DNA from: Candidatus Uhrbacteria bacterium
GTDB lineage: Bacteria; Patescibacteriota; Patescibacteriia; UBA9934; GWF2-40-263
Direction of reading: 5' to 3'
Assembly: GCA_014239775.1 (NCBI GenBank)
Contig: JAAZYG010000005.1
Location: forward strand, 6,746 to 70,745
DNA: 64,000 bases
Shown: positions 1 through 64,000 of the stretch, one piece after another
Position numbering within the stretch: position 1 is the first letter of the stretch
Layout of the letters: the number at the start of each line of letters is the position of its first letter
Made by a program: the position numbers and the translations under genes
Notes under the pieces: generated by a model
Database searches by the model: none
What the model saw: only the letters and a program-made list of their open reading frames with translations
Told to the model about the DNA's origin: nothing

Positions 1-297
1 TTTTGGGGAGGTTTTATACAACCATGGGCAGCAAATCTACTTCCAGGACCACTTGAACAAGTAATGATTTCTACTGCAATAATGGAACTTATAATTGGTG
101 TAGCCATGTTGTTTAACATATATACATGGATTGCGGCACTAATTGCATCATTACATCTTTTAGTGATATTGATTACAGTTGGAATCGACAGTATTACAGT
201 TCGTGATATTGGACTACTTGGCGCATCTGTTGCACTATTTTTATCGACTGTGCCAAAACATATAACAGACAAACTTTGTAGAAAAAATAAAAGTTAG
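1..297 (+). CDS. small multi-pass membrane protein, 5' end outside window (DoxX-like is only a guess)
   Basis: Frame 1 is open from base 1 to TAG at 295-297. Hydrophobic helices IIGVAMLF, AALIASLHLLVILITVG and LLGASVALFL. Confidence 0.5.
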   Translation, partial: FWGGFIQPWAANLLPGPLEQVMISTAIMELIIGVAMLFNIYTWIAALIASLHLLVILITVGIDSITVRDIGLLGASVALFLSTVPKHITDKLCRKNKS

Positions 298-300
298 AAA

Positions 301-324
301 AAAATCGACCAATTGGTCGATTTT
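301..324. terminator. bidirectional intrinsic terminator hairpin between convergent genes
   Basis: Perfect 10-bp stem AAAATCGACC / GGTCGATTTT with loop AATT. A-run on one side and T-run on the other. Confidence 0.7.
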
Positions 325-1492
325 ATAATTCTGTCAGACTTCTTCCTTGAAACAAATGTATGGTCCAAGAAAACGAAACTCTTAACTTATTAATAATACC
401 CGGTGTCTTAAATAAATATACCGTTCGCCAAACATACCAAGCAAACAATCCTTTGATATGAAAACCAAATATTTGCCCAATTCCATTTCCGTATCCTAGT
501 GAAAGCAAGAAACCAAACGTCCTTAGTTGATACGTGCCCATACTCTTCCCTTTTTCTAATAAAGATATGTTCTTAGCGACCACCTCAGCCTCTCTAACAG
601 CTGTTTGAGCTAATTTTGGTACAGGTTTACCATTTATGGAAATAATGTCTCCTAATGCAAATATATCGACATTCTCGACTGTTTGAAGATACTCATTAAC
701 CTGTACACAACCATGGTCATCTAGCTTAAGTACATTTTCATACAAACCAGTATTTGGCTTAACACCTGCACATAAGATAGTTATATCCGATCCATACTCA
801 CCTTTGTTTGTTATTACACTAGAACACGTAACTTCTTCAGCAATTGTTTCATTCAAAACCTCGATACCATATTTCTCTGTAAGGTTTTTTATATAACCCT
901 GAACCGTAGGATGATCCATGCCACCCATAATATTTCGTGCATTTATAACACGCAACTTATACTTTAACGTTGGATGTTTACTTTTTAACGAAGCAAGTAG
1001 TCTCTCTATGTCGAATATCAACTCTGAACCTGTTGCACCTGCTCCTATTACATTCACCTCTACCGTCTTATTGCATTGTGCAAATGAAACAATCTTATTT
1101 TTTATTGCAACAGCATCCTCTGCAGTTTTTAATTCAAATACATTCTCTGCACCCTTGATGTTATAAGTGTTTGTTGATGCACCAGTTGCAAGTACAAGAT
1201 AACTATAAGTAATTTCTTTATTATTTAAAATTACCTTTTTATTTTTTATATCCATATCAGTCACCTCACACCGATATAATTCAAAATCTTCATTTTTAAA
1301 AAACGTCTCATATTCAAATATTATGTCATGAGTTAAAAGTGAACCAGTTGCAACCTCATGCAATAATGGTGTGAATGTAAAATAATTTGTCTTACTAGCT
1401 AATATAACCGGATAACCAAGCTTAAGTAATGCTTTGGTTGTATAAACACCACCAAAACCACCACCTATCACAACAACTGGATCTTTTATCAT
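323..1492 (-). CDS. ndh: type II NADH dehydrogenase (NDH-2), FAD-dependent pyridine nucleotide-disulfide oxidoreductase
   Basis: Rossmann motif VVVIGGGFGGVY and second dinucleotide site NVIGAGATGSE, with NDH-2-like length. ATG at 1492 preferred over the TTG at 1513 used by the ORF track. Confidence 0.85.
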   Translation of the reverse strand: MIKDPVVVIGGGFGGVYTTKALLKLGYPVILASKTNYFTFTPLLHEVATGSLLTHDIIFEYETFFKNEDFELYRCEVTDMDIKNKKVILNNKEITYSYLVLATGASTNTYNIKGAENVFELKTAEDAVAIKNKIVSFAQCNKTVEVNVIGAGATGSELIFDIERLLASLKSKHPTLKYKLRVINARNIMGGMDHPTVQGYIKNLTEKYGIEVLNETIAEEVTCSSVITNKGEYGSDITILCAGVKPNTGLYENVLKLDDHGCVQVNEYLQTVENVDIFALGDIISINGKPVPKLAQTAVREAEVVAKNISLLEKGKSMGTYQLRTFGFLLSLGYGNGIGQIFGFHIKGLFAWYVWRTVYLFKTPGIINKLRVSFSWTIHLFQGRSLTEL

Positions 1493-1511
1493 ATAAATAG
1501 AAGTATAAAAC

Positions 1512-1539
1512 AAAAAAACCTCTGCAGCAAAGGCAGTGG
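1512..1539 (-). terminator. intrinsic terminator downstream of rpmG
   Basis: Stem CCTCTGC / GCAGTGG (one mismatch), 7-nt loop. The A7 run at 1512-1518 becomes a U-run on the minus-strand RNA. Confidence 0.5.
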
Positions 1540-1541
1540 TT

Positions 1542-1697
1542 TTATTTAGTTTCTTTGTGAAGCTTATGTGTCTTACAGCGTTTACAAAACTTTTTTAGCT
1601 CAAGTCTTTCTTTAAGCTTTTTCTTGTTTTTAAAACTTCTATAACCAAGCATTTTACACTCAGAACATTCAAATTTAATCAGATTATCTTGTGACAT
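1542..1697 (-). CDS. rpmG: 50S ribosomal protein L33
   Basis: 51-codon ORF below the ORF-track cutoff: MSQDNLIKFECSECKMLGYRSFKNKKKLKERLELKKFCKRCKTHKLHKETK. It has the L33 CxxC...CxxC zinc ribbon and KETK C-terminus. Confidence 0.9.
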   Translation of the reverse strand: MSQDNLIKFECSECKMLGYRSFKNKKKLKERLELKKFCKRCKTHKLHKETK

Positions 1698-1745
1698 ATA
1701 TATCTATTACTGCGAAACCTTAGTAGATTTTACTAAAATTGTCAA

Positions 1746-1822
1746 TGGAGCCACCTGTGAGATTCGAACTCACGACCTACGGTTTACAAAACCGTTGCTC
1801 TGACCAGCTGAGCTAAGGTGGC
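1746..1822 (-). tRNA. tRNA-Thr (anticodon UGU), CCA encoded
   Basis: Reverse complement GCCACCTTAGCTCAGCTGGTCAGAGCAACGGTTTTGTAAACCGTAGGTCGTGAGTTCGAATCTCACAGGTGGCTCCA folds as a cloverleaf. Anticodon loop is TTTGTAA. Confidence 0.9.
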
Positions 1823-1847
1823 TTAATAACTTACTAAGGAGACAAAC

Positions 1848-1932
1848 TGGTGGGCCGGGAGGGATTTGAACCCCCGAAGGCGATGCCAGCAGATTTACAG
1901 TCTGCTCTCGTTGACCACTTGAGTACCGACCC
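1848..1932 (-). tRNA. tRNA-Tyr (anticodon GUA), long variable arm, CCA encoded
   Basis: Reverse complement GGGTCGGTACTCAAGTGGTCAACGAGAGCAGACTGTAAATCTGCTGGCATCGCCTTCGGGGGTTCAAATCCCTCCCGGCCCACCA. Anticodon loop is CTGTAAA. Class II variable arm. Confidence 0.9.
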
Positions 1933-2012
1933 AGAAGCGAAATAATTCTACACAATATTAAAATTCAAGTCAATTACTAAATCAGTCAAGTTAATGCCAT
2001 CATTAATTTCAA

Positions 2013-3470
2013 TTAATGCACAATTTCCCAGTGTTTTTTCTTTGCGATACTAAGTAAATTACGGGAATGAGGCTTGACCACAATCGGATGACCAACAACC
2101 TTAAATATTGGTAAATCAGAATATGCATCTGCATAAGCATAACTGTCTTTTAAATTAAGACCGTGTTTTTTTGCATATGACTTAGCCTGTTTACTTTTTT
2201 CACTTCCATAAACAAGTTTCTTTATTTTTCCTGTATATACTCCATTTTTTATCTCCAACTTTGTAGCTATCAAACCTTTAGCACCAATCAAATCCTTAAA
2301 ATGCTTTGCAAGTGGTTCTATAACTTGACTCAAAGAAACAACATGATGCCCTGCCTTATGATGATCTTTAATATATGCAAGTAAGTCATGATCAAATTTA
2401 TCTGTCTCAACAATCTTAAAAAACTCATGAGCTAATATATCCAACTTTTCCTTATTCCACCCAGCTATACATTTAGCAGACTGTGCAGATAAATCTTGCA
2501 TTGAAATAATTTTTAAATTATACAAAAATAACGCAAAATAAACCCTCCAAATACTTAATCGTGATAAAAATCCTTCTTTTTGTAACCAATGAAAAAAATC
2601 ATGCATGCAATACCCTTTGTATATAGTATGATCTATATCAAAAAATACACCTACATCCTTACGTTTTTTCTCAGATAAAAAATCTCTATGATACCTATGG
2701 GGCAACTGCTTCATCATTTGATCACGAACGTCCTTTGTAAAGTCAACAACTGCTTTTCTAAATGGATACGCACGTGTAACTTTTGGTGGCATCATTGGCT
2801 TTCCAAAGATGACTTTAATTTTTCCAGGACACATCCTTGTACGATCAACAACCTTCTCCTCTCCAATAAATGTCATTGGGACTATTGAACGCTTTGAACG
2901 TAAAGAAACACGTGCAGCGCCTGTATGTAAATAGTGGAACTTGTGCGAATGCTCAACATGACCTTCACCAAAAATTAAAACATTCCTACCCTCTTTTAAT
3001 GAATTCATCATCTTCTTAATAGCAGCTTTTTTTGTGTGTGCTTTTTTAAAATGTTTCTCATCATAACCATCACGCAATACATCAATAGCACCGGCTTTAA
3101 AACAAAAAATATTAAAAGGATATTTAAACATTCCACGAGGACCAACCAAACAATCTACATTTGGACCCAAAAGGCCAAAACAAAAAAAACCATCTAACAC
3201 AGACCCGTGATTAGATACATATATAAACGGACCTTCTATATTCCCTGTATTATCTTCTACATCAAATTCAATGCCAGATAACTTTTTTAACAAGGCCGAA
3301 TTTATCATTGACGCTTTACGCCACAACCCATCTCTTTTATTCTTTGGAATAAGCTTTTCTACCACTAAAAACACAGGTGCTTCTACACAACCTATTATAT
3401 AAAATAATAATTGTACTGATATTCCGTAAACAGTTTTTAATTTTAATTTATCCCCCAATAATGTTGCCAT
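2013..3470 (-). CDS. fusion protein: PlsC-like lysophospholipid acyltransferase (N-half) + HAD-IB-type phosphatase (C-half)
   Basis: Acyltransferase HX4D block NHGSVLD and FGEGHVE block in the N-half. HAD motif I FFDIDHTIY and a SerB-like C-half. Confidence 0.7.
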   Translation of the reverse strand: MATLLGDKLKLKTVYGISVQLLFYIIGCVEAPVFLVVEKLIPKNKRDGLWRKASMINSALLKKLSGIEFDVEDNTGNIEGPFIYVSNHGSVLDGFFCFGLLGPNVDCLVGPRGMFKYPFNIFCFKAGAIDVLRDGYDEKHFKKAHTKKAAIKKMMNSLKEGRNVLIFGEGHVEHSHKFHYLHTGAARVSLRSKRSIVPMTFIGEEKVVDRTRMCPGKIKVIFGKPMMPPKVTRAYPFRKAVVDFTKDVRDQMMKQLPHRYHRDFLSEKKRKDVGVFFDIDHTIYKGYCMHDFFHWLQKEGFLSRLSIWRVYFALFLYNLKIISMQDLSAQSAKCIAGWNKEKLDILAHEFFKIVETDKFDHDLLAYIKDHHKAGHHVVSLSQVIEPLAKHFKDLIGAKGLIATKLEIKNGVYTGKIKKLVYGSEKSKQAKSYAKKHGLNLKDSYAYADAYSDLPIFKVVGHPIVVKPHSRNLLSIAKKKHWEIVH

Positions 3471-3471
3471 A

Positions 3472-3500
3472 TTGACAATAACGATTTATAAGGCTATTTT
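3472..3500 (+). promoter_or_regulatory. sigma70-like promoter candidate for the cyclase gene
   Basis: TTGACA (3472-3477), 17-nt spacer, TATTTT (3495-3500). Confidence 0.4.
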
Positions 3501-3572
3501 ATCATGAATATAGGAGGATAACTAAGTTCTTTAACAATTAAATATACTTAAACCACTTTTTTGGGGAAAACC

Positions 3573-5405
3573 ATGACTCTTGAACCGAGGTCATTGTCGC
3601 CAGTTAGAACCTGGGCAAGCATTAACGCGCCTCGCAACATATTACTTCTACTTGTTGGGTGCGAGCATTTAGGTGTACCTAAAAAGGTCATCTTCAATAG
3701 TTTACCTGATAGACTAAAAGGTAAATCGATATCATTAATGAGAAAAGATGAAGATCAAATTACTCTTGCAGAGTATGATGATGTTCTAAGACCTTTAATA
3801 GATCACTTAGGTCACGTGAGTCTACTGAGCGAAATTGGTCATGCATCACCAAAGATTGACTTTGGTTTTGAAACCGTCAAACGTATCGCAGGCACACTTC
3901 CTGGACTCGGTCATTTTGTTAGTCCATGGGTTGCATACAAACAACTCAATGAAGCTGCAAGAGCTTGGAATAATAACAAAATCTGGAAGGCTGATTTAAT
4001 AGATCACAACATGGTTAGGCTTATGTGTACATATAATCCTGCTAGTCCAACCGGACAAACCATCGATCGAATTAAAGACGCAGTTTCACTTTTGTATTTA
4101 ATCAGAGGGATGAATGAAGCTCTTCCAGGAATTTTTCCAGGAAGATACTTGTTGTCTGAAGTTAATTACAGACTAGTCAATCTACCACTAGAACAACTAC
4201 TGCGGACATTGTGTCCAAAAAGTAATATTGAATTTAGTGGAAATGTCTTATACTTCAACAATGAACTCGTTGCAACAAAGGTTTGGCTAAAACCAGACCA
4301 CAGAGGATGGTTCATGGGTGACTACTCACGAACTGAGATTGATGGTGTAATGACAACACCAGCAATCTTAATCTTAAAAGATGTGTGTACACAAGCGACA
4401 GGAAATGTATGTCCTGGTCAAATATTGCCACTAGTTCGTCTAGGTGAAATTTATCAAATCAACGAAGATGTGAGTCAATTTTCACACACAATACTGGACA
4501 TTCGGTGGAACACAACTTGGGCAGATAAAGTAAAAAGTTATCTACCGTTCGTTGGTGGTCATAAAAACTTCCAAAATGAGTTCATTACTGAAAACAGGGC
4601 GGTTGCAGCAACTCAACAAGTTTCGCTTGAAAAACGTAAGACTCAAATTTATACAGCACTTATTTCAGCGATTTATCCTGATAAATCAATGTTTCAATCT
4701 GTTCTTGAAGGTAAAAATCTTACAGTAATAGATGACACTACAGTGTCTTTGTTTGTTGACATTGCAAACTTCTCAAAATGGGCAAACTCCTGTGGAGCCA
4801 ATGAAGTATACAATTTTATGCAGCCCTTTATGACTGGTGTGAATAAAATTGCCTTACGTTGTCATGGTAAGCTGTGTAATTTTACCGGTGATGGATGTGC
4901 AATTAATTGGTTTGGTAAAATAGGACCCAGCAAACAATATTCAGTAAAACGAAGATTGCAATTTGCCATAGATGCATCTCTCTACATTTTGAAACTTGCA
5001 GATAATGCTGGATGTTCTGTACGTGTAGGAATTTCTGTTGGTCAAACAATCACATACACTATTCCTGTAGACAAAAGTGGTATTCAAGCAATGCCTGTCA
5101 CAAATGGAGTAGCAATGAATATGGCCGCAAGAGTGCAGGCTGCAATGAAACCAACACAACAAAAAATGAAATGTTCTGTTGCAGCAATGGATGATAGTGC
5201 AGAAAAAGTTCTTACAGCTGATGGAATCTTAAATATTGCACCATTAAACATAAGGATCATTGGTGTAGTCGAAGAAAAGTCTGATACATTTAGTTTATTC
5301 CAAATCATGCCAACAACAATGACTGAAAAGGACCAAAACTGGATCACACGGACTGGCGCAGACACGTCTATGAATATGCCCACAATCAACTCAAATGAGG
5401 ATTAA
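3573..5405 (+). CDS. class III nucleotidyl cyclase (adenylate/guanylate-cyclase-type catalytic domain) fused to an unassigned ~390-aa N-terminal domain
   Basis: C-terminal ~190 aa carries cyclase-homology-domain blocks: FVDIANFS (metal Asp), FTGDGCAINWF (second Asp), VRVGISVG and GVAMNMAARV (Asn/Arg). ATG at 3573 preferred over TTG at 3561. G+C is above the backbone (43% in the one row counted). Confidence 0.75.
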   Translation: MTLEPRSLSPVRTWASINAPRNILLLLVGCEHLGVPKKVIFNSLPDRLKGKSISLMRKDEDQITLAEYDDVLRPLIDHLGHVSLLSEIGHASPKIDFGFETVKRIAGTLPGLGHFVSPWVAYKQLNEAARAWNNNKIWKADLIDHNMVRLMCTYNPASPTGQTIDRIKDAVSLLYLIRGMNEALPGIFPGRYLLSEVNYRLVNLPLEQLLRTLCPKSNIEFSGNVLYFNNELVATKVWLKPDHRGWFMGDYSRTEIDGVMTTPAILILKDVCTQATGNVCPGQILPLVRLGEIYQINEDVSQFSHTILDIRWNTTWADKVKSYLPFVGGHKNFQNEFITENRAVAATQQVSLEKRKTQIYTALISAIYPDKSMFQSVLEGKNLTVIDDTTVSLFVDIANFSKWANSCGANEVYNFMQPFMTGVNKIALRCHGKLCNFTGDGCAINWFGKIGPSKQYSVKRRLQFAIDASLYILKLADNAGCSVRVGISVGQTITYTIPVDKSGIQAMPVTNGVAMNMAARVQAAMKPTQQKMKCSVAAMDDSAEKVLTADGILNIAPLNIRIIGVVEEKSDTFSLFQIMPTTMTEKDQNWITRTGADTSMNMPTINSNED

Positions 5406-5418
5406 TAAAGCATTACTA

Positions 5419-5447
5419 ACACCTGTTTATACAGGTGTTTTTTTATT
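5419..5447 (+). terminator. intrinsic terminator of the cyclase gene
   Basis: Perfect 9-bp stem AACACCTGT / ACAGGTGTT, loop TTAT, followed by a T-run. Confidence 0.8.
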
Positions 5448-5477
5448 AAGAAAACATAAACACACAACTTATATCTG

Positions 5478-5506
5478 TTGACAACCAGCATGTTTATATA
5501 TAAACT
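5478..5506 (+). promoter_or_regulatory. sigma70-like promoter candidate
   Basis: TTGACA (5478-5483), 17-nt spacer, TAAACT (5501-5506). Confidence 0.4.
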
Positions 5507-5560
5507 CTCAAGTCAACTTTGACAATCTGTTTTAAATAAAGTTTTTACAAGGAACAGTAA

Positions 5561-5887
5561 GTGATTTTTTCTGAAGTTTTTTATGTTGATTATGACCGAT
5601 CTGTTAAATTCAACCCAACCTTGCACAGTCAATTTGTAAAAAAATTTCTTGCATGGTCAAACCTTATAATTGTCGGTCCGCAGTATGAGCACAAACATCT
5701 GTACAATCACTTCTGTACAGATCATACAGCCCCACCAACATCACAGCTTATAGCTGCTGGTGATTGTACGGGCGATGGACATGTGTGGAGTTGGACAAGT
5801 GTTGGCTTTGGTTTTAAAACACCAAAAGACATCAAACCTCACATACTCAAGGCAATTCAAATGAAGGATGAAGCTTTAGGCTTCTAA
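5561..5887 (+). CDS. hypothetical 108-aa protein, GTG start
   Basis: ORF with AAGGAA 6 nt upstream of GTG 5561. No in-frame ATG near the 5' end and no recognisable motif. It sits between the cyclase terminator and a tRNA. Confidence 0.45.
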   Translation: MIFSEVFYVDYDRSVKFNPTLHSQFVKKFLAWSNLIIVGPQYEHKHLYNHFCTDHTAPPTSQLIAAGDCTGDGHVWSWTSVGFGFKTPKDIKPHILKAIQMKDEALGF

Positions 5888-5948
5888 CACTAAAGCTATG
5901 CTTTACTAAACATACAAACTTTTTGTGTGTTTTTTTATTTACACAATC

Positions 5949-5975
5949 AAAAAAACTACTAATACGTAGTTTTTA
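5949..5975. terminator. bidirectional hairpin terminator
   Basis: AAAAACTAC / GTAGTTTTT stem with a 6-nt loop, between the plus-strand ORF and the minus-strand tRNA-Thr. Confidence 0.6.
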
Positions 5976-5981
5976 AGTAAA

Positions 5982-6057
5982 TGGAGCCGTCACGCGGATT
6001 CGAACCGCGGACCTCATCCTTACCATGGATGCGCTCTACCTACTGAGCTATGACGGC
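5982..6057 (-). tRNA. tRNA-Thr (anticodon GGU), CCA encoded
   Basis: Reverse complement GCCGTCATAGCTCAGTAGGTAGAGCGCATCCATGGTAAGGATGAGGTCCGCGGTTCGAATCCGCGTGACGGCTCCA. Anticodon loop is ATGGTAA. Confidence 0.9.
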
Positions 6058-6067
6058 AATAATAATA

Positions 6068-6877
6068 TTATTCCTCACTTGTTTTTTGAATATATTCATC
6101 CTTTAATTTATAAAACCTACCCTCAAACTCATCAAGTTTTTTATTTTCTGGATTGACCTCCTGCAACAAGGTGATTCCTTTTCTAGCATCTTTTAATGAA
6201 CCAGCTCTAAGAGAAGTTTCAATATAAAAATCTAAATATTTTGGATTTTTAGACCTATTATCGATTGCCTTTTTTAGATAATCTAATGCAGATTTGTAAT
6301 TTAAAGAATCCATCTCCATCTCTGCAAGAGACACCAAAACACTAGCATCATTTGGTGAAATTTTTAATGTAAATTTATAAGTCTCTTTTGCCTGGTCATA
6401 TTTAGAACTCTTTTTATAAAGATCACCCAATCCTTCATATGCATCAACACTTTTTGGATTATGACTAATAATATCTATATAGATTTTTTCTGCATGTACA
6501 ACCTCATCTTTTTTGACTAAATCCTTAGCTTGATCAATTAATCGTCTTATTTCATCTTTATTGTAAGAGTGAACACCTTCTTCAGCTGTACGTTTTAATT
6601 TCTGATAATATTGCTCTAAAGAATATAATTTTTGTACAGCACGTCTACCGTATTTAGACGCAACACGAACAGCTCCAGAAGATGCTTTTACTACATTTCT
6701 AGCAACACCGCTCTTACGTTGTAATTTTTGTAATATAATCTTCTCTTTTACTTTTCGCGCCTTTTCTTTTGGTACTGATTCAATGTTAATAACACGTAAT
6801 TTTGGGATATTACGAACCAAAATAATAGAAATTGTAAACAAACAGAAAATAATTATAGAAACTAATATCCAAACCAT
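6068..6877 (-). CDS. membrane-anchored TPR-repeat protein
   Basis: N-terminal TM helix VWILVSIIIFCLFTISIILV. C-half has TPR-like repeats (AYEGLGDLYKKSSKYDQAKETYKFTLKISPND...). Confidence 0.65.
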   Translation of the reverse strand: MVWILVSIIIFCLFTISIILVRNIPKLRVINIESVPKEKARKVKEKIILQKLQRKSGVARNVVKASSGAVRVASKYGRRAVQKLYSLEQYYQKLKRTAEEGVHSYNKDEIRRLIDQAKDLVKKDEVVHAEKIYIDIISHNPKSVDAYEGLGDLYKKSSKYDQAKETYKFTLKISPNDASVLVSLAEMEMDSLNYKSALDYLKKAIDNRSKNPKYLDFYIETSLRAGSLKDARKGITLLQEVNPENKKLDEFEGRFYKLKDEYIQKTSEE

Positions 6878-6880
6878 ACT

Positions 6881-7654
6881 TTACTCTTGTGCTTCAAGGA
6901 CTTCACTTGCAGCCTCAATCACATCCTTGAATTGATTAATTTTAACACTTGCACCACCAACCAAAACTCCATCAATACTTTTCTCTCTTAATAAAGCATA
7001 TGCATTATCACCATTTACACTACCTCCATACAAAACATTTAATTGATCTTCCTTTATACCAGGAAAGATATCTGACAAAACAGTTTTAATAAACTCATGC
7101 ACCTCTATAACCTGTGCAACATCTGCATTTTTACCAGTACCGATTGCCCAAATGGGTTCATATGCTATAAACAATTTAGCTGAAGATCGTAATCTAATCC
7201 CACCTAATGCACTGGCTATTTGATTTTTTATAATCTCCAAATAACCACCCTCCTCTCTATGTTCAACACTCTCACCAATACACACTATTGGGGTTAAATT
7301 ATTCTCTAAAGCCTTTTTTAATTTCCTATTAACAATTTCATCCGTTTCAGAAAACAAACCCCTTCTTTCTGAATGCCCAATTAATACATGTGTTACACCG
7401 ACCTCATCTAACATTCTTGAAGAAATCTCACCAGTAAATGCACCCTTATCTTCCCATGACATGTTTTGTGCACATAAAGAAACAGATGACCTTGCGATCA
7501 CTTTTCTAACTTCCGACAAAGCAATAAATGAAGGACAAATGATTAAATTAGGAACAACTTTCCTACCCCTCAATGTCAAAAGCGTACCACGAGCCAACGC
7601 AATACTTTCTCTAACTCCCACATTCATCTTCCAATTTCCTATAACTGTTTTCAT
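6881..7654 (-). CDS. tpiA: triosephosphate isomerase
   Basis: Motifs GNWKMN, IGHSERR and YEPIWAIGTGK. Confidence 0.95.
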   Translation of the reverse strand: MKTVIGNWKMNVGVRESIALARGTLLTLRGRKVVPNLIICPSFIALSEVRKVIARSSVSLCAQNMSWEDKGAFTGEISSRMLDEVGVTHVLIGHSERRGLFSETDEIVNRKLKKALENNLTPIVCIGESVEHREEGGYLEIIKNQIASALGGIRLRSSAKLFIAYEPIWAIGTGKNADVAQVIEVHEFIKTVLSDIFPGIKEDQLNVLYGGSVNGDNAYALLREKSIDGVLVGGASVKINQFKDVIEAASEVLEAQE

Positions 7655-8919
7655 ATTTTTGCCTTCCTTATGAACTCCTCCTTAGACTTATAAGGACCTA
7701 TAACAGCAACTGTCATTTGATCTAAATCAAGAATTTCTTTTGCCACATCTTGAATTTCTTCCAAAGTTACTCCATCTATTTTTTTCAAATATGCAGCTGG
7801 TGTTTTAACATCATCTTTAAACAGTGCTTGTGTTGCATACCACGAAGCACGTTGATACGTATCTTCAAGCTGTATTGAAAACTGTCCTTGTATATATGTT
7901 TTCGCATCTACCAATTCTTGCTTTGTAACACCCTTTTTTATAATAGATTTTACCTCTTTTAAAATAGTCTTAACAGCAAGTGGTAACCGCTTTTTGTCCA
8001 AACCAGCCCTAATCATAAAAGTACCAATATCATCATATTGATGACTGTATGCACGTACAAAATATGCTAAGCCCAGTCTTTCTCGTACCTCAATAAAAAG
8101 CCGTGAACTCATGTTGCCACCTAATATCACAGAAAGCAAGGATACAATATGATTCTTTTTTGAATCAATACCATATGTATAAAATCCTAATGCTAATTGA
8201 ATTTGTTCTGTTTTTTTGTATTCAACACAAATTCTTGGTGATTTTTTTGGTTTTGTGATCTTAAACTCTTCAAAATCTTTATCTGACTTTCCTTTTCGAA
8301 CAACTGAAAATTTATTTTCAACCCAAACCTTAGCTTTTTTATTAATATTTCCAGAAACAACAACAACCATATTTGAAGCGCTATAATGCTTCTTATAATA
8401 TTCTAAAATTTCATCTCTTGGCATTTCTTTCATTGTCTTTGGTGTACCTGCTATATTTCGTCCCAACGTATTACCTTTATACATCTCGTCTTCAACAATA
8501 TCCTCAACATGACGCATAGGATTATCCCTATACATGTTAATTTCCTCAATCACCACACCACGCTCACGATCCAATTCTGTTTTATCAAAAACAGAATTAA
8601 ACAACATATCACTTAGAATATCTAAAGCTAATTTTAGGTGAGTCTTGCTAACTTTTACGTAATAACCTGTAACATGCTTATCTGTAAATGCATTAAAATC
8701 AGCACCAATTGAATCTAATTCTCTAGTAATGTCCTGAGTTGTTGGGCGACGTTTTGTGCCTTTAAACAATAAGTGCTCAATAAAATGTGACGCACCGTTT
8801 AGTTTTTTATATTCATACCTTGAACCAACTCCAACCAAAATCATGACCGTTACCGTGTCTGTGCCTTTTGAAGGAGCAAATAAAACTGGTAATGAATTTT
8901 TTAATGTAAATTTTTGCAT
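7651..8919 (-). CDS. M16 family zinc peptidase (pitrilysin-like)
   Basis: Inverted zinc motif HFIEHLLFKGT (HxxEH). Two-domain length. The TGA stop overlaps the tpiA ATG (ATGA). Confidence 0.85.
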   Translation of the reverse strand: MQKFTLKNSLPVLFAPSKGTDTVTVMILVGVGSRYEYKKLNGASHFIEHLLFKGTKRRPTTQDITRELDSIGADFNAFTDKHVTGYYVKVSKTHLKLALDILSDMLFNSVFDKTELDRERGVVIEEINMYRDNPMRHVEDIVEDEMYKGNTLGRNIAGTPKTMKEMPRDEILEYYKKHYSASNMVVVVSGNINKKAKVWVENKFSVVRKGKSDKDFEEFKITKPKKSPRICVEYKKTEQIQLALGFYTYGIDSKKNHIVSLLSVILGGNMSSRLFIEVRERLGLAYFVRAYSHQYDDIGTFMIRAGLDKKRLPLAVKTILKEVKSIIKKGVTKQELVDAKTYIQGQFSIQLEDTYQRASWYATQALFKDDVKTPAAYLKKIDGVTLEEIQDVAKEILDLDQMTVAVIGPYKSKEEFIRKAKI

Positions 8920-8929
8920 CTTGATAAAA

Positions 8930-10306
8930 TTAAATATTTAATATCGAACCAAACCAATCTTGTAAATCAGTTATCTTAACTCTATTTTGTTTCATGGTAT
9001 CTCTGTCTCTAATGGTTACAGATTTATCATCCAACGTATCAAAATCAACAGTTATACAATAAGGTGTGCCGATCTCATCCTGTCGTCTATACCTCTTTCC
9101 TATAGACTGAGTTTCATCATAATCAACAACCCACTTTTCAGAAACCAAATCTAAGACCTCTTTACTAACACTCTGTAATTCTGGTTTTTTTGACAATGGC
9201 AAAACCGCAATATGAAATGGTGCTATGTGGTTTGGAAACCTCATTAAAACACGCACTTCTCCATTAACTTCCTCCTCATCATAACAACTCAACATCACTG
9301 CAAGCAAGGTTCTATCAACCCCCATTGATGGCTCTATAACATGAGGTACTATCTTTCGTGTGTTGTCATTTGGGTCAGTATAAACCAACTGCTGTCCTGA
9401 ATGTTTTGTGTGATTTTTTAAATCAAAATCGGTCCTATAAGCCAACCCCCAAAGTTCCTTACATCCAAATGGAAAATCAAATTCAAAATCAATTGTTTTA
9501 TTAGAATAATGAGCCAACTTATCTTTTGGAATATCCTTAGCATGAAATCGATCCATATCAATCCCTATACTTTTTGCCCACTCACTCATCCAATCACTCC
9601 AATCCTTAAAATGTTTTTCCCATTCATCTGATTCTACAAAATATTCAATCTCCATCTGTTCAAACTCCAAGGTCCTGAAAATAAAATTTCCAGGTGTAAT
9701 CTCATTACGAAATGCTTTACCGATTTGTGCAATTCCAAACGGAATACGTTTACGAGATGAATCTAGAACCTGCTTAAAATTCACAAATATTGCTTGAGCT
9801 GTTTCAGGTCGTAAATATACACTTGATTTTTCACCTTCTGTAATACCAATACCTGTCTCAAACATTAAATTAAAAGTCTTGACCTTTGTTAGATCATTTC
9901 CATCTGGACTCTTTATTTTATTATCTGTAATTAGCTTATTCAATTCCTTAATACTCATTCCATCCGCATTAACACCTTCAACATTCTCCTCAATTAAATG
10001 ATCGGCACGATACCTTTTATGTGTAACCTTATCTTCAACCAAAGGATCATTAAAAGAATCTACATGCCCTGATGCAACCCATATTTTTGGATTCATTAAA
10101 ATAGAGCCATCTAATCCAACCATGTCCTGACGAGACTCTACTACCCTATGCCACCAATCAGATTTTATATTTTTCCTTAATTGTGCACCAAGAGGACCAT
10201 AATCCCAAGAATTCGCGAGTCCACCATAAATTTCTGAACCAGCAAAGACAAACCCTCGCTTCTTAGCGAGGTTTGATATTTTTTCAATTGTAACAATATT
10301 TTTCAT
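8930..10306 (-). CDS. glyQS: glycine--tRNA ligase (alpha2 type)
   Basis: RGFVFAGSEIYGGLANSWDYGPLG and class II synthetase blocks. ATG at 10306 preferred over TTG at 10318. Confidence 0.9.
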   Translation of the reverse strand: MKNIVTIEKISNLAKKRGFVFAGSEIYGGLANSWDYGPLGAQLRKNIKSDWWHRVVESRQDMVGLDGSILMNPKIWVASGHVDSFNDPLVEDKVTHKRYRADHLIEENVEGVNADGMSIKELNKLITDNKIKSPDGNDLTKVKTFNLMFETGIGITEGEKSSVYLRPETAQAIFVNFKQVLDSSRKRIPFGIAQIGKAFRNEITPGNFIFRTLEFEQMEIEYFVESDEWEKHFKDWSDWMSEWAKSIGIDMDRFHAKDIPKDKLAHYSNKTIDFEFDFPFGCKELWGLAYRTDFDLKNHTKHSGQQLVYTDPNDNTRKIVPHVIEPSMGVDRTLLAVMLSCYDEEEVNGEVRVLMRFPNHIAPFHIAVLPLSKKPELQSVSKEVLDLVSEKWVVDYDETQSIGKRYRRQDEIGTPYCITVDFDTLDDKSVTIRDRDTMKQNRVKITDLQDWFGSILNI

Positions 10307-10331
10307 AGCACTACACAAAGCCTTTTTATGG

Positions 10332-10886
10332 TTACACTGTCATTATTTCTTTTTCTTTATTTACGGCAATATTAGAAATCTGTTCTGTATACTCATTTGT
10401 AAATTTATCTAATTCGTCAAGCATTTTAAATTTCTCATCTTCACTTATGTCCTTGTCTTTTTCTTGTTTCATTATTTGATCTCGTAATTCCTCTCGTACG
10501 TGACGAACCTTAATTCTTGCGTCCTCTATTCTGTCTTTCATGAGCTTGACCATGTTTTTTCTATTATCCTCTGTCATCATTGGCATTACTATCCTAATAA
10601 CATCCCCATCAACCACTGGACTTAATCCTATTCCAGAATCTCTAATAGCCTTTTCCATACTTTGTAACAAGGCTTTATCCCAAGGATCAATAGTAATTGT
10701 CTTTGCATCAGGTATTGTAATAGAAGAAAGGCCTTTCATTTCCATTATAGAGTCATATGCATTCACTGGAATATCCTCTACTAATGCAGGTGTTGCTCTG
10801 CCTGTACGCAAGGATGCCAAATCACCTTGCAAATACTCAATTACTGATTCAAATTTTGGTTTTTGTTGAACTAAAAATGTATGCAT
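10332..10886 (-). CDS. frr: ribosome recycling factor
   Basis: LRTGRATPALVEDI, ITIDPWD and a charged helical C-half. 184 aa. Confidence 0.9.
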   Translation of the reverse strand: MHTFLVQQKPKFESVIEYLQGDLASLRTGRATPALVEDIPVNAYDSIMEMKGLSSITIPDAKTITIDPWDKALLQSMEKAIRDSGIGLSPVVDGDVIRIVMPMMTEDNRKNMVKLMKDRIEDARIKVRHVREELRDQIMKQEKDKDISEDEKFKMLDELDKFTNEYTEQISNIAVNKEKEIMTV

Positions 10887-10898
10887 AGTTTTTTATTG

Positions 10899-11951
10899 TT
10901 ATTCTACAGGTGCAGCTACTCCGACATATAACACCGAACTGTCTTTTGGGTCAACTACTAATACCCTAGGTATTCTATTTGAAGGAAATCTTTCTGTCTT
11001 CCATGTCACACCAGCATCAGCACTTCTATAAAAAATTGAATTAGCTGCAAAGTAAATACGTTTTGGATCTATAGGATCAATTGCAAGTGCTTTTATCTTC
11101 AATTGGCCTGGTGAAGTAAGAAGTTCCAGCGGTTCCCAATTAAGACCAAAATCTTTTGATCGAAGCAATCCGTAAGTTGTTGCAGCTAGTACAACACTAG
11201 AATTTTTATTTTGTGTCATTGTAAAAACCTCTTTAGCACGCTGCAATTTTTCTATATTACTCTCTACAACCTCCCAATTCTGGCCACCATCTGTAGTTCG
11301 TCTTATACCGCTGTTAAAAGTTGATACTATGACATTACGAGTGTCTACATTGCTTATTAAAATTTCTGAAACCTCGCCACCAGATTTAAGCACAGTTTGC
11401 CACGTATCTCCCTTATCATCACTCCTTAAAACATCTCCGTTAGATAATCCTATCCAAATAGTATTACTGTTATACCAATCAATTGAAATACGATTCACTT
11501 TTACACCATCTCGTGTTTCAAGATATGTCTCTGAACTAAAAGTTCTCATACAATCTTTTGTACTGTATACCCTTGATCCTTTTGCAACATAAACATTACA
11601 AACATTTTTTGGATCAACCTTAATATCTAAAACCAAACCTTCTCTGAATGCCTTGTGACGAACCTGGCGCCATGAATTTCCTGCATCCTCACTATAAAGC
11701 ATCCCATTTTTTCGTGTAGCAATGTATGTAAAATTATTATCTTGTGGATCCATTTCCATATTTATAACATTGGTTGTAGCCAAAGTACCTATACCTTGTG
11801 CTGTTGGAACTAAAACAATCTGCCCCCATTCCTCACCAACATTAACTGTTTTAAATACACCACCATCATTAGTTTTTGGACCACTTGAGCCACCAAAACA
11901 ACCTGCTCCAGCAAGAATGATTGGCAATAAAAGTATTAAAAATCTTTTCAT
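10899..11951 (-). CDS. secreted lipoprotein with BNR/Asp-box beta-propeller repeats
   Basis: Lipobox LAGAGC. Repeated D-x-G-x-x-W boxes (DAGNSW, DKGDTW, DGGQNW, DFGLNW, DAGVTW). Confidence 0.7.
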   Translation of the reverse strand: MKRFLILLLPIILAGAGCFGGSSGPKTNDGGVFKTVNVGEEWGQIVLVPTAQGIGTLATTNVINMEMDPQDNNFTYIATRKNGMLYSEDAGNSWRQVRHKAFREGLVLDIKVDPKNVCNVYVAKGSRVYSTKDCMRTFSSETYLETRDGVKVNRISIDWYNSNTIWIGLSNGDVLRSDDKGDTWQTVLKSGGEVSEILISNVDTRNVIVSTFNSGIRRTTDGGQNWEVVESNIEKLQRAKEVFTMTQNKNSSVVLAATTYGLLRSKDFGLNWEPLELLTSPGQLKIKALAIDPIDPKRIYFAANSIFYRSADAGVTWKTERFPSNRIPRVLVVDPKDSSVLYVGVAAPVE

Positions 11952-11956
11952 ATATA

Positions 11957-12922
11957 TTAAGTTAATAAAATATTTTCAAGAATCAAATGTGTGTTTACAT
12001 TGCTTTTTGCAACAATGCGAGCACGTCTAATTTCTTGAAGTAGGTTATATAAATCAATTATTTTAAATTTATTTGTTAATTTGTTAATATCGTCTTTATT
12101 ATTTTTATAAACACACAAATCATTGCAACCAATCTTATTCAACAACACATCTCTTAACACAGACTCCCACCTATCAAGAACTTCATGTAATTTTTTATTT
12201 TTATCAGTCTCTTGCTTTGTAATAATTTCTGTAACAGATTTAAACTTACGCGCTACCGAAGATTGAAACAAATGAGATACAGAAGAAACAACTATATCTA
12301 AATTTGCACGAAAAGATCCGTCCTTAATATATGATATTGCTAAACCTGGTCTGCCAAATGCTAAATCTGAAAATAAATCTGCTTGTTTTTTTCCAATACC
12401 ACTTTTTATAAGAGAGCTACTAATAAGATCACTTGATACTGTATACAAATTAATAACCTGACAACGAGAAACTATTGTTGCAGGCAAATCACTTATTGAA
12501 GTTGCACGTAAAATTAATAATGCTTTTCCATTAGGTTCTTCTAAGGTTTTCAACAAAGCATTCGAAGCACTCACAGATAATTTATCAGCCTCCTTTATAA
12601 AACCTACTTTATAACTACTTGCAAGAGGACTCATTGCCATCTTTTTATTAAACTCACGTATCTGCTCTACTGATATGTTTTGCTTTAACTTATCTTTGTC
12701 AGAAACTGTAGGTAATCTTTTAACAATAGAAACATCTGGTAATGATTCTAGACGATTTTGTGTATTTAATACATTGCGAATCAATTGCGTAATAACAGTT
12801 GTTTTTCCAGTATTTTTAGGACCAACAAAAAGCATACTATGTGGTAACTGATCGTTTTGAACCAATCTTGTAATGATCTCTTGAGCTGTTTTGTGTCCAA
12901 TTATTCCTGAAAATACGCTCAT
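11957..12922 (-). CDS. holB: DNA polymerase III delta-prime subunit
   Basis: LPHSMLFVGPKNTGKTT P-loop-like block and IVSRCQ sensor motif. ATG at 12922 preferred over GTG at 12940. Confidence 0.8.
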   Translation of the reverse strand: MSVFSGIIGHKTAQEIITRLVQNDQLPHSMLFVGPKNTGKTTVITQLIRNVLNTQNRLESLPDVSIVKRLPTVSDKDKLKQNISVEQIREFNKKMAMSPLASSYKVGFIKEADKLSVSASNALLKTLEEPNGKALLILRATSISDLPATIVSRCQVINLYTVSSDLISSSLIKSGIGKKQADLFSDLAFGRPGLAISYIKDGSFRANLDIVVSSVSHLFQSSVARKFKSVTEIITKQETDKNKKLHEVLDRWESVLRDVLLNKIGCNDLCVYKNNKDDINKLTNKFKIIDLYNLLQEIRRARIVAKSNVNTHLILENILLT

Positions 12923-13038
12923 ACTAGCATAGTATATCACACTTTATAATCTAAAACATTCATTACTTCTTGGTTATAATACATATGTATATATTACGAT
13001 TCGATCTTATTTGTCATAAATAACCAACAATTCTAATC

Positions 13039-13072
13039 ATCTTTATTTAGCTGAACTTAGCTAAATAAAGAT
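13039..13072. promoter_or_regulatory. perfect 13-bp inverted repeat just upstream of the island promoter (operator candidate)
   Basis: ATCTTTATTTAGC (13039-13051), 8-nt spacer, GCTAAATAAAGAT (13060-13072). It ends 18 nt before the -35 hexamer. No flanking T-run, so it is not a terminator. Confidence 0.4.
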
Positions 13073-13090
13073 ATTTCTAAATTGTAGGTC

Positions 13091-13119
13091 TTGACAAAAC
13101 TGACAAAAACTGTTATTAT
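13091..13119 (+). promoter_or_regulatory. sigma70-like promoter candidate of the 13-15 kb island
   Basis: TTGACA (13091-13096), 17-nt spacer, TATTAT (13114-13119). Confidence 0.5.
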
Positions 13120-13599
13120 TGTCATGTTGATAATCGGCATGTAAATCATTTATTTGAAAATGCCATACAATTGAATACTGGGGAGAGACCAGTGCTATCT
13201 GTGATTGTACAGATGCTCAATCATATAAAATCGATTTTTGTATGTGTCTTTACCTTGATACATTCAACAATCGGTTTTTTATTAATTAAGATTACGGAGG
13301 AGAGAGTGTACCCGTCCCTTCAAATCCGAAAGGAAGAGATGGGCGGTGGATACCAAATGGAATAACTGGGTTTACTCACTTAATCCATACGCAAGGAATC
13401 CGTTATTCATACCAACTCTTGAGTAGGTCACTGAATTTTTTCCCTCCGTGTTCTGAGTTAATAAAACCAAAAAAACTCTATTTATCTACTGTAGATAAAT
13501 ACTTTAACAAGGCAAGCGAACCAATTGAGATGCTTTGAGCTCTTGGTGACCGCATTGATGTGCATATTGACACATCTAGTCTTTTTCTCAGAGCGCTCC

Positions 13600-13637
13600 C
13601 CCTGATGGATGGGTATTTATATACCCATCCATCAGGG
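13600..13637 (+). other. 17-bp perfect hairpin
   Basis: CCCTGATGGATGGGTAT, loop TTAT, ATACCCATCCATCAGGG. Preceded by the 8-nt palindrome GAGCGCTC (13591-13598). Confidence 0.8.
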
Positions 13638-13664
13638 CCATTATTAATTTAACACAACCCCTTG

Positions 13665-13707
13665 CCCGATCGTAATCTTATTTACAAATAAGACATCTAC
13701 GATCGGG
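13665..13707 (+). other. long composite hairpin
   Basis: Outer 10 bp CCCGATCGTA / TACGATCGGG enclosing inner TCTTATT / AATAAGA. Followed by TTTC. Confidence 0.75.
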
Positions 13708-13763
13708 TTTCTGTCATAATACGCAATTTATTTGTGTGTTATGAAGGAAATCACATAAAAATA

Positions 13764-13826
13764 ATCTGATCTGGAATGAAGTAAATTATCAACTACTTCC
13801 TTCCAGATCAGATCCCCATGGTGGGG
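13764..13826 (+). other. long hairpin plus adjacent short GC hairpin
   Basis: 13-bp perfect ATCTGATCTGGAA / TTCCAGATCAGAT with inner GAAGTA / TACTTC, then CCCCA-TGG-TGGGG (13814-13826). Confidence 0.75.
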
Positions 13827-13887
13827 CTTTGAAAAGGACAGCACTGTGCAAATAAGCACAACACCATCTCAGAAAAGGAGAATTTTA

Positions 13888-15123
13888 ATGCTGCAAAACA
13901 TTTTTGAACCCCCCACCCTCATGGGAATGCAATTTTGTATTCCTGAAAACGACTCGCGTCCGGGCCTGCCGGGCAAGATCGAGGTTCTAGGTCGCAAGGC
14001 CCAGAAGTACTTCACAGGAAAGATAAACTTCCAAGAAAGCCATTTCAACAAAGGTGTTGCCGTCAGTCTGTGCATTCAGGCTGGTCAGGACTGGACCAAG
14101 TTGGGAAGCATTTCTGCGCTGAAAAAGCGTGGTAATGAGCTCCGGCTGATCTCTGAAGCCAGCGTGATTGCTGCTTCTACTGGTCTTCCGGTTGAATGGC
14201 TCGTTAAAGGAACTGAGTCTGTCGAAGGACTGCGAATGATCAAAAAGGCGGTTGAACTCGCTCGAAAGGTCAATCGTAATCACATGTTCTGGAGCAGTGT
14301 AATGACTCCCAGTCAAGTGATTGACCAGGAAATGAACGTCCTTTTGGCTCTGGAAGATGCCCTTATCACCGCACTCAAGACTAACCCCAAGAGTGATGAT
14401 GAGAAGGAAGATCTCAAGCAGAGTACAACGACTGTTGATCTGCGTGACATGGATATGGAGGCTTTCATCGAAGGTCTAGTTCCTGTACCTTCAGAACTTC
14501 CGAAGTTGCCTAGTACCAGGTCTGAATCCGACACCAAAGTCAAGGCAAAAACCTGTACTGACAACAATTGTGTGATCGTGAAGCGGATTGAACTGCATGA
14601 ACCTGGAACCTTGGTGGTTATTAATAACGAACTTCGTTATGTTTGCTGCGGCAAGCATGGCAAATGCCGTTCTTTGATGACACCTGAGGTCGCAAGAGTG
14701 ACTGCAGATGAAAGTAGGCTTCGACGTCAGTACCGGATCCCTGCTTGGAAGCAGATTGTGACTGAAGACTTTCAGTCTGATCGCCACACGGTCTACTGTC
14801 CGAGTTGTTCAAAATTCATCCTCAAGGATGGGTCAAAGACACTCGCACAATGGATCACTTCTGCTGAAGAGACTGAGAGAGATCTTTCTCGAAATGGTAG
14901 GCAAATCGCACGTAGCTTGGGATACAACAATCCCTTGAACAACGACGCCTACCTTGAGCTGGCATTGGCAGAGCCAGGACTGCGTGCTAACGGAATCGTT
15001 GGCCCCAATAAGACCCGAAAAGGTCCAATGGGAATTCGCGCAGCCTTGGCAATCTCCAAGACCAACCCGAATCGTCGTAACGGCAAAAACCGTAGCAACA
15101 ATCGGAATGCTCAACGCTCCTAA
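13888..15123 (+). CDS. orphan 411-aa protein: unassigned N-domain, acidic linker, Cys-rich zinc-ribbon-like region, Arg/Asn/Lys-rich C-terminal tail
   Basis: RBS AAGGAG (13875-13880) sits 7 nt before ATG 13888 (the track starts at GTG 13846). Cysteine clusters CTDNNC ... CCGKHGKC ... CPSC. Tail KTRKGPMG...NPNRRNGKNRSNNRNAQRS. Counted rows are 47-55% G+C versus 32-37% in flanking genes. The many antisense ORFs are typical of GC-rich coding DNA. Confidence 0.7.
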   Translation: MLQNIFEPPTLMGMQFCIPENDSRPGLPGKIEVLGRKAQKYFTGKINFQESHFNKGVAVSLCIQAGQDWTKLGSISALKKRGNELRLISEASVIAASTGLPVEWLVKGTESVEGLRMIKKAVELARKVNRNHMFWSSVMTPSQVIDQEMNVLLALEDALITALKTNPKSDDEKEDLKQSTTTVDLRDMDMEAFIEGLVPVPSELPKLPSTRSESDTKVKAKTCTDNNCVIVKRIELHEPGTLVVINNELRYVCCGKHGKCRSLMTPEVARVTADESRLRRQYRIPAWKQIVTEDFQSDRHTVYCPSCSKFILKDGSKTLAQWITSAEETERDLSRNGRQIARSLGYNNPLNNDAYLELALAEPGLRANGIVGPNKTRKGPMGIRAALAISKTNPNRRNGKNRSNNRNAQRS

Positions 15124-15228
15124 AAAGAGCACTTGTTAATCAATAAAACGATTAACACTTGGGGAACGTAGAAACACTCTTTCTGCGTTCCCCACTCATT
15201 AAAGGTCATAAGACAACTTGTGCTCTTT
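15124..15228 (+). other. structured 3' element (three-way-junction-like) directly after the stop codon
   Basis: Closing helix AAAGAGCAC (15124-15132) / GTGCTCTTT (15220-15228) encloses hairpin GTTAATC / GATTAAC (15135-15157) and the 14-bp hairpin GGGGAACGTAGAAA / TTTCTGCGTTCCCC (15161-15193). Confidence 0.5.
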
Positions 15229-15259
15229 AATGGGTATAGAATTCTCTCCCCAAGAGACC

Positions 15260-15289
15260 AAAATAACATCCTAATAAGGATGTTATTTT
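15260..15289 (+). terminator. intrinsic terminator of the orphan-gene transcript
   Basis: Perfect 12-bp stem AAAATAACATCC / GGATGTTATTTT, loop TAATAA. Confidence 0.65.
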
Positions 15290-15297
15290 GATATAAA

Positions 15298-15323
15298 AAG
15301 AACCCGGAAAAAACCGAGTTCTT
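15298..15323 (+). other. second hairpin after the terminator
   Basis: AAGAACCCGG, A6 loop, CCGAGTTCTT (one mismatch). Confidence 0.5.
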
Positions 15324-15476
15324 CTACTGGCACGACAAACGCACCCTCTCTCTTCATATCTACTTATGTAGACAAAAAACATTAACACATACACAAACTT
15401 TGTCAAGTATCTTAAACAAAGACAATAAAGATAACTAATAATCTCTATAAAAAAAGGCTTTTTATGTTTAAATTAC

Positions 15477-15505
15477 TTGACAAATATCATATTTTTTGTT
15501 AATCT
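15477..15505 (+). promoter_or_regulatory. sigma70-like promoter candidate for the small ORF
   Basis: TTGACA (15477-15482), 17-nt spacer, TAATCT (15500-15505). Confidence 0.4.
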
Positions 15506-15609
15506 AATCTTACAATTCAATCATGTCTATAAAAATAGATATACTACAACTGACTAGAGTGTGTGTTATGTAAATACAAAACCTCACTCTTTAGTATAGA
15601 GGAGGCAAA

Positions 15610-15762
15610 ATGCCTGGAAAGATAGAGGGAAATAAAGCAAACACGCTTAAACAGACGTGTATTACTAGAACTGCACTAAACTTCTGTAATTTTCGTCAAA
15701 CTGACATAAGTCGTAATCCACGACGTTTTCAACCTTGTTACATTTGTCCAGGCGGTGGTTAG
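15610..15762 (+). CDS. 50-aa four-cysteine small protein (hypothetical)
   Basis: Strong RBS AGAGGAGG 6 nt before the ATG. Sequence MPGKIEGNKANTLKQTCITRTALNFCNFRQTDISRNPRRFQPCYICPGGG. It has its own promoter candidate and a terminator. Below the ORF-track cutoff. Confidence 0.5.
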   Translation: MPGKIEGNKANTLKQTCITRTALNFCNFRQTDISRNPRRFQPCYICPGGG

Positions 15763-15802
15763 CTACTTTAACCAAACCTGTCGACTAAAAGTCATCTTAT
15801 CT

Positions 15803-15828
15803 ACGGCCACTAACTCACGGCCGTTTTA
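15803..15828. terminator. hairpin terminator between convergent small ORF and trmB-like gene
   Basis: ACGGCC / GGCCGT stem, 10-nt loop, followed by TTTT. Confidence 0.55.
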
Positions 15829-15830
15829 TG

Positions 15831-16607
15831 TTACTCAAATTTTTGTTTCTTATAATTTTCAGCACCTCTCCATGCTAATTCAAACAAAGCTTTTACAGTA
15901 TCTGCAATTTCCTTACTGGTAATGACCACTGACAAAATAGCTGATTTATATGAAAATAAAAATATATGATTATCTCTCACAACAATACTTCCATGAATCG
16001 GAAACTCACTTGCAGGTATAATTCGTATCTCCCCTTTTCCCATGTGAGGTAATGATACATCTGATTCATCTTCAACAATTGCAAGAACCCTGTGTTCAGT
16101 ATCGCTAGTTCTTAAAGTTGCATGGTGAGCATCTCTGTCGTGCATTACTTCAATTGTATTTTGAACATCCTCAAAAGGAAATATTTCAAAAAATTCACCA
16201 TCTAATTTTTCAAACATTGAACGAACTGTCTTAATCCCTTCAATTCCTTCAAGATATCTGATTTGCGGCTTTGTACCTTCTGCATTAAAAAGAGCCATTA
16301 ACATTGGTAATGTTTTATCTAACTCTGCTCTTTTTTCTGCTATCGCCCTATTTTGAGTATCTAAAATTGCACCAAGTCTTTCTGGAGACTCAGCTGCATA
16401 AAAACGCTTCTTACCTTTTACAAAAGTTGACATAAGACCACGTCCTGACAAAGATTCTATCATGACGTAAGTAGTTGCTCTGTTTACTTTTGATTTATGT
16501 GATATGTCTTGAACAGGTGAAGGACCCAACTCTAAAGCCGCCAGGTACACTGACGCCTCTTTATCAGAGAGTCCTAAATGTTTTAATTCATTGATTAGCT
16601 CATCCAT
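15831..16607 (-). CDS. TrmB-family transcriptional regulator
   Basis: N-terminal winged HTH LGLSDKEASVYLAALELGPSPVQDISHKSKVNRATTYVMIESL. TrmB-like C-domain length. Confidence 0.75.
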   Translation of the reverse strand: MDELINELKHLGLSDKEASVYLAALELGPSPVQDISHKSKVNRATTYVMIESLSGRGLMSTFVKGKKRFYAAESPERLGAILDTQNRAIAEKRAELDKTLPMLMALFNAEGTKPQIRYLEGIEGIKTVRSMFEKLDGEFFEIFPFEDVQNTIEVMHDRDAHHATLRTSDTEHRVLAIVEDESDVSLPHMGKGEIRIIPASEFPIHGSIVVRDNHIFLFSYKSAILSVVITSKEIADTVKALFELAWRGAENYKKQKFE

Positions 16608-16639
16608 AAATATATTTCTATCTTTTTATTTCAAAAACA

Positions 16640-17773
16640 TTATACCAAACTACGCAAAACCTCCCAGGTCTTAAGTGCTGTTTTATCCCATGTGTAATTT
16701 TTTACATGCTCCAATCCTTTTTCAATTAACATTTTTCTTAAACCAGAATCCTCAACTACACTACTCATTGCATTTGACCATGCTTCGGGTTTTTCAGGTG
16801 CAACATACAAAGCAGCATCTCCACAAACCTCCTTATGTACTTGAATTTTCGAAGTTATTAATGCTGTGCCACTTGCCATGGCCTCAAGATTAGGTATTCC
16901 AAATCCTTCATACCATGAAGGAAACAAATAAGCAGTTGCCACACTCATTATGTGCGATAAATCATCGCCATCCACAAATCCGAGTAGCCTAATTTGATTT
17001 TTAAACATCGATCTTTTTATATACACATTAATCTCATCAAAACCAAAACCTTTATCACCTATCAACACAAGCTCAACAGGATCACCTTTACCGCGCTTTT
17101 GTTTAAATAATTCAAAAGCTCGAATAATTGTTTTAAGATTCTTTTTATTTTCAATACGGCCAACAGATAAAAAAAAGTTCTGACCAAGTCTGTACTTATT
17201 TAACACAGATGCACTTTCATTTATTGGCATGCTTTTGTATACACCAGCTTCAGCTGCTAAATGTGTTGTGGTTATATGTTCAGGATTTATTTTTAATAAA
17301 TCCACCAACTCTTGTTTTGTAAAATTAGAAACAGAAATTAACTCATCAGACTTTTTTATTGCACGCTTTGTTGCAGATTTTAATCTTTTAATATCAGATG
17401 ATCTATAAAACGATTTATAAGTAATAAATCCAATATCATGAATTGTAGATACAATTTTTGTGTTCCCTTTATAACGCACAGGACCTTGTGATGGTAAGAA
17501 CAAAACACTTGGTTGAGTCTTGTAAACCTCCCAACTAACACGACCTTGCATCCACATACTACTAATTGGCCAGTTTAGGACCTTAGATTCCCATCCTGTA
17601 GGCATATCTGCTAGATCATCGTTTAATTTACTTGGTGAATATAAAAATACTCTCTCCCCTTCATTAAGAGAATGTTTCTTCATGGCTTGAATCAAATGAA
17701 AAGAATAATTCTCTACACCTGTCCTTTTTGTTTTATTTGCGGATGAAACATCTATACCGTAAGTGACAGACAT
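16640..17773 (-). CDS. GT4-family (GT-B) glycosyltransferase
   Basis: C-terminal EGFGIPNLEAMASGTALITS block typical of GT4 enzymes. Confidence 0.8.
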   Translation of the reverse strand: MSVTYGIDVSSANKTKRTGVENYSFHLIQAMKKHSLNEGERVFLYSPSKLNDDLADMPTGWESKVLNWPISSMWMQGRVSWEVYKTQPSVLFLPSQGPVRYKGNTKIVSTIHDIGFITYKSFYRSSDIKRLKSATKRAIKKSDELISVSNFTKQELVDLLKINPEHITTTHLAAEAGVYKSMPINESASVLNKYRLGQNFFLSVGRIENKKNLKTIIRAFELFKQKRGKGDPVELVLIGDKGFGFDEINVYIKRSMFKNQIRLLGFVDGDDLSHIMSVATAYLFPSWYEGFGIPNLEAMASGTALITSKIQVHKEVCGDAALYVAPEKPEAWSNAMSSVVEDSGLRKMLIEKGLEHVKNYTWDKTALKTWEVLRSLV

Positions 17774-17779
17774 ATTATT

Positions 17780-18784
17780 TTAACTTGTAAATACACTTCT
17801 TTTATAAGCATCTAAATTTTCCAAGGCTATACCTGTACCCTTTGCAACACACTGCTGTGGATCTTCAGCCATAAATGTTGGAACTCCTGTAGCTTCAGCA
17901 ATTAATGTATCTAAATTTCTTAACTGAGAAGAACCACCCGATAAAACTATACCTTTATCCATAACATCAGCGGAAAGCTCTGGTGGTGTCTTATGCAAAA
18001 CCTCTTTTACTGTATGTATAATCCCCTCCAACTCATTTTGTATAGCTGCAGTTACATCATCAGATGTAACATCAATAGTCTTTGGCAAACCATTTATCAT
18101 ATCTCTTCCCTTAACCTCCATAGATAATTTATCTGGCAAATACATTGCAGCGCCTATCTGAATCTTTATATCTTCTGCTGTTCTCTCGCCAATTGCTAAA
18201 CCATACTTACGCCTAATATATTCTGAAATTGCCAAATCAAACTTTACACCTCCTATTCTAACAGATTCTGAAGCAACTATTCCACCAAGAGATATAACAG
18301 CCATTTCTGATGTTCCGCCACCGATATCAATAATCATATGACCAGATGGTGAACCAATAGGAATATTTGCACCAATTGCAGCAACAATAGGTTCCTTTAT
18401 TATATATGCAGCCTTGGCACCAGCAGCCAATGTAGCATCTATAACAGCACGTCTTTCTGTTGATGTTATTCCTCCAGGAACTGCAACCATTACCTCTGGC
18501 CTAAACAAACGAACACCACCCAAAGCTTTATTTATAAAATATCTAAGCATGGCCTCTGTTGTTCTATAATCTGCTATAACACCATCTTTTAATGGTCGTC
18601 TTGCAACAATCGTGTCAGGTGTGCGACCAAGCATGTCTTTAGCCTCTTTACCAACTGCTAATACTTTTTTATCAACATAAGACACAGCAACCACTGAAGG
18701 CTCTTGTATGATTATCCCTCTCTTTGGTAGATACACCAACACCGTAGCAGTACCAAGATCAATTCCGATTTTTTTTTGAAACAT
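17780..18784 (-). CDS. mreB: rod-shape-determining protein MreB
   Basis: Actin-fold phosphate motifs IGIDLGTA and IDIGGGTSE. ATG at 18784 preferred over TTG at 18802. Confidence 0.9.
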   Translation of the reverse strand: MFQKKIGIDLGTATVLVYLPKRGIIIQEPSVVAVSYVDKKVLAVGKEAKDMLGRTPDTIVARRPLKDGVIADYRTTEAMLRYFINKALGGVRLFRPEVMVAVPGGITSTERRAVIDATLAAGAKAAYIIKEPIVAAIGANIPIGSPSGHMIIDIGGGTSEMAVISLGGIVASESVRIGGVKFDLAISEYIRRKYGLAIGERTAEDIKIQIGAAMYLPDKLSMEVKGRDMINGLPKTIDVTSDDVTAAIQNELEGIIHTVKEVLHKTPPELSADVMDKGIVLSGGSSQLRNLDTLIAEATGVPTFMAEDPQQCVAKGTGIALENLDAYKRSVFTS

Positions 18785-18815
18785 ACTTAATTTTTTATCC
18801 AATAAACCACCTACT

Positions 18816-19523
18816 CTATAAACTTACTCTGAATGTTAAATCTTGATCTAAAATTGTATTCAAATCATACACATCATCACCCCATTGATACTTAGCTTCA
18901 TGAGGTATGGCATTTGAAACATTTTTATCAAAATCAATACTCATAGTCAATGGATAGTCTCTTGCACCATTTTGTTTATAATAATCCAATGTATAATCTC
19001 CATTATTAATTGATTCCACAACCATTGGAGATAATTCATATTCAAATATCAACTCCTTACTTTCACCAGGCTCAATAGATATAAAGGTACCAAATGAAGA
19101 CAATCCTAACTCATCAACCACATCAACAGCACCTTCTAATAATGTTGGATTTTTTAGCTTATCATCAAGCAATGACCCATGTACCTTTATAAACTTACTT
19201 CCCATAGGTACGTAAACTCTTGTATATGTTCTATACCTTGTTGTACGCCAATCAAATGATCCTGTATGCTCATATCTTATTTTTGTTCGTCCTATCATTC
19301 TACCATCAGGGCTTTTAAAAATTTCATAAAACAGAAATCTGTTTACTTTTGGATCAGTTTTTAAACTAGCAAGATTGGCATCTACAACTAATTGAAAATC
19401 ATCTGCTCCTGAAATAACCCTTCCTCCAAAACCAGATTTAGTAATTACCTCCTCTAAATTAGTATCCGAGCTATATACAAACAACTGTTTATCTACAAAC
19501 CCACGCCGTAAAGCATCAAGCAC
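18816..19523 (-). CDS. C-terminal part of a DUF4012-type protein, separated from the N-part by one in-frame TAA
   Basis: Same reading frame as 19527-20840. Only codons TAA (19527-19529) and GAG separate them, and the apparent start is GTG. Confidence 0.55.
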   Translation of the reverse strand: MLDALRRGFVDKQLFVYSSDTNLEEVITKSGFGGRVISGADDFQLVVDANLASLKTDPKVNRFLFYEIFKSPDGRMIGRTKIRYEHTGSFDWRTTRYRTYTRVYVPMGSKFIKVHGSLLDDKLKNPTLLEGAVDVVDELGLSSFGTFISIEPGESKELIFEYELSPMVVESINNGDYTLDYYKQNGARDYPLTMSIDFDKNVSNAIPHEAKYQWGDDVYDLNTILDQDLTFRVSL

Positions 19524-19526
19524 CTC

Positions 19527-20840
19527 TTACCATCTATATACCGGTAAGTCATATAAACTATTCTGAACTTCCAGAACCAAATCTGCTAATATTTCTTTTC
19601 TCTGACTGTATGGTATTCCATTTTTTTGAAATCCCTTTTCTACTTCATATTCAATTTTTGTTGCTATATTATCAGATTGAAAAATTTGTCCTGAAATATT
19701 TTGTGACCCAACAATTTCCAAAATGCTTGCTGCAAAAATTGGTGTAAATCCAATCACACTATCAACATATCTAGCATGCGGAACATTTTTTTTCTGCTCA
19801 GCAGACAAAACATTTGATTGTGCAATAAACTGATCAATTACATTTAGTGAACTTACAGCAAAATCCGGTGACCAATTCCCATCACGCATATACCACTTTG
19901 ATTCACCAATATACCTTTTAATTGGCTCTGGGGAATCTCTAAGATTATATTTTTCTGATGGTTTATCTATTGCATACACATCCTCAACTTGAAACGATAA
20001 AATCTCAGTATCCTTTATTTTCAACAATCCATATGTTCCAATAAAACCACCACCGGGACGTAATTCATCATTATTTAAAAACAAAACCAAATGATTTTGC
20101 TCCTCATCTAGACCAACCATACCAGGCAAAACACGAGATGCAATTGAAAGTAAATACAACTGCTCCTCCGCTTTTTTAATATGATCAATAAATGGCTCTA
20201 CTGCATCGAATAAAAAACCGGAATTCTGTTGTTTTTGAATCGTGTCTAATTCTGAAAGAACAAGACCAATCCTTGTAGACATAAGCTCTAATTCACTAGA
20301 AGAAGAATTTAAACGAGCAATAATTGTCTTCTTTGTATCTGTTGGTAAATCACCAAAAGCAACATCTGGTTGCAATCCCAAATTAATCTGTTCAAAATAA
20401 TAATCAGACATTCCTGATAACTTAATTATTTCATCAGATAAATCTAAAAGGCCCTTTACAGAATCAATGACACGACCTCCGGCAATTACAATCTTATTTA
20501 TATGCTCAATTTGGGAATCTATGTATGGTATGAAACTTACAGACTTTATAAATATCAAACTATTTTGAGCAGCACTAAGTGAATCCTTAGATTGATTAAT
20601 AGCTTCGATTGCTTTTTCAAAATGCATTTCAGACGCATTTAATTTTGCTTCCTTAAAATAATCACGAACATCAAAAATATTTACAGTAAACTGACCAACA
20701 GCAATTAATAATATAATGAGCCACAGAATAAACACCCCTGATGCTGTATACAAAAAAGATCGCAACTTAATAATACGTCTGTGTTTTTTATGAACACTCT
20801 CATCTTCTGTTTTATGAATATAAAATGGATCGTGAGACAC
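19527..20840 (-). CDS. N-terminal part of a DUF4012-type membrane-anchored protein
   Basis: N-terminal TM helix. The block LFLNNDELRPGGGFIGTYGLL matches my recollection of the DUF4012 signature (NN-E-R-x-GG-x-G). Confidence 0.6.
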   Translation of the reverse strand: MSHDPFYIHKTEDESVHKKHRRIIKLRSFLYTASGVFILWLIILLIAVGQFTVNIFDVRDYFKEAKLNASEMHFEKAIEAINQSKDSLSAAQNSLIFIKSVSFIPYIDSQIEHINKIVIAGGRVIDSVKGLLDLSDEIIKLSGMSDYYFEQINLGLQPDVAFGDLPTDTKKTIIARLNSSSSELELMSTRIGLVLSELDTIQKQQNSGFLFDAVEPFIDHIKKAEEQLYLLSIASRVLPGMVGLDEEQNHLVLFLNNDELRPGGGFIGTYGLLKIKDTEILSFQVEDVYAIDKPSEKYNLRDSPEPIKRYIGESKWYMRDGNWSPDFAVSSLNVIDQFIAQSNVLSAEQKKNVPHARYVDSVIGFTPIFAASILEIVGSQNISGQIFQSDNIATKIEYEVEKGFQKNGIPYSQRKEILADLVLEVQNSLYDLPVYRW

Positions 20841-20868
20841 AATACATGACTTAATTTAATTATATTAA

Positions 20869-21675
20869 CTATCTTGGTTTTTTTTTACCCTTATACTTTC
20901 TATAATAGTACATTGCGCTCTTTATCTGAACCCTAGTAAGTGGATTAAATAATTGCTTTATAAAACCACCCTCAGCAGTCTCTCTTCTGTGATAATGAAT
21001 TAACTCCACTTTTGGATAATAAGTAACACGCCATTTCTTATCCCAAAATCTTCTACACAAATCTTGATCCTCAAAATACACAAAAAAATTTGGATCAAAT
21101 CCACCAACTTCATCTAAAGCCTTCCTTCTAACAAATAAAGCGGCACCTAATAAATAATCAACATCCTTTGTTTCTATATGATTATAATCCTTCATTAAAT
21201 AATTATCTACAGATTTTTTTGCAAATGATAAATTTTTTAAAATAGGAATCCTTCTATAAAAAATCATTGATGGTTGCATGAATCTATAACAGCTATATTG
21301 AGTCGTACGATCTGGATTAAGAAGCTTTGGACCCACAATTCCTATGTCTGTATTATTATCCATAAATTCCACCAACTTCTCAAGCACGCCAGATAACATT
21401 ACAATATCAGGATTAAAAATAAAACAATATTTAGAATTTGATTTTTTAATTGCCAAATTCATTCCACAACCAAAACCAACATTTTCCTCATTAAATACAT
21501 ACAAAACATCTGGAAATTCTTTTTTAATTTTATGTAAAAGTGAATTATCTAAATTATTATCAACCACAATTATTTCATAAGAAATAGTCGGTGCACTTTT
21601 ATATATACCTTTTAATGTTTGCCTTAATAAACCAGGTGTATTGTAGTGAACAATCAATATTGAAACTTCCTTCAT
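20869..21675 (-). CDS. GT2-family glycosyltransferase
   Basis: ILIVHYNT ... IVVDNNLDNS ... FNEENVGFG (GT-A fold blocks). ATGA overlap with the upstream gene. Confidence 0.8.
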   Translation of the reverse strand: MKEVSILIVHYNTPGLLRQTLKGIYKSAPTISYEIIVVDNNLDNSLLHKIKKEFPDVLYVFNEENVGFGCGMNLAIKKSNSKYCFIFNPDIVMLSGVLEKLVEFMDNNTDIGIVGPKLLNPDRTTQYSCYRFMQPSMIFYRRIPILKNLSFAKKSVDNYLMKDYNHIETKDVDYLLGAALFVRRKALDEVGGFDPNFFVYFEDQDLCRRFWDKKWRVTYYPKVELIHYHRRETAEGGFIKQLFNPLTRVQIKSAMYYYRKYKGKKKPR

Positions 21676-22721
21676 ATAAACCACTTGTGCAGATCTTTTA
21701 TTGTGATCCTTTTTTTCTTCATTAAATCCATTCGCTTTAAAATAATTTTTGGTGTAAGTAAAATACTTTCAATATATGCACCTATATTTTTTGTTTCAAA
21801 AATCAGAACATAAACAAACCTCAATAATTCATTTAATATGATTCTTGGTGCAAAAAGTAAAAATGTAGTAAATCTTAAATTTTTAATAAGTAACAATAAA
21901 TGATTTCTTGTTGAATATTTACTTCTTACTTTTGATTTTTTTAATCTATTTAAAAATTTTTCAAATAAACTCATCTTTTCTTTTCCAAACATCCCTCTAA
22001 AATGATACGCAACTGCATTTGAATTATACATAGCATTCCATCCCAAGGTTTTTAACCTCCATGCCAAATCAACATCCTCCTTGTAAGAAAAAAAATCATT
22101 GTCAAAAAACTCATCCTTATATCTTGCATCATGAAGTGCACTTGCCCTATACAAAACCAGAGCACCAGAAATACCAAAAACTTGTTCGTTTCTATTAAAC
22201 TGCCCTTCATCTAATTCACCTGCGCCTCGATCTATAAAAGTCATATTTTTATATGCATTTATGCCAGTAGAATCAATCATGTCTGATCTAACTGTATTAT
22301 CAAAAACCCCATCCGATTGATTAGAACCGAATGCTCTTAATATTTTTCCACCAAATGATCCAATCTTTTTTTCAACACCAATACCAGAAACTAATTCTTC
22401 TAAAAAAGTAGGTGTGAGAATCACGTCAGGATTTGTAATTAAAATAAAATTATCATTATAGGATTCCTCTCTACAATGATCTAATACAAATCTTATACCT
22501 TGATTATGAGCATAAGAAAATCCTCTATTACGTGCATTTCTTAAAAATTTACAATTAGGATATTCTGTTTTTACAAATGTCTCAACACCATCTGTTGAAC
22601 CGTTGTCTATAACCAATACACTAAAATTTTCAAATGTTTGTTCTGATATGGAATTGAGTAATTTTGGTAAAAATCTCATCGAATTCCATGTAACAATATT
22701 AATAGATACAGATGGCTTCAT
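21672..22721 (-). CDS. GT2-family glycosyltransferase
   Basis: NIVTWNS ... VLVIDNGSTDG ... NRGFSYAHNQG. Confidence 0.8.
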   Translation of the reverse strand: MKPSVSINIVTWNSMRFLPKLLNSISEQTFENFSVLVIDNGSTDGVETFVKTEYPNCKFLRNARNRGFSYAHNQGIRFVLDHCREESYNDNFILITNPDVILTPTFLEELVSGIGVEKKIGSFGGKILRAFGSNQSDGVFDNTVRSDMIDSTGINAYKNMTFIDRGAGELDEGQFNRNEQVFGISGALVLYRASALHDARYKDEFFDNDFFSYKEDVDLAWRLKTLGWNAMYNSNAVAYHFRGMFGKEKMSLFEKFLNRLKKSKVRSKYSTRNHLLLLIKNLRFTTFLLFAPRIILNELLRFVYVLIFETKNIGAYIESILLTPKIILKRMDLMKKKRITIKDLHKWFI

Positions 22722-22726
22722 ATATC

Positions 22727-24217
22727 TTATTTACTTCTGTGTTTCTTTGTGACATTAAAACCTAAATACCTACCAAGCATTAAACGCGACTGTGCATCAA
22801 TTGCAGGAAATGACCCAAATACTATAAACGTTATTGGCAAAAGAAGCCACTGAAATACCATTACTATCCATGTATGTCTACGTACCTTACTTGGACGTTT
22901 TGGAAGCAATGTAAGTGCCATAACAGAGGAAACCAAAATACCTACCATTGCAAATTGCATTAACTGCTCTAGAGTAAAAGGAGCTGCTTGAACTATTGCA
23001 TTAGTTTGTCCTTTTGCAACCCATAAAGGCAACCAACCTAATACAAACATTAATATTGGGGCTGTAGCCCATGTAAACATTCCCTCTATATGATTAAACA
23101 AATATTTTAATTTTATACCTAAACCAATTGTTTTATTTCTCTGAAAACCATCCACTAAAAAAGGAAGGTGCTCTACACCCCATGCCCAACGTCTCATTTG
23201 TACATATAAAGCCTGTAATGATTCTCTGTAAGTTTTACCTGTAACAGTATCCATTGATACAGGCAAAAACATTGGCTCCACCCTATAGTCACCTTCATAA
23301 TGAAAAAATGCTTGCATGAAAATACGCGAATCTTCACTAACAATATCTTTTTGCCAAAAACCAACATCCTTTAACATTTTCCATGGCATAGAATGAGATG
23401 AAAATGTCCACAATCTATCTGGTCTTGCAAGCTCTCCAAACAACCAGAAAGTTGTACCAAATGCACCAACTCTCACTGGTGCTGATGCGGTCCATATATT
23501 GTTCGAAAATAAAGCAATTGGTTGATATGAAACATGGGTTGGATTTTCTATAGTGCAGTACAAATATGTTAAATATGAAAAATACTGCTCATGCGCAATG
23601 GTATCAACATCAAACGCAGAAACTATAATATTTTCATCTTTAATTTCATAAAAATGCTTACTAAGCACATCTACCATTGCATTACCCATCCAATTTAGGT
23701 TTGAGCCTTTACCAGATATCTCACCATCCAATCCACTTGGATGCTCTGTTATAAACAACCCCCTAAACACGCCATCAAACTGCTTCTGTATATTTTTTGA
23801 AACCTGTGTAAAATTATCATGATCCGACTCTTCTCCACCCAAAATAATAATCATTCTATTGTTTGGAAACGAATTTTTTTTTAAAGAATTAATTGTTGCT
23901 TTAATAATTTCAAAATCTTCTTTATACGTAGGCAAGAAAATTAAATGATATTTATTTTTTGTTTCAGGAAGATCATCAATGATTAACTGCCAGTTTATTT
24001 TTTTTACTTTATTATATTTCCACCATGATAAAAACATAAAAACATTAAAATAAACCACCCTAAACAACCAAAGCAAATCAAAAACAATTATAAAAATTAT
24101 TACCCATAAAGGTTTTACAAAAGACAAGCCAATAGACAAAGCAAAAGTTCCCCAAACCAATAGGCCGGGGAACATTTCCCAAAATCTTTTTTTTCCGTAA
24201 CTGTACTTTTCTGACAT
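22727..24217 (-). CDS. integral-membrane processive-type GT2 glycosyltransferase
   Basis: Multiple TM helices flank a GT-A core. QxxRW-like block VQMRRWAWG. Confidence 0.7.
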   Translation of the reverse strand: MSEKYSYGKKRFWEMFPGLLVWGTFALSIGLSFVKPLWVIIFIIVFDLLWLFRVVYFNVFMFLSWWKYNKVKKINWQLIIDDLPETKNKYHLIFLPTYKEDFEIIKATINSLKKNSFPNNRMIIILGGEESDHDNFTQVSKNIQKQFDGVFRGLFITEHPSGLDGEISGKGSNLNWMGNAMVDVLSKHFYEIKDENIIVSAFDVDTIAHEQYFSYLTYLYCTIENPTHVSYQPIALFSNNIWTASAPVRVGAFGTTFWLFGELARPDRLWTFSSHSMPWKMLKDVGFWQKDIVSEDSRIFMQAFFHYEGDYRVEPMFLPVSMDTVTGKTYRESLQALYVQMRRWAWGVEHLPFLVDGFQRNKTIGLGIKLKYLFNHIEGMFTWATAPILMFVLGWLPLWVAKGQTNAIVQAAPFTLEQLMQFAMVGILVSSVMALTLLPKRPSKVRRHTWIVMVFQWLLLPITFIVFGSFPAIDAQSRLMLGRYLGFNVTKKHRSK

Positions 24218-24894
24218 TAGTGATCAGACGAAATGTCTTTTTTTAAACGAGTTAACAACTGCGACGCATGATCCTTGCCTCCTAGACCAAAAGCCAATCC
24301 ACCAGCAAGCGACAACATAAATACCAAACCGGTAAACAAAACCCTTATTAAGTCTGGTGCAATTTGCAACTGAACCAAAGCCGCCATAAAGCTGAATACT
24401 AAAATTGCCCATTTAGCCATTCCAGACAAAAAATTTGCTGAAGCAAGTTGAGCTGCCTCAACAGCAGACTTAACTACATTTTGAACAAAATTTCCCAATA
24501 AAATTCCTGCTAATAAAACAATTACTGCAACAATAACATTCGGGATAAATAGTACTACTTGTTTTAAGTAATCTGTGACTTCCAACCAACCAAGTATCTC
24601 TGTAGCCGCAATAAGTGCAACAATAATAAAAAACCATTTTACAATCCACCCCATTAAATTACCTATGTGTAATCTAATTCCCATTCTATCAAACTGAGAT
24701 CTGATCTCTAATTTTTGTGCCAGATCATCAATTCTCATTAATTTTATCAACTGCTCAACAACTGTACGAAGAACATGAGCAATTATCATACCCAAAATAA
24801 AAACAACAATTGCACCTATTACATTTGGCAAGTATGCAATTATTGTATCCCACAACTGTAACAGCGGCCCCTGTAACACATCTGATAAATTCAT
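24217..24894 (-). CDS. multi-pass membrane protein (conserved TM-helix-repeat / small mechanosensitive-like)
   Basis: Four or more hydrophobic helices. The N-terminal block LPNVIGAIVVFILGMIIAHVL resembles TM_helix repeat proteins (recollection). Confidence 0.5.
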   Translation of the reverse strand: MNLSDVLQGPLLQLWDTIIAYLPNVIGAIVVFILGMIIAHVLRTVVEQLIKLMRIDDLAQKLEIRSQFDRMGIRLHIGNLMGWIVKWFFIIVALIAATEILGWLEVTDYLKQVVLFIPNVIVAVIVLLAGILLGNFVQNVVKSAVEAAQLASANFLSGMAKWAILVFSFMAALVQLQIAPDLIRVLFTGLVFMLSLAGGLAFGLGGKDHASQLLTRLKKDISSDH

Positions 24895-25001
24895 ATATAA
24901 ATTTAATTTATTAATTATTAAGACTCAAATACTTTTACCAAACGTTACCATCAATTACATCACAATCCAACCCTTAAACCAAAAATACACACTATTTACA
25001 A

Positions 25002-25397
25002 CTATTCACCAAAACCCTTCACAGCTGGTCTGTCATATACCGGATTTACATATTGTACTTCACTAGACAACTTGGAAAAATCAACTTCATTTAATAAATC
25101 TACCGGGTTAAGAAATTTATAATTATCAATAGAATATACTGGAATGTTTTGAGTAAATCCAAAAGTATTTGCGATTGCAGTACTGGTTCTTGTTGAAGTA
25201 AAAGAACCCGGTCCACTCACACACATAACAGCATCTATTTCTGATGCAGATAGATTCCATTTGTCTAATTGCTCAGAAATAACTTTTAAAAGCTGTTCTG
25301 GAGACAAATCATACCTATTTATATGCTCAAAAACCCCATCCTTTACAATACCTATCCATGCAAATTTAATATCTTGTGCTGATAGAAATAAAATCAT
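25002..25397 (-). CDS. tsaB: TsaB/YeaZ-like t6A biosynthesis protein (short, N-domain only)
   Basis: GPGSFTSTRTSTAIANTF resembles the TsaB GPGSFTGLR block. 131 aa. Confidence 0.6.
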   Translation of the reverse strand: MILFLSAQDIKFAWIGIVKDGVFEHINRYDLSPEQLLKVISEQLDKWNLSASEIDAVMCVSGPGSFTSTRTSTAIANTFGFTQNIPVYSIDNYKFLNPVDLLNEVDFSKLSSEVQYVNPVYDRPAVKGFGE

Positions 25398-26005
25398 ACC
25401 TTTGTCATTTTATCTATCATTACAATTTTGTCAGAATTTAATATCTCAAGCAAAAATTTATCAGCCATTTGCCTTCTATCCAAAAATTCATCTTTTGGCA
25501 TTAAAGTATAATTTATCTCATAAGGAACCTCGAACTCGAATTTGTTAATAATTTTTTCTAAAATAGACTGCTTAATATCGCCAACTATTAATATATCCGT
25601 AGGAACAGATGGACTATCAACAAAACGACCTGTGAACACCATATAATGTATACTGCCTTTTTCATTAATCTCCTGTACAAGATTTTGTTTTAATAATATT
25701 TGAATCTTTTGAAATAATGAACGTAGATCGCTATATAATATAAAATCCGTATTTACCTGATAATACTTCTTTTTATCAGCAAGTGCCGTTGTTTTTTTGA
25801 TGTTCTTTACATGTTTTTCCCTAATTAGGCCCATTTCTAATAAATTCTTCAATTCACGTCTTACAGAATTAAGCTGTGCATCTATTTTTCTGGTAAGTTG
25901 TCTAACATAAAAAGCCTCCTGCGAGCACTGCAAGAACAAACTCATCAAACGAGCACGTGTCTTTGAACCAAACATCTGCTCAAGTTTAAAATTATTTTTT
26001 GTCAT
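25394..26005 (-). CDS. winged-helix transcriptional regulator-like protein
   Basis: FGSKTRARLMSLFL ... FYVRQLTRKIDAQLNSVRRELKNLLEMGLI (ArsR/MarR-like wHTH). ATG at 26005 preferred. Confidence 0.55.
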   Translation of the reverse strand: MTKNNFKLEQMFGSKTRARLMSLFLQCSQEAFYVRQLTRKIDAQLNSVRRELKNLLEMGLIREKHVKNIKKTTALADKKKYYQVNTDFILYSDLRSLFQKIQILLKQNLVQEINEKGSIHYMVFTGRFVDSPSVPTDILIVGDIKQSILEKIINKFEFEVPYEINYTLMPKDEFLDRRQMADKFLLEILNSDKIVMIDKMTKV

Positions 26006-26039
26006 AAATCCTATTGCACACAATGATTATCCAGGTATA

Positions 26040-28274
26040 ATGTACACAAAGCTACAAAAGAGATCAAATTTTATGAATCCAACACTACAGGCAGCAAACT
26101 ATCAACCCTCCAGTCCTCAGGAAAAAATAGATGGAATATCTCTATTACTACCAGTAAAATCACGTAATGGTTTTGTGTTTTTAGTAGCAAATATCAAAAA
26201 AAGATCAACAGATTCAGAATTACTTCTACAGTTTTTAAATGATCAAATACACAGATTGGCAGATTCTTTTGGAAAAGAAGCAAATGCACAACATAGATTT
26301 GAACAATTTCTTGGTGCATTAAATGAAAACATCTCACAACAAGTCAGAGATGGTAAATGGAAAGTACAAATAGATGAATTTGATGCAATGATTGGAATAG
26401 CCTGTGAAACACAAATGTATTTATCTGGCACAGGTGAATTGACCGCACTTTTTCTTCATAAGAAACCCTCTCAAAGATATCAAATATTTAATTTATTTAG
26501 AGGGATACAAACAGAACAAAATCTACCAACCTGGGAAAAGACATTTGCTGTAATACTGGACGGTGACCTGCATGGTGGTGATGTGTTTTGTATATCAAAT
26601 AAAAATCTTCAACAAGAGATCCAAAACGAAGAACTTAATAGTATTTTAACAACACTTCCACCAAAAGGTGCGGCAGAAAAAATAAGACAGTACTTTTCAG
26701 AAAAAGAAAATGTTCTTATTCTTATTATAAAATCTGAAACAGATAAATCTGTAGAAAAAAATAAACAAGCAAAAATCTTATCTGACGTATCAATTGACAA
26801 ATTAACCAAATCTGAAGAAAAAACCACAGAGCTATTATCAGAAAAAAAACCAAAAATTGGCAAAATTATTATTTGGATACTAGAAAAAATATTTAGCAAA
26901 CAACCAGCATCAAGAATATTGAAGGATCTTAGAAAAGGTGAATCAAAATGGAAAATTGCGCTACACGCAACACAAATATTAGGACGAACTGGTATTAAAT
27001 ACACTAAAAATATATCCAAAAAAACTCTTAAAAAAGGAGGTCAACTAGCAAAAAAAGAAAACAGAAAAGTTGCTATAAATAAAGTCATGAAAGAAGGCTC
27101 TAATATATCTAATCGAATATTTAATCTAAAAAATAAATTATTTGGTTTACCAAAATCAACAAAATACTTAACAATTGGAGTAATTATAATTGTAATAACA
27201 TTAGCTTTTAGTGTATCCCTTCTATCAAAAGCTCAAGTAAAAAATAAAGAACAAAAAGCTTATGATGATGCACTTAATAAAGTTGAAGATGTTATAGAAA
27301 GAGCGGCTGGTGCAATTATTTATAAAGATGAAAATCAGGCAAGAACACTCTACATTAACGCTCTTAGCCTTATTGATAAGCTGCCAAGCGATTCAGTAGA
27401 GCGTAGTAAAAAAATAAGTGATCTAAAAATTGATATAAGAAATGCCACAGATGAAATTCGACACATGGTTACAATACCAAATCCAGCACTGATAACAGAT
27501 CTTGCATTACTAAACGACGGCTTGTTTGTAAATTCATTCACAAATCTAGAAAAAGAATTATACGTACACGCATCAGATGGTAAATTATATAAATTTAATA
27601 GAACACAAAAGTTATTCAAAGCAGTAAGTCTAAAATTAGAAAAAATAGATACACAAATTATATCATCATCATCTAACAATAATTTTGTATATGCAATAGA
27701 TGAAAATGGAGACATGTATTCACATGATATAGAATCCTTGGCTCAAGAAAAAATAAACCTTGAAACAATTATAAAAGGTACTGATATTGTAGCCTATGCA
27801 AATAGACTTTATTTACTTAGTCCAGCAGAAAATGAAGAAGGACAAATTTATCGATATTCTGCATCTGGCTCAATTTTTAGTAAACCACAACCATGGATTA
27901 AGGCCAAAACAACAAACCTAAATAATGCAACATCCTTAGCTATAGATGGAACAATATTTGTTCTAAAGAAAAGTGGTCAAATTATAAGATACATAAGCGG
28001 AAGCGAAGTTGGTTGGAGTGCCGGAATCGTTGATCCACCAATTACAAGTGCGACTAACATATGGACTGACACCGAGAGTAATTATGTGTATGTAATGGAA
28101 CCTTCAACAAAACGTATTATTATTTTTGAAAAGGAGACAGGAAATTTCGTTGTTCAATATAAATCAACTGCTTTTTCTGAAATGGTGAATTTTGTAGTGG
28201 ATGAATCAAATTATACAATTTATATCATGTCTGGATCTAAGTTATACTCAATAGCAGCGAGTCACCTTAAATAA
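26040..28274 (+). CDS. large hypothetical membrane protein (cytoplasmic N-domain, Lys-rich linker, one TM, repeat-rich C-domain)
   Basis: 744-aa ORF with backbone-like AT-rich codons. TM helix YLTIGVIIIVITLAFSVSLLS. The C-terminal ~340 aa has a beta-rich periodic pattern. No family recognised. Confidence 0.55.
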   Translation: MYTKLQKRSNFMNPTLQAANYQPSSPQEKIDGISLLLPVKSRNGFVFLVANIKKRSTDSELLLQFLNDQIHRLADSFGKEANAQHRFEQFLGALNENISQQVRDGKWKVQIDEFDAMIGIACETQMYLSGTGELTALFLHKKPSQRYQIFNLFRGIQTEQNLPTWEKTFAVILDGDLHGGDVFCISNKNLQQEIQNEELNSILTTLPPKGAAEKIRQYFSEKENVLILIIKSETDKSVEKNKQAKILSDVSIDKLTKSEEKTTELLSEKKPKIGKIIIWILEKIFSKQPASRILKDLRKGESKWKIALHATQILGRTGIKYTKNISKKTLKKGGQLAKKENRKVAINKVMKEGSNISNRIFNLKNKLFGLPKSTKYLTIGVIIIVITLAFSVSLLSKAQVKNKEQKAYDDALNKVEDVIERAAGAIIYKDENQARTLYINALSLIDKLPSDSVERSKKISDLKIDIRNATDEIRHMVTIPNPALITDLALLNDGLFVNSFTNLEKELYVHASDGKLYKFNRTQKLFKAVSLKLEKIDTQIISSSSNNNFVYAIDENGDMYSHDIESLAQEKINLETIIKGTDIVAYANRLYLLSPAENEEGQIYRYSASGSIFSKPQPWIKAKTTNLNNATSLAIDGTIFVLKKSGQIIRYISGSEVGWSAGIVDPPITSATNIWTDTESNYVYVMEPSTKRIIIFEKETGNFVVQYKSTAFSEMVNFVVDESNYTIYIMSGSKLYSIAASHLK

Positions 28275-28285
28275 AAATTTAAACT

Positions 28286-28314
28286 AAAAAGAACGGATCC
28301 AGTCCGTTCTTTTT
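28286..28314. terminator. bidirectional intrinsic terminator
   Basis: AAAAAGAACGGA, loop TCCAG, TCCGTTCTTTTT, between convergent genes. Confidence 0.8.
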
Positions 28315-28329
28315 ATAAATAATATAAAA

Positions 28330-28746
28330 TTATTTTACTGAAACTGTTCCACCAGCATCTTCTAGTTGTGTCTTTAATTCTGCAGCTTCTTCCTTTGTTA
28401 CACCTTCTTTTACAGCCTTAGGAGCGCTATCAACAATCTCCTTAGCTTCCTTTAATCCAAGACCTGTGATTGCACGTACTGCCTTGATTACACCGATCTT
28501 ATTTTCACCAATACCTGTAAGCTCTACAGTAAACTCGGTCTGCTCATCAGCTGCAGAATCACCTGCACCTGCTGCACCTCCAGCTACAGCCATTGCTGGA
28601 GCAGCTGCACTAACACCAAATTTCTCTTCAAGCACTTTTACTAAATCTGCCAAATCAAGTACTGACATTTCCTCAATCTTTGACACTAAATCCTGAAACT
28701 TTGCAGGAACCTCTACTGCTTCAGTCTTTGTTGCTTCTTCTGACAT
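28330..28746 (-). CDS. rplL: 50S ribosomal protein L7/L12
   Basis: Ala/Gly hinge [16 protein letters not shown] and C-terminal [24 protein letters not shown]. Confidence 0.95.
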
Positions 28747-28763
28747 AATTTTTATTTTTATTA

Positions 28764-29285
28764 TTAAGCTTTTGCTTCTTTTATAGAATTAAGTACGTAA
28801 ACCAAATTACGCAAGTTACCAGCAAGCACATTAACAAACCCTGAAACAGGCGCGTTAATTGAACCGACAACTTTAGCAAGTAATTCTTCTCTGCTTGGTA
28901 ATGTAGCAAGTTGCTTAATAGCATCTGCTCCTACCAACTGACCTTCCAAAACTCCGCCAACTACTTTAATTTCATCGCGACCTTTTGAAAACTCAGATAT
29001 TATTTTTGCTGCTGAAACCTCATCGTCATATCCAAATGTTGAAAGAATGCTTCCTTCAAACTCGTCTCTATTAACCTTGAAACCATTTTTTTCAAGAGCT
29101 AAAAGAAGAAGAGATTTTTTTGTTATAAGAATTTCAACACCATTCTCTGCACCCTTTTGTCTAAGACCGTTTGCATCTTCCATTGTATATCCAGAAACAG
29201 ATGTAAATACTGCTGCCTTCATATTAGAAAGTTTATCTGCGATCTCTGACACTAGTTCTTCTTTTTCTTTTCGTGTTTTTGCCAT
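28764..29285 (-). CDS. rplJ: 50S ribosomal protein L10
   Basis: Lies directly upstream of rplL. L10-like sequence and length (173 aa). Confidence 0.9.
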
Positions 29286-29471
29286 AGTATTTTGTATATT
29301 TATCGACCTTTAAATAAAAAACTGCCGATTACATACCGCAGTGTTCTAAGAAAACTTTTCAGAATCTCATTTACCTCGACAGGACTTATTTCATTAATGA
29401 AAACCTGTTGTCTACGGCGGATATGTTCATTACTAATAGCAATGTAGCATCTCCAATCTTTAGTTCAAAAA
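29286..29471 (-). promoter_or_regulatory. long 5' leader of the rplJ-rplL operon (possible L10-leader-type autoregulatory RNA)
   Basis: ~185 nt between the promoter candidate and the rplJ ATG. L10(L12)4-binding leaders are established in other bacteria, but the motif is not verified here. Confidence 0.3.
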
Positions 29472-29501
29472 GAGTATATATAAAACATATATGATTGTCA
29501 A
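29472..29501 (-). promoter_or_regulatory. sigma70-like promoter candidate for rplJL
   Basis: On the minus strand: TTGACA (29501-29496), 17 nt, TATACT (29477-29472). Confidence 0.45.
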
Positions 29502-29502
29502 T

Positions 29503-29528
29503 AAAAAAAGCGACTAGTTTAGTCGCTT
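29503..29528 (-). terminator. intrinsic terminator of the zinc-ribbon repeat gene
   Basis: AAGCGACTA / TAGTCGCTT stem spanning the stop codon. U-run on the minus RNA (A-run 29503-29509). Confidence 0.75.
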
Positions 29529-30028
29529 AGAGTCCAATTGTCTGGTCTACCGCATCTCCTCCACTGCCGGTAATGTTTAAGACAATAACCTTTTGAGTCG
29601 TGTATGTTTTTACATCCAGCAACCTTGCAACCAACATGCTTTATGCGTGGTGGTGGTGTCCAGTTGTCTGGTCTTCCGTGATCCCGCCAATTATCGAAAT
29701 GCTTCCTGCAACAACCTTTTGTTCTATGAGGATTTATACATCCATCTATCTTACAACCAACATGCTTTATGCATGGTGGTGGTGGCGTCCAGTTGTCTGG
29801 TCTTCCGTGATCCCGCCACTGCTGGTAATGCTTCCTGCAATAACCTTTTGATTGGTGAGGATTAATGCATCCAGCAACCTTGCAACCAACATGCTTTATG
29901 CGTGGTGGTGGTGGTGGCGTCCAGTTGTCTGGTCTACCACTTTTCAACCACTGCTGGTAATGCTTATTGCAATAACCTTTTGCACTACGCACTTGATCAC
30001 ACACACCAACCTTACAAAATCGAATCAT
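29519..30028 (-). CDS. protein of four tandem ~43-aa C-x4-C-x9-C-x2-H zinc-ribbon modules separated by W-T-P(3-5) linkers
   Basis: Repeats CKV(A/G)GC...KGYC(R/N/L)KHYQQW...GRPDNWTPPPP. The promoter at 30072-30100 implies ATG 30028 (MIRFCKVGVC) rather than the track start at 30100. One counted row is 50% G+C. Confidence 0.7.
   Translation of the reverse strand: MIRFCKVGVCDQVRSAKGYCNKHYQQWLKSGRPDNWTPPPPPRIKHVGCKVAGCINPHQSKGYCRKHYQQWRDHGRPDNWTPPPPCIKHVGCKIDGCINPHRTKGCCRKHFDNWRDHGRPDNWTPPPRIKHVGCKVAGCKNIHDSKGYCLKHYRQWRRCGRPDNWTLSD
29525..30010. repeat. four tandem coding repeats, periods 126/129/132 bp
   Basis: Marker TCCA(A/G)TTGTCTGG recurs at 29533, 29659, 29788 and 29920. The period differences come from (TGG)n runs encoding poly-Pro. 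Confidence 0.85.
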
Positions 30029-30071
30029 TAAATAAAACCTTGTTGCACAAAAGTAACATATACAACGAAAA

Positions 30072-30100
30072 ATATTAGAATAAAAAACCAACATTGTCAA
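30072..30100 (-). promoter_or_regulatory. sigma70-like promoter candidate for the zinc-ribbon repeat gene
   Basis: On the minus strand: TTGACA (30100-30095), 17 nt, TAATAT (30077-30072). Confidence 0.45.
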
Positions 30101-30124
30101 TCCAACAATGTTAGTCTTTGTATA

Positions 30125-30835
30125 CTACACACCTATAATAGTACCTATAAAACCCTTACCTCTTAATAAATTATCTAAATTTTCAATATTTTTACCATTC
30201 AATAAGGCCACCTTAATCTTTGATGTACTTGCCAGGCGTGATGCTACTGGATCAAATGGTACATTCATACCAGGATCCCACTTATTACCAACCATCTTTC
30301 TAAAATCCTTCCACGATATATCACAAATTATTTTTGCGTCCTTATGTTTGTTTGGATCCTTATCATAAACATAATCTATGTTAGACAAATTAACCAGAAC
30401 TTCTGCTTTTAATCTTTTTGCAAGTCTTGTTGCAACATAATCTGTTGACCATCCTGGTTTCCACCCAGCTGCAATAAGTACTGGCTTCTTCCATTTTGTT
30501 AATGGCCTTGTTGGATCTTTAAGCATTACAGGATGTGCAATGTCACGAAATACAGTTCGCAGCAAATGTCCATTTAACCTTGTAGAGTGAATTCCTAACC
30601 AATCAAGATCATCACGAGTAAGCTTACCAACTTTTCGTGCACTCTCTTGATAATGACGAGCAGTTCCACCACCACCCACAACAATAACAAATCTCCAATC
30701 TCGTTTTGTATGCTCACTTATAAGTACATGTAAATCTTTCAAAAACTTATGATCGATTCCGCCATTTGGCACAACCAATGATCCTCCAACTGAAATAACT
30801 AATGTAGACGGCTCAAGTGAATTTGAATGTGTCAT
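30125..30835 (-). CDS. pyrH: UMP kinase (archaeal-type amino-acid-kinase fold)
   Basis: VISVGGSLV, VVGGGGTARHY and GIHSTRLNGHLL blocks. 236 aa. Confidence 0.75.
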   Translation of the reverse strand: MTHSNSLEPSTLVISVGGSLVVPNGGIDHKFLKDLHVLISEHTKRDWRFVIVVGGGGTARHYQESARKVGKLTRDDLDWLGIHSTRLNGHLLRTVFRDIAHPVMLKDPTRPLTKWKKPVLIAAGWKPGWSTDYVATRLAKRLKAEVLVNLSNIDYVYDKDPNKHKDAKIICDISWKDFRKMVGNKWDPGMNVPFDPVASRLASTSKIKVALLNGKNIENLDNLLRGKGFIGTIIGV

Positions 30836-30868
30836 AAAAAAAATCGCCCTTATTGGACGATGAAATGA

Positions 30869-31222
30869 TTAAGATTCTTCGGCTTGATTAATTAACCAAT
30901 TAGTAAACATTGAAATTACCCACAATATTAATGCAGCAAAAAATGCTGGAACAAAGCCTGTAATAATAAAGCCTTCAACAATCGTTGAGGCCAACCATAT
31001 CATGAGCGCATTAATTACAAAAGTAAATAATCCTAATGTTAAAATTGTAACCGGTAAAGTTAATATAAATAACAACGGTCTCACTAGTGCATTTACTAAT
31101 CCCAAAATCAAAGCAGCAATAAGTGCATTATAAAAAGACTCAATCCCAAAACCAGGAACAATATTTGCAACTATTAACAATGCAACAGCATTTATTATCC
31201 AACGAAAAATTAAATAACTCAT
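30869..31222 (-). CDS. four-TM small membrane protein (DUF360 / phage-holin-4_2-like, by recollection)
   Basis: 117 aa, with four hydrophobic helices and a short polar tail. Confidence 0.5.
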   Translation of the reverse strand: MSYLIFRWIINAVALLIVANIVPGFGIESFYNALIAALILGLVNALVRPLLFILTLPVTILTLGLFTFVINALMIWLASTIVEGFIITGFVPAFFAALILWVISMFTNWLINQAEES

Positions 31223-31225
31223 AAT

Positions 31226-31432
31226 TTATTCATCAAATTTAGCTTTAATTTTTTCAACCTTATTCTCAATTTCTGATAATCTAGCTTTTAAATCATTTGC
31301 GAGTTCAAGTCCTTTTTCAAATTTCTTTAAACCTTGTTCTAAATCAAGATTTTCCTCTGAATCAAACCATTCTGTTATATCTTCTAAATCTTTAAACGAC
31401 TTAGCGAAATTTTCCTTTTTCTTTGGAGGCAT
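31226..31432 (-). CDS. xseB: exodeoxyribonuclease VII small subunit
   Basis: 68-aa helical protein, LEQGLKKFEKGLELANDLKARL, directly downstream of xseA. Confidence 0.85.
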   Translation of the reverse strand: MPPKKKENFAKSFKDLEDITEWFDSEENLDLEQGLKKFEKGLELANDLKARLSEIENKVEKIKAKFDE

Positions 31433-31433
31433 A

Positions 31434-32645
31434 TTAAATTAATTTTTGTTGTGACTTCTTCTTAACACTGACAACTTTTGCCACAAACGATCCTGACGCC
31501 AATTGTACACCTACTTGTGCATCAATTTCAAGATCAGACATATTTTTTACAATGTGAGCACCTTTAGTAATAATACCATAACCTCGTGCTAATACCCTTT
31601 TTGGATCAAGCTGTCTAAGAACTTTGGTAAAAAAATTAATATTTTCACCTATTGCAGACAACCAATTTCCATTTTTTTGAATTAAATTAGAACGTAATAT
31701 ACCCAACCTGTCTTTTTCTCTTTCTAAAATATACCCAACCAAACTGATTGCACGTTCAATAATATTATAAGATGCCGATATCTGATCAGTAACCCTATCT
31801 TCCATATGAGATTTCATATTCTCTATTTCATACAGAACATCTTGCCTATTTGGAACTATTAATTCTGCTGCATTAGAAGGTGTAGATGCACGTACATCAG
31901 CAATAAAATCACATAACGACTCATCGCGCTCATGACCCACACCACAAACAACAGGTATCTTTGATTGAAATAATGCACGAGCAACAGACTCATCATTAAA
32001 CGCATGCAGATCTTCCAAACCACCACCTCCTCTTGTTAAAACAATCACATCGGGTCGTTCTGATTCTGATAATAAATTTAAGTACTGAAATGCTTGAACA
32101 ATATCATTTACAGCCTCCCTGCCCTGAACATGAACATGAGTATGAATAACAGACACACCTCCCCATCTATTATTTAGAATTCGAACAAAGTCACCATATG
32201 CAGCTGCATCCCTTGATGTAATCAAACCTATTTTTTCTGGAAAACGTACAAGACCTCTTTTTCTAGAAACATCAAACAAACCTTCATCCTCAAGTTTTTT
32301 CTTTAATAATTCGTACGCTCTACGCAATGCACCCTCACCAACAGGAATTACAGATTGAACGTTCATTTTAAAACTGCCAAATCTCTCATACACTTTTGGT
32401 TGACCTTGCACATGAACACGCATCCCATCTTCAAGTGGAACTTTCAATTGCCACACTGTCATAAAACATTTTAAAACAGATTTATTTTCTTCATCCTTTA
32501 AATCAAAACTAATCCATTTTTGCTGAGCAATCCTAAAATCTGAGACCTCACCTTCAACAACAAAATCTTGAGAAGGAATCATTCTTAGTGTCTCATTAAC
32601 TAACTCTAGGTATTCTGAAACAGAAACTGAATTTACTTCTGTCAT
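31434..32645 (-). CDS. xseA: exodeoxyribonuclease VII large subunit
   Basis: N-terminal OB fold. Catalytic core blocks GLITSRDAAAYGDF, LTRGGGGLEDL and GVGHERD. Confidence 0.9.
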   Translation of the reverse strand: MTEVNSVSVSEYLELVNETLRMIPSQDFVVEGEVSDFRIAQQKWISFDLKDEENKSVLKCFMTVWQLKVPLEDGMRVHVQGQPKVYERFGSFKMNVQSVIPVGEGALRRAYELLKKKLEDEGLFDVSRKRGLVRFPEKIGLITSRDAAAYGDFVRILNNRWGGVSVIHTHVHVQGREAVNDIVQAFQYLNLLSESERPDVIVLTRGGGGLEDLHAFNDESVARALFQSKIPVVCGVGHERDESLCDFIADVRASTPSNAAELIVPNRQDVLYEIENMKSHMEDRVTDQISASYNIIERAISLVGYILEREKDRLGILRSNLIQKNGNWLSAIGENINFFTKVLRQLDPKRVLARGYGIITKGAHIVKNMSDLEIDAQVGVQLASGSFVAKVVSVKKKSQQKLI

Positions 32646-32646
32646 A

Positions 32647-33114
32647 TCAATTAAAGAAAAAAGGTTGATAGTGCTTAATTAATAACCACAGCGCAACACC
32701 TAATAATAAGTGAGTTACCAATGTCTCCATCCATACGTGGCTGCCTTCTTTTTTTGCAAACACACCCATTCCTATCAATGGATATAAAATAAGATTTACA
32801 ACAAACCAGCTAAAAAATGAATATGTTAAAAGTGAAACTATTCCATATGACAAACCAACAATATTACCAATTGTACTTTGTATAAATACTATATAAAAAA
32901 ATCCAAATAAAAAACCAACAACTATATGCAGAAGTAACCCAACCCAAAAAACTTCCATTTGCTTCAATTGTTTACCAAAAATAGTTTTTACTGAAATTAC
33001 CAAAGGAACCTCTTTTGCCTGTCCTCTTGTCTTAATCTCTAAAATTATTGCTGGAACAGAAAAAATAAAAGCCAAAATTCCACCTAAAAACCCACTAAGT
33101 ATGTAATCTGTCAT
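32647..33114 (-). CDS. hypothetical multi-pass membrane protein
   Basis: 155 aa with 4-5 hydrophobic helices. Confidence 0.5.
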   Translation of the reverse strand: MTDYILSGFLGGILAFIFSVPAIILEIKTRGQAKEVPLVISVKTIFGKQLKQMEVFWVGLLLHIVVGFLFGFFYIVFIQSTIGNIVGLSYGIVSLLTYSFFSWFVVNLILYPLIGMGVFAKKEGSHVWMETLVTHLLLGVALWLLIKHYQPFFFN

Positions 33115-33117
33115 AAG

Positions 33118-34068
33118 TTAATTTGGATAAATAATAAGCACAACCCTCTTACCCTCTTTTATATCATTATTTCCATTAAAATCATGCATGGATTGCATTA
33201 TGGTATCAAAACTATACAAAAACTCCTCTCCATTTCTTGTTCCTGGATCATTTGTAATAAACATTCCTGAATCTGTATACCCTCTTAAAACAATCATATG
33301 ATACAAAGGTCCTGGCTGTTGAAAATTTGGATTTCCAAGCAACCTTCCCGCGGATGGAACTATGACCGGCCTACCATGTGCAAGATGAGTTCTTAACTGA
33401 TCTATTGTTGGATTTTCAATTGTTTCAACTTTTGAATATCCATACATCAACTCTGCTAATACACCCGTTTGCTCTGCTGTAGTATCTTCATATGAACCAA
33501 ATAGTCCGTTCTCGAAATCAATGATTTTTAAAATTTCCTTATCAGCGACATCTGCATCAATCTTACCTGGCTTAATACCATTATAAAAACCATGAACCAT
33601 ATAGACAGACGCTTCCTCGCAAGCTTCTTTATAAGGATAATCCCAATTTGCATGTGGAGCTTGTGATGTAAAAGGTACAGCTAGATTAATTGATGCCGGT
33701 AAAATAAATTCTTCTTTTTTTAACACATACTCCTCTAACAAAACTTCTTCTGTTTCAAAACCAACACCCTCAACCTCTTCATCATGAAAGATTTGTTCTG
33801 TATTAGTAACCTCCTCAATAAATTTGTCTTCAACTATATCCTTATTTATTGTTTCTTGCTCTAATATGACTTCATTTACAACTTCATCTTGCTTATTGTT
33901 TTCTTTTTGTATTTTTTCAATAACATCAACGTACTCAACAGCTTCTGGCACACTTGGTTTTGTAATATTTTGATACCAATCTAAAATGGGAACACGCTGA
34001 AGATATATCGCAGCACCTAATGCGATTAATACTATAATAAATTCTACAAACCTACGAATTGCTCTCAT
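33118..34068 (-). CDS. membrane-anchored protein with C39-like (papain-fold) peptidase domain
   Basis: TM helix, acidic linker, then VPFTSQAPHANWDYPYKEACEEASVYM resembling Peptidase_C39_2 proteins (recollection). ATG at 34068 preferred. Confidence 0.5.
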   Translation of the reverse strand: MRAIRRFVEFIIVLIALGAAIYLQRVPILDWYQNITKPSVPEAVEYVDVIEKIQKENNKQDEVVNEVILEQETINKDIVEDKFIEEVTNTEQIFHDEEVEGVGFETEEVLLEEYVLKKEEFILPASINLAVPFTSQAPHANWDYPYKEACEEASVYMVHGFYNGIKPGKIDADVADKEILKIIDFENGLFGSYEDTTAEQTGVLAELMYGYSKVETIENPTIDQLRTHLAHGRPVIVPSAGRLLGNPNFQQPGPLYHMIVLRGYTDSGMFITNDPGTRNGEEFLYSFDTIMQSMHDFNGNNDIKEGKRVVLIIYPN

Positions 34069-34157
34069 GTGTACTTCGTTTAAGTTTAAAAACACCACTA
34101 CCATCAACCTCAGAAAAAACTTTTTCTGATTTCATATTTCTATATTAACAATTATTT

Positions 34158-35567
34158 TTACAAACTAGCATTCTCTCGCAACCACCTTTGAAGCTTATAA
34201 GTTGCTATAACATCATCCTCATTATATTCATAAATTTTTTGTAGAAGGTCTTTTTTGCTTTTATCCTCAAACCATTCCTCAAACCAGAGCACAGAATTTG
34301 CACCAGACGCATCATCTGATCTCCATTTAAAACCTATATAACTAGCTATATCTTTTAGTGAATAAAAAGATAATGGAAATATAACAGATGGACGAAGTAA
34401 TTCAAGTAAGTCAATCATGTTTCTATCAAGAGCTTCTCTGGCAATTTCAGAAATTCCATATTTTGCCGCAAATCTATTTATAACAACTTTCTCGAACCAT
34501 CCATAATGATAAATAGGAGAATCTATGTGACGCTCTATATACATTATAAATTCATTCCACATCTCAGCTTCTTGAGATGGGTCCTGAGCAAAGAATGCAT
34601 CATATTTCTCTTGACCATCCTCAACAGCCAAAATACCAAATAAATAATCAAAATCACGCAAAGGATCACTCTCAATATCAAAATATAAATCTACTTTTGC
34701 CTCTGGCATCTCAACATTTGCTCTTATCATGTGTCTACCATCTTTTATGGCAATTGCTTGGTCACGCATTGTCTCCAACCTATGCAAACTTAAATTTGGA
34801 GCTAAGCGCTCTAAGTCTGTAACAGATTTTAAAGACAGTTCTGTTATGGTCTTAACACCTGCATCATTTAGTACACTTACTTCATTGCGCCATACACGAT
34901 TTAATAACGATAAATCTTCACAAATCTCAGACTCTTCCCTACATTCCTTAAACCACGGAGACTGCTTACATCCTGAAGTAACAAAATGTGTAGGCTTGTC
35001 ACCAGTAACAATTTTCTCAATTTCTGACAAAGTTAAACCAAACTCTGCCTCAAACTCATCAATAACAAAGGGCATTACTTCTTTTGTAGAATTTACCACA
35101 TACCCCTGAACCGGCTTTACACCTTGCACTTTCTCTAGTAGCTCCGCATAAAAACAACCCTGAAACTTATAATCATCTTTTATGCTGCTTGAACGTTTTA
35201 TGTCAGCTGCAACATAATAATAATTACCAAGTTTTGATTTACCTTCTACTTTTTCAAGTAAATCAGGATTGCCAACCCAATGCTTATCAACCAACACCCC
35301 TCTAAAAATTGTTTGTCTCCCCTCAGCCATAAAAGCTAAAGTTTGAGAAAATGCTTCATCTGGATCTTCAGCTGTTACTTCACATAAATCCTGTCTGTCT
35401 GTAACAACCTCCATTTGCTTTTCACGCAATAAACCGTCTTCTATTAACTTCTCCATTAACGGCTCATGCAACTTATCTTCATCTTTGTGAACATCAAAAT
35501 AAACCCAATTTGGGCACTTAATATATTTATAAAATGTTTTCTCAGTAATTCTTGATAACATAAACAC
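34158..35567 (-). CDS. RecB-family nuclease, TM0106-like (PD-(D/E)xK N-domain + RNase-H-like C-domain)
   Basis: N-half has Cas4-like cysteines (CPNW ... C...C). C-half has YFDIESDP ... YNEDD, typical of this family. Confidence 0.65.
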   Translation of the reverse strand: MFMLSRITEKTFYKYIKCPNWVYFDVHKDEDKLHEPLMEKLIEDGLLREKQMEVVTDRQDLCEVTAEDPDEAFSQTLAFMAEGRQTIFRGVLVDKHWVGNPDLLEKVEGKSKLGNYYYVAADIKRSSSIKDDYKFQGCFYAELLEKVQGVKPVQGYVVNSTKEVMPFVIDEFEAEFGLTLSEIEKIVTGDKPTHFVTSGCKQSPWFKECREESEICEDLSLLNRVWRNEVSVLNDAGVKTITELSLKSVTDLERLAPNLSLHRLETMRDQAIAIKDGRHMIRANVEMPEAKVDLYFDIESDPLRDFDYLFGILAVEDGQEKYDAFFAQDPSQEAEMWNEFIMYIERHIDSPIYHYGWFEKVVINRFAAKYGISEIAREALDRNMIDLLELLRPSVIFPLSFYSLKDIASYIGFKWRSDDASGANSVLWFEEWFEDKSKKDLLQKIYEYNEDDVIATYKLQRWLRENASL

Positions 35568-35585
35568 ATTATAACATGTTGCTAC

Positions 35586-35867
35586 TTAATTATTTATACT
35601 ATTTAAAATAATATTTTCATATTCTGGAAAATAGTTATTTATAACAGAAAGTTCGAAAGAACTTAAAATAGAAGTATTAGACTCTCGTTTAAGTAGAAAT
35701 TCAAAAGATCTTTTTATAAGTTCTTCTGTAGTAATCTTTTCTGAAGTTAATTGTTTGTAATATACTTCACTTAATTCAACAATATGTTCGGTGGTTTCAT
35801 CTGATATCACACCAACATTAAATACACCCTTAGGAAACTGGCTAATCTGTTTAATATTTATTTCCAT
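35586..35867 (-). CDS. hypothetical 93-aa protein
   Basis: ORF lying 19 nt upstream of the RecB-family nuclease gene on the same strand. No motif recognised. Confidence 0.45.
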   Translation of the reverse strand: MEINIKQISQFPKGVFNVGVISDETTEHIVELSEVYYKQLTSEKITTEELIKRSFEFLLKRESNTSILSSFELSVINNYFPEYENIILNSINN

Positions 35868-35878
35868 AAAAATTACTT

Positions 35879-37117
35879 CTATTGTGTCACATCAGTTTCT
35901 TTCTCTCTGAGCAAATAATCAGATGGCTCATAAACATTACGTGCGTTCCACAGAATCCAACCAGATGCACCTGCGTCACGTGCAGCCCTAATCTGATCTT
36001 CTATAAGCACTGACGTATAAACTGCGCCTATATCAAAATCCTGTAGCCAGGGTCTAAATGACCTACGAACCTCTTTCTCTGTACCTGCATAAATACCTAA
36101 CACCCTTTTAACACCTTCATCAATTGACATCTTTACTATTGGATACGGAGTTTGTGCGGGATTTGAATATCCCTCAAAACCATTAGGGAAATGTGATGGA
36201 TAAACCATGGCAGAAGTCCAATCTGAATATGGAAATACATCAACCAAACGTTGACCTATATTAAAATCATCATATGACCAATACGTCATTCCAAACAGGT
36301 CAAAAGATACTGGTATACCCTCTTTTTTCATTGCACCACCAACTTTTTTAAAAAACTCTTGCATTATAGATACTTTTGTTTGTATACGATCATAAACAGG
36401 ATAAATAATTGCACTTATGGCTCCATCTGATGCAAAACGTACATAATCAAACTGCACCTCATCAAAACCTCTTGAATAAGCCTCTTTAGCTAGTGCAATC
36501 GCATAATCAGACACTTCACCAGCTGCTGGGTCTATCCAAACAGAACCAATATTGTCATACCAAAATCGTCCACTTGCAGATTTCAACGCAATCTCTGGAT
36601 GCACCTTTGCAAAAGCAGCATCACGCATAACTGGAATCCTGGCGATTCTATAAATATTTTTTTCATGCAATTCCTTAAGCAACCCATCCAAATCAGTGAT
36701 TGCTAATTTTTTTTGTGTATAAACCCTTAATTCCTCATCACTTGGTTCAAACGCAAGCTCTCCATTATCCATTTTTAAATCAATGACAGCAGTATTTAAA
36801 CCTGATTCAATCATGTAATCCAATAACTGTTTACCTTGTTGTGAACCAGCAGAATATGCAGTCCAATAAATACCCCGAACCTCATCTGGTAAATCAACTC
36901 TATTAATCTGAATATCAAGGCTTTCTTCTGATGTAGTATCTTTAGCCACATCAACCACTGCTTTTAGTCTTGGTTCTGATGATGTGTTCACATTATTTCT
37001 ATTACCAACTGAGAAAGCCCCTAATACAAATGGAATAAGAACCGTTACAACTAAAAACACGGGCACAAAATATATGTACCCATGTTTATCTTTTTTTTCT
37101 TTTGGGGACTCATCCAT
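35879..37117 (-). CDS. membrane-anchored putative glycoside-hydrolase-like TIM-barrel protein
   Basis: N-terminal TM helix. GIYWTAYSAGS ... LNTAVIDLKMDNGELAF ... DEVQFDYVRF resembles GHL/DUF4015-type proteins (recollection). Confidence 0.45.
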   Translation of the reverse strand: MDESPKEKKDKHGYIYFVPVFLVVTVLIPFVLGAFSVGNRNNVNTSSEPRLKAVVDVAKDTTSEESLDIQINRVDLPDEVRGIYWTAYSAGSQQGKQLLDYMIESGLNTAVIDLKMDNGELAFEPSDEELRVYTQKKLAITDLDGLLKELHEKNIYRIARIPVMRDAAFAKVHPEIALKSASGRFWYDNIGSVWIDPAAGEVSDYAIALAKEAYSRGFDEVQFDYVRFASDGAISAIIYPVYDRIQTKVSIMQEFFKKVGGAMKKEGIPVSFDLFGMTYWSYDDFNIGQRLVDVFPYSDWTSAMVYPSHFPNGFEGYSNPAQTPYPIVKMSIDEGVKRVLGIYAGTEKEVRRSFRPWLQDFDIGAVYTSVLIEDQIRAARDAGASGWILWNARNVYEPSDYLLREKETDVTQ

Positions 37118-37137
37118 ACCCCGTCATCCTATCACTA

Positions 37138-37779
37138 CTACTTATCTTCTACCAATACAGTGCTCATTATGTCACCAACCTGAATTTGATCAACAACATC
37201 CATACCTTCTAACACCTTACCAAAAATTGAATATGCCTTAGGTAACGGTGTGTCTCCTAACATTATAAAAAACTGTGAACCGTTTGTATTTGGACCACTA
37301 TTTGCCATTGCAACTATTCCACGATCATATCCATATTGATCATCTAGCTCATCTGCAAATGCATATCCTGGACCACCTGTTCCATTACCTGAAGGGTCAC
37401 CTCCTTGAATAACAAATCCCTCCTCTCTTCTGTGAAATGTTAAACTATTATAATAACCACCATTTGTTAAATATACGAAATTTGAAACAGTATTCGGTGC
37501 AGTTTCAGAAAACAACTCAAATACTATATCACCCTTGTTTGTTGTAATCTTTACTTTTTTATTAATAATTTCACTTTCATCTAACACTCCTTGAAATGTC
37601 CAATTTTCCATAACTTCTTCTTTTTCGGCATCGTTAAATTTATATGTTATCTCTTTTTCACCCTCCGAATCAGTAACAGCTGAATCCTTTGTTTCATCAA
37701 CTTCGTTATTCATTACAGAACATCCTGCACCTGTTAATACTAACCCTGTAACAAATAAACCTAAATAAAATCTTTTCAT
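37138..37779 (-). CDS. cyclophilin-type peptidyl-prolyl isomerase lipoprotein
   Basis: Lipobox LTGAGC. FHRREEGFVIQGGDP and ANSGPNTNGSQFFI. Confidence 0.9.
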   Translation of the reverse strand: MKRFYLGLFVTGLVLTGAGCSVMNNEVDETKDSAVTDSEGEKEITYKFNDAEKEEVMENWTFQGVLDESEIINKKVKITTNKGDIVFELFSETAPNTVSNFVYLTNGGYYNSLTFHRREEGFVIQGGDPSGNGTGGPGYAFADELDDQYGYDRGIVAMANSGPNTNGSQFFIMLGDTPLPKAYSIFGKVLEGMDVVDQIQVGDIMSTVLVEDK

Positions 37780-37805
37780 ACGCTGCCATTATTGTAATTA
37801 AATAA

Positions 37806-38174
37806 TTAAATGTACAATAATGAATTAACAAATAAATTAGATAAAAGCAAGCCTGATAATACAGCAGCTGATATACCGAGTACAGCAACAACTCTTTTTG
37901 CTTTAAATGGAAGGTGTTCGCAATTAGAACATCCAGCCATATAAACAACCCTACAAGATACCTCAGGATCTTTTGAGTTTGATTTGATGTCCTTTAATAT
38001 TACCTCTACGTTTGGTTCTACAATAACCTGAGACATAATTTTCTTCGCAGCAGGCTTCTTACGTGCGACTTTTTTTGTTGCTACTTTCTTAGCAGCTACT
38101 TTCTTCGCAGCAGGCTTCTTACGTGCGACTTTTTTTGTTGCTTTTTTGATTGATGTTTTCTTTTTTGTTGGCAT
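37806..38174 (-). CDS. Lys/Ala-rich (histone-H1-like) repeat protein with Cys cluster and C-terminal TM helix
   Basis: N-terminus KKVARKKPAAKKVAAKKVAT x2. Cys cluster CRVVYMAGCSNCEH. Tail VVAVLGISAAVLSGLLL. Confidence 0.55.
   Translation of the reverse strand: MPTKKKTSIKKATKKVARKKPAAKKVAAKKVATKKVARKKPAAKKIMSQVIVEPNVEVILKDIKSNSKDPEVSCRVVYMAGCSNCEHLPFKAKRVVAVLGISAAVLSGLLLSNLFVNSLLYI
38041..38142. repeat. 60-bp-period direct duplication (42-nt identical cores)
   Basis: 38041-38082 is identical to 38101-38142 (TTCTTCGCAGCAGGCTTCTTACGTGCGACTTTTTTTGTTGCT). Confidence 0.9.
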
Positions 38175-38248
38175 AACTCTCCTCTTAATTAATGAGCATT
38201 AAAACTTTTTTATATTATAACAAAATATTCTATTTCAGAAAAATATAA

Positions 38249-38698
38249 TTATTTAGACTTATACCCAATAGAAAATATTTTATTTTTTAACACACTTAGA
38301 TGTATAGAAATCACAGAACTATTAATTCCAAACACAGATGGTTGTACAATCCAACTCTTTAGATCTTCATCGAATGTATAAATAGCTAAATTTGAAATAC
38401 TAAATCCATCTAATATTAAATACTTCACATCAAACAACACATCTGCATTATAAGTTTCACCACCACCATCAACGTAAATATTATATATTGGTGAAATTAA
38501 TTTATCATCAACATATTTATCATCATAAATTTTTGATATTAAAACTTTACTTAAAATACTATTTACCTCAACATTATAATCTTCAGAAACTGATACATTA
38601 CGCTCCGGGACATGACTAGTTACGAAAATTATAGACCCAATAAAAATAAAAGCGACTATTGCCGCAATTATAATGTTATTAACCCCCCTACGCTTCAT
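38249..38698 (-). CDS. hypothetical membrane-anchored protein
   Basis: 149 aa with N-terminal TM helix IIIAAIVAFIFIGSIIFV. Confidence 0.45.
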   Translation of the reverse strand: MKRRGVNNIIIAAIVAFIFIGSIIFVTSHVPERNVSVSEDYNVEVNSILSKVLISKIYDDKYVDDKLISPIYNIYVDGGGETYNADVLFDVKYLILDGFSISNLAIYTFDEDLKSWIVQPSVFGINSSVISIHLSVLKNKIFSIGYKSK

Positions 38699-38712
38699 AT
38701 ACTAAAATTGTA

Positions 38713-39759
38713 TCACACCTGAGACACTTCCCACGGAAAACCCTCTCTGCCAAAATGACCGTAAACAGCAGTTTGTCTGTAAATAGATTGTCTTAATCCT
38801 AAACGTTCAACTATGGCCTCTGGTCGAAAATCAAACTTATCTTTTATTAAATTTGTTAAATCTGTTTTTGCACCTCGTGACTTTTCTGACATGCCTATAG
38901 CATGTATGTGAACTGGATCAGCTTGACCCATTGCGTACACAAGATTGATCATTGCACTCTTGCATAACTCTTGCTCAACTAGATATCTAGCGACATAACG
39001 AGCCATATATGCACCAGCCCTATCAACTCTCATAGGATCTTTACCGGATAAAGAAAAATCACCATGTGGAATTAAGCCGCCATACGTATCAACAGCAACT
39101 TTTGATCCACTAACACCGGAATCGGCTCTAAATCCAATAATTGTAAATGGCCCTAATGGATTAATTATAATTTTTAAACCATTATCACCTACAAGCGGCT
39201 CAATTAACCGCTCAAGAAGTGCTGTTTGTACATTTTTTTCAGTTACATTTAAATGATGTGAGGCCAATATTGTAATTGACTTTACTTCATTTTTTTCCAT
39301 TACAATCTGAACCTTTCCATCAGGTCTCAACCATGAAAAAGATGGGTCTATTTTTCTAAGATCATCAATTCTTCGTACAAAATTATGAGCAAATACAACC
39401 GGATGTGGCAACATTTCTCTTGTCTGTGATGTAGCATATCCATTTATAACTACATTATCTGTAACACCATTTTTAACACGCTTCATTTCTTCAGACTGAT
39501 CATCTACATTTACAAAAACCTCTATTTCATCTGTATAACCTATATCTCTATATACATTTTTTGCAAGCTCTCCAATATCAAAATCTGCGTCAGAATTAAC
39601 CTCACCGCCTATCATTAACATACCGTGACTGCCTAGTACATTAATATCTATACTTGCAGTTTTATCACGCTTTATGTATTCATCCACGATCGCATCAGCA
39701 ATTTGATCGCATACCTTGTCTGGATTACCAGACATGACTGATTCAAAAGATTTTCTCAT
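38713..39759 (-). CDS. metK: divergent S-adenosylmethionine synthetase homolog
   Basis: SFESVMSGNPDKVCDQIADAIVD, VDTYGG, SGKDPMRVDRAGAY and AVYGHFGRE align to MetK. Several canonical residues are changed (see finding). Confidence 0.75.
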   Translation of the reverse strand: MRKSFESVMSGNPDKVCDQIADAIVDEYIKRDKTASIDINVLGSHGMLMIGGEVNSDADFDIGELAKNVYRDIGYTDEIEVFVNVDDQSEEMKRVKNGVTDNVVINGYATSQTREMLPHPVVFAHNFVRRIDDLRKIDPSFSWLRPDGKVQIVMEKNEVKSITILASHHLNVTEKNVQTALLERLIEPLVGDNGLKIIINPLGPFTIIGFRADSGVSGSKVAVDTYGGLIPHGDFSLSGKDPMRVDRAGAYMARYVARYLVEQELCKSAMINLVYAMGQADPVHIHAIGMSEKSRGAKTDLTNLIKDKFDFRPEAIVERLGLRQSIYRQTAVYGHFGREGFPWEVSQV

Positions 39760-39846
39760 ATGTGTTAACGAATTTTATCACACTTACATATACACCAAAT
39801 TATTAAGTACACACTTAGTATATACAGTGTTATCCACACTGATATA

Positions 39847-39892
39847 TTGCGTTCGTTTTTTGTTCGGTCTATAATACGAACATAATACGAAC
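39847..39892 (+). promoter_or_regulatory. lexA promoter candidate overlapped by nested inverted repeats (candidate LexA operator)
   Basis: TTGCGT, 17 nt, TATAAT (39870-39875). GTTCG-6-GTTCG-10-CGAAC-6-CGAAC at 39851-39892, symmetric around the -10 hexamer. Confidence 0.5.
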
Positions 39893-39902
39893 ACATAAAC
39901 AT

Positions 39903-40517
39903 ATGCCTTATCTAACAAAGAAACAGACAGAGATACTTCGATACATAAAATCTCATCTGCAAGACAATGGATACGCTCCTTCCTACAGAGAAATCGGTGA
40001 GTATTTTGGTCTTTCTTCCCCAGCCACAATACACTCACACATTCAAACACTTGTTGAAAAAGGAGAAATTCAAATAGGTGAAGAAGGAGAGGCTAGATCA
40101 ATAGAATTGGTTCAATCAGAGCCATTTGCAATGGCTGTAATGCTTCCAATGGCAGGGCTTATTACCGCTGGAACACCAATAGAAGCTGTTGAACAAAATG
40201 AAGCGATGGCTGTACCTGCACAATTTGTAGTAGATGGAGCAAATTCCTATGTCCTACAAGTAAAAGGCAGGTCCATGATTGAAGATGGGATATTAGATGG
40301 AGATTTTGTTGTAATAGAAAGAAACCCATCTCCAAAAAATGGAGAAGTTGTTGTGGCATTATTAGATAATGCATACGCAACACTCAAACGATTCTACAGA
40401 GAAAAAAACCAAATTAGATTACAACCAGCAAATAGCTCAATGGATCCAATCTATGTACAAGATTGCATAATACAAGGAGTTGTACGTGCTGTAATAAGAA
40501 AATTTCAACCTGTGTAG
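39903..40517 (+). CDS. lexA: LexA repressor
   Basis: N-terminal wHTH (PSYREIGEYFGLSSPATIHSHIQTL), AG cleavage region, and S24 peptidase blocks VKGRSMIEDGI ... ATLKRF. Confidence 0.9.
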   Translation: MPYLTKKQTEILRYIKSHLQDNGYAPSYREIGEYFGLSSPATIHSHIQTLVEKGEIQIGEEGEARSIELVQSEPFAMAVMLPMAGLITAGTPIEAVEQNEAMAVPAQFVVDGANSYVLQVKGRSMIEDGILDGDFVVIERNPSPKNGEVVVALLDNAYATLKRFYREKNQIRLQPANSSMDPIYVQDCIIQGVVRAVIRKFQPV

Positions 40518-40789
40518 CATTAAATAAAAAATGAACTGTCGTCCGGCAAGACAATAACAGTTCATTTAACAAAACCACATACTATAAATAAAAATATGTA
40601 TACTAGCGGCTTTTAAATTATAAATAAAAAAAAATTAAATTTCAAATATGTCTACCCTATCAATAAAGTACTATCCAGCCACATTGTCATACCTAACACA
40701 CAGACGTGACAGACAGTTCTCAAAATCAATGAAACTTATAAAAATACGAGCTAGTAGAAGACAAATAAAAAAAATAATCCGAAGTATAT

Positions 40790-41038
40790 ATGCATGAAGT
40801 AATAAATGACCCAATTGATGTAATGGTTTCTTTTACTGAAAATAAAGTTATACCAAAACTATTTAAATGGAATAAACGAAATTATAAAATAGAAACTATT
40901 AATCTTGTGCACACAAAAATGGAAGGAAAGAAAAAAATATTCTACTTTTCCGTTTCTGACTTAACAAATTATTTTAAATTAAAACTAGATACAGATTGCC
41001 TAGAATGGCACTTAATCGAATTATACACAGATGGATAA
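40790..41038 (+). CDS. hypothetical 82-aa protein immediately upstream of dinB
   Basis: ORF MHEVINDPIDVMVSFTENKVIPKLFKWNKRNYKIETINL... lies 28 nt before dinB. Its position suggests an accessory factor of the Y-family polymerase. Confidence 0.5.
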   Translation: MHEVINDPIDVMVSFTENKVIPKLFKWNKRNYKIETINLVHTKMEGKKKIFYFSVSDLTNYFKLKLDTDCLEWHLIELYTDG

Positions 41039-41065
41039 ACAAATAAACCTAGACTAAAAGCATTT

Positions 41066-42271
41066 ATGAATAAAATTATCATGCACATTGATATGAATGC
41101 ATATTTTGCATCAGTAGAACAACAAGCTAATCCTTTTTTAAGAAATAAACCAATTGGTATTATTGGTAAAAATGAAAAAAGGTCCGTAATATCAGCAGCA
41201 TCATATCAAGCCAAACAACTTGGTGTTAAAACAGCAATGTCTACTTGGCAAGCAAAAAACATTTGCCCATCAATAATCTTATATCCGGGAGATCCTGATA
41301 AATATAAATACGTAATGAATAAATTTAATAATATCTTTAGTGAGTTTACAGATAAAATAGAGATATTTAGCATTGATGAAAGTTTTTTAGATATTACAGA
41401 TACTGCAGAAGATTATTTTGGGGCAATATTCCTAGCACAAACAATCAGAGAGCGCCTAAAAGAAGAATTAGGTGATTACATAACAGCATCTATAGGAATA
41501 AGCTCAAATAAACTAATGTCAAAATTATCATCAGAAAAAGTTAAACCAAATGGAATAACAGTTACAAGACCAAAAAATATAAAAAAAGTACTATTTAGCT
41601 CTGAACTTGAAGATTTGTGTGGATTAGGTAAAAACACAAAGCATAAATTAAATGAAATGGGTATATATAATTTTGAACAACTTAGCAAAACACCACTTTG
41701 GACCTTAAAAAAAGAATTTAAAAGCAAAGGATTATGGCTTTATAATTCCTCAAATGGAATAAAAAATGATGCTGATATAGAACCTGAAAATAATTCTGAA
41801 CAAAAATCAATAAGTAACACCAACACAATGCAGATAGATACACTTGATGAAAAAATATTAAAACAAAATTTATCTAAATTATCTGAAAAAACTGCATACA
41901 AATTAAGATCTATCAATGCAACATCTAAAACTCTAGTGCTAAAAATTAGGTTTGATGATTTTTCTAATTTTACACATCAAATAACCCTAAACAAAGGGAC
42001 TAATGATGGAATTATTATATTTAAAAATACATGGAACATGCTTTCTAAAAAAATAAATAATTCAAAAAAAATACGCCAAATAGGCATATCTGCAAAATCT
42101 CTACTTACGGGACAATGCCAACAATCAATATTTAAAAAGGATAGAAAAAATGAATCCGCACTTAATGCACTAGACAGTCTTCAAAAAAAATATGGAAAAA
42201 ACACATGGAAACGTGCATTAATTAATTCTACACAACTAAGTACAGTATCTAGTGGTTTCTATCATAAATAA
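41066..42271 (+). CDS. dinB: DNA polymerase IV (Y-family)
   Basis: IMHIDMNAYFASVEQ and FSIDESFLDIT (catalytic Asp/Glu). Little-finger-length C-terminus. Confidence 0.9.
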   Translation: MNKIIMHIDMNAYFASVEQQANPFLRNKPIGIIGKNEKRSVISAASYQAKQLGVKTAMSTWQAKNICPSIILYPGDPDKYKYVMNKFNNIFSEFTDKIEIFSIDESFLDITDTAEDYFGAIFLAQTIRERLKEELGDYITASIGISSNKLMSKLSSEKVKPNGITVTRPKNIKKVLFSSELEDLCGLGKNTKHKLNEMGIYNFEQLSKTPLWTLKKEFKSKGLWLYNSSNGIKNDADIEPENNSEQKSISNTNTMQIDTLDEKILKQNLSKLSEKTAYKLRSINATSKTLVLKIRFDDFSNFTHQITLNKGTNDGIIIFKNTWNMLSKKINNSKKIRQIGISAKSLLTGQCQQSIFKKDRKNESALNALDSLQKKYGKNTWKRALINSTQLSTVSSGFYHK

Positions 42272-42823
42272 TTATTTACCAAATTCACCCACTACAATAT
42301 GATTTTGTGGATCTGTGCTTCCATTGTATTTCTGTAACGTAATAACAACCTTTGCATAAGTAGAATAATTATCATCAACATCCTCTGCACCCCATTCAAT
42401 AACAAATTCCCCATCGTCATTGGTAACCATTTCACCAATTGAAATATACTTATATGGAAGCTGGCTTAATAACCAAACTTCATAAAAATATTCTTCTCTA
42501 TTAATTTCAGGTAATACAGACTTTATTTCCAAAAAATATTTTTTATCCTTTGTTCCACGCTTTGCCAATCCAATATCAGATCCATCCATATATAAAATTG
42601 CCTCAGATGATTCTGTGTCGATTGCACCACTAATTACGGCCTGAGAAATTGGATCAGGTTTTAGTATATTTATAATTGAATCAACATTAGATTCTTTTAT
42701 TGACTTAGACCCCCTAAACCACCTTACAGAAAAAATAAATATTATAAATAATACCAATACTATCAGCAATATAAATGTACTAGATTTAATTTTATTTTTA
42801 TTATTTCTATAATTTCTAGCCAT
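42272..42823 (-). CDS. hypothetical membrane-anchored protein
   Basis: N-terminal TM helix FILLIVLVLFIIFIF. The C-domain YFYEVWLLS... weakly recalls the anti-sigma-K RskA C-domain. Confidence 0.4.
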   Translation of the reverse strand: MARNYRNNKNKIKSSTFILLIVLVLFIIFIFSVRWFRGSKSIKESNVDSIINILKPDPISQAVISGAIDTESSEAILYMDGSDIGLAKRGTKDKKYFLEIKSVLPEINREEYFYEVWLLSQLPYKYISIGEMVTNDDGEFVIEWGAEDVDDNYSTYAKVVITLQKYNGSTDPQNHIVVGEFGK

Positions 42824-42829
42824 ATTTTA

Positions 42830-43969
42830 CTAATCAATAACCACAGCACGAGCCACAGTTTCTACAACAGCATTGTTTAACAATGAAGGAATTATCATGT
42901 TAGAATTTGGATTTTTTACCATAGCTGCCAAATTAAATGCTGCTGAAAGTCTTACGTCAGATGTTATTTTCTTGTGTTTTGAACCCATAACCCCCTTAAA
43001 TACACCAGGAAATACAAGTGCGTTGTTAATTTGATTAGGTAAATCCGAACGTCCAGTTGCAACAACAGCAGCCCCAGCTTCTTTTGCTGCTTGTGGATCA
43101 ATTTCAGGAACAGGGTTTGATAACGCAAATATAACAGGATCCACGTTCATACTTAAAACCATTTCCTTTGTAAGAATACTTGGCTTACTTACACCAATAA
43201 ATACATCTGAATTTTTAATTGCATCAATAAGTTTAACGGAAGGTTTTTTAGAATTTATTAAAATTGCAGTATCCTTCTTATATTTATTAAGGTCGCTTCT
43301 ATTAGTAGTTAATGTGCCGCGTGAATCAAGAATCTTTATTTTCTTGACACCGGCATTTAACAAAAGATTAGACACCCCAAGACCAGCAGCCCCAGCACCA
43401 GAAATTACCACAGAAATCTTATCTAGCTTTTTATCAACAACTTTTAAGGCATTAATCAAACCGGCCAATACAACTATGGCGGTTCCATGCTGATCATCGT
43501 GCATAACAGGTATATCAAGCTCTTCGATAAGCCTTTCTTCTATTTCAAAACATCTTGGAGCAGATATATCTTCAAGATTTATACCTCCAAATCCTGGAGA
43601 AATGTTCTTAATTGTAAGAATAATTTCTTCAACATCTTGCGTATCTAAGCAGATTGGATACGCATCTATGTTTGCAAAATGTTTAAATAAGATAGCTTTA
43701 CCTTCCATAACAGGCAAAGCAGCTTCTGGCCCAATATTTCCAAGACCCAAAACTGACGAACCATCAGTTATAACGGCCACTGATCTATTTTTAATCGTTA
43801 ACTCATTCACCTTACTGGGATCAGAGGCAATAACTCTACAAGGCTCTGCCACACCTGGTGTATAGGCAACAGAAAGATCATCAAGATTACTTAATGGAAA
43901 TATAGATTTTATTTCCAATTTTCCTTTATGTTTCTGGTGTAGATCTAAAGACATCTTATCAAAATTCAT
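42830..43969 (-). CDS. NAD(P)-dependent malic enzyme (short form)
   Basis: HQKHKGKLEIKS, LSVAYTPGVAEPC, VITDGSSVLGLGNIG and ISGAGAAG. Confidence 0.9.
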   Translation of the reverse strand: MNFDKMSLDLHQKHKGKLEIKSIFPLSNLDDLSVAYTPGVAEPCRVIASDPSKVNELTIKNRSVAVITDGSSVLGLGNIGPEAALPVMEGKAILFKHFANIDAYPICLDTQDVEEIILTIKNISPGFGGINLEDISAPRCFEIEERLIEELDIPVMHDDQHGTAIVVLAGLINALKVVDKKLDKISVVISGAGAAGLGVSNLLLNAGVKKIKILDSRGTLTTNRSDLNKYKKDTAILINSKKPSVKLIDAIKNSDVFIGVSKPSILTKEMVLSMNVDPVIFALSNPVPEIDPQAAKEAGAAVVATGRSDLPNQINNALVFPGVFKGVMGSKHKKITSDVRLSAAFNLAAMVKNPNSNMIIPSLLNNAVVETVARAVVID

Positions 43970-46065
43970 AATTCATCTATATCTCTTAAAAAACTAAGAT
44001 CGTTTATTTTTTTTTCTTCAATTGCATCACCCAATTTATTAAAAATAATTGTGGGCTCATCATGAAAATCACCACCAAATCCATTAACATGACTCTTTAC
44101 TTTCTTTAGTTTAACACTATTAAATAAACAATCTGGCAATTCTTGTAAAAACATAGATGGTTGTGACATAACCATCGAATCATACCCTGATGTAAGTGAA
44201 TATGTATAATATAGTCTATTACGCGCTCTTGTGGTTGCAACATAAAATAATCTTCTTTCTTCTTCGAGACCACCTTCCTCATCAAGTGCTCTTTGATTTG
44301 GAAACTTACCGTCCACAAGACTCATAACAAAAACAGCATCCCATTCCAGACCCTTTGATTGATGTATTGTAGATAAAACAATCTTATCCTTATAAAAAAG
44401 TGAATCCTTTGTATCAACACTGTCGTAATCAGAAACAAGTGATATTTCATCCAAAAACAACCTCAAATCTGAGTACCCCTCGGAAAAAATTGCAAATTGC
44501 TCTACGTCATCAATACGATCTAAATAATCTGCATATTCATTCTCTAAATAATCTCTATAATCACCAACAACAACAGCTCTAATTAAATCCGAAGGTAGTT
44601 GTTGAATGTTTATTTTATTTAACGTTCTACACAACGTATCCCAGCCAGACTGTGCCCTTTTTGAAAGTTTAATAGATGAATTTATAACCTCATCTATGTT
44701 TTTGCACGATCTAACTTCATTAATAATTTTCTGTGCCGTAACAAGACCTATACCAGTCTGCAATCCTAATACTCGCATCCATGCAGATTCATCTTTTATA
44801 TTTAATTTTATTCTTAAATGACAAATAATATCCTTGACATGTGCTCTTTCAAAAAACTTTAACCCACCCCTATACTCATAAGGTATGTCTCTTTTCATAA
44901 GCTCAAACTCGAGAGCTTGTGAATGAAAAGCTGCGCGAAACAATACTGCGATATTATTCAAACTCATTCCATCATTATTTAATTTTAAAATTTCTTTACA
45001 TATAAACTCTGCTTCTTGTTTTGCTGTAGATGCAGGGACAATGCTTGGCAGGTTATCTGACTCACACACTGCAGATAAATCCTTTTTAAACTGATCCGCA
45101 TTGTTTTCAATAGATGTATTTGCAATTTCTAATATTTCTGGAGTCGAACGATAGTTAGTTGTTAATTTATATGTATTTGATGGAGAATATGTGTTTGAAA
45201 AATCTAAAATATTTTTAATTTGTGCTGCACGAAATGAATAAATAGACTGAGCATCATCACCAACAACAATCAAATTACCATGCACAGACGACAACTCTTT
45301 GACAATCTGAGCTTGTATTATATTAGTATCTTGAAATTCATCAACAAGAACATGATGAAACTTATTAGCCAAACTAAATCTAATACTTTTGTTGTTTTGC
45401 AATAAATCTCTTAATCCAATCAATAAATCATCGAAATCAACAGAATCAGCCTGCTTCTTTCGTGCTGTATAAATCTCCTCAATACGCTCAAAAGAAGGAA
45501 TTAAATCAAAAAAACTTGAGTACTTCTTCTCAACCACTTCCTTTATTGATAATCCTGAATTACGAGAATAACTAATAATAGAGTTAATCTTTGAAGGTGA
45601 AGGAAACTTACGACCAGAAGTGTCAATATTCAAATCCTTGATACACACCCTAATTAAAGTTTTCACATCATCTTGATCTATTATAGTAAAGTTTGGAGAC
45701 AAACCAATTACAGATGAATGAGTCCTTAAAATCCTATTTGCAACAGAGTGAAAAGTACCTCCCCACAATCCAACTGGATGTGCACCTAGTAAAGTTTCTA
45801 CTCTATTCAACATCTCCTTTGCTGCCTTATTTGTAAAAGTTAAAAGTAAAATATTAGTAGGCAGCACCCCTTGATCAATTAAATATGCCACTCTGTAAGT
45901 TATGGTTCTTGTTTTTCCAGACCCAGCACCAGCCAACACCAAACCAGCACCATCACCGCTCAATACTACAGCTAACTGTTCTGAATTTAGCTCAGTCTTA
46001 TAGTTAATTGAGGAGTTTTTGATTGTTTTACTATTCATACCCATATTAATCATAACAAGTTGCAT
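43966..46065 (-). CDS. uvrD: UvrD/PcrA-type ATP-dependent DNA helicase
   Basis: AGAGSGKTRT Walker A, VDEFQDTN, VGDDAQSIYSFR and YVATTRAR. The exact start among M1/M8/M10 is uncertain. Confidence 0.9.
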   Translation of the reverse strand: MQLVMINMGMNSKTIKNSSINYKTELNSEQLAVVLSGDGAGLVLAGAGSGKTRTITYRVAYLIDQGVLPTNILLLTFTNKAAKEMLNRVETLLGAHPVGLWGGTFHSVANRILRTHSSVIGLSPNFTIIDQDDVKTLIRVCIKDLNIDTSGRKFPSPSKINSIISYSRNSGLSIKEVVEKKYSSFFDLIPSFERIEEIYTARKKQADSVDFDDLLIGLRDLLQNNKSIRFSLANKFHHVLVDEFQDTNIIQAQIVKELSSVHGNLIVVGDDAQSIYSFRAAQIKNILDFSNTYSPSNTYKLTTNYRSTPEILEIANTSIENNADQFKKDLSAVCESDNLPSIVPASTAKQEAEFICKEILKLNNDGMSLNNIAVLFRAAFHSQALEFELMKRDIPYEYRGGLKFFERAHVKDIICHLRIKLNIKDESAWMRVLGLQTGIGLVTAQKIINEVRSCKNIDEVINSSIKLSKRAQSGWDTLCRTLNKINIQQLPSDLIRAVVVGDYRDYLENEYADYLDRIDDVEQFAIFSEGYSDLRLFLDEISLVSDYDSVDTKDSLFYKDKIVLSTIHQSKGLEWDAVFVMSLVDGKFPNQRALDEEGGLEEERRLFYVATTRARNRLYYTYSLTSGYDSMVMSQPSMFLQELPDCLFNSVKLKKVKSHVNGFGGDFHDEPTIIFNKLGDAIEEKKINDLSFLRDIDEL

Positions 46066-46076
46066 TCTACCACAAA

Positions 46077-46098
46077 ATAAAAAAAGCCCGTTTGGGCT
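46077..46098 (-). terminator. intrinsic terminator of the 405-aa orphan gene
   Basis: AGCCC / GGGCT stem, loop GTTT, overlapping the TAG stop. U-run on the minus RNA (A-run 46077-46085). Confidence 0.65.
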
Positions 46099-47314
46099 AA
46101 AAGATTGAACAAGCGTATTTTAATTGCTTATATAACTCCTTAAGATTAAGTGAACTTTTACAAAACTCTGACTTAACAAGCACCAAACGCCCAATCACAG
46201 ACTCAAGGATTTGATGTCTGAAACCCTCATCAAGACGCTGTCCTGTAAACACATCTGCTCGAGTCAATACATCATACACACCAACAAGACGTTTATGTAT
46301 AAATTCAATTCTTTGACTTGAAATAACTTGTTTTTGATTTTGATACCATGCAACAATCAATAAAATTTCCTCAAGAACCCAATGTTGTTGAAGTAAAATC
46401 ATAGATCTATATACTCGCCTCAAAGCATCGCCAGCAGACGTCATCATTGATGCGTTCAATTGATCAGCAGCACTCGACATTAAATGCGATGCTTCCTGCA
46501 AATCCAACACAACATAACTCAAAGAACGTTTAAATGGTCGTATAGAAATCTGATGCACCTCATTAGAATAACAATCAATATTTTCTACAGCCTTGCGCAC
46601 CAAACTATTAGTTCTTGAGTGACCAAATAGTTCATTCGAGTTCAATAATTCCATGACATATGAGCGTATACTAATGCATTTTTCATGTAATTGAGCAAGA
46701 TAAACCTCCAAAACGACTGCCCTGTGCTCCATTATTCTTCCAACACCACGCAGACTATGAATGGCCTGTAAATATTCACGTGATCTTTTTAAAATTTTAG
46801 GACCAATCTCTCTACCAGATACTGAGCTGTTATGTACAACTAAATCTAAATCTAGTTGTACTGGATACCAAATAAAACCCACACCATCTTCGGAACACAC
46901 ATTAGATAAAATCCAGGACATATTTTCTAAATCAAAATTAGATCCTGATAAATGCTTTACTTCATGATGAGACAACAAATGATATTTCGGATTAATACGA
47001 CTATATGCTCGTCTTAAATCATTTATTGATCTAAACTGTTGAAAAACATGATCTTGCCTTAATGCTAAATTCTGTTTAACCCTTGCGGTTAGCCCCATGT
47101 TCCTACTTAAAATATGACCAACAAACACACCACCAACATTCTCTCTTGCAACATACAAAGTGTTATTAACGAGAATTTCAAGTTTAATATTTTCTATTAA
47201 AGCAGGTTCTTTTTTATTAGAACCTTTAGCTGATGCCATTATCGTTAAATCACGACGTATAATTACCGGATTGCTTAAATTAGGCCAAACAACCCTAGGT
47301 TCACTTTTTGTCAA
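46097..47314 (-). CDS. orphan 405-aa predicted helical protein, TTG start
   Basis: RBS GGAGGTG (47328-47322) upstream of TTG 47314. It has its own promoter candidate, a 5'-UTR hairpin (47335-47357) and a terminator. One counted row is 45% G+C. No motif recognised. Confidence 0.6.
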   Translation of the reverse strand: MTKSEPRVVWPNLSNPVIIRRDLTIMASAKGSNKKEPALIENIKLEILVNNTLYVARENVGGVFVGHILSRNMGLTARVKQNLALRQDHVFQQFRSINDLRRAYSRINPKYHLLSHHEVKHLSGSNFDLENMSWILSNVCSEDGVGFIWYPVQLDLDLVVHNSSVSGREIGPKILKRSREYLQAIHSLRGVGRIMEHRAVVLEVYLAQLHEKCISIRSYVMELLNSNELFGHSRTNSLVRKAVENIDCYSNEVHQISIRPFKRSLSYVVLDLQEASHLMSSAADQLNASMMTSAGDALRRVYRSMILLQQHWVLEEILLIVAWYQNQKQVISSQRIEFIHKRLVGVYDVLTRADVFTGQRLDEGFRHQILESVIGRLVLVKSEFCKSSLNLKELYKQLKYACSIF

Positions 47315-47364
47315 TGTACCACACCTCCTTCCACCTCATCACTAAACAACTGATGAGAGAAACG

Positions 47365-47393
47365 ATTTAATCACCTAAAATACATATTGTCAA
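47365..47393 (-). promoter_or_regulatory. sigma70-like promoter candidate for the 405-aa orphan gene
   Basis: On the minus strand: TTGACA (47393-47388), 17 nt, TTAAAT (47370-47365). Confidence 0.45.
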
Positions 47394-47407
47394 TAAATAA
47401 TTATTGT

Positions 47408-48436
47408 TTATTTTAGATATTTATATTTATTATCAATATGTTCACTAAATGTTTTTGAATATATAACTTCCCCTTCTTTTGTGGTTAAAAAGTATAAATA
47501 ATCTGAATCAATAGGATTTAATACTGCAATTACTGCATTCATGCCTGGATTGCTAATTGGCCCAATAGGTAACCCTAAATTTTTATAAGTATTATAAGGT
47601 GAATCAATCTTACTATCAGTTAATAATATTGATGCGTCTTTTTTTCCAGTAACGTAATTTACAGTTGAATCAGCCTGTAAAGCCATTCCTATTTTTAATC
47701 TAGTCAAAAATATACCAGCAACAATCTTCATATCTTCTGCGCCACGCACCTCTCTTTCAATAATCGATGCAAGTATTATCAAATCATGTAAAGACATTTT
47801 ATTTTCCATGATTAAATCTTCAGGTATGACTATATTATTTTCTAAAAATCTATTTTTTAAATTCTTTATCATTGTATCAACAATGACAGAAGAACTTGCA
47901 TCTTCTCTAAATCTATATGTATCTGGAAATAAATACCCTTCCAGAGTTTGCCCTACTGGAATTGACGACAATAAATTACCTTCTGCAGCAACAGTTCTTC
48001 CATTAACACCTGTTACAGTAGACCAATCTTTCTCTTTAATATGCCCAAATTTTTCGGTAATAAGTAATCCAATTTGTGCAATTGTATATCCTTCTGGAAT
48101 TGTAATTGAAACATCCTTAGATTGAGCATGAAGTAATTTTGAAACCAATGTTTGATAATTAGTATTTTTTTGAAGTGTAAAATTACCAGCCTGCAATGAC
48201 CCACCTGACTTTAAAAACCATATGTACGTTTTAAATAAAAACGAACTACTAATTACACCAACTTCTTTAAGGTCATTACTAATATCATCTACTGATGCAC
48301 CTGGTTCTACTATAAACTGTATATCTTCTGCATCCTTGTCTGGTTCAATAATAAAAGCATCCCAAAACATAGAACCTCCAAGAGCTAATACAACAAAGAA
48401 TAAAATACCAATTAAAATTCCTATAAAACGCAACAT
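47408..48436 (-). CDS. mltG: endolytic murein transglycosylase MltG (YceG-like)
   Basis: N-terminal TM helix. LASIIEREV and YNTYKNLGLPIGPISNPG blocks. Confidence 0.9.
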   Translation of the reverse strand: MLRFIGILIGILFFVVLALGGSMFWDAFIIEPDKDAEDIQFIVEPGASVDDISNDLKEVGVISSSFLFKTYIWFLKSGGSLQAGNFTLQKNTNYQTLVSKLLHAQSKDVSITIPEGYTIAQIGLLITEKFGHIKEKDWSTVTGVNGRTVAAEGNLLSSIPVGQTLEGYLFPDTYRFREDASSSVIVDTMIKNLKNRFLENNIVIPEDLIMENKMSLHDLIILASIIEREVRGAEDMKIVAGIFLTRLKIGMALQADSTVNYVTGKKDASILLTDSKIDSPYNTYKNLGLPIGPISNPGMNAVIAVLNPIDSDYLYFLTTKEGEVIYSKTFSEHIDNKYKYLK

Positions 48437-48439
48437 AAA

Positions 48440-49510
48440 TTACAACAAACTATCAAGATTATTTTTCTTTAAATGACTAATTAACCCCTTAAGATTTTGT
48501 GAAGAGTTTTTACTGCAAACAAGTAAAGCATCCTCTGAATCAACAATTACGACATCCTCCATTCCTACCACAGCAATAAGTTTATTTTTATTAAAACCAT
48601 AAATCAGCGAACTGTTCGTATCAACCAAAGCACACTCACCTTTTGTCACATTATTTGAATCAACTGATAATCTATCATGCAAAGTATCCCACGCTCCTAT
48701 ATCACTCCAACCAAAGCTTCCTTTAATAATCAAAACATCTTCTGGATTCATATTTTCTGTAACAGCATAATCAAATGAAATTTTGGTAAGTTGTGAATAC
48801 AGACCAGAAATATCACCACCTTTTTTATATTCCTTCTGAATTTCTCTTAAGACACTGCCCATTTCTGGAGAATACTTGTCATATGCTTCTAAAAACTTTT
48901 GCGGTGTCCACATGTAATAACTAGCATGCCATAAATATGACCCATCATCTAAATATTTTTTTGCGGTTTCATAATCAGGTTTTTCATGATGTGATTTAAA
49001 ACCATATATTTCAATATCATCAATTTCATTATGTTTATCTGAAATTTTTGTATAACCCAAAACCGTACTAGGAAATGTAGGTGTAATAGCAATATCTAAT
49101 AACTTACCTGTTGATAAAATCAAAGAATTACCAACACTAAGTGACCGTAAAAAAATTTCTTCATCTCCAATGTAATGATCTGATGGAATAAAAACTATTG
49201 GCTCTTCTGGATCATCAACACCAAGAACAGCAGCAACAAAACCCATTGCAGGACCAGTATCTCGTTTTTCTGGTTCAATCAAAATATTCTTATCATCTAC
49301 ATCAGGGAAAATATCTTTTATAAAACACTCATATGATGGTGAAATAGAAAAATAAATTTTTTCTGATGGAAACATTCTTAATAAGCGTCTATAGGTATCC
49401 TTAATAAGTGGCTCATCGCCCACAAGATCAACAAACTGCTTTGGTCTTGAAACTCTGGATATTGGCCACAACCTTGTACCTGCTCCACCTGCTAAAATTA
49501 CAGCTTTCAT
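48440..49510 (-). CDS. mannose-1-phosphate guanylyltransferase-like sugar nucleotidyltransferase
   Basis: MKAVILAGGAGTRLWPISRVSRPKQF. Confidence 0.8.
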   Translation of the reverse strand: MKAVILAGGAGTRLWPISRVSRPKQFVDLVGDEPLIKDTYRRLLRMFPSEKIYFSISPSYECFIKDIFPDVDDKNILIEPEKRDTGPAMGFVAAVLGVDDPEEPIVFIPSDHYIGDEEIFLRSLSVGNSLILSTGKLLDIAITPTFPSTVLGYTKISDKHNEIDDIEIYGFKSHHEKPDYETAKKYLDDGSYLWHASYYMWTPQKFLEAYDKYSPEMGSVLREIQKEYKKGGDISGLYSQLTKISFDYAVTENMNPEDVLIIKGSFGWSDIGAWDTLHDRLSVDSNNVTKGECALVDTNSSLIYGFNKNKLIAVVGMEDVVIVDSEDALLVCSKNSSQNLKGLISHLKKNNLDSLL

Positions 49511-49516
49511 AAACTA

Positions 49517-49999
49517 TTAAAATATTATGGTTCCAATTTGTAATGCTAAACCTAAGAAAAAACCAATAAGCGCTCCAGCAAAAATATCACTTAAATAATG
49601 AACTCCAACAGCAACTCTTCCCAGTGCAACAAGTGCTGCACATATCAAAAACGGAACAAATAAATTTACATCAGAAACAAAATATGACAAAAGAGTAAAC
49701 GCAATTGTTGAATGTGCAGACGGAAAACTAGGAGTATTAACAAAAGGCACGACCAACGGTTTAAACTCATGTAATTCGTAGGGTCTTTTACGTCTTACAG
49801 TCTCTGATATTAATACTGATATACCCCACGGTACAAATACAAGTAGGATCAATATTAATTGTTTATTGTAATAATATGCGATAGTAAAACCAAACATTAT
49901 CCACACTAAATGAGCAGCACAAAATACTGCCACATGTTTTAAAAACCATGATGATTTTGCAATATCATAAATTTTCTTTGATACTAAATATCCTGACAT
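49517..49999 (-). CDS. PAP2-family lipid phosphatase
   Basis: RRKRP ... PSAHS ... VGVHYLSD acid-phosphatase motifs within a multi-TM protein. Confidence 0.8.
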   Translation of the reverse strand: MSGYLVSKKIYDIAKSSWFLKHVAVFCAAHLVWIMFGFTIAYYYNKQLILILLVFVPWGISVLISETVRRKRPYELHEFKPLVVPFVNTPSFPSAHSTIAFTLLSYFVSDVNLFVPFLICAALVALGRVAVGVHYLSDIFAGALIGFFLGLALQIGTIIF

Positions 50000-50721
50000 A
50001 TATATAAAACTTCTTTTCTTAAAACCTCCAACTCCTCCTCTCGTCTTATAATATCACTTTCAATCAAATTCGCATCTTTTGGTCTTATTGTATTTTTATC
50101 ACCAAACCCACAATACTGCTTTACAGGACACATCCAACATCTGGGTTTTGATGGTATACATATATACCGACCAAATTTTACAAATACTCTATTAATTAAA
50201 TCATGTGACTTCTTTGGGACTAATTTCAACAAACTACTTTCTGTGTGCAAAGGTATTTTTGTATTCACCCAGCCCATACGATTTGTAACACGATGAACGT
50301 GTGTGTCAACAGCAATTGCTGGTTTGTTGAAACATGCAACCAGTACAACACTTGCAGTTTTTCTACCAACACCAGCAAGTAACACTAAATCATCTATATT
50401 ATCTGGGATTTTACCATTAAAATCCTTCACCACAGTATCAGCCATTTTTTTTAGATTTTTTGCTTTCTGTTTATACATCCCTATTGTGTTTATCATGGAC
50501 TGTATTTCTGAAACTGATGCATCTGCCATTACCTCAACATTAGGATACACCTTAAAAAGATTTGGAAGTAACTTTAACACTTGCTCATCACGAGTTCTGG
50601 CAGATAAAATCACGCCAACTAAAGTTTTATACGGACCCCCAACAACCATCCCGCCAGGATTTTTAAATTGTTCACTTAATTTTTTTAAAACCTTTTCTAT
50701 CTCTAGTTTTGTAACCGACAT
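49984..50721 (-). CDS. nth: endonuclease III (HhH-GPD, 4Fe-4S)
   Basis: ILSARTRDE, LAGVGRKTASVVL, VDTHV, and cluster C-x6-C-x2-C-x5-C (CIPSKPRCWMCPVKQYC). Confidence 0.85.
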   Translation of the reverse strand: MSVTKLEIEKVLKKLSEQFKNPGGMVVGGPYKTLVGVILSARTRDEQVLKLLPNLFKVYPNVEVMADASVSEIQSMINTIGMYKQKAKNLKKMADTVVKDFNGKIPDNIDDLVLLAGVGRKTASVVLVACFNKPAIAVDTHVHRVTNRMGWVNTKIPLHTESSLLKLVPKKSHDLINRVFVKFGRYICIPSKPRCWMCPVKQYCGFGDKNTIRPKDANLIESDIIRREEELEVLRKEVLYICQDI

Positions 50722-50726
50722 AAAAA

Positions 50727-52313
50727 TTAAAGTAATGGTTGCCCCGTCATGTCTGCTGGCTGATCTATTCCCATAATAACAAGAATGGTGGGTGCAACAT
50801 CTGCCAGCATTCCTATTGTTGGCATCAATGAAAGATCACCATCTGGAACCTCACCAGCAATTGATGGCTGTCCCTCGTACTTGTTAGAAATAATGATTAA
50901 CGGAACAGGATTTGTTGCATGCTCCTTCAAGGACTCACCTGTTCGTAAGTTTTTAAGTTCTTCTGAATTTCCATGATCTGCAGTAATAAGAACAGAACCG
51001 TCACGTCCAAGTACCTCTGTAACTATTTTTCCGATGCACTCATCTACAACCTCTATTCCCTTTTTTGCTGCATCAAAATTTCCAGTATGCCCAACCATGT
51101 CTGGATTGGCAAAGTTTAAAACTATAAAATCATACTTATTTTCTTGTAACTCTTTTATTGTTTTTTCTGCCAAAACTCTGGCACTCATTTCTGGTTTTAA
51201 ATCATAAGTTGCAACTTTTGGAGAAGGTACAAGAACTCTATCTTCACCCTCAAAAGGATCTTCGTGTGTGCCATTTAAAAAGAAAGTTACATGAGCATAT
51301 TTTTCTGTTTCTGCAATATGCAACTGAGAAAGTCCATTTTTTGATATAACTTCCGCTAAACAATTATTTATTACCACTGGTTCAAACGCAACCTCAACTG
51401 GCAAATCTTTTTCATATTCTGCCATAGTAACAAAAAATAAATTTTCTTTCTTAACACGCTCAAACCCATCAAAATCATCTGACACAAAAGCACTTGTTAT
51501 TTGACGCGCTCGATCTGGTCTAAAATTAAAAAATATAACCGCATCATTATCATCAATTGTAGCAACAGGTTTTGATCCTTTTTTTAATACAGTAGGCAAA
51601 AACCCCTCATCATACACCTCATTTGTGTATGATTCTTTTAATGCTTCCATTGAATCTGTTGCTTCTTTACCAACACCAGACACCATTGCATCATATGCTT
51701 TTTTAACTCTATCCCACCTATTGTCTCTGTCCATTGTAAAATACCTACCAACCAATGTTGCAATACTACCAAGCTTTAGCTCTTCAATTTTTTCTTGTAG
51801 ACCACCAATAAAATCGGGTGCGGAATTATAAACTGTATCTCTGCCATCTAATATTGCATGTATAAATACTTTTTTTAATTTATGCTTCTTTGCAAGCTCT
51901 AATAATGCAAATGCATGTGCATCCACTCCATGAACACCACCAGAACTAATTAGTCCCAATATGTGTAATTTACTTTTGTTTTTCTTTACATGCTCTATCG
52001 CTCCTAAAAAGGATTCATTCTCAAAAAATTCACCGCTTGATATTGAACGATTTATTCTTGGAAATGTTTGATAATAAACACGACCAGCACCAATTGATAA
52101 ATGACCGACCTCTGAATTCCCCATCTCACCCCATGACAAACCAACCTCCTCACCAGACGCCTTCAGTGTCATTGCAGGGTACTTCTGAATATAACTATCA
52201 AAATTTGGTGTATTAGCTTGCTGAATTGCATTACCATCTCCACCAGGTGCAACACCAAAACCGTCTATTACAATTAAAACGGTTGGTTTTTTTATAGAAT
52301 CTGGTTGCTCCAT
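50727..52313 (-). CDS. gpmI: 2,3-bisphosphoglycerate-independent phosphoglycerate mutase
   Basis: LIVIDGFG, GNSEVGHLSIGAGR and ADHGN blocks. 528 aa. Confidence 0.95.
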   Translation of the reverse strand: MEQPDSIKKPTVLIVIDGFGVAPGGDGNAIQQANTPNFDSYIQKYPAMTLKASGEEVGLSWGEMGNSEVGHLSIGAGRVYYQTFPRINRSISSGEFFENESFLGAIEHVKKNKSKLHILGLISSGGVHGVDAHAFALLELAKKHKLKKVFIHAILDGRDTVYNSAPDFIGGLQEKIEELKLGSIATLVGRYFTMDRDNRWDRVKKAYDAMVSGVGKEATDSMEALKESYTNEVYDEGFLPTVLKKGSKPVATIDDNDAVIFFNFRPDRARQITSAFVSDDFDGFERVKKENLFFVTMAEYEKDLPVEVAFEPVVINNCLAEVISKNGLSQLHIAETEKYAHVTFFLNGTHEDPFEGEDRVLVPSPKVATYDLKPEMSARVLAEKTIKELQENKYDFIVLNFANPDMVGHTGNFDAAKKGIEVVDECIGKIVTEVLGRDGSVLITADHGNSEELKNLRTGESLKEHATNPVPLIIISNKYEGQPSIAGEVPDGDLSLMPTIGMLADVAPTILVIMGIDQPADMTGQPLL

Positions 52314-52315
52314 AC

Positions 52316-53575
52316 CTACCTTACTTCTTCTTCAATTTCTAATAATCGATTATATTTTGCCAACCTTTCTGATCTGGATAAAGATCCTGTTTTTATAAAT
52401 TCTGCATTAACCGCAACTGCTAAATCCGCAATTGTTGTATCGCTTGTCTCTCCGGATCTATGTGATACAGAAATTTTATATTTAAATTGTTGAGCTAAAA
52501 CTATTGCATCAATTGCTTCTGACAAACTTCCGATCTGATTCACTTTAATTAATACTGCATTTGCTGCACCCATATCAATTCCTTTCCTGATCCTGGCTGA
52601 ATTTGTAACAAATAAATCATCGCCAACAATTGCTATATCTTTACCTAATTTTTTTGTCATATCAACCCAACCTTCAAAGTCATCTTGATCAAGCCCATCC
52701 TCAATTGAAATAATAGGATACTTCTTAATCCAAGACTCCCACAACTTTATCATTTGTTGAGCAGACATATATTTTCCATCTACCTTTAATCTATACTTAT
52801 TATCCTTCTTAACATACACCTCGGAAACAGCTGGATCCAATGCCAAAAAAACATCTTTACCTGCTGTATAACCAGCTTTTTTAATAGCTAGCATTATCAA
52901 CTTAATTGCATCTTCATTTTTTTTCAAAGCAGCAGAATAACCACCTTCATCTCCTTTAAGTGTTGAATGTCCTTTTTTCCTTAATATATCACCTAATGCA
53001 TGAAATACTTCTGCACCACACCTAACACGCTCTTTAAATAATCGTTGCTGTGGAACTATCATAAATTCTTGAAAATCCAAACTCCACCCAGCATGTGCGC
53101 CACCATTTAATACATTCATTGTTGCAATTGGAAGTTTGTATTTTTTATATTGTAAATCAAATGCCAATCGTAAATAAGAATAAAGTGGCATCTTTTTTGC
53201 CTTTGCTGCTGTATGTGCACACGCCAACGAAACTCCCAAAATAGCATTAGCACCTAATTTTCTTTTATTAATAGTCCCATCCAATAATAACATTTTCTCA
53301 TCAATACCTCGTTGGTCCGTCACATCCATTCCACGCAATGCTTTTGCTATTTTTGTATTTACATTTTTAACAGCCTTCAAAACACCTTTTCCACGATATC
53401 TACTTTTATCTCCATCACGTAATTCTAATGCCTCATGAATTCCAGTCGAAGCACCACTGGGAACAGACGCACTACTAACAGTTCCGTCTTTAAGCATTAT
53501 GGATACATTTAGGGTTGGATTACCTCTTGAGTCTAAAATTTCATGAGCATGAATTGTTTCTATTTTATATGACAT
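52316..53575 (-). CDS. eno: enolase
   Basis: ILDSRGNPT, SHRSGETSDTTIADLAV and IKTGSLSRSERLAKYN. Confidence 0.95.
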   Translation of the reverse strand: MSYKIETIHAHEILDSRGNPTLNVSIMLKDGTVSSASVPSGASTGIHEALELRDGDKSRYRGKGVLKAVKNVNTKIAKALRGMDVTDQRGIDEKMLLLDGTINKRKLGANAILGVSLACAHTAAKAKKMPLYSYLRLAFDLQYKKYKLPIATMNVLNGGAHAGWSLDFQEFMIVPQQRLFKERVRCGAEVFHALGDILRKKGHSTLKGDEGGYSAALKKNEDAIKLIMLAIKKAGYTAGKDVFLALDPAVSEVYVKKDNKYRLKVDGKYMSAQQMIKLWESWIKKYPIISIEDGLDQDDFEGWVDMTKKLGKDIAIVGDDLFVTNSARIRKGIDMGAANAVLIKVNQIGSLSEAIDAIVLAQQFKYKISVSHRSGETSDTTIADLAVAVNAEFIKTGSLSRSERLAKYNRLLEIEEEVR

Positions 53576-53578
53576 AGA

Positions 53579-54769
53579 CTAGTTTTTTATTTTTAATACC
53601 TCTAAACCTGGAAGTTTCTTTCCAGCTAAAAATTTTAACATCGCGGAACCACCTGTGGATAATAACGTAAACTTATCGGCAATTTTTAATCTTTCAAGCA
53701 CGGGAACGGTATCACCACCACCAACTATCGTAACTGCTGAAGACGTCTTATTTGCAATGGCTTTTGCAATAAATTTAGTTCCAGCACAAAACGTATTTAT
53801 TTCACAATACCCCATAGGTCCGTTATAAACAATTACTTTTGCATGTTCAATAATAGACTTATACAGAACTCTTGTTTTTGGGCCAATGTCAACAATTCTA
53901 TCTGTCTTATTTAGACTATCAGGTGCCTTAACCTCTAATTTTGCATCTTTTCTCAATGATCTAACAACCACAACATCTATTGGAAGAATTAACTTTTTAC
54001 CTAAATGACTTATTGCATTTTTAGCCTCATCAATACCCAACTCATCAAACACAGATCTGCCAATCTCTAATCCCTCTGCTGCAAAGAAAGTATTAGCAAG
54101 TGCACCACCAATCAACACATTACTCGCTTGCTTTTCAAAATTTTTAATAACAGGCATTTTTGTTTGAACTTTTAAACCACCCATTATGACAACAAAAGGT
54201 TCCTTGGTATTTTTATTCAACTTACTTAATACAGAGACTTCATTAGAAAGAAGAGGTCCTGCATATGCTGGAATCTCTTTTGTAATGCCAGACACAGAAG
54301 CATGTTCTCTGTGAGATACAGAAAAAGCATCATTTACATACATATCAGCAAGTACTGACAATTCCTTTGTAAAATCAGACGAATTTTGTTTTTCTCTTAA
54401 ATCAAATCTTATGTTTTCTAATAAAATAATTTCACCTTCGTTCATTTTTTCAACAATATTTTCAACATCAGATCCTGTAATTGATTTAGATAATTTGATC
54501 TTTACACCTATTAAATTAGATAACCTTTTAGCAACAGGCTTTAAAGAATAAGATGCTGTACGACGCCCATTTGGTCTTCCTAAATGAGACATTATTATTA
54601 CTTTTGCACCTCTTTGTGACAACCAGTTTATACCAACAGCTGCTTTTGCAATTCTGCCGTTTGGACCATCTACAGCCTTACCTTTTTTAATGGGTACATT
54701 AGCATCAATTCTAACCAAAACACGCTTGCCTTTTAAATTCATGTCTGACCTAATTTTTTTAAGCTGCAT
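53579..54769 (-). CDS. pgk: phosphoglycerate kinase
   Basis: GKRVLVRIDANVP, SHLGRP and VGGGDT. ATG at 54769 (MQLKKIRSDMNLKGKR) preferred over the track start. Confidence 0.95.
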   Translation of the reverse strand: MQLKKIRSDMNLKGKRVLVRIDANVPIKKGKAVDGPNGRIAKAAVGINWLSQRGAKVIIMSHLGRPNGRRTASYSLKPVAKRLSNLIGVKIKLSKSITGSDVENIVEKMNEGEIILLENIRFDLREKQNSSDFTKELSVLADMYVNDAFSVSHREHASVSGITKEIPAYAGPLLSNEVSVLSKLNKNTKEPFVVIMGGLKVQTKMPVIKNFEKQASNVLIGGALANTFFAAEGLEIGRSVFDELGIDEAKNAISHLGKKLILPIDVVVVRSLRKDAKLEVKAPDSLNKTDRIVDIGPKTRVLYKSIIEHAKVIVYNGPMGYCEINTFCAGTKFIAKAIANKTSSAVTIVGGGDTVPVLERLKIADKFTLLSTGGSAMLKFLAGKKLPGLEVLKIKN

Positions 54770-54815
54770 AGATTGACATAATATCACGTAACACAAACTA
54801 CGTACTATTTAAAAC

Positions 54816-55739
54816 TTAATAATGAATGTTTAAATTAACAATCTCTGGAGGAACAAACAACCTAGCCCTGGGACCAGTTTCACTTATCCCTGAAGTTATA
54901 AATAACTGCTGATCATTGTACCTAAACAATCCCCTGTCGTATTTTTTGCCTAAGTCAGTTGGAATTTTTGGTACTGCCCCTAAAAATGGTAAACGTATCT
55001 GACCACCGTGTGTATGTCCTGCGATTACCAAATCTGCCATTTTAGAATCAGAAAATAAAATAATATCTGGATTGTGAGTTAACAAAATAACATTCTGATC
55101 CTCCGACACACCCTCCATTGCAACACCTGGTGATGCTCCATACCAAACATCAGAGACGCCAGCAACTACAATCTCTTTATTATTTATATCTATTATCTCA
55201 GATCTGTTATTTAAAATTTTGAAGCCTATTTCATGAAGTTTATCCTCAACAATTCCAATACTACCATCGAGATTATCATGATTGCCTGTAACAACATAAA
55301 CACCCATTGGAGCAACTATACCAGCCAATGGATTTAACATATCTACCTCTGATGAAGAATTAGAAATAAAATCGCCAACAATAAAAACAATATCCGGTTT
55401 TTGTTTGTTTATATTTTTTACAACGTAATCAACCCATCTTTCATCTTTATATGGACCAACATGAATATCAGATAAAACAACTGCCTGTATGATTTCCGTT
55501 ACTTCATTAGACAAATATACTTCCTTTTCATTAACAACCAAGAGTCTTGGCTCAATGTAGCTGCCGTAAAAAATCACTAACCAACTAAAAATAAGTACCC
55601 ATAATGATATAGACACTAACCATTGCTGTTTATAACTTTGTTTATGTAGTAATAAATGAAGAAATAATACAGCAACAAAAAAAAGAAAAGAAACAATTAT
55701 AAACTCAAAACCGAACCACATACTATAGTTTGCCAACAT
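54816..55739 (-). CDS. membrane-anchored calcineurin-like metallophosphoesterase
   Basis: SDIHVG, VGDF, GNHD and GHTHGGQ. The 5' end overlaps the 3' end of gap by 17 nt. Confidence 0.8.
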   Translation of the reverse strand: MLANYSMWFGFEFIIVSFLFFVAVLFLHLLLHKQSYKQQWLVSISLWVLIFSWLVIFYGSYIEPRLLVVNEKEVYLSNEVTEIIQAVVLSDIHVGPYKDERWVDYVVKNINKQKPDIVFIVGDFISNSSSEVDMLNPLAGIVAPMGVYVVTGNHDNLDGSIGIVEDKLHEIGFKILNNRSEIIDINNKEIVVAGVSDVWYGASPGVAMEGVSEDQNVILLTHNPDIILFSDSKMADLVIAGHTHGGQIRLPFLGAVPKIPTDLGKKYDRGLFRYNDQQLFITSGISETGPRARLFVPPEIVNLNIHY

Positions 55740-56730
55740 GCTCTGTCATATCAAGCAGCATTGTAGAGTACCCCCATTCATTGTCATACCATGCAAGTAC
55801 TTTAACCAAGTCTCCATCAACAACACGTATCATGTCTAAATCTACAACAGAAGCAAAAGGTGATTGAATAAAATCTGTAGAAACAAGAGGTAAGTTAGTA
55901 ACACCAACAACCTTTTTCCATCGTGCACTTTTAGACGCTTTTTTAAACGCACTCTGAACATCCACAAGAGTGGTCTTCTTTTTTGTAACAAAAGTAAAAT
56001 CAGTCAATGAAACATCAAGTGATGGAACACGGACAGATATACCATCAAACTTATTTTTCAATGACTTTACAACCTTAGTAGTTGCATTTGCTGCTCCAGT
56101 AGACGTTGGTACAATATTAGAAAAACCAGCACGTGCACGTCTCAAATCCGGTTTATGCCTTGGTGGTATGCCATCAACCATATTTTGTTGCGCAGTTACT
56201 GAATGAATAGTTGTAAGCATAGCCTTCTTAACACCAAAAGACTCATGCATAATCTGTGCAATTGGTGCAACTGAGTTTGTAGTACAAGAAGCATTGTTTA
56301 CAATTGTATTTCCTTTTTTACATTTTTTATGATTAACACCCATTAAAAATGCAGGAGTTGTTTTTGAAGGTGCACTAATTACAACTTTTTTTGCACCAGC
56401 TTTTTGATGCTTGGCCGCATCCTTTTTGTCAGTAAAAATACCAGTTGATTCTATTACAACATCTATCTTATGTTCCCCCCAAGGTAATTGTGCTGGATCT
56501 TTTTCTGAATAAACAGGGATCTTTTTCCCATCAATTATAATGTTATTTTTATCCGCCTGAACATCATGATTCCATGTACGAAAAACTGTATCGTACTTTA
56601 ATAAATGAGCTAAAATATGCGGATCAGTAAGATCGTTTACTGCAACGAATTTTATATTCTTTCTATCCCAGCCTGCACGTAAAGTCGTACGACCAATACG
56701 CCCAAAACCATTTATGGCAACTCTTAACAT
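55723..56730 (-). CDS. gap: glyceraldehyde-3-phosphate dehydrogenase
   Basis: INGFGRIGR, SCTTNS and WYDNEWGYS. Confidence 0.95.
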   Translation of the reverse strand: MLRVAINGFGRIGRTTLRAGWDRKNIKFVAVNDLTDPHILAHLLKYDTVFRTWNHDVQADKNNIIIDGKKIPVYSEKDPAQLPWGEHKIDVVIESTGIFTDKKDAAKHQKAGAKKVVISAPSKTTPAFLMGVNHKKCKKGNTIVNNASCTTNSVAPIAQIMHESFGVKKAMLTTIHSVTAQQNMVDGIPPRHKPDLRRARAGFSNIVPTSTGAANATTKVVKSLKNKFDGISVRVPSLDVSLTDFTFVTKKKTTLVDVQSAFKKASKSARWKKVVGVTNLPLVSTDFIQSPFASVVDLDMIRVVDGDLVKVLAWYDNEWGYSTMLLDMTEHVGKL

Positions 56731-56773
56731 AATTGTTTATAAATATAGATAAATAATATTTACATTTTAACAT

Positions 56774-56798
56774 AAAAACGCCCCATTAGGGACGCTTT
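56774..56798 (-). terminator. intrinsic terminator downstream of tsf
   Basis: Minus-strand RNA AAAGCGTCCC, loop TAAT, GGGGCGTTTTT. Confidence 0.6.
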
Positions 56799-56808
56799 GT
56801 GTATCTAT

Positions 56809-57396
56809 TTAAATATTGAATCTGGTAAATCCTCTTATGTGCATATTTTCACCTAGGGCCACAATTTGCTCCTTTAAATATACGTCTATTGTTTTACTGT
56901 CATCTTTTATATATTTTTGCTCCATCAGAACGATTTCGCCATACCATTTATTCATCTTACCCTCTATTATCTTTCCGATAACTTCTTCTGGTTTGTTCTC
57001 ATGCTTCATCTCATCTCTGAATAATTGCATTTCCTTTTCAACCATATCTTTAGGCACATCCTCGCGCTTTAAATAAGATGGATCTTCTGCACTCACATGC
57101 ATTGCTATGTCATTACAAAATGATATAAACGTTTCATTTCTTGCTACAAAATCTGTCTCACATAACATTTCTATTAAAGCACCCAACTTACCGTTTGAAT
57201 GAATGTATGCATGTACACGACCCTCACTTGTTTCACGACCGGCTTTTTTTGCTGCTTTAGCAATACCTTTTGTACGGAGCTCTTCAGAAGCTTTTTCAAG
57301 ATCACCACCTGTAGACTCAAGTGCTTTTTTTGCATCCATCATTCCAGCACCTGTCTGAGCACGTAATTGAGCAACTAATTTTGCATCAATAGACAT
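56809..57396 (-). CDS. tsf: elongation factor Ts (short form)
   Basis: LRAQTGAGMMDAKKAL (UBA-like) and CETDFVARN. Confidence 0.9.
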   Translation of the reverse strand: MSIDAKLVAQLRAQTGAGMMDAKKALESTGGDLEKASEELRTKGIAKAAKKAGRETSEGRVHAYIHSNGKLGALIEMLCETDFVARNETFISFCNDIAMHVSAEDPSYLKREDVPKDMVEKEMQLFRDEMKHENKPEEVIGKIIEGKMNKWYGEIVLMEQKYIKDDSKTIDVYLKEQIVALGENMHIRGFTRFNI

Positions 57397-57425
57397 AATA
57401 AAAAACTTTTATTTATAATTTAAAT

Positions 57426-58172
57426 TTATTTTGTTTTTACTGTATTGACCACAATCTTTTCCTTCTTTTCTGTAACTATTTTTGCAGCATTTGCTTTTCC
57501 TACCTTAATTGCATCACAAACTAATTTAGATAAAATCTCAATTGACTTTACAGCATCATCATTTGCAGGAATAACTTTATCAATTTTAATTGGATTGATA
57601 TTGGTATCACACACAGCAACAACCTGTGTTCCGGTTACCTTAGCTTCTAAAATTGCTGTTTTTTCATTTTTTACATCTATAACAAACATAGCTTCAGGAA
57701 CACGTGTCATATCTTGTATTCCACCCACTTTAATCTCCAATTCATCGATTTCACGACTCATCAATAACTGCTCTTTTTTTGTATACTTTTTCAATTCTCC
57801 TTTATCTCTTTTGTCTTTTAAAGACTTAAGTCTTTTAATAGAATCCTTGATTTGCTTAAAGTTTGTAAGAGTACCACCCAACCAACGCTCAGTTACGTAT
57901 GGCATTCCACTTTCCTCAGCATACTTTTTTACAATATCTTTAGCTTGTATTTTTGTACCTACAAACAAAACAACACCACCACGTGATGTAATCTCAGTTA
58001 TTGTATTTAATGCATCCTGCAAAAGACCTGTTGTCTTTTCAAGATTAATAATGTGTACACCTGAACGAACACCAAAAATAAAAGGATCCATTTTAGGATG
58101 CCATCTAGACGTTTTGTGTCCGAAATGCATTCCTGCCTCAAGCATTTCAGTCAATGACGGAAGTTTTAACAT
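57426..58172 (-). CDS. rpsB: 30S ribosomal protein S2
   Basis: MLEAGMHFGH, LFVGTK and RWLGGTLTN. Confidence 0.95.
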   Translation of the reverse strand: MLKLPSLTEMLEAGMHFGHKTSRWHPKMDPFIFGVRSGVHIINLEKTTGLLQDALNTITEITSRGGVVLFVGTKIQAKDIVKKYAEESGMPYVTERWLGGTLTNFKQIKDSIKRLKSLKDKRDKGELKKYTKKEQLLMSREIDELEIKVGGIQDMTRVPEAMFVIDVKNEKTAILEAKVTGTQVVAVCDTNINPIKIDKVIPANDDAVKSIEILSKLVCDAIKVGKANAAKIVTEKKEKIVVNTVKTK

Positions 58173-58269
58173 ATTTTTTCCTTTTTAGACTTCAGTGGCA
58201 ACTTTTGGCCCATAAATCATGGGAGGATCAAAAGAGGTTGTATCCACTTGTGAAATTAATTACGCGAAA

Positions 58270-58298
58270 AGTATAAGAAAAAACCTAAAATAAGTCAA
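58270..58298 (-). promoter_or_regulatory. sigma70-like promoter candidate for rpsB-tsf, leaving a ~90-nt leader
   Basis: On the minus strand: TTGACT (58298-58293), 17 nt, TATACT (58275-58270). Confidence 0.4.
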
Positions 58299-58308
58299 TA
58301 TTACCAAC

Positions 58309-58334
58309 AAAAAAACAGCGATTTCTCGCTGTTT
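58309..58334 (-). terminator. intrinsic terminator of the M20 peptidase gene
   Basis: ACAGCGA / TCGCTGT stem, loop TTTC. U-run on the minus RNA (A-run 58309-58314). Confidence 0.7.
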
Positions 58335-58339
58335 GACGA

Positions 58340-59794
58340 TTAAACATCGTCAGCAATGTGAATATAATGATCTCTCAATACCTTTGCAATGCAAGCTGTA
58401 AGCTTTTTTGCATAAGGAATATGAAGAAATTCATTAGGCCCGTGTGCATTTGCACCTGGCCCTAACACACCAGTAATCACAAACTGTGATTGAGGGAACT
58501 TATCATGAAGCATTTTCATAAATGGAATTGTTCCACCTTCACCCATATACAAAGCTTTTTCTTCAAAAAAAGCCATTGAAGCACCCTGAATAGATGATTC
58601 GAGCCAAGAAGCAAGCGTTGGAGCATGCCACCCAGGCCTTGCAGTACCAGTAAAGGTCACTTTTGCATGAATGAGTTCATGGTTTTCAAGCATGAACTTC
58701 ACTTCCCTATATGCAACTTCTGGATCCAAAGTTGGTGGGATTCGAATAGACAACTTTAACTCTGTAAATGGTCTTAATACATTTCCAGCATCCTTAATTG
58801 CTGGAATACCACCAACACCAGTTACCGACATGGCCGGACCCCATGTTCTTGCAAGAACAAGATCCGTAAGTTCATCTGACTCGATGTCAGGTGAATTATG
58901 TGCCCATTGAAACCGCTCATACAAAGCATGTCCAATTGTCTGTGCTGCATCTTGTGCTTGCTCGCGACGCTCTTCAGGAATATCAACACACAAAAAATCA
59001 CTCATGTGTTTTTCAAATACACAACCATTTGTGCTTTCAATCCTATCCAATGCACTCCTAATGATTCGGAAGCTGGATTCAACAATGCCACTTGCATCAC
59101 CCGAATGAACACCTTCCTCGAGCACATCAACACGCAATGTACCTATAACCAAACCTCGCAATGAGCTTGTAAGCCACAACTGATCATAATTACCTGCCCC
59201 AGAATCAAGACAAATAACCAAATCTGGTTCGCCAATGCGATCAGACAAGTGATCAAGATAAAAAGGAAGGTCTGGACTACCAGACTCTTCACCTGTTTCA
59301 ATGAGTATAACGCAACGAGCATGCGATATGTTTTGTTTTTGAAGTGCCAAAACAGCTGTCAAACTTGCAAAAACAGAATAACCATCATCTGCCCCACCGC
59401 GTCCATATAACCGCTCATCACCTTTATCATCAACGATGATCTTTGGTGTCCACGGGCCAAGACCGCGCTCTGCGTCCCAACCAACCATTTCTGGTTGCTT
59501 GTCTAGATGTCCGTACATCAGCACGGTTGCATCAGAATCACCTGGAATCTCCAACAACAAAATAGGTGTACGACCATCAATGTCAATAACCTCAACACTA
59601 ACATGCTTGGGCGCATGCGCACGACACCAATTTTCTGCTAATTCTACAACCTTATGCACATGACCATTTGACCTCCATTGAGCATCAAAAGCCTTGCTTT
59701 TTGCTGGAATTGCAATATATTCCTTAAGTGTTTTTAAAATTTTCTCATCCCAGAATTTATTCACCCAATCTAATAACAATACAGTGTTCATCAC
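58340..59794 (-). CDS. M20-family metallopeptidase (dipeptidase / ArgE-DapE-CPG2 superfamily)
   Basis: MYGHLDKQP, GRGGADDGYS and ETGEESGS blocks. One counted row is 52% G+C, well above the backbone. Confidence 0.8.
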   Translation of the reverse strand: MMNTVLLLDWVNKFWDEKILKTLKEYIAIPAKSKAFDAQWRSNGHVHKVVELAENWCRAHAPKHVSVEVIDIDGRTPILLLEIPGDSDATVLMYGHLDKQPEMVGWDAERGLGPWTPKIIVDDKGDERLYGRGGADDGYSVFASLTAVLALQKQNISHARCVILIETGEESGSPDLPFYLDHLSDRIGEPDLVICLDSGAGNYDQLWLTSSLRGLVIGTLRVDVLEEGVHSGDASGIVESSFRIIRSALDRIESTNGCVFEKHMSDFLCVDIPEERREQAQDAAQTIGHALYERFQWAHNSPDIESDELTDLVLARTWGPAMSVTGVGGIPAIKDAGNVLRPFTELKLSIRIPPTLDPEVAYREVKFMLENHELIHAKVTFTGTARPGWHAPTLASWLESSIQGASMAFFEEKALYMGEGGTIPFMKMLHDKFPQSQFVITGVLGPGANAHGPNEFLHIPYAKKLTACIAKVLRDHYIHIADDV

Positions 59795-59895
59795 AACTCT
59801 CCTTTAATACTGACAAAAAATAGGTTAATCCCTCCTTTTTTTTAATGTACTGTTCAAACAACTTGGCAAAAAAAAGTCAAAAAGTCAATACTAAA

Positions 59896-60927
59896 CTATT
59901 TTATAAACATGGCATCTCCAAATGAAAAAAAACGATATTTTTTATCTATTGCATGATTGTATGCATTTAAAATGCTTTCTCTTCCAGCAAAAGCAGATAC
60001 CAATACAAGTAGTGTTGATTTTGGTAAATGAAAATTTGTAATTAAAGCATCAACAATATTAAATTTAAATCCTGGCTTTATAAACACATCTACATCACCA
60101 GAGTATCCACGCAATCCAATCTTTTGATCTACACCCTCTAAAGCACGCACAACCGTAGTACCAACAGCAATGACTCTCCTACCTTCTTTCTTTGCTAATA
60201 AAATCCTTTCTACGACTTCTTGCTTTATTGTGACATATTCTGCGTGCATTTTATGCTCACTAACAGTTTTAAATTTCATTGGCATAAACGTACCCATCCC
60301 AACATGCAAAGTAATATATTCCAATTGAACACCTTTCTCCTTTAATGTATCCAATAATGATTCTGTGAAATGGAAACCTGCTGTTGGTGCAGCAACAGAA
60401 CCGGTATTAACTGCATATATTGTTTGATACTCATCTAAATTTATAATGTCATTTTCTATGTATGGTGGTACTGGTATGTGCCCATTTTCATTAACAAAAT
60501 CAATCACATCACCTTGTGTCATATCAAATACAACAGTAGCAACCCCATCTTCCTGCACAGCTTTTAAAACACCACTCATCCCAGCAAAAGACATAACTGA
60601 ACCAACAGAAAGTTTTCTTAGAGGCTGAATTAATACATCCCATTCAGATTCATGCTCACCAGAACGTCTGGGTCGTAATAAAAATACCTCAAATTCTCTA
60701 TTTTTTGCAGCAGCATACATTCTTGCTCTAAATACCTTTGTATTATTCAAAACTAAAACATCACCCCTATTTAATTCATCTGATAAATTAAAAAACTGTT
60801 TTTCATCTATCGACCCGGTTTTCTTATCTAAAACCATCAACCTAGACGAGTCTCTTGGTCTAACAGAACATTGTGCAATTAGCTCCTCTGGAAATGTGAA
60901 ATCAAATAAATCTGTTAAATCATTCAT
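59896..60927 (-). CDS. queA: S-adenosylmethionine:tRNA ribosyltransferase-isomerase
   Basis: MNDLTDLFDFTFPEELIAQ...RPRDSSRLMVL, AAPTAGFHFT and FFSFGDAMFI. ATG at 60927 preferred over the track start at 61053. Confidence 0.9.
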   Translation of the reverse strand: MNDLTDLFDFTFPEELIAQCSVRPRDSSRLMVLDKKTGSIDEKQFFNLSDELNRGDVLVLNNTKVFRARMYAAAKNREFEVFLLRPRRSGEHESEWDVLIQPLRKLSVGSVMSFAGMSGVLKAVQEDGVATVVFDMTQGDVIDFVNENGHIPVPPYIENDIINLDEYQTIYAVNTGSVAAPTAGFHFTESLLDTLKEKGVQLEYITLHVGMGTFMPMKFKTVSEHKMHAEYVTIKQEVVERILLAKKEGRRVIAVGTTVVRALEGVDQKIGLRGYSGDVDVFIKPGFKFNIVDALITNFHLPKSTLLVLVSAFAGRESILNAYNHAIDKKYRFFSFGDAMFIK

Positions 60928-60958
60928 AATAGCGACATGATGCTCTATAATTAGACTA

Positions 60959-60987
60959 TTGACAAGTTGATGTTTCATTGCTAAAAT
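60959..60987 (+). promoter_or_regulatory. sigma70-like promoter candidate for rpmE
   Basis: TTGACA (60959-60964), 17 nt, TAAAAT (60982-60987). Confidence 0.45.
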
Positions 60988-61031
60988 TCGCACAAAATTT
61001 ATGAACGTACGTATACTAGCGTGCAAAGAAT

Positions 61032-61319
61032 ATGAAAAAAGAAATACACCCACAATACTTCAATAAATCAACAATATCCTGTGCTTGTGGAGCAAACTAT
61101 CAAACAGGTTCAACTATTGAGAATATTCAAGTAGAACTTTGTTCTAAATGTCACCCTTTCTACACTGGTAAACAAAAAATCATTGATACTGCACGTAGAG
61201 TTGAGAAATTCCAGACTCGTCTTGCTCAAAAATCAACTGATGTTGTTAAGAAAAAAACCAAGCATGCAAAGCGTGATGAGCAAAAGAAAGAAAAACAAGC
61301 GAAAAAACAAGAGGCTTAA
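61032..61319 (+). CDS. rpmE: 50S ribosomal protein L31 with Lys-rich C-terminal extension
   Basis: MKKEIHPQY ... CSKCHPFYTGKQK. ~30 extra basic residues at the C-terminus. Confidence 0.9.
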   Translation: MKKEIHPQYFNKSTISCACGANYQTGSTIENIQVELCSKCHPFYTGKQKIIDTARRVEKFQTRLAQKSTDVVKKKTKHAKRDEQKKEKQAKKQEA

Positions 61320-61388
61320 ATATAAACTAAAAATACCTTTGACTATTGTACCAAAGGTATTTTTTATTTAAGATTCTTATACAAACAT

Positions 61389-62453
61389 ATGGATCTACAA
61401 AAACAAATCGAAAATTATCAAAATAAAGTAAAGGAGCTTGAATCTAAACTTACAGATGCAAGCGTTCTTTCTGATACAAAAAAATTAAGGGAAATTACCG
61501 CAGAATACAATAATGGAAAAATAATTTTAGAAATCGGTAACAGATACACAAAGACAGTGTCGGATCTTAAAAGTGCAGAATCTGCCCTTGCTGAAACAAT
61601 GGATGAGGAAATGAAGGAACTGGCACATGAAGAAATAAATGAATTAAGTACAAACTTACCCATAATAGAGAAAGAGCTACTTCTTGCACTTATACCAGCA
61701 GATCCAATGGATAAGAAAAATATTATTATAGAAATTCGTGCAGGTGCCGGTGGAGATGAGGCTTCGTTGTTCGCAGGAGAACTAATGAGAATGTACACAC
61801 GTTATGCTGAAGTTAATAATTGGAAGACAGAGCTTATTTCAGCAAACAGAAACGAAATAGGAGGTTTTAAAGAAACAAGCTTTTCAATTAAAGGAAGTAA
61901 CGTGTTTAGTAAACTAAAGTATGAAAGTGGTGTACACAGAGTGCAGCGTGTACCTGAAACCGAAAAACAAGGACGAGTACATACATCAACAGCAACTGTG
62001 GCAGTATTACCAGAAGCAGAAGAGGTAGATGTAAAAATAAGCCCTGGTGATCTAAAAATTGAGGCAACAACATCCACTGGAGCAGGTGGTCAAAGTGTAA
62101 ACACAACATACTCAGCCGTAAGAATAACCCATTTACCAACAGGTCTTATGGTGTACTGCCAAGAAGAACGATCTCAAAAACAAAACAAAGAAAGAGCGTT
62201 ATCAATAATACGTGCACGTGTATATGCGATGGAACAAGAAAAAGCTCAAAAAGAAAGAGCAGATGCAAGACGTGGTCAGATAGGAACAGGTGATAGATCA
62301 GAAAAAATAAGAACTTATAATTTTCCACAAGACAGAATCACAGACCACAGAATCAAACAAAACTTTCATGACATTCCATCTGTCATGGATGGTGGTATGG
62401 ATACGATAATTAAATCCATGAAAGAAGCTGAATTAGTTAAACAATTATCTTAA
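61389..62453 (+). CDS. prfA: peptide chain release factor 1
   Basis: GGQ motif (GAGGQSVNTT). RF1-type tripeptide region RVPETEKQGRVHTS (PxT, x=E). Confidence 0.9.
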   Translation: MDLQKQIENYQNKVKELESKLTDASVLSDTKKLREITAEYNNGKIILEIGNRYTKTVSDLKSAESALAETMDEEMKELAHEEINELSTNLPIIEKELLLALIPADPMDKKNIIIEIRAGAGGDEASLFAGELMRMYTRYAEVNNWKTELISANRNEIGGFKETSFSIKGSNVFSKLKYESGVHRVQRVPETEKQGRVHTSTATVAVLPEAEEVDVKISPGDLKIEATTSTGAGGQSVNTTYSAVRITHLPTGLMVYCQEERSQKQNKERALSIIRARVYAMEQEKAQKERADARRGQIGTGDRSEKIRTYNFPQDRITDHRIKQNFHDIPSVMDGGMDTIIKSMKEAELVKQLS

Positions 62454-62475
62454 ATACTCAATATATAATCATTGA

Positions 62476-62507
62476 CAAAAAACCATACAAACTGTATGGT
62501 TTTTTTA
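62476..62507 (+). terminator. intrinsic terminator of prfA
   Basis: AAAAAACCATACA, loop AAC, TGTATGGTTTTTTT. Confidence 0.8.
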
Positions 62508-62538
62508 CTCCTAGTAATACTTAATACTAGAAGCTTTT

Positions 62539-62687
62539 GCCTGAGTGAGGGTTGTATTATTAGCCTGGAACAATTAACACACCTCCCTCCTTCTATGCAT
62601 GCTCGTATGAACATGTGTAGTGTTAAATGTTTTAATGATACAACCCTCGCTAGGCCTTTAAAGAATCTGACAAGGTTCTTTTTTTTT
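62539..62687 (+). ncRNA. candidate ~150-180-nt structured small RNA ending in an intrinsic terminator
   Basis: 11-bp helix GAGGGTTGTAT (62547-62557) / ATACAACCCTC (62638-62648), extended by GCC/GGC. Inner helix TTAACAC (62574-62580) / GTGTTAA (62620-62626). Unpaired CCTCCCTCCTT (62582-62592). Terminator AAGAATC / GGTTCTT plus a T-run (62661-62687). The overlapping ORFs on both strands look spurious. Confidence 0.35.
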
Positions 62688-62764
62688 AAAGTTATGCACA
62701 AATTTAGTGTACACATCTGTGGACAACCTAAAGAAAATAACAAAAATCCAAGTAATATGTACTG

Positions 62765-62793
62765 TTGACATGTATGTATGATACTGATATTCT
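62765..62793 (+). promoter_or_regulatory. sigma70-like promoter candidate with extended -10
   Basis: TTGACA (62765-62770), 17 nt, TATTCT (62788-62793), preceded by TGa. Confidence 0.45.
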
Positions 62794-62799
62794 AGTTTT

Positions 62800-64000
62800 T
62801 ACCCAGTCGTGAAATAAACAACCAACCTACAATGCCTTGGCAAAGTAATTAGGGAGTAAATTAATCGACAGTTAGAAGATAATCAAAATATTTAATGTGC
62901 TCGCTTGCGGGTCATAAAATAAAAATTTTCTTCTAATGGTAGATACGGTTATTTAAAATGATCAACTAAAACCACAATTTAAGGATTGGTTTAACAACTT
63001 TCATCCATAAATTGAAAAGTATTTTCGTCATTAAATGTTTGTGTGCGATCTCAGGATTACATCCAACGATCTGTGGCATAATGAAAATACGGTAAGTCAT
63101 TGAGATTTTTAAATAATTGAATCAAAATCAACTGAAGGTTTAGGTATGAAGCTTGTTGCTTTCTAGGATTGATAAACAACTCACGAAGTTTTTCTCCCCT
63201 ACAGCACAGCCATTGCCACTAGATTGTAAAGTACTCTGAATGGTTCCATGGAATCACAAAGACCGCTTCAACAGCTAGTTAGTTATTAGTAATCAAAACT
63301 CTTAGGCAACTAGGAGACTACTGAAACTGAATCCACGGACGTTTAAAGGTCACCATACCCTCAAACAACCAATGATTTAGCGGAACTATTAATTTGAATA
63401 CTAATGACTTTGAGTGGACCATGGTGGAACACTTTAAACTGAAAGTTGATTTGTGAAATTGGTGGCAACACTTATTTCACACGTTCCTCCTATGTAAACT
63501 TTAGCAATTAAGAATCAATCTGAATTGAGTATTATCCATTTTCAACATCTGGAAACATACAAAAGACAGATAGGTAAATTGATTTGCTTTGCACACATCA
63601 GTGGCAACACTTGATAATACAACGCTTTTTAAGCAGTATGTGCATATAAAAGTTTGCGGGTTTTCAAACAACTGAAGAGTTTGTGTGGAAATGACATGAA
63701 ATACTGTCACTTCCCTAGATTACGCATTCGCGTTTTGTCATCATTGCAACTTGAGTGTCACAACAAAAGTAGCAAGACTGCACAAAGTAAAAAATGAGCA
63801 ATCAAGAAAACACAAGCTTAACAGTGAGAGGATGGATTTCACTCCTGAATCTCGTGTGATGAAAAAATGAAGGCAGTTGGATGAAGATCTGATAGTAAAG
63901 AATTTATTCTAGGATAAATCCTAACTAACAGATCTGATTCCTCTGCTGACATTGGAACAACTCTTAGAGCTCTCAGCTTGCTGTGAGCTCTTTTTCTTTT
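62800..64000 (+). ncRNA. ~1.2-kb ORF-free transcription unit (candidate long noncoding RNA, or decayed/unknown region)
   Basis: No plus-strand ORF of 60 aa or more, and only one junk-like minus ORF. Bounded by a promoter candidate and a terminator. Two hairpins display the same GTGGCAACAC loop (63463-63472, 63601-63610), with a complementary TTGCCACT at 63213-63220. Confidence 0.3.
63966..64000 (+). terminator. intrinsic terminator at the window edge
   Basis: AGAGCTC-T-CAG, loop CTTG, CTG-T-GAGCTCT, followed by TTTTCTTTT. Confidence 0.65.

Follow-up and report, generated by a model that had tools for sequence, protein, structure and literature searches.

The five G+C-rich regions (islets 1 to 5) that a preliminary description had marked in the window are unrelated to one another, a reading to which we assign a probability of about 0.6. 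In this reading islet 2 would be a vertically retained, lineage-specific RNA-protein cassette with a putative cis-acting leader, islet 3 is probably derived from a phage and islet 1 is an accessory insertion. The window is the whole stretch of 64,000 nucleotides that was analysed; it belongs to a contig of Patescibacteria (CPR) and has a G+C content of 34%. Islet 2 (13046-15830) is a retained cassette of an Uhrbacteria-like group of Patescibacteria and not a recent import. Its G+C is at equilibrium, and between close strains it diverges much faster than its flanks. The RNA and the zinc-ribbon protein of the cassette are both undescribed. The features are listed in Table 1.

Table 1. Features of the five islets and of the neighbours of islet 2 (positions in the window)
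Feature	Position	Strand	Evidence or remark
Islet 1: two monocistronic units, 610-614-aa protein and 108-aa ORF	3472-5887	+	Promoters 3472-3500, 5478-5506; terminator 5418-5439
holB (DNA polymerase III delta')	11957-12940	-	PF13177; left-hand, divergently transcribed neighbour of islet 2
Palindromic box, two adjacent copies (TTAGCTGAA / TTAGCTAAA)	13046-13065		Just 5' of -35; candidate operator
Cassette promoter: TTGACA, 17 nt, TG-extended TATTAT	13091-13119	+	11/12 consensus match
Structured 5' leader RNA, ~760 nt, G+C 37.7%	13126-13887	+	Folding energy, compensatory changes
~160-nt RNA module in leader	13294-13450	+	Covariation alignment, model R1
Terminator-like hairpin and U-run within leader	13557-13590	+	Compensatory change in L001
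Proximal leader hairpins before ribosome-binding site	13765-13860	+	Conserved order in relatives
ORF, 411 aa, ATG, AAGGAG ribosome-binding site	13888-15123	+	dN/dS, homologues
Structured 3' UTR and intrinsic terminator hairpin (15260-15289)	15124-15289	+	Folding; hairpin and T-run read from sequence
Micropeptide promoter-like site: TTGACA, 17 nt, TAATCT	15477-15505	+	Read from sequence
Micropeptide ORF, 50 codons, GAGGAGG ribosome-binding site	15610-15762	+	Conserved C-terminus
TrmB-family transcription regulator	15831-16607	-	PF01978; right-hand neighbour of islet 2
Islet 3: 169-aa protein (ATG at 30028), four zinc-ribbon repeats	29508-30100	-	Own promoter 30100-30072, terminator 29528-29508
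Islet 4: 405-aa ORF	46097-47314	-	Backbone composition; terminator only, 46098-46085
Islet 5: M20-family peptidase, 484 aa	58313-59794	-	PF01546, E = 2e-16; terminator 58334-58313

The 52 backbone genes had a mean G+C of 33.7% (sd 2.9) and a mean GC3 of 22.0% (sd 3.0). Measured against them, islet 2 (13.0-15.3 kb) and islet 3 (29.5-30.1 kb) alone were strong outliers in composition and codon usage. The islet 2 ORF had 48.8% G+C (z 5.2) and 50.7% GC3 (z 9.6), islet 3 (29519-30028) had 45.5% (z 4.1) and 37.6% (z 5.2), and in codon-bias distance the two ranked first and second among 58 genes. Islets 1 and 5 were mild outliers. The genes of islet 1 had G+C contents of 38.3% and 39.1% (z 1.6-1.9; GC3 z 2.2-3.4). 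The peptidase gene of islet 5 reached 42.1% G+C (z 2.9), about the same as rplL (42.2%), and 29.7% GC3 (z 2.6), and its codon-usage distance was ordinary (rank 21 of 58). Islet 4 showed 34.8% G+C (z 0.4), 24.9% GC3 (z 1.0) and a codon-bias rank of 52 of 58, and is therefore not an islet. The raised G+C described for all five regions was thus strong in two and mild in two, but not present in islet 4; the percentages quoted had been maxima of short local rows, from which the gene means differ. Promoters and terminators of their own, likewise described for all five, were found, the promoters as strong -35/-10 pairs, in islets 1 (as two separate units), 2 and 3, but islets 4 and 5 had a terminator only. 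Promoter-like sites were not in excess over shuffled sequences in any region.

At least five lineages carry the islet 2 cassette between holB and the gene of the TrmB-family regulator; their divergence is deep, the HolB proteins being 34-43% identical. Its position next to holB on the left was shared by L004-L007, L009-L012 and L017, and that next to trmB on the right by L004, L016 and L017; the TrmB-family protein of the window is 68% identical to that of L004. Pairwise distances among the lineages were star-like. In every host the GC3 of the cassette ORF exceeded that of the neighbouring genes by 0.3-0.55. It was 0.51 versus 0.22 in the window, 0.79 and 0.83 versus 0.24-0.35 in L017, 0.88 and 0.86 versus 0.31-0.37 in L007, 0.90 versus 0.50 in L008/L011 and 0.96 versus 0.62-0.66 in L016. 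The G+C content of the ORF tended to climb with that of the host (49% in 34%, 64% in 40%, 65% in 44% and 68% in 48%), and on the L016 and L018 contigs it was 69-74%, with flanking genes at 54-57%. No cassette matching the composition of its host was seen among the lineages examined. Polarised substitutions comprised 19 GC>AT and 25 AT>GC changes; a decay to host composition predicts a ratio of about 3.5:1, and the composition of the cassette is therefore not decaying. Frequent recombination at the locus, with GC-biased gene conversion, may uphold the high G+C, as may selection acting on the transcript, or the two together. The local folding of the ORF (z = -1.1) was not clearly beyond that of controls, so that selection for RNA structure alone does not explain its G+C. 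We know of no precedent in bacteria for a GC-biased conversion of +0.3 to +0.55 GC3.

The cassette promoter (TTGACAAnAnTGACAAAA) was conserved in alignments with L001, L004 and L007, and its counterparts lie at 3838-3866 in L007 and at 6955-6983 in L017. The palindrome pair was kept in the window/L001 and the L004/L007 lineages; no other tandem occurrence of the box is present in the window, and the pair may be an operator for the adjoining TrmB-family regulator. The minimum free energy of the leader was -260 kcal/mol compared with -172 for shuffled sequences (z = -16.9), and its mean local folding z was -4.6, compared with -1.9 to +0.1 for control genes. Between the window and L001, 14 of the 214 predicted pairs carried compensatory changes and essentially none was broken. 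Downstream of the ORF the segment 15076-15225 had a local folding z of -10.5; the alignment with L001 stops at 15236.

In the RNA module a closing stem, GGAGG(AGAGAG)...CCTCC, encloses three hairpin arms, and AAUGGA, ACUnAAUCCAUAC and GGUCACUG are invariant. An alignment of seven modules gave 53 pairs in four stems, 26 of them changed on both sides. Paired cells amounted to 96.5%, compared with 31-48% when the partners were slid, and none of 500 shuffles reached this compensatory pairing. With model R1 the window yielded one copy only, scoring 162 bits on the + strand as against 21 on the - strand; the model also detected modules absent from its training set, at 107 bits in L017 and at 126 bits in L018, exclusively at the holB/trmB locus. 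The module matched no Rfam family. It is doubled in tandem in lineage C. The distance of more than 430 nt between module and start codon is unusual for a cis-regulator and counts against a cis-acting leader. The stem of the terminator-like hairpin within the leader was retained in L001 by a compensatory change from A-U to G-C. This hairpin was not recognised in the same form in lineage B and is not obviously conserved beyond the window/L001 lineage, which counts against our explanation; it is a candidate attenuator, or could be the 3' end of a separate RNA of ~460 nt. Nearer to the ORF a long hairpin (13765-13812) is followed by CCCCATGGTGGGG (13814-13826) and then by GCAC..GTGC. This order was identical in L001, in L016 and before both ORFs of L004/L007, and CCCCATGGTGGGG..GAAAGG was almost unchanged in L016 despite a G+C of 74% there. 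Lineage B has two ORFs and a duplicated proximal leader, one copy ahead of each ORF.

The 411-aa protein is made up of a helical N-domain with an HTH-like motif, a disordered linker, a zinc ribbon with the conserved cysteines C253, C260, C304 and C307, and a basic tail; ribbon and tail are typical of nucleic-acid binders. The ORF is truly coding, because its dN/dS against L001 was 0.24 (differences by codon position 79/42/130). Two close homologues were found among 5.8 billion proteins and about 10 clusters among 1.84 billion (exhaustive HMMER), and an uncalled ORF of L004 (6264-7949, - strand) was homologous with E = 3e-11. The protein had no match in Pfam, NCBIfam, PHROG, PDB or a fold search, and no homologue of known function was detectable. 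AlphaFold2 gave a pLDDT of 69 overall and of 78-91 for both domains. The protein represents a new, fast-evolving family. The micropeptide ends with ...NPRRFQPCYICPGGG (CxCPGG) in the window, and related ends occur at the same site, between cassette ORF and trmB, in L004 (...DPTRFQPHYICIVGG), L016 (...DPRFLRPHCHCPGGG) and L017 (...NPRHMQPHMHCPGGS), the consensus being ...P(H/C)x(I/H)C(P/I)(G/V)G(G/S). Its promoter-like site has a counterpart in L017 (10052-10079).

One promoter drives the long leader with its module and then the zinc-ribbon protein, and the micropeptide is encoded by a separate small gene. Expression of the zinc-ribbon protein would be controlled in cis by the leader, most likely through a feedback in which the presumed nucleic-acid-binding protein acts on the leader of its own mRNA, in the manner of ribosomal-protein leaders; ligand sensing, by means of the terminator-like hairpin within the leader and the hairpins by the ribosome-binding site, may be another route.

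The zinc-ribbon repeat gene of islet 3 probably stems from a phage. Its DNA is a tandem repeat (129 nt, 3.5 copies), and its protein matched phrog_5351 (E = 3.6e-30), the repeats that phage HNH endonucleases carry at the N-terminus. With the N-termini of phage HNH (HNH_3) homing endonucleases it shares the repeats C..GC..H..KGxCxKHY.(Q/N)W, which match phrog_5351 and phrog_1271, but it has only four of them, and no match to a nuclease domain was detected. Only 22 homologues were found, some with an HNH_3 nuclease domain (PF13392), and the two contexts examined (L013 and L014) were phage- or prophage-like. Because these few homologues sit in phage-like contigs, the foreign origin proposed for islet 3 is plausible. 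Islet 1 represents an accessory insertion, for which a foreign origin is possible. Together with plsC-HAD, which has backbone composition, it forms a 4-kb block that splits a tRNA cluster (Thr-Tyr-Thr); L004 and L011 have this cluster unbroken, and in L004, the one relative checked, islet 1 was absent from the syntenic position. The cyclase-like C-terminus of the 610-614-aa protein was weak (Guanylate_cyc, E = 0.002, below the Pfam cut-off). Islet 4 is an ORF of backbone composition without a match in Pfam, NCBIfam or PHROG. Islet 5 encodes an ordinary M20 peptidase (NCBIfam PRK07907, 188 bits) with mildly raised G+C. The TTGACT element assigned to this gene lies 3' of it and 5' of rpsB; together with TATACT at a spacing of 17 nt (58298-58270) it is the rpsB promoter. 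As foreign islets, 1 and 5 are weak cases.

The preliminary description had explained all five regions as separate, recent captures of foreign single genes, each bringing a promoter and a terminator of its own, without mobility genes. The strong deviation of islets 2 and 3, the promoters and terminators of islets 1-3, the phage-like contexts of islet 3 homologues and the islet 1 block in the tRNA cluster, missing from L004, agree with this, and integrase, transposase or flanking repeats were not seen at the islets by us either. Nevertheless, five such captures are very improbable. For islets 2 and 4 they are refuted, the former by its synteny across deeply diverged lineages and its stable composition, the latter by its backbone composition; the codon usage of islet 5 is ordinary, and islets 4 and 5 have no promoter match of their own. 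Nor are the gene pairs said to be interrupted canonical ones: TrmB in 'holB/trmB' is a transcription regulator and not a tRNA methyltransferase, and the real rpsB-tsf pair is unbroken. The islets are different phenomena, and a blanket explanation is unsupported. That islet 2 is an assembly chimera or a contaminant joined to the CPR contig might be suspected from the abrupt jump in G+C and from L003, a second assembly of the same organism, in which a scaffold gap lies at 13022-13039 and the sequence stops at 14007. L003, however, provides an independent link of holB with the leader and with the beginning of the ORF, L017, from another lineage, spans both junctions, L016 spans the ORF-trmB junction and L004, L005, L007 and L011 span the holB junction. 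These independent assemblies refute a chimera, the probability of which is negligible.

Two further explanations concern the history and the function of islet 2. Between L004 and L007 a flank of 3.5 kb was 100% identical, but the cassette was 67-99% identical per 250 nt, in a mosaic profile, and dS was 0.018 for holB, 0.094 for ORF560 and 0.51 for ORF205. Such values beside identical flanks in two strains indicate a locus that is hypervariable or recombines. The ORFs also vary between lineages in number and length, and metagenome assemblies break at the cassette edges. All this would suit a hot spot in the holB/trmB gap, in which alleles are swapped by homologous recombination from higher-G+C relatives and the G+C excess is imported, not maintained in place. 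We regard such replacement as unlikely: the rise of ORF G+C with the host is better explained by a shared offset than by a shared donor, every cassette seen differs from its host, neither direction of substitution prevails in the window lineage, and promoter, palindromes and RNA module are conserved along with the locus. It is possible, if rather doubtful, that most transcription stops at the internal hairpin and that the resulting RNA acts in trans, forming a ribonucleoprotein with the zinc-ribbon protein. The terminator-like hairpin with its U-run, kept by a compensatory change, the remoteness of the module from the start codon, the tandem modules of lineage C, the basic tail and zinc ribbon, and the constant co-occurrence of RNA and protein would fit such a role. 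On the other hand, no second promoter was detected between module and ORF in the window, the hairpins before the ribosome-binding site are conserved together with the ORF, and their duplication before each ORF in lineage B fits a leader acting in cis.

Among known systems, the retained cassette resembles autoregulatory leaders such as the ribosomal-protein L10 leader (RF00557), which is itself present in the window at 29306-29435, in its 5' UTR RNA, covariation-conserved structure, hairpins beside the ribosome-binding site and a product resembling a nucleic-acid binder. It differs in having no Rfam match, in its far greater length (~760 nt) and in its non-ribosomal protein, for which binding is only presumed. 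With tandem-aptamer riboswitches such as the glycine riboswitch it shares a multi-stem junction with invariant unpaired nucleotides, two tandem modules in one lineage and a terminator-like hairpin 3' of the module, but it has no known ligand, the regulated gene offers no metabolic clue, the module is distant from the start codon and the expression platform lacks conservation between lineages. Like OLE, GOLLD, ROOL and raiA, it is large, multi-domain and an outlier in composition and folding in an A+T-rich genome; none of their covariance models matched the leader, which has only 37.7% G+C, most of the excess being found in the coding sequence of the protein. The cassette recalls horizontally acquired genomic islets in its atypical G+C and codon usage, in having a promoter and a terminator to itself and in varying between strains, but it carries no mobility genes, keeps its position across deep lineages and does not decay in composition, its ORF G+C tending upward with that of the host.

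The most striking of the five G+C-rich loci named in the preliminary description, islet 2, is an undescribed, conserved and hypervariable RNA-protein cassette whose G+C excess is maintained. It occupies the 2.9-kb gap between holB and trmB, which contains a single long ORF with a likely start at an ATG behind the RBS AAGGAG, giving a protein of 411 aa. Among 5.8 billion proteins two close homologues of this protein were found, one of them encoded on the Logan contig L001, which aligned end to end with window positions 13048-15236 at 81% identity. Further relatives (contigs such as L004, L007 and L017) were located via HolB, a DNA pattern, a degenerate protein scan and an exhaustive HMMER search. 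A metagenome scan with the shallow alignment A2 and a genome scan with the window HolB as single query yielded nothing, exact look-up of the window ORF and QueA proteins returned no record, and a literature search on the motif in CPR or Uhrbacteria gave nothing relevant. In all relatives found, the cassette lay immediately upstream of holB in divergent orientation, and trmB adjoined it wherever the contig extended far enough. The HolB proteins of the cassette-bearing lineages were 34-43% identical to that of the window. The gene order in L017, TIM-M16-GlyRS-RRF-BNR-HolB / leader-ORF346-ORF185-micropeptide / TrmB-GT4-MreB-DUF4012, matched that of the window. Cassette and host pairwise distances were star-like; co-phylogeny was uninformative.

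Coordinates and composition of the features (positions are those of the window unless a contig is named)
Feature	Position (strand)	G+C, % (z)	GC3, % (z)	Codon-bias rank of 58	Remarks
Islet 1, two ORFs		38.3-39.1 (1.6-1.9)	28.6-32.1 (2.2-3.4)	13 and 3	
Split tRNA cluster	1746-6057				split by 4-kb block with islet 1
holB	11957-12940 (-)				
Palindromic box pair	13046-13065				
Predicted promoter	13091-13119				
Leader	13126-13887				
Module	13294-13450 (+)				~160 nt
Terminator-like hairpin	13557-13590				
Islet 2 ORF	13888-15123	48.8 (5.2)	50.7 (9.6)	1	
Micropeptide ORF	15610-15762 (+)				50 codons; RBS GAGGAGG; own promoter-like site; ends in NPRRFQPCYICPGGG
trmB	15831-16607 (-)				
Two GT2 genes	20.9-22.7 kb	29			
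744-aa ORF	26040-28274 (+)	30.6	17		
L10 leader RF00557	29306-29435 (-)				48 bits
L10 leader promoter	29501-29473				TTGACA-17-TATACT
Islet 3	29519-30028	45.5 (4.1)	37.6 (5.2)	2	
Phage_holin_4_2 gene	30869-31222 (-)				E = 7e-35
Polymerase-LexA pair	39903-42271 (+)				
Islet 4		34.8 (0.4)	24.9 (1.0)	52	
Islet 5, M20 peptidase		42.1 (2.9)	29.7 (2.6)	21	
Micropeptide motif, L004	4327-4482 (-)				
Micropeptide motif, L016	~2230-2320				
Micropeptide motif, L017	~10330-10460				
Annotated antisense ORF, L004	5916-7976 (+)				true ORF 6264-7949 (-)
Annotated antisense ORF, L007	5659-7566 (-)				true ORF 5686-7368 (+)
Extra-ORF coordinates, L007	4430-5047 and 5686-7368				
Extra-ORF coordinates, L017	9178-9735				

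The 12-sequence alignment A7 of the cassette protein showed an N-terminal motif ..RPGLPG.LEVLGR.., a helical domain that includes the HTH-like sequence IAxxxGLPxxWL, a low-complexity basic or acidic linker, the zinc ribbon VC.G..G.C ... FCP.C...IL. and a basic tail. No significant match was obtained against Pfam, NCBIfam and PHROG profiles or solved folds. With three aligned sequences AlphaFold2 produced an unusable model (pLDDT 38); the model from 12 sequences was usable and gave zero matches to solved folds. The protein represents an undescribed family, which public gene callers have partly missed. In L004 the homologous ORF of 561 aa (BLASTP E = 3e-11 and 3e-6, colinear segments) had been overlooked by the annotators, who called a 662-aa antisense ORF in DNA of 60-70% G+C. 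Antisense ORFs of 635-686 aa, rich in G, L, D and R, occurred in the public gene calls of the high-G+C cassettes, and this preference of the gene callers is probably one reason for the small number of database entries; the annotated and true ORFs of L004 and L007 are set against each other in the table. Some lineages carry a second G+C-rich cassette ORF (205 aa in L007, 185 aa in L017), and before the one in L007 the proximal leader is duplicated. Neither extra ORF had an obvious similarity to the main protein.

Between the cassette ORF and trmB there was always a micropeptide gene, which has a promoter-like site and a terminator of its own. Its C-terminal motif recurred at the equivalent position in L004, L016 and L017 with the consensus (D/N)P.R(F/H)(Q/L/M).P(H/C).(I/H)C(P/I)(G/V)G(G/S)*, and its product might be a small peptide that binds zinc or resembles a RiPP.

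The leader of the cassette had a folding z of -16.9. In comparison with L001, compensatory changes were present in 14 of its 214 predicted pairs, and essentially none were broken. At the heart of the leader lies a module whose closing stem, GGAGG(AGAGAG)...CCTCC, surrounds three arms; AAUGGA, ACUnAAUCCAUAC and GGUCACUG are invariant. Modules from three deep lineages, seven in all and two of them in tandem in lineage C, were aligned. The alignment contained 53 pairs, with 96.5% of cells paired compared with 31-48% when the partners were slid; 26 of the pairs had changed on both sides, and none of 500 shuffles reached these figures. A covariance model of the seven modules (R1) scored them at 145-163 bits in sense and at most 24 bits in antisense orientation. 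It found a single copy in the window, with 162 bits on the plus strand compared with 21 on the minus strand, and recovered modules on which it had not been trained in L017 (107 bits) and L018 (126 bits). That L017 has a second complete module was rejected, as that contig has a partial duplicate alone (10.7 bits). With Rfam 15 at the gathering threshold the window contained three tRNAs and the L10 leader and nothing else; at E <= 5, all further hits in the window were at chance level. The same was true of L001, L007 and L008 at E <= 1, so that four lineages including that of the window had no family match. To our knowledge, very few regulatory RNAs are known from the phylum Patescibacteria; the module represents an undescribed class of structured RNA with strong covariation support.

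The module, a conserved structured domain supported by covariation, lies on the sense strand between the predicted promoter and the ATG of the ORF, as would be expected of a riboswitch or other cis-regulatory leader. The promoter and the palindromic box pair were kept in two lineages. Of the candidates for an expression platform, a terminator-like hairpin downstream of the module, whose stem is preserved in L001 by a compensatory change, was restricted to the lineage of the window and L001, while the hairpins before the RBS were conserved more widely. This series of hairpins just upstream of the RBS recurred in other lineages, and lineage B, which includes L004 and L007, has a copy before each of two ORFs. 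The mechanism by which the cassette would act is one that we infer.

The G+C excess of the cassette ORF over its neighbour genes was present in every lineage compared. GC3 was 0.51 as against 0.22 in the window, 0.79 and 0.83 against 0.24-0.35 in L017, 0.88 and 0.86 against 0.31-0.37 in L007, 0.90 against 0.50 in L008/L011, and 0.96 against 0.62-0.66 in L016. The G+C of the cassette ORF tended upward with that of the host, and a common donor is therefore not indicated. Purifying selection acts on the ORF (dN/dS 0.24 against L001; differences at the three codon positions 79/42/130). Differences between the window and L002 were polarised with L001 as outgroup; this small sample gave 19 GC>AT and 25 AT>GC substitutions, compared with a ratio of about 3.5:1 expected under decay to GC3 0.22, and the high G+C is therefore maintained. 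Because the leader has just 37.7% G+C, the island consists mainly of the protein-coding sequence.

The cassette also varied strongly between close strains. L004 and L007 were 100% identical over the 3.5 kb of RRF-BNR-holB; they diverged from the 5' end of holB onward, with identity in the cassette at 67-99% per 250 nt. Their dS was 0.018 in holB, 0.094 in ORF560 and 0.51 in ORF205, the two cassette ORFs, with dN/dS of about 0.45. Many assemblies were broken at or within the cassette: L001 starts at 13048, and L007, L010 and L011 end inside. L003, an independent assembly of the window organism, has Ns at window positions 13022-13039, the exact left edge of the cassette, and ends at 14007, 120 nt into the ORF. 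Identical flanks, a diverged cassette and assembly breaks together fit a population-variable, recombining locus. The cassette offers a practical explanation for the recurrent contig breaks beside holB in CPR metagenome assemblies. An apparent SNP enrichment in the islet between L003 and the window was discarded, since the differences were the scaffold gap of Ns alone.

Several other explanations of islet 2 were weighed. A recent acquisition disagrees with the occurrence of the unit at holB/trmB in at least five diverged lineages and with the lack of compositional decay. An assembly chimera was rejected, since independent assemblies span both junctions. A phage origin found no support in PHROG or in protein and DNA-pattern searches of viral contigs, all of which were empty. 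A group II intron, an IscB/TnpB-type guide RNA with nuclease and a retron or other RT element were rejected, as the ORF has no RT, RuvC or transposase domain. An rRNA or other known RNA behind the G+C peak at 13-15 kb was dismissed because Rfam was empty there. Local folding z was -4.6 in the leader and -10.5 in the 3' UTR, but the ORF mean of -1.1 fell within the range of the controls (-1.9 to +0.1), which argues against the whole transcript being a structured RNA.

The cassette is a locus retained vertically, with GC3 0.3-0.55 over the genome, that diverges far faster than its flanks. GC-biased conversion is one candidate for the cause of the G+C excess, and the cassette lends itself to testing GC-biased gene conversion against selection on transcripts in bacteria. 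A more far-reaching reading is that multi-domain RNA, rapidly diversifying zinc-ribbon/HTH protein and micropeptide form a new, self-contained kind of RNP system under diversifying selection, with the G+C actively selected or left as the footprint of a dedicated mechanism; we consider this unlikely, with a probability of roughly 15%. Such a system might serve defence, exclusion or host interaction in episymbiotic bacteria, and diversifying selection would then account for the hypervariability among strains. The G+C excess, extreme and independent of the host, would be selected, for example because it shields the transcript against A/U-specific ribonucleases, or alternatively would be the trace of a mechanism dedicated to recombination or diversification.

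The window has a G+C content of 34.2% and genes typical of Patescibacteria (CPR), namely DUF4012, MreB, GT4, TIM, RRF, HolB, short EF-Ts and LexA/DinB. Its HolB was 100% identical to a protein encoded both on an NCBI/ENA contig of 76.8 kb and on ENA scaffold BUSC20-1_SAMN14422882 scaffold_856 (L003); the next-closest HolB proteins had 43-48% identity, and the named relatives were 'Candidatus Uhrbacteria' or 'Patescibacteria group'. For each gene, G+C, GC3 and a codon-usage distance of the Karlin type (ranked among 58 genes) were determined, with 52 backbone genes as reference (G+C 33.7%, sd 2.9; GC3 22.0%, sd 3.0). Of the five compositional islets described, islets 2 and 3 deviated clearly (z 4-10), islets 1 and 5 were marginal, and islet 4 resembled the backbone. 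The percentages originally given were local row maxima and not gene means; rplL, with 42.2% G+C, reached the level of islet 5.

The regulatory and syntenic claims fared unevenly. Both units of islet 1, as well as islets 2 and 3, had a good -35/-10 pair and a terminator, while scans of islets 4 and 5 found a terminator alone; the TTGACT ascribed to the M20 gene is part of the promoter TTGACT-17-TATACT that precedes rpsB. The supposedly interrupted gene pairs are not canonical; TrmB is a transcription regulator here and rpsB-tsf is intact. Pfam detected neither integrase nor transposase among the islet proteins, the genes beside them and about 20 further genes of the window. Foreign origin is plausible for islet 3, with its phage-like contexts, but is not supported for islet 2, a conserved locus, or for islet 4, given its backbone composition. 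Comparison with relatives found islet 2 present and the cyclase-like gene of islet 1 missing from its position in L004. The observation was partly right, and the single interpretation for all five islets is wrong; a stretch of sharply raised G+C that has a promoter and a terminator of its own need not be foreign DNA.

Islet 3 encodes a 169-aa protein with four zinc-ribbon repeats (DNA repeat of 129 nt, 3.5 copies), which match the N-terminal repeats of phage HNH endonucleases. The Pfam HNH domain was absent from this protein, the zinc-ribbon repeats alone matching. Some of its 22 homologues have PF13392, and both homologue contexts inspected were phage- or prophage-like. A Phage_holin_4_2 family membrane protein is encoded upstream of pyrH, about 0.8 kb from islet 3, and may belong with the repeat gene to one phage-derived neighbourhood. 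The ribosomal-protein L10 leader has its own promoter directly downstream of the islet-3 terminator, and in the window rplJ is not preceded by rplK and rplA.

Islet 1 alone adjoins a tRNA gene. Its two genes and plsC-HAD of backbone composition form a block between tRNA-Thr(ggt) and tRNA-Tyr(gta)/tRNA-Thr(tgt), three tRNA genes that in L004 and L011 make up one unbroken cluster of less than 1 kb in the order Thr(tgt)-Tyr(gta)-Thr(ggt). The cyclase assignment is a weak lead, as Guanylate_cyc scored 18.2 bits (E = 0.002), below the Pfam cut-off of 21.9. Islet 5, with the catalytic domain PF01546 (E = 2e-16) and the dimerisation domain PF07687 (E = 1e-4), is a bona fide M20 peptidase. The islet 4 ORF had no family match.

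Three stretches of low G+C escaped flagging. One is a Y-family polymerase (IMS/DinB-like) and LexA pair on the minority strand. Its G+C is 27.8-28% in the polymerase gene and the preceding spacer, among the lowest values in the window, and 38% in lexA. The others are the two GT2 genes and the 744-aa ORF, also on the minority strand, which has a strongly positive AT skew and zero matches in Pfam. As candidates for accessory DNA these stretches are at least as good as the flagged islets.

Follow-up and report, generated by a model that had tools for sequence, protein, structure and literature searches.

The gene-free stretch upstream of an orphan gene in the window (the whole 64,000-nt stretch of DNA analysed) is a real, conserved and highly folded RNA of a kind not described before. 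The promoter and the ~760-nt ORF-free leader that follows it occupy positions 13091-13887; the leader is composite, a structured RNA that belongs to a new family, and the unit to which it belongs (13091-15300) is specific to Candidatus Parcubacteria, the NCBI name of the lineage. All features described below lie on the plus strand unless stated otherwise.

A conserved, structured leader between holB and an orphan gene

The original prediction singled out a long ORF-free gap among otherwise short spacers, and the gap is indeed exceptional for this window, in which neighbouring genes lie 5-32 nt apart. Mechanical ORFs within 13120-13887 reach at most 64 aa and none is conserved. A hidden small gene in the leader can be ruled out, because the alignment of the window with the close relative L001 contains frameshifting 1-nt indels across these ORFs and because tblastn searches of the window with the accessory ORFs of relatives returned no match. 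The hairpins listed in the original prediction are all present, and the stretch folds beyond chance: the 804-nt transcript has a folding energy of -272.5 kcal/mol, compared to -179.6 +/- 7.8 kcal/mol for dinucleotide shuffles (z = -11.9), and 150-nt windows average z = -4.6 in the leader versus about 0 in the adjacent host genes. Every segment of the leader is 74-97% identical to L001, above the 68% identity at third codon positions, suggesting, from sequence comparison, that the leader is under selection. Independent assemblies of the same population (L003 and L004, 99.8% identical) confirm that holB and the leader lie on one continuous stretch, as do the 3' part of the orphan ORF and TrmB.

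At least seven contigs of Candidatus Parcubacteria (CPR) carry the conserved leader in the same syntenic setting, holB / leader -> orphan gene(s) / TrmB, with the gene order TIM-M16-ProRS-RRF-BNR-holB / gap / orphan / TrmB-GT4-MreB-DUF4012 retained in L010, L011, L014 and L008. The RNA is found beside a member of the orphan protein family in all seven loci with enough upstream sequence, a count that is biased because the loci were recruited through the protein. Across lineages, the holB proteins are 35-39% identical, and the divergence matrices are congruent, with L011 and L014 forming the closest pair for the orphan, holB and BNR alike. The orphan gene hence appears, as far as these comparisons go, to be syntenic and vertically inherited and not a foreign insertion. 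The core of the RNA (see below) occurs once per operon and the 5'-UTR module is repeated before each ORF; the set of small ORFs varies among loci. The exact 24-mer CGCAAGGAATCCGTTATTCATACC, a pattern too specific to the sublineage of the window, had no match in viral, genome and metagenome collections, and protein-pattern scans of genome and metagenome contigs were likewise negative. The 73 viral contigs picked by degenerate core motifs were all rejected by the covariance model.

The core RNA forms a four-way junction

Alignment, covariation and a covariance model delineate a core RNA of ~190 nt (13277-13466) with a four-way junction. The P1 stalk pairs 13277-13300 with 13443-13466 (24-nt arms, 83% complementary), and the other three arms of the core are P2 (13312-13346), P3 (13348-13401) and P4 (13405-13436). 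The domain that had been predicted to be closed by ACGGAGG and CCTCCGT turned out to be the key conserved unit of the leader, both motifs being contained within the 24-nt arms of P1. The stalk comprises 22-24 bp in AT-rich and GC-rich versions alike, with about 22 bp and covariation in the GC-rich loci, and thereby reaches the helix length of at least about 20 bp that flanks the mature RNA in precursors processed by RNase III.

In the alignment of the core (A5; seven loci, 55 base pairs), 23 of the 55 pairs show compensatory changes and 94.9% of the cells are paired; none of 500 shuffles reaches the observed values, and slid controls yield 0-5 such pairs. Hairpin insertions are confined to the helix tips, and many loop and junction nucleotides are invariant across lineages. 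The covariance model scores 186.6 bits on the plus strand versus 23.6 bits on the minus strand, and the strand is fixed by an invariant G-U pair. The core itself folds with z = -3.8 and is present in a single copy within the 64-kb window. It is 94% identical to its counterpart in L001 and 65-68% identical (blastn) to those in L009, L010 and L011, where the adjacent protein is ~25% identical.

Promoter, operator candidate and conserved terminator

The predicted sigma-70 promoter TTGACA-17-(TG)TATTAT (13091-13119) is the best site of the region, with 11 of 12 matches and a TG extension; transcription is predicted to start near position 13126. The promoter is near-invariant and reads the plus strand; it is 97% identical to that of L001, and its GTCTTGACAAnnCTnACA sequence is kept in L001, L010, L011 and L014. 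Just 5' of the -35 hexamer lies a perfect 14-bp palindrome (13039-13072, without strand; 100% complementary), and TTAGC-type palindromes occupy the equivalent place in L001, L010 and L014. This palindrome, located between the divergent holB and the RNA promoter, is a candidate operator.

The promoter-and-leader layout originally proposed holds, except that it overlooked a conserved intrinsic terminator, T1, that separates the promoter from the core. In the window, T1 (13227-13285) consists of an 18-bp stem followed by a U-run, with the loop GUCUUUACC at 13246-13254, and thus corresponds to a G+C-containing hairpin plus U-run situated between a promoter and genes, as is characteristic of attenuator leaders with an intrinsic terminator. 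It is found in six of six loci as a 17-24-bp stem followed by U4-6, about 100-160 nt 3' of the promoter and with the core directly after it. The stem sequences differ among loci in a covarying manner (AUCGAUU/AAUCGGU, GCUGGUUG/CAACCAGC and GCCGGUUG/CAACCGG). The region from the transcription start to T1 varies in length and sequence among loci, except for the purine motif UGGGGAGAGA (13179-13188) at the 5' end of the leader, which is complementary to the T1 loop and recurs as UGGG(G)AGAGA(G) in all six loci that reach that far. Pairing between this motif and the T1 loop is unproven, because the motif is invariant and thus offers no covariation test. Short segments complementary to the 5' arm of T1 are present in L010, L011, L013 and L014 and are weak in the window.

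Mid-leader hairpins and a repeated 5'-UTR module

The core is followed by a lineage-specific series of hairpins (13479-13755) that is shared with L001 and whose members are missing or swapped for others in L011, L013 and L014. The series includes hairpins at 13479-13502, about 13515-13590, 13600-13637 (17 bp, 100% complementary), 13665-13707 (in the minimum-free-energy fold) and about 13708-13751. Its identity to L001 is 79-84%, compared to 68% at third codon positions, and the 17-bp hairpin carries three compensatory double changes relative to L001.

The 3' end of the leader is formed by a 5'-UTR module (13764-13887) composed of a long hairpin (13764-13813; 20-nt arms, 95% complementary), the sequence CCCCAUGGUGGGG (13814-13826), a small hairpin (13845-13860) and the Shine-Dalgarno (SD) sequence AAGGAG (13875-13880). 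The module precedes ten ORFs in seven loci, including two ORFs each in L009, L011 and L013. The small hairpin covaries (UGUGC/GCACA, GCGGUUG/CAACCGC, GGGGUCG/CGAUCCC and GCGGGC/GCCCGC).

The original prediction also proposed a local CCCCA/TGGGG hairpin at 13814-13826. The sequences exist, but they are better explained as an arm of a long-range helix with 13901-13925, the 3' arm in the minimum-free-energy fold, than as a local hairpin. In this UTR-CDS helix, CCCCACC (13911-13917) pairs with GGUGGGG (13820-13826), with the SD and the AUG looped between; across the loci, the partner of GGUGGGG is CCCCRCC, within codons 5-10. The duplex has an energy of -28.8 kcal/mol, compared to -16.9 +/- 2.8 kcal/mol for other windows of the CDS. 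CCCCRCC is found at +15 to +30 in nine of the ten ORFs with an upstream GGUGGGG and in none of the five ORFs without it, and the helix is lengthened by locus-specific, differing sequences. The UTR-CDS helix is therefore backed by position, energy and helix-level covariation.

The orphan gene, its product and the origin of its G+C excess

The orphan gene (13888-15123; GC about 0.48-0.49) encodes a 411-aa protein with a helical N-terminal domain, a disordered acidic linker, a Cys-rich zinc-ribbon-like domain spanning residues 236-345 and a basic, disordered tail. Close homologues number only two among 5.8 billion proteins, and distant homologues form about nine clusters among 1.84 billion representatives, consistent with the orphan status originally assigned to the gene. 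The only invariant residue types in the family are Gly, Arg, Pro and Cys (G35, R36, G56, P239, G240, C253, G258, C260 and C304); acidic and histidine residues are absent from this set, as is any catalytic residue, and, judged by this conservation, the protein is non-enzymatic. It has no match in Pfam, PHROGs, PADLOC, NCBIfam, PDB and BFVD. As anticipated from the lack of IscB, TnpB, IS110 and reverse transcriptase motifs, domain and fold searches detected no nuclease, recombinase or reverse transcriptase (RT) domain or fold in the protein, although its model, at pLDDT 69, is of no more than moderate confidence and a relative could be missed by the fold searches. The proteins encoded together in the unit are zinc-ribbon-like and basic, and they evolve fast.

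The folding z-scores of the orphan CDS lie below those of host genes. Conserved RNA structure within the CDS is unsupported, L001 retaining 36% of the predicted pairs compared to 28-38% in slid controls. Three hairpins follow the ORF (15160-15194, 15194-15235 and 15259-15290) and probably mark the end of the transcript; the first 3' stretch is 85% identical to L001, and the gap 3' of the ORF has a mean folding z of -3.5.

No gene in the 64 kb deviates more strongly in GC than the orphan gene (0.48 versus 0.34 +/- 0.036), in agreement with its original description as GC-rich. Its GC3 is 0.51, compared to 0.18-0.27, and in every lineage the GC3 of the orphan ORFs exceeds that of their neighbours by 0.25-0.5, in hosts with G+C contents of 34-56%. 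Recent horizontal gene transfer was rejected as the source of the excess, given the congruence of the divergence matrices and a GC3 offset that reappears in each lineage. The offset persists even though the ORFs appear to be vertically inherited.

The strongly deviant G+C content, together with the orphan nature of the ORFs, the cassette-like variation of the small-ORF sets, each with its repeated upstream element, and the breaking of assemblies within the orphan ORF, could be taken to indicate a horizontally acquired or mobile island, that is, a remnant of a prophage or integrative element, or cassettes beside an RNA gene, with the hairpins acting as sites of recombination or replication at the DNA level. 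Such an origin is highly improbable. The position is identical in all lineages, the divergence of the orphan follows that of holB and BNR, and a single donor would not predict a GC3 offset in hosts of 34-56% GC. Furthermore, no integrase or transposase is present, and neither direct repeats nor terminal inverted repeats exceed chance expectation; blastn and tblastn searches of phage, plasmid and viral collections returned no match, with no homologue in IMG/VR. Finally, the G-U pairs and the strand-asymmetric scores of the covariance model indicate that the structures are RNA rather than cruciform DNA.

Comparison with known RNA families and RNA-protein systems

Consistent with the original impression of a structured RNA outside the known families, the search of region 12900-15500 against Rfam 15, which covers riboswitches, leaders, 6S, SRP, RNase P, tmRNA, OLE, HEARO, ROOL, GOLLD, raiA and ribozymes, produced nothing at gathering thresholds, and relaxing the E-value yielded only unrelated sRNA and miRNA models (best E-value 0.52). 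The seven homologous loci had no match either, and two GC-rich homologues, L014 and L011, remained negative at E <= 5. ARAGORN did not report a match at the leader, and literature searches for described RNA motifs of Parcubacteria or Patescibacteria, or for GC-rich CPR genes, found nothing relevant.

The original prediction likened the architecture to loci in which an RNA works with the adjacent protein. The co-occurrence of RNA and protein is conserved, but the guide-like and antitoxin-like analogies fail, there being no variable guide segment, no tandem repeats and no nuclease, recombinase or RT. OMEGA systems (IscB/TnpB with omega RNA) depend on a nuclease of the RuvC (and HNH) fold whose catalytic residues are D/E/H; the adjacent orphan protein lacks these features. 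IS110 bridge RNAs/seekRNAs accompany a DEDD/Ser recombinase, contain internal loops with variable target and donor guides and come with element ends; here, there is no recombinase domain, the locus is syntenic and not mobile, and no copy was found in viral and plasmid collections. In type III toxin-antitoxin (ToxIN-like) systems, short tandem RNA repeats precede an endoribonuclease toxin. Region 12900-15900 contains no tandem repeats, a variable single-stranded guide segment is missing from the RNA, and PADLOC gave no match to such systems. TIGR-Tas systems, as described in PMC12045711, combine a tandem interspaced guide RNA array with a Nop-domain protein; neither a repeat array nor a Nop domain or fold is present at the locus. 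Retron- or DRT-type associations of a ncRNA with an RT are equally incompatible, as none of the ORFs here or at the homologous loci has an RT domain and PADLOC was negative. More generally, OLE RNA-oapA, HEARO/omega RNA-IscB and tracrRNA-Cas9 resemble the present unit in the succession of promoter, large conserved RNA and protein gene and in the co-occurrence of RNA and protein, but differ in that here there is no Rfam match, no nuclease or membrane domain and no variable guide segment.

The E. coli 6S RNA-ygfA pair provides a further parallel, with a stable RNA of ~190 nt located upstream of, and co-transcribed with, a protein gene and processed from the transcript, as we infer here. However, 6S RNA is a rod, one long interrupted helix with a large central bubble mimicking an open promoter, whereas the consensus here is a four-way junction with three hairpin arms behind an intrinsic terminator; RF00013 (6S RNA) had no match at E <= 10. 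By analogy with 6S/ygfA, the core might be a divergent housekeeping RNA of the clade (6S-like, Y-like or another stable RNA) that merely shares the promoter region with fast-evolving neighbours. Its highly conserved, single-copy sequence in the 64-kb window, its site among housekeeping genes, its processing-type stalk and the slow evolution of the RNA relative to the protein would fit such a role. Nevertheless, we regard it as unlikely, given that the four-way junction is unlike the 6S rod, SRP helix 8, the P4 and conserved regions of RNase P, and tmRNA, that Rfam at relaxed thresholds and ARAGORN at the leader were negative, and that an intrinsic terminator ahead of such a gene would be unusual.

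Proposed mode of action

Our working interpretation, held tentatively, is that the leader is a new composite RNA with three components: an attenuator, a stable RNA that is excised and probably acts together with the basic and zinc-ribbon-like proteins of the operon, and a gate on translation. We infer termination at T1, processing of the stalk and a discrete core RNA. T1 would act as an attenuator, such that the core and the mRNA are made only upon read-through, and its pyrimidine loop might find a pairing partner in the 5' purine motif or in the core stalk. The P1 stalk and the 17-20-bp hairpins may be sites of double-strand-specific (RNase III-type) processing or of stabilisation; cleavage would set the core free as a stable RNA of its own and split the cistrons from one another, in the manner of rRNA precursors and T7 early mRNA. 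The freed core and the co-expressed zinc-ribbon-like and basic proteins could then form a ribonucleoprotein, while the UTR-CDS helix would gate translation, possibly under autoregulation via the CCCAUGGUGGGG hairpin.

RNase III processing of rRNA precursors and of phage T7 early mRNA is the textbook comparison for such a scheme. As in RNase III stalks, a near-perfect helix of 22-24 bp flanks a compact RNA, and, as in T7 early mRNA, hairpins of 17-20 bp directly precede each cistron of a polycistronic transcript, the differences being that the enclosed RNA is not rRNA and that cleavage is here only presumed. The leader of the ssRNA phage MS2, a cloverleaf closed by a long-distance interaction and subject to long-range translational control, offers a second parallel: here too, a long helix containing SD-like GGAGG and CCUCC closes a cloverleaf-like leader, initiation would be gated by long-range UTR-CDS pairing, and the coding RNA surpasses host genes in both G+C content and folding. 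Unlike MS2, the unit resides in a bacterial chromosome, lacks a replicase and encodes unrelated proteins, and specific pairs within the CDS are not conserved. Attenuators and riboswitch leaders, in turn, share with the locus a conserved promoter followed by a strong intrinsic terminator before the genes. In several loci, part of the 5' arm of T1 could also pair with other segments. Unlike in those leaders, no known aptamer is present here, and the conserved domain follows the terminator instead of preceding it.

Given the contrast between 65-68% nucleotide identity of the core and ~25% amino acid identity of the protein, a partner that evolves slowly, for instance RNA polymerase, the ribosome or a metabolite, would fit at least as well as the adjacent protein. 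The leader might accordingly be purely cis-regulatory, the core sensing a metabolite, ion or conserved protein without any function in trans and controlling transcription, stability and translation together with T1 and the UTR-CDS helix. This is possible but doubtful. The arrangement of promoter, terminator and structured domain 5' of the genes, the occurrence of the core once per operon at its 5' end, the aptamer-like conservation of junction and loop nucleotides across lineages in which holB is only 35-39% identical, and the translational gating clearly present in sequence and folding all speak for regulation in cis. Conversely, P1, with its 22-24 bp, is far longer than the switching P1 of known riboswitches (4-8 bp), the core has neither a downstream terminator nor an SD-sequestering platform, the start codon in the window follows at a distance of 420 nt, beyond a set of unrelated hairpins, T1 lies upstream rather than downstream of the core, and the riboswitches and leaders of Rfam give no match at thresholds as lax as E = 5-10.

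Implications

It is conceivable, although improbable on present evidence, that the ~2.7-kb unit constitutes an RNA-centred system of a kind undescribed in CPR, pairing a four-way-junction RNA with fast-evolving non-enzymatic proteins and using mRNAs that are G+C-rich and over-folded for stability, packaging or export. The synonymous G+C and the over-folding would then arise because the transcript must be unusually stable, packaged or exported, for example when these episymbionts pass it to their host cell or preserve it during dormancy. If so, the constant GC3 offset would be a signature of selection on RNA and not of horizontal transfer.

CPR/Patescibacteria represent a large part of bacterial diversity, with regulatory and structural RNAs that are almost uncharted. 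The analysis yields a new, covariation-supported RNA family of ~190 nt and a modular leader, documented by exact coordinates, seven loci and a covariance model and tied to an orphan protein family without detectable fold relatives. A GC3 raised by 0.25-0.5 at vertically inherited genes is not predicted by amelioration theory and could expose either selection on mRNA structure and stability or a local process of biased conversion.

A conserved locus between holB and TrmB

The neighbouring genes of the 64-kb window are spaced 5-32 nt apart, and the original prediction correctly singled out the long gap as exceptional. The exception is the 2.9-kb stretch that separates holB (minus strand, true ATG at 12922), which encodes DNA polymerase III delta', from the gene of a TrmB-family regulator (15831-16607, minus strand). 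Its single plus-strand ORF (411 aa, 13888-15123), the orphan gene, is flanked by ~960 nt and ~700 nt with no credible genes. The encoded protein could be assigned to none of the families in Pfam, PHROGs, PADLOC or NCBIfam. Among 5.8 billion proteins, a word-indexed search returned just two homologues (94% and 76% identity); searching 1.84 billion cluster representatives exhaustively with a profile yielded nine further clusters at 22-25% identity.

On contigs carrying these relatives (L008, L010, L011 and L014, the last from an organism named Candidatus Parcubacteria bacterium at NCBI), gene order is strict: TIM, peptidase M16, ProRS, RRF, a BNR protein and holB, all on the minus strand, are followed by a 0.75-1.7-kb gap, the orphan gene on the plus strand and then TrmB, GT4, MreB and DUF4012 on the minus strand. 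In their pairwise identities, the orphan proteins follow the pattern of holB and the BNR protein, L011-L014 being the closest pair in all three; the orphan evolves faster (~25% identity versus 35-55% for its neighbours). The synteny and congruent divergence suggest that the orphan gene has long resided at the locus, inherited vertically and evolving fast, and argue against its recent insertion; that the locus represents a mobile or horizontally acquired island is highly improbable.

The AlphaFold2 model of the orphan protein, based on a 12-sequence alignment, is of moderate confidence (pLDDT 69). In it, residues 20-165 are predicted to form a helical N-terminal domain, 166-235 a disordered linker and 236-345 a C-terminal beta/alpha domain that holds the Cys residues and appears zinc-ribbon-like given the conserved Cys pattern. 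The invariant positions (G35, R36, G56, P239, G240, C253, G258, C260 and C304, with C307 nearly invariant) include no acid-base catalytic residue, which speaks against an enzyme and in favour of a role in binding or structure. In GC-rich relatives, the orphan unit contains one or two additional small, basic, GC-rich orphan ORFs with disordered tails (L011 3111-3587; L014 9043-9672; L010 9178-9735; L009 716-1156; L013 764-1183). These accessory ORFs, which are lacking in the window, form two weakly related families and vary in position.

Between the orphan gene and TrmB lies a second conserved transcription unit (window 15476-15830, plus strand; L010 10045-10470), in which CTTGACAAAT... resembles a promoter, the motif GGTnGTTAGCTACT is conserved and a hairpin followed by a T-run comes last. 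It includes a short ORF preceded by a good SD sequence (15610-15762, 50 aa), the C-terminal NPRxxQPxxxCPGG of which is common to a 42-aa ORF of L010 (12/24 identical, E = 9e-6).

Structure and conservation of the leader

Every feature listed in the original prediction of a promoter followed by a structured leader was found in the window. The orphan unit comprises a promoter, a 5' element with the intrinsic terminator T1, a core RNA, middle hairpins and a 5'-UTR module. Folding the predicted transcript (13127-13930) gives -272.5 kcal/mol versus -179.6 +/- 7.8 kcal/mol for dinucleotide shuffles (z = -11.9); in 150-nt windows, the mean z is -4.6 for the leader and -0.3 to +0.1 for six neighbouring genes. 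Compared to L001, the close-relative reference (orphan protein 76% identical), identity is 97% in the promoter, 94% in the core, 74-86% in the remaining leader segments and 68% at third codon positions of the orphan ORF; the leader is better conserved than the gene. By blastn, window 13285-13458 is still 65-68% identical to L009, L010 and L011/L012, where the protein is ~25% identical. The motifs CGGAGGAGAGAG and CCATACGCA occur in all loci whose upstream sequence reaches far enough (window, L001, L009, L010, L011/12, L013 and L014), a co-occurrence count of leader and orphan gene that is biased by the way the loci were found. The informative loci number seven, from ~5 distinct lineages.

The promoter, TTGACA-17-TATTAT as predicted, carries a TG extension, and GTCTTGACAAnnCTnACA...TGnTAT is conserved across five loci. 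The -35 hexamer is preceded, at a distance of ~20 nt, by a perfect 14-bp palindrome (ATCTTTATTTAGCT / AGCTAAATAAAGAT; 13039-13072). This may be an operator, and the TrmB-like regulator encoded nearby might be what binds it. TTAGC-type palindromes are found at the equivalent place in L001, L010 and L014. The 5' element starts with a purine run, UGGG(G)AGAGA(G), followed by variable hairpins and, last, T1 (13227-13285), a 17-24-bp hairpin with a U-run in six of six loci. The T1 stem sequences differ, and the loop in every case bears pyrimidines of the UCUCUUUCC type, which complement the purine run.

The core (13277-13466) folds into a four-way junction in A5, the alignment of seven loci, with 94.9% of cells paired and compensatory changes in 23 of the 55 predicted pairs. 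None of 500 shuffles had as many covarying pairs or as high a covariation score, and sliding the partners by 1-3 columns reduced the compensatory pairs to 0-5. The ACGGAGG/CCTCCGT closure noticed originally extends to 24-nt arms (13277-13300 with 13443-13466); this stalk, P1, is 22-24 bp long in AT-rich and GC-rich versions alike. Length differences in the core are limited to the helix tips (extra hairpins in L010, L013 and L014). An invariant G-U pair and the covariance model scores (186.6 bits on the plus strand versus 23.6 on the minus strand) assign the core to the plus strand. In L010, an N run (7173-7271) separates second copies of the core 5' and 3' ends (7133-7345), most likely a scaffolding artefact, with tandem duplication still conceivable.

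As anticipated, Rfam 15 produced no match better than E = 0.5 over 12900-15500. ARAGORN reported nothing at the leader/orphan locus, and a search for tandem repeats there found none. The core RNA is a new family; its being a divergent housekeeping RNA is improbable. Elsewhere in the window, Rfam 15 matches only three tRNAs (Thr-TGT, Tyr-GTA and Thr-GGT; 1746-1932 and 5982-6057, minus strand) and the ribosomal protein L10 leader (29306-29435, minus strand; RF00557, 48.3 bits).

The perfect middle hairpins (13479-13755) that stood out originally are confined to the sublineage of the window. They include the perfect 17-bp hairpin (13600-13637), with three compensatory double substitutions relative to L001, and the 13665-13707 hairpin. 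The middle region is only ~30 nt in L014 and forms different hairpins in L011 and L013.

Further downstream, where the window has a hairpin with 20-nt arms (13764-13813), the UTR module consists of a long hairpin, (G)AUCCCAnGGUGGGG(C), a small covarying hairpin, GACUUC and an SD sequence. It precedes ten ORFs across seven loci, being repeated in L009, L011 and L013 for each of two ORFs; most accessory ORFs carry their own copy. L009 alone has two short hydrophobic ORFs with SD sequences (42 and 38 aa; 237-365 and 378-494) between the core and the first module. In nine of ten cases, GGUGGGG at -62 to -91 is matched by CCCCRCC within the ORF, at +15 to +30; the latter is present at that place in none of five ORFs without upstream GGUGGGG. 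Different complementary sequences lengthen this UTR-CDS helix locus by locus. In the window, the helix belongs to the minimum-free-energy fold (duplex -28.8 kcal/mol versus -16.9 +/- 2.8 in the other CDS windows compared). The SD sequence and AUG are therefore enclosed in its loop, and the local CCCCA/UGGGG hairpin noticed originally is an alternative fold of one of its arms.

Compositional bias of the orphan unit

The orphan gene, rightly described as GC-rich, is the strongest G+C outlier in the window (0.48 versus 0.341 +/- 0.036). A second outlier is located at 58340-59794 (minus strand; ~0.44 over a 484-aa ORF). In every lineage (ORFs of L001, L008, L010, L011, L014 and the window), the orphan and accessory ORFs exceed their neighbours in GC3 by 0.25-0.5: 0.51 versus 0.18-0.27 in the window, 0.79-0.83 versus 0.24-0.35 in L010, 0.91 versus 0.43-0.50 in L011 and 0.92-0.96 versus 0.66-0.69 in L014. 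The leaders have a G+C close to that of the host. With inheritance apparently vertical, the offset requires a persistent local force; candidates are selection on the stability of the mRNA as a whole, codon-level selection, and a recombination hot spot with biased gene conversion. Compared with dinucleotide shuffles, the ORFs fold somewhat better (mean z of -1.75 in the window, -1.9 and -1.55 in L010, -1.3 in L001, -0.8 and -1.0 in L014; host genes, -0.5 to +0.3), but conservation of individual predicted ORF pairs does not exceed that of slid controls. The same population is represented by two independent metagenome assemblies (L003 and L004, 99.8% identical to the window), both of which end within the orphan ORF, at 14007 and 14309, with the 300-nt stretch in between covered by neither; this hints at strain-level heterogeneity.

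A possible ribonucleoprotein operon

The promoter would fire constitutively or under operator control, and T1 would halt most transcripts at ~160 nt unless its formation is prevented; its loop might pair with either the 5' purine run or the GGAGAGAG of the core. Read-through would yield the core. RNase III cuts long helices of this kind in rRNA precursors and T7 early mRNA, and, by analogy, the 22-24-bp stalk and the 17-20-bp hairpins resemble its substrates. Cleavage at these sites could free the four-way junction as a stable RNA and separate the cistrons, each of which would have its translation gated by the UTR-CDS helix.

The main rival reading, a purely cis-acting sensor or regulatory leader, is somewhat less likely than the ribonucleoprotein reading; against it count that P1 is very long, that no expression platform follows the core and that T1 lies upstream of it. 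The orphan unit resembles the OLE-oapA, HEARO-IscB and 6S-ygfA loci in its RNA-plus-partner-protein order, but belongs to none of these systems, since every defining feature tested is missing. It would work like an attenuated, RNase III-processed operon leader with an embedded stable RNA. The likeliest reading, which we favour tentatively, is a functional ribonucleoprotein made up of the core and the zinc-ribbon-like and basic proteins expressed along with it.

Follow-up and report, generated by a model that had tools for sequence, protein, structure and literature searches.

A nuclease-free array of four predicted CCCH zinc modules with graded polyproline linkers in a Patescibacteria chromosome

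What does a tandem array of putative zinc modules do in a protein that carries no nuclease? The question is raised by a short gene on the minus strand of a 64,000-nucleotide stretch of DNA from a Candidatus Uhrbacteria bacterium (contig JAAZYG010000005.1), the whole of which is referred to here as the window. The gene encodes little more than four copies of one small Cys-rich unit, joined by linkers with runs of proline. With high confidence, it is a nuclease-free member of a family of CCCH zinc-module arrays that are otherwise found in front of homing-type nucleases. The family is known in annotation practice, under such names as "HNH endonuclease" and "Cys-rich domain protein," yet uncharacterized. 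The window gene adds to it a new member, whose linker is unusual.

The open frame at 29519..30100 is a single uninterrupted one, amounting to 193 aa if read from its TTG codon. That codon, at 30100, is unlikely to serve as a start, being part of the first (-35) hexamer of a promoter-like site (Table 1). For this reason the ATG at 30028 is probably the start codon, giving a protein of 169 aa. The product is very basic, with 33 Lys and Arg residues versus 11 Asp and not a single Glu. Exact-sequence look-ups with the 169-aa and 191-aa products returned no matching record.

Table 1. Features of the zinc-array gene and its surroundings, with positions in the window
Feature	Positions	Strand	Basis or remark
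Promoter-like site: TTGACA, 17 nt, TAATAT	30072..30100	minus	10/12 matches
Probable coding sequence: 169 aa plus stop codon, pI 9.7, four CCCH modules	29519..30028	minus	First in-frame ATG 3' of the promoter; AAGG 9 nt upstream
Unit 1 (aa 5-37), CKVGVCDQVRSAKGYCNKHYQQWLKSGRPDNWT	29918..30016	minus	Motif and alignment
Linker 1, PPPPPRIKHVG, (CCA)5 at 29903-29917	29885..29917	minus	Identical in contig L004
Unit 2 (aa 49-81), CKVAGCINPHQSKGYCRKHYQQWRDHGRPDNWT	29786..29884	minus	AlphaFold2 model made for this unit
Linker 2, PPPPCIKHVG, (CCA)4 at 29774-29785	29756..29785	minus	Junction known from the window alone, without an independent contig
Unit 3 (aa 92-124), CKIDGCINPHRTKGCCRKHFDNWRDHGRPDNWT	29657..29755	minus	Motif and alignment
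Linker 3, PPPRIKHVG, (CCA)3 at 29648-29656	29630..29656	minus	Identical in contig L002
Unit 4 (aa 134-166), CKVAGCKNIHDSKGYCLKHYRQWRRCGRPDNWT, then LSD and stop codon	29531..29629	minus	Motif and alignment
Intrinsic-terminator-like hairpin, 9-bp stem then T run, overlapping the stop codon	29508..29528	minus	Sequence
L10 leader (RF00557)	29306-29435

The motif C-x4-C-x9-C-x2-H occurs four times on the coding strand (first Cys at 30016, 29884, 29755, and 29629), and 16 of 16 zinc-ligand residues are intact. A preliminary description of this DNA had proposed just such an array of four tandem zinc-ligand modules, and most of what it said about the repeat stands. The unit periods are 132, 129, and 126 nt in gene direction, the same series that it had read as 126, 129, and 132 on the plus strand. 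As it also held, the units vary in length solely through the proline run that follows GRPDNWT, which shortens from P5 to P4 to P3 and is encoded by (CCA)5, (CCA)4, and (CCA)3, seen as TGG runs on the plus strand. In gene order, the linkers read TPPPPPRIKHVG, TPPPPCIKHVG, and TPPPRIKHVG. Tandem Repeats Finder reports a 129-nt period with 3.5 copies, 80% matches, and a score of 518, and it also flags the triplet run at 29902-29917. How alike are the units as DNA? The high nucleotide identity claimed for them is true of two near-identical blocks, the GRPDNWT tail (90%) and the xIKHVG lead-in (96%), but not of the unit cores, which are 65 to 83% identical. Exact repeats of 30 to 35 nt are common to the units, and a 31-mer quoted as occurring twice is found exactly at 29659 and 29788, with 0 expected.

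Repeats of this kind are a concern in any assembly, and the preliminary description had itself allowed that the copy number might be an artefact of repeats collapsed or expanded; a wrong order of repeats would be a further form of the same error. The neighboring genes are present in five short-read contigs of the same population at 98.8 to 100% identity, and all five stop inside the gene, at the gene, or within ~210 nt of it. One of them, L004, has the exact stretch from the promoter through unit 1 and the P5 linker to unit 2; another, L002, begins within unit 3 and has the P3 linker, unit 4, and the DNA beyond (99.7 to 99.9% identity for the two). The ends of the array, units 1-2 and 3-4 with their linkers, are thus reproduced independently, while the junction from unit 2 to unit 3 (the P4-Cys linker) is present in the window only. 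That short-read assemblies break at this gene, and that its central junction lacks independent support, would fit an artefact. Against it, all four unit cores differ from one another, and at least four units must therefore exist; moreover, no break interrupts the reading frame, and arrays of 2 to 15 units are common among homologues. An artefactual four-copy structure is among the most improbable of the explanations weighed here.

Could the variability itself be the purpose of the locus? At a contingency locus, slippage in the (CCA)n runs or unequal recombination between units would generate variants in linker length or unit number. The three in-frame triplet runs, each of 3 to 5 units, the exact repeats of 30 to 35 nt, and the contigs that end in or near the gene are all in keeping with this. 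In addition, L004 passes from the unit 2 core through a 32-mer shared with unit 3 into a unit-3-type linker, which means either that this allele has three units or that the assembler took a wrong path. The junction lies right after the shared 32-mer and only 24 nt from the end of the contig, and an erroneous path through a de Bruijn graph would look alike. Appreciable slippage would be expected of runs longer than these 3 to 5 triplets, every independent contig that reaches linker 1 or 3 has it unchanged, and in-frame changes in length cannot switch the gene on or off. The triplet tract had been described as slippage-prone; there is no sign of CCA slippage, and we regard a contingency function as very unlikely.

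What fold might a unit adopt? An AlphaFold2 model of one unit, based on a 66-unit alignment, has a mean pLDDT of 73, with 84 to 89 in the core and a low 52 to 65 in the linker and polyproline part. The predicted unit consists of a knuckle, a short beta-hairpin, a 10-residue helix that starts at Cys-x2-His, and a short turn at D-N-W. The best matches in the BFVD library of viral structures are to HNH and EndoVII proteins of phages, at the same modules (0.4 to 1.5 angstrom rmsd over ~30 residues), and a Foldseek search of the Protein Data Bank gave weak, non-significant matches to zinc modules, in ribosomal protein S14 and in topoisomerase III. By sequence, using the protein and the 66-unit profile, solved structures yielded nothing meaningful, the best being Trp-cage miniproteins (E = 0.13) and an antibody CDR. 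The unit had been labeled a zinc ribbon. A classical zinc ribbon has two CxxC-type knuckles on beta-hairpins, a three-stranded sheet, and no ligand-giving helix; here, the pattern is C-x4-C...C-x2-H, a predicted helix begins at the last two ligands, and the modeled fold is for that reason better termed treble-clef-like. The classical C2H2 zinc finger, which has the pattern C-x2-4-C-x12-H-x3-5-H with two His residues on the helix, does not describe it either, as the spacing here is C-x4-C-x9-C-x2-H; matches to fingers of GLI and ZNF410 were below threshold and restricted to the CxxxGC knuckle. Judging from the invariant ligands and the predicted fold, each module most likely binds one Zn2+.

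Where else is the module found? The protein had been likened to N-terminal modules of HNH-annotated proteins of actinobacteria or phages, and the resemblance proves to be strong. A profile search with the window protein matched two PHROG profiles annotated as HNH endonuclease, phrog_5351 (4.9e-30) and phrog_1271 (1.1e-20), with three further PHROGs below 1e-6. The matches are limited to the N-terminal, non-nuclease parts of the profiles (positions 9-79 of 171 in phrog_5351 and 40-106 of 361 in phrog_1271). In phage genomes, tblastn found genes of Gordonia, Mycobacterium, Arthrobacter, and Microbacterium phages annotated as HNH endonuclease or endonuclease VII. The module is abundant: phmmer against 1.84 billion cluster representatives (50% identity clusters) gave 7,320 at E<=1e-3 and 1,218 at E<=1e-10. 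Homologues with other repeat counts, which the preliminary description had suggested looking for, are plentiful, the closest 172 proteins having 2 to 15 units each. More than 80 residues follow the array in 119 of these 172, and 41, about a quarter, are array-only. Among the 143 closest representatives, a Pfam census found Zf_WRKY19 in 55 (best E 4e-14), HNH in 28, HNH_3 in 22, DUF5763 in 16, Endonuclease_7 in 10, GIY-YIG in 6, HNH_4 in 3, and LAGLIDADG_3 in 1. Nuclease domains of the HNH, HNH_3, EndoVII, GIY-YIG, or LAGLIDADG type thus occur in about half of the closest relatives, and one relative carries a Phage_integrase domain (tyrosine recombinase). At six genome loci (L006-L011), a single module is found at the C terminus of membrane-anchored coiled-coil proteins, as would suit a more general interaction module.

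No match to a well-characterized family, which would have undercut the preliminary description, came to light. DUF5763 (PF19067) and Zf_WRKY19 (PF24906) are the only curated models that catch members of the family; both span the second Cys to the His, and neither has a known function. The window protein falls below both cut-offs: it scores 14.5 to 14.6 bits (E = 0.02) against DUF5763, whose gathering cut-off is 26.3, and has no match at E<=10 to Zf_WRKY19, whose cut-off is 27 bits. No Pfam or NCBIfam model passes its cut-off for this protein, none of its relatives has a solved structure, and a literature search on DUF5763, PF19067, and Zf_WRKY19 found no paper describing the module.

The many relatives reveal which parts of a unit are fixed and which are free to vary. 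Of 911 family units, 835 have the C-x4-C-x9-C-x2-H spacing, as do all four window units. All four also share a scaffold in which a Gly lies two positions ahead of the third Cys and the His is followed by an aromatic residue; at these positions, the family has Gly in 87% and Tyr in 80% of units. In the 822 family units that keep the canonical spacing, the ligands never vary, conservation is 74 to 87% at Gly-13, Tyr-19, and Gly-26, and Trp-22 (42%) and Pro-28 (50%) are the commonest residues at their positions, while entropy is high at positions 6-10, 16-17, 20, and 23-25. The four window units vary at positions 3, 6, 8, 10, 16, 20, and 23-25 and are the same elsewhere. In other words, the positions that vary among them are mostly those of high entropy in the family, and the ligands and the Gly/Tyr/Trp scaffold are fixed. 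A fixed scaffold, variable surface positions, and a very basic tandem array are what a modular reader of nucleic acid would look like.

How does the window protein compare with better-known systems? The N-terminal arrays of phage and actinobacterial HNH, HNH_3/AP2, and endonuclease VII-type proteins (PHROG 5351, 1271, 3593, and 19978) have the same C-x4-C-x9-C-x2-H module, in which a Gly precedes the third Cys, the residue next to the His is aromatic, and Gly-x-Pro comes after the helix. They too are tandem, with a period of ~35 to 45 aa, and the predicted structures superpose at ~1 angstrom. The differences are 3-fold. (i) A nuclease follows these arrays, whereas Pfam, NCBIfam, and PADLOC find no nuclease domain in the window protein, and its PHROG matches lie outside the nuclease parts, in agreement with the preliminary description; PADLOC gave no match to a defense system either. 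(ii) The linker is GRPDNWT plus 3 to 5 prolines rather than the usual [HY]-G-D-P-x or HGRLTPE. (iii) The host is a Patescibacteria chromosome rather than a phage. Array-only relatives without a nuclease are known from phages as well: gp9 and gp10 of Bacillus phage 0305phi8-36 ("Cys-rich domain protein; may contain zinc fingers") belong to the same family, with 29% identity over 92% of the query by tblastn, though they are a phage-encoded pair of paralogues with other linkers and no polyproline. NUMOD1-4, AP2, the I-TevI zinc finger, and eukaryotic C2H2 arrays are similar by analogy only, in having small tandem modules, conserved linkers, variable surfaces, and interchangeable nucleases; none matches the window module in sequence or ligand pattern. 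NUMODs are helix-turn-helix-like and metal-free. An architecture of modular DNA-binding domains plus a nuclease has been described for HNH_3 group 2 (PMC5714182).

Where in the chromosome does the gene lie? Close homologues of the neighboring UMP kinase bear names that put the host among Candidatus Uhrbacteria / Patescibacteria. Read along the minus strand, the genes are RNase_H_2-like, C39-like peptidase, DUF2938-like, xseA, xseB, a holin-family gene, UMP kinase, the zinc-array gene, rplJ, and rplL. Relatives whose UMP kinase is 80 to 86% identical keep this gene order. In the slot between UMP kinase and rplJ, they have unrelated genes (for a membrane protein, a Cys-rich 186-aa protein, PP2C, and an acidic repeat protein), and none of the relatives examined has a zinc array there. 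The GC3 of the gene is 0.376, versus 0.228 +/- 0.049 for 56 window genes (z = 3.0). It has its own promoter-like site and terminator-like hairpin, and the rplJ promoter and L10 leader follow separately downstream. Because of these unrelated occupants, the anomalous GC3, and the separate promoter and terminator, the gene is a lineage-specific occupant of a variable inter-operon slot. A functional link to the ribosomal operon was rejected, relatives lacking the gene at the rplJ site. The sequence ATTGACAAT, which flanks both ends of the gene and is common to the two flanking promoters, was considered as a target-site duplication or operator and discarded: it occurs 5 times in the window versus 2.4 expected, 9 of 100 shuffles reach the count of 5, and it is part of ordinary -35 regions. 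No other candidate operator for the protein was identified.

The linker sets the gene and a few relatives apart as a GRPDNW subfamily. Linkers of the G-x-P-x-x-W type are rare, making up 15 of 917 units in the closest 172 proteins. Among 2.9 million viral contigs, the pattern W-x3-G-x-P-D-[ND]-W-x-P had 12 matches, none in a zinc-module protein, and in a metagenome collection the pattern H-[YF]-x2-W-x3-G-x-P-D-[ND]-W-x-P had one locus, L019. The homologues in this subfamily are 46 to 59% identical to the window protein, and neighboring genes in their genomes are 48 to 70% identical. P0034, with four units (53% identity by phmmer and 46% by tblastn), is encoded divergently from a DUF2938-like-xseA-xseB-holin-UMP kinase operon in a genome of 50% GC whose neighboring genes are 54 to 60% identical to those of the window. 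The two-unit ORF of L019 sits between a cyclophilin gene and an RNase_H_2-like gene, which are 70% and 60% identical to the window genes at 37141-37659 and 34167-35573, respectively. The three nearest GRPDNW members share one conserved block, in which they occupy three different slots. More distantly related are P0035 (L020), divergent from mraZ-rsmH, and P0299 (L035), directly upstream of groES-groEL. Members of the subfamily are single genes in chromosomal housekeeping surroundings and not in phage-like regions.

Is the gene simply what is left of a free-standing homing endonuclease gene, its nuclease lost and its array on the way to becoming a pseudogene with no present function? The family is typically fused to homing-type nucleases, the composition of the gene is foreign, and it is absent from the same slot in relatives, all as expected of a remnant. 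Units have also decayed in relatives, unit 3 of P0034 being without its second Cys and linker motif and unit 1 of L019 without its knuckle. In the window, by contrast, ligands and scaffold residues are intact in all four units, and the gene has kept its own promoter and terminator. There is neither room for a nuclease nor a trace of one downstream, since the protein stops 3 residues after unit 4 and the terminator, rplJ promoter, and L10 leader come immediately. Array-only proteins make up about a quarter of the closest relatives, and the GRPDNW subfamily stays array-only across genomes whose neighboring genes have diverged to 48 to 70% identity. A decaying remnant therefore seems unlikely to us.

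The reading that we favor, with moderate confidence, is that the protein is a stand-alone, nuclease-free array that binds DNA sequence-specifically, module by module, with its Trp/polyproline linkers as stiff spacers. Each module would bind one Zn2+ through Cys-x4-Cys in the knuckle and Cys-x2-His in the first turn of the helix. Elsewhere, the module precedes at least four nuclease folds and a tyrosine recombinase in arrays of 2 to 15, making it an obvious candidate for recognition of the target DNA. Each module might read a short subsite, using variable residues of the loop that follows the knuckle and of the exposed helix face. Between modules, the invariant GRPDNWT-Pn-xIKHVG segments would be stiff polyproline spacers that set the distance from module to module, and at ~3 angstroms per proline, the three spacings would differ. 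Having no nuclease, the protein could work by binding DNA, as a regulator or by occupying a site. Its gene, placed in a variable slot between operons of a Patescibacteria chromosome, would be transcribed from a promoter of its own, and the array was expanded or homogenized within the lineage. Zinc binding, recognition of one subsite by one module, and a regulatory role are all things that we infer here, as is DNA binding, which is deduced because of domain association and charge.

Might the protein bind something other than DNA? As an adaptor, it would use its zinc modules and Trp/polyproline segments to contact protein or RNA, for example, the adjacent translation or chaperone machinery. Subfamily genes adjoin rplJ-rplL in the window, groES-groEL at L035, and mraZ at L020; the linker has much polyproline and Trp; membrane proteins carry single modules at their C termini; and the weak, non-significant Foldseek matches (S14 and topoisomerase III) were to zinc modules. 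Nonetheless, that the module has repeatedly been fused to nucleases, of at least four folds, and to a recombinase points to DNA, and close relatives of the host lack the gene beside rplJ, which leaves no conserved link to the ribosomal operon. An adaptor role is, in our judgment, improbable.

Beyond this one protein, a more general and rather speculative idea is that the module family is an unrecognized prokaryotic and phage counterpart of the eukaryotic zinc-finger arrays, reading DNA by one module per subsite and common to mobile nucleases of several folds. Patescibacteria, with their small genomes, may have domesticated it as nuclease-free chromosomal DNA-binding factors, in which the graded, Trp-capped polyproline linkers of the GRPDNW type would tune the spacing and arrays would diversify by duplication of units within a lineage. 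Why would this matter? The module is present on at least four nuclease folds and a recombinase and is represented by thousands of clusters, with neither a solved structure nor a curated model that passes for the window protein. If the arrays do read DNA one module at a time, they would account for target finding by a large share of the phage "HNH endonucleases," and they would offer a compact new scaffold for engineered DNA recognition. The window gene shows that such arrays exist as independent genes between the housekeeping operons of Patescibacteria, which alone is of modest interest; the family would become much more interesting if modular reading of DNA were demonstrated.

Amplification or concerted evolution of the units had been suggested from the window alone, and the relatives bear this out. 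Identity between units is 61 to 79% among window units 2-4, 73 to 85% among P0034 units 1, 2, and 4, and 70 to 85% among the units of P0001, whereas any pair of units from two different proteins is 70% identical or less. The within-protein range of 61 to 85% leaves out the divergent window unit 1 and the decayed P0034 unit 3. Since units within a protein are more alike than units of homologues, these comparisons indicate that arrays have expanded or been homogenized separately in each lineage. No unit-to-unit orthology is seen between the arrays of different proteins. Where two units share an amino acid, the codon is also shared at 71 to 77% of positions.

Among Uhrbacteria-like genomes, the stretch from the UMP kinase gene to rplJ is a slot of variable content (see the table for this and other features). 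Gene order on both sides of it is kept across these relatives; the contents differ from one relative to the next and are unrelated. Does the zinc-array gene, which occupies the slot in the window, share its control with the neighboring rplJ-rplL operon? Sequence features indicate that it does not: the operon is regulated independently, because a ribosomal protein L10 leader and a promoter intervene after the terminator of the zinc-array gene.

The zinc-array gene and its two nearest relatives by linker type (the GRPDNW subfamily, with GxPxxW-type linkers) are all found in a single conserved block that extends from the cyclophilin gene to rplL, but each of the three has its own inter-gene position and orientation there. 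The genes may have relocated locally or been inserted repeatedly, or they may be functionally tied to the block. Two more distant, array-only members likewise stand singly beside strongly expressed housekeeping operons, one (L035) immediately upstream of groES-groEL and the other (L020) divergent from mraZ-rsmH.

Coordinates of features in the window and in related loci
Feature	Location	Strand	Remarks
UMP kinase gene-rplJ interval	window 29286-30124; L013 4724-6282; L015 4712-6851; L014 1361-2782		L013-L015, loci of relatives
Ribosomal protein L10 leader	window 29306-29435	-	RF00557, 48.3 bits; between zinc-array gene terminator and rplJ
Near-consensus promoter	window 29473-29501	-	between zinc-array gene terminator and rplJ
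Nearest GRPDNW-linker array genes	L017 2682-3302; L019 811-1065; window 29519-30028		L019, two-unit ORF
More distant array-only members	L035 10001-10603; L020 6001-6765		
Trp-cage-like segment	window 29903-29960		helix and linker of unit 1; equivalent parts in units 2-3
Repeat junction	L004 2060-2114; window 29762-29820		L004, short-read contig of same population
Module-bearing membrane protein	L007 5263-6105		example from L006-L011
425-aa ORF	window 13846-15123	+	GC3 0.50, window maximum

In every unit, the C-terminal half (HYQQWLKSGRPDNWTPPP) aligned to the designed Trp-cage miniprotein TC5b and to exendin-4 derivatives (YIQWLKDGGPSSGRPPP; E = 0.13-0.6), with matching spacing of Tyr, Trp, Gly, Pro, and PPP. 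The family-wide consensus, Y-x2-W-x3-G-x-P, has this same spacing, and an AlphaFold2 model of the unit runs from helix through a short turn at DNW to the prolines. Given this spacing and modeled order, the linker may fold back onto the helix Trp instead of acting as a free spacer.

Besides the cysteines at its ligand positions, the zinc-array protein has three others, at residues 85, 108, and 159. One is in linker 2 (PPPPC), one in unit 3 (KGCC), and one in unit 4 (RRCG). The four-unit homologue P0034 has a Cys-containing linker motif, AGCPDNW, in three of its four units.

In contig L004, the unit 2 core runs, via a common 32-mer, into a unit-3-type linker (codons ACA CCA CCA CCA CGC), and the contig ends 24 nt beyond the junction. 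Either the junction belongs to a deletion allele with three units, or the assembler made a path error.

Single modules occur in membrane-anchored proteins encoded in high-GC genome bins (L006-L011). These have a lipoprotein-like signal at the N terminus, a coiled coil, a transmembrane helix, and a long Lys/Pro/Glu region of low complexity, and end C-terminally in one zinc module of the array family (CKVKGCNNKHRSKGFCNKHYQQWRRG), an architecture that does not fit a nuclease-targeting role.

A second compositional island spans window positions 13100-15200 (GC 0.38-0.50; window mean, 0.34). Its 425-aa ORF, which has no Pfam match, encodes several Cys pairs.
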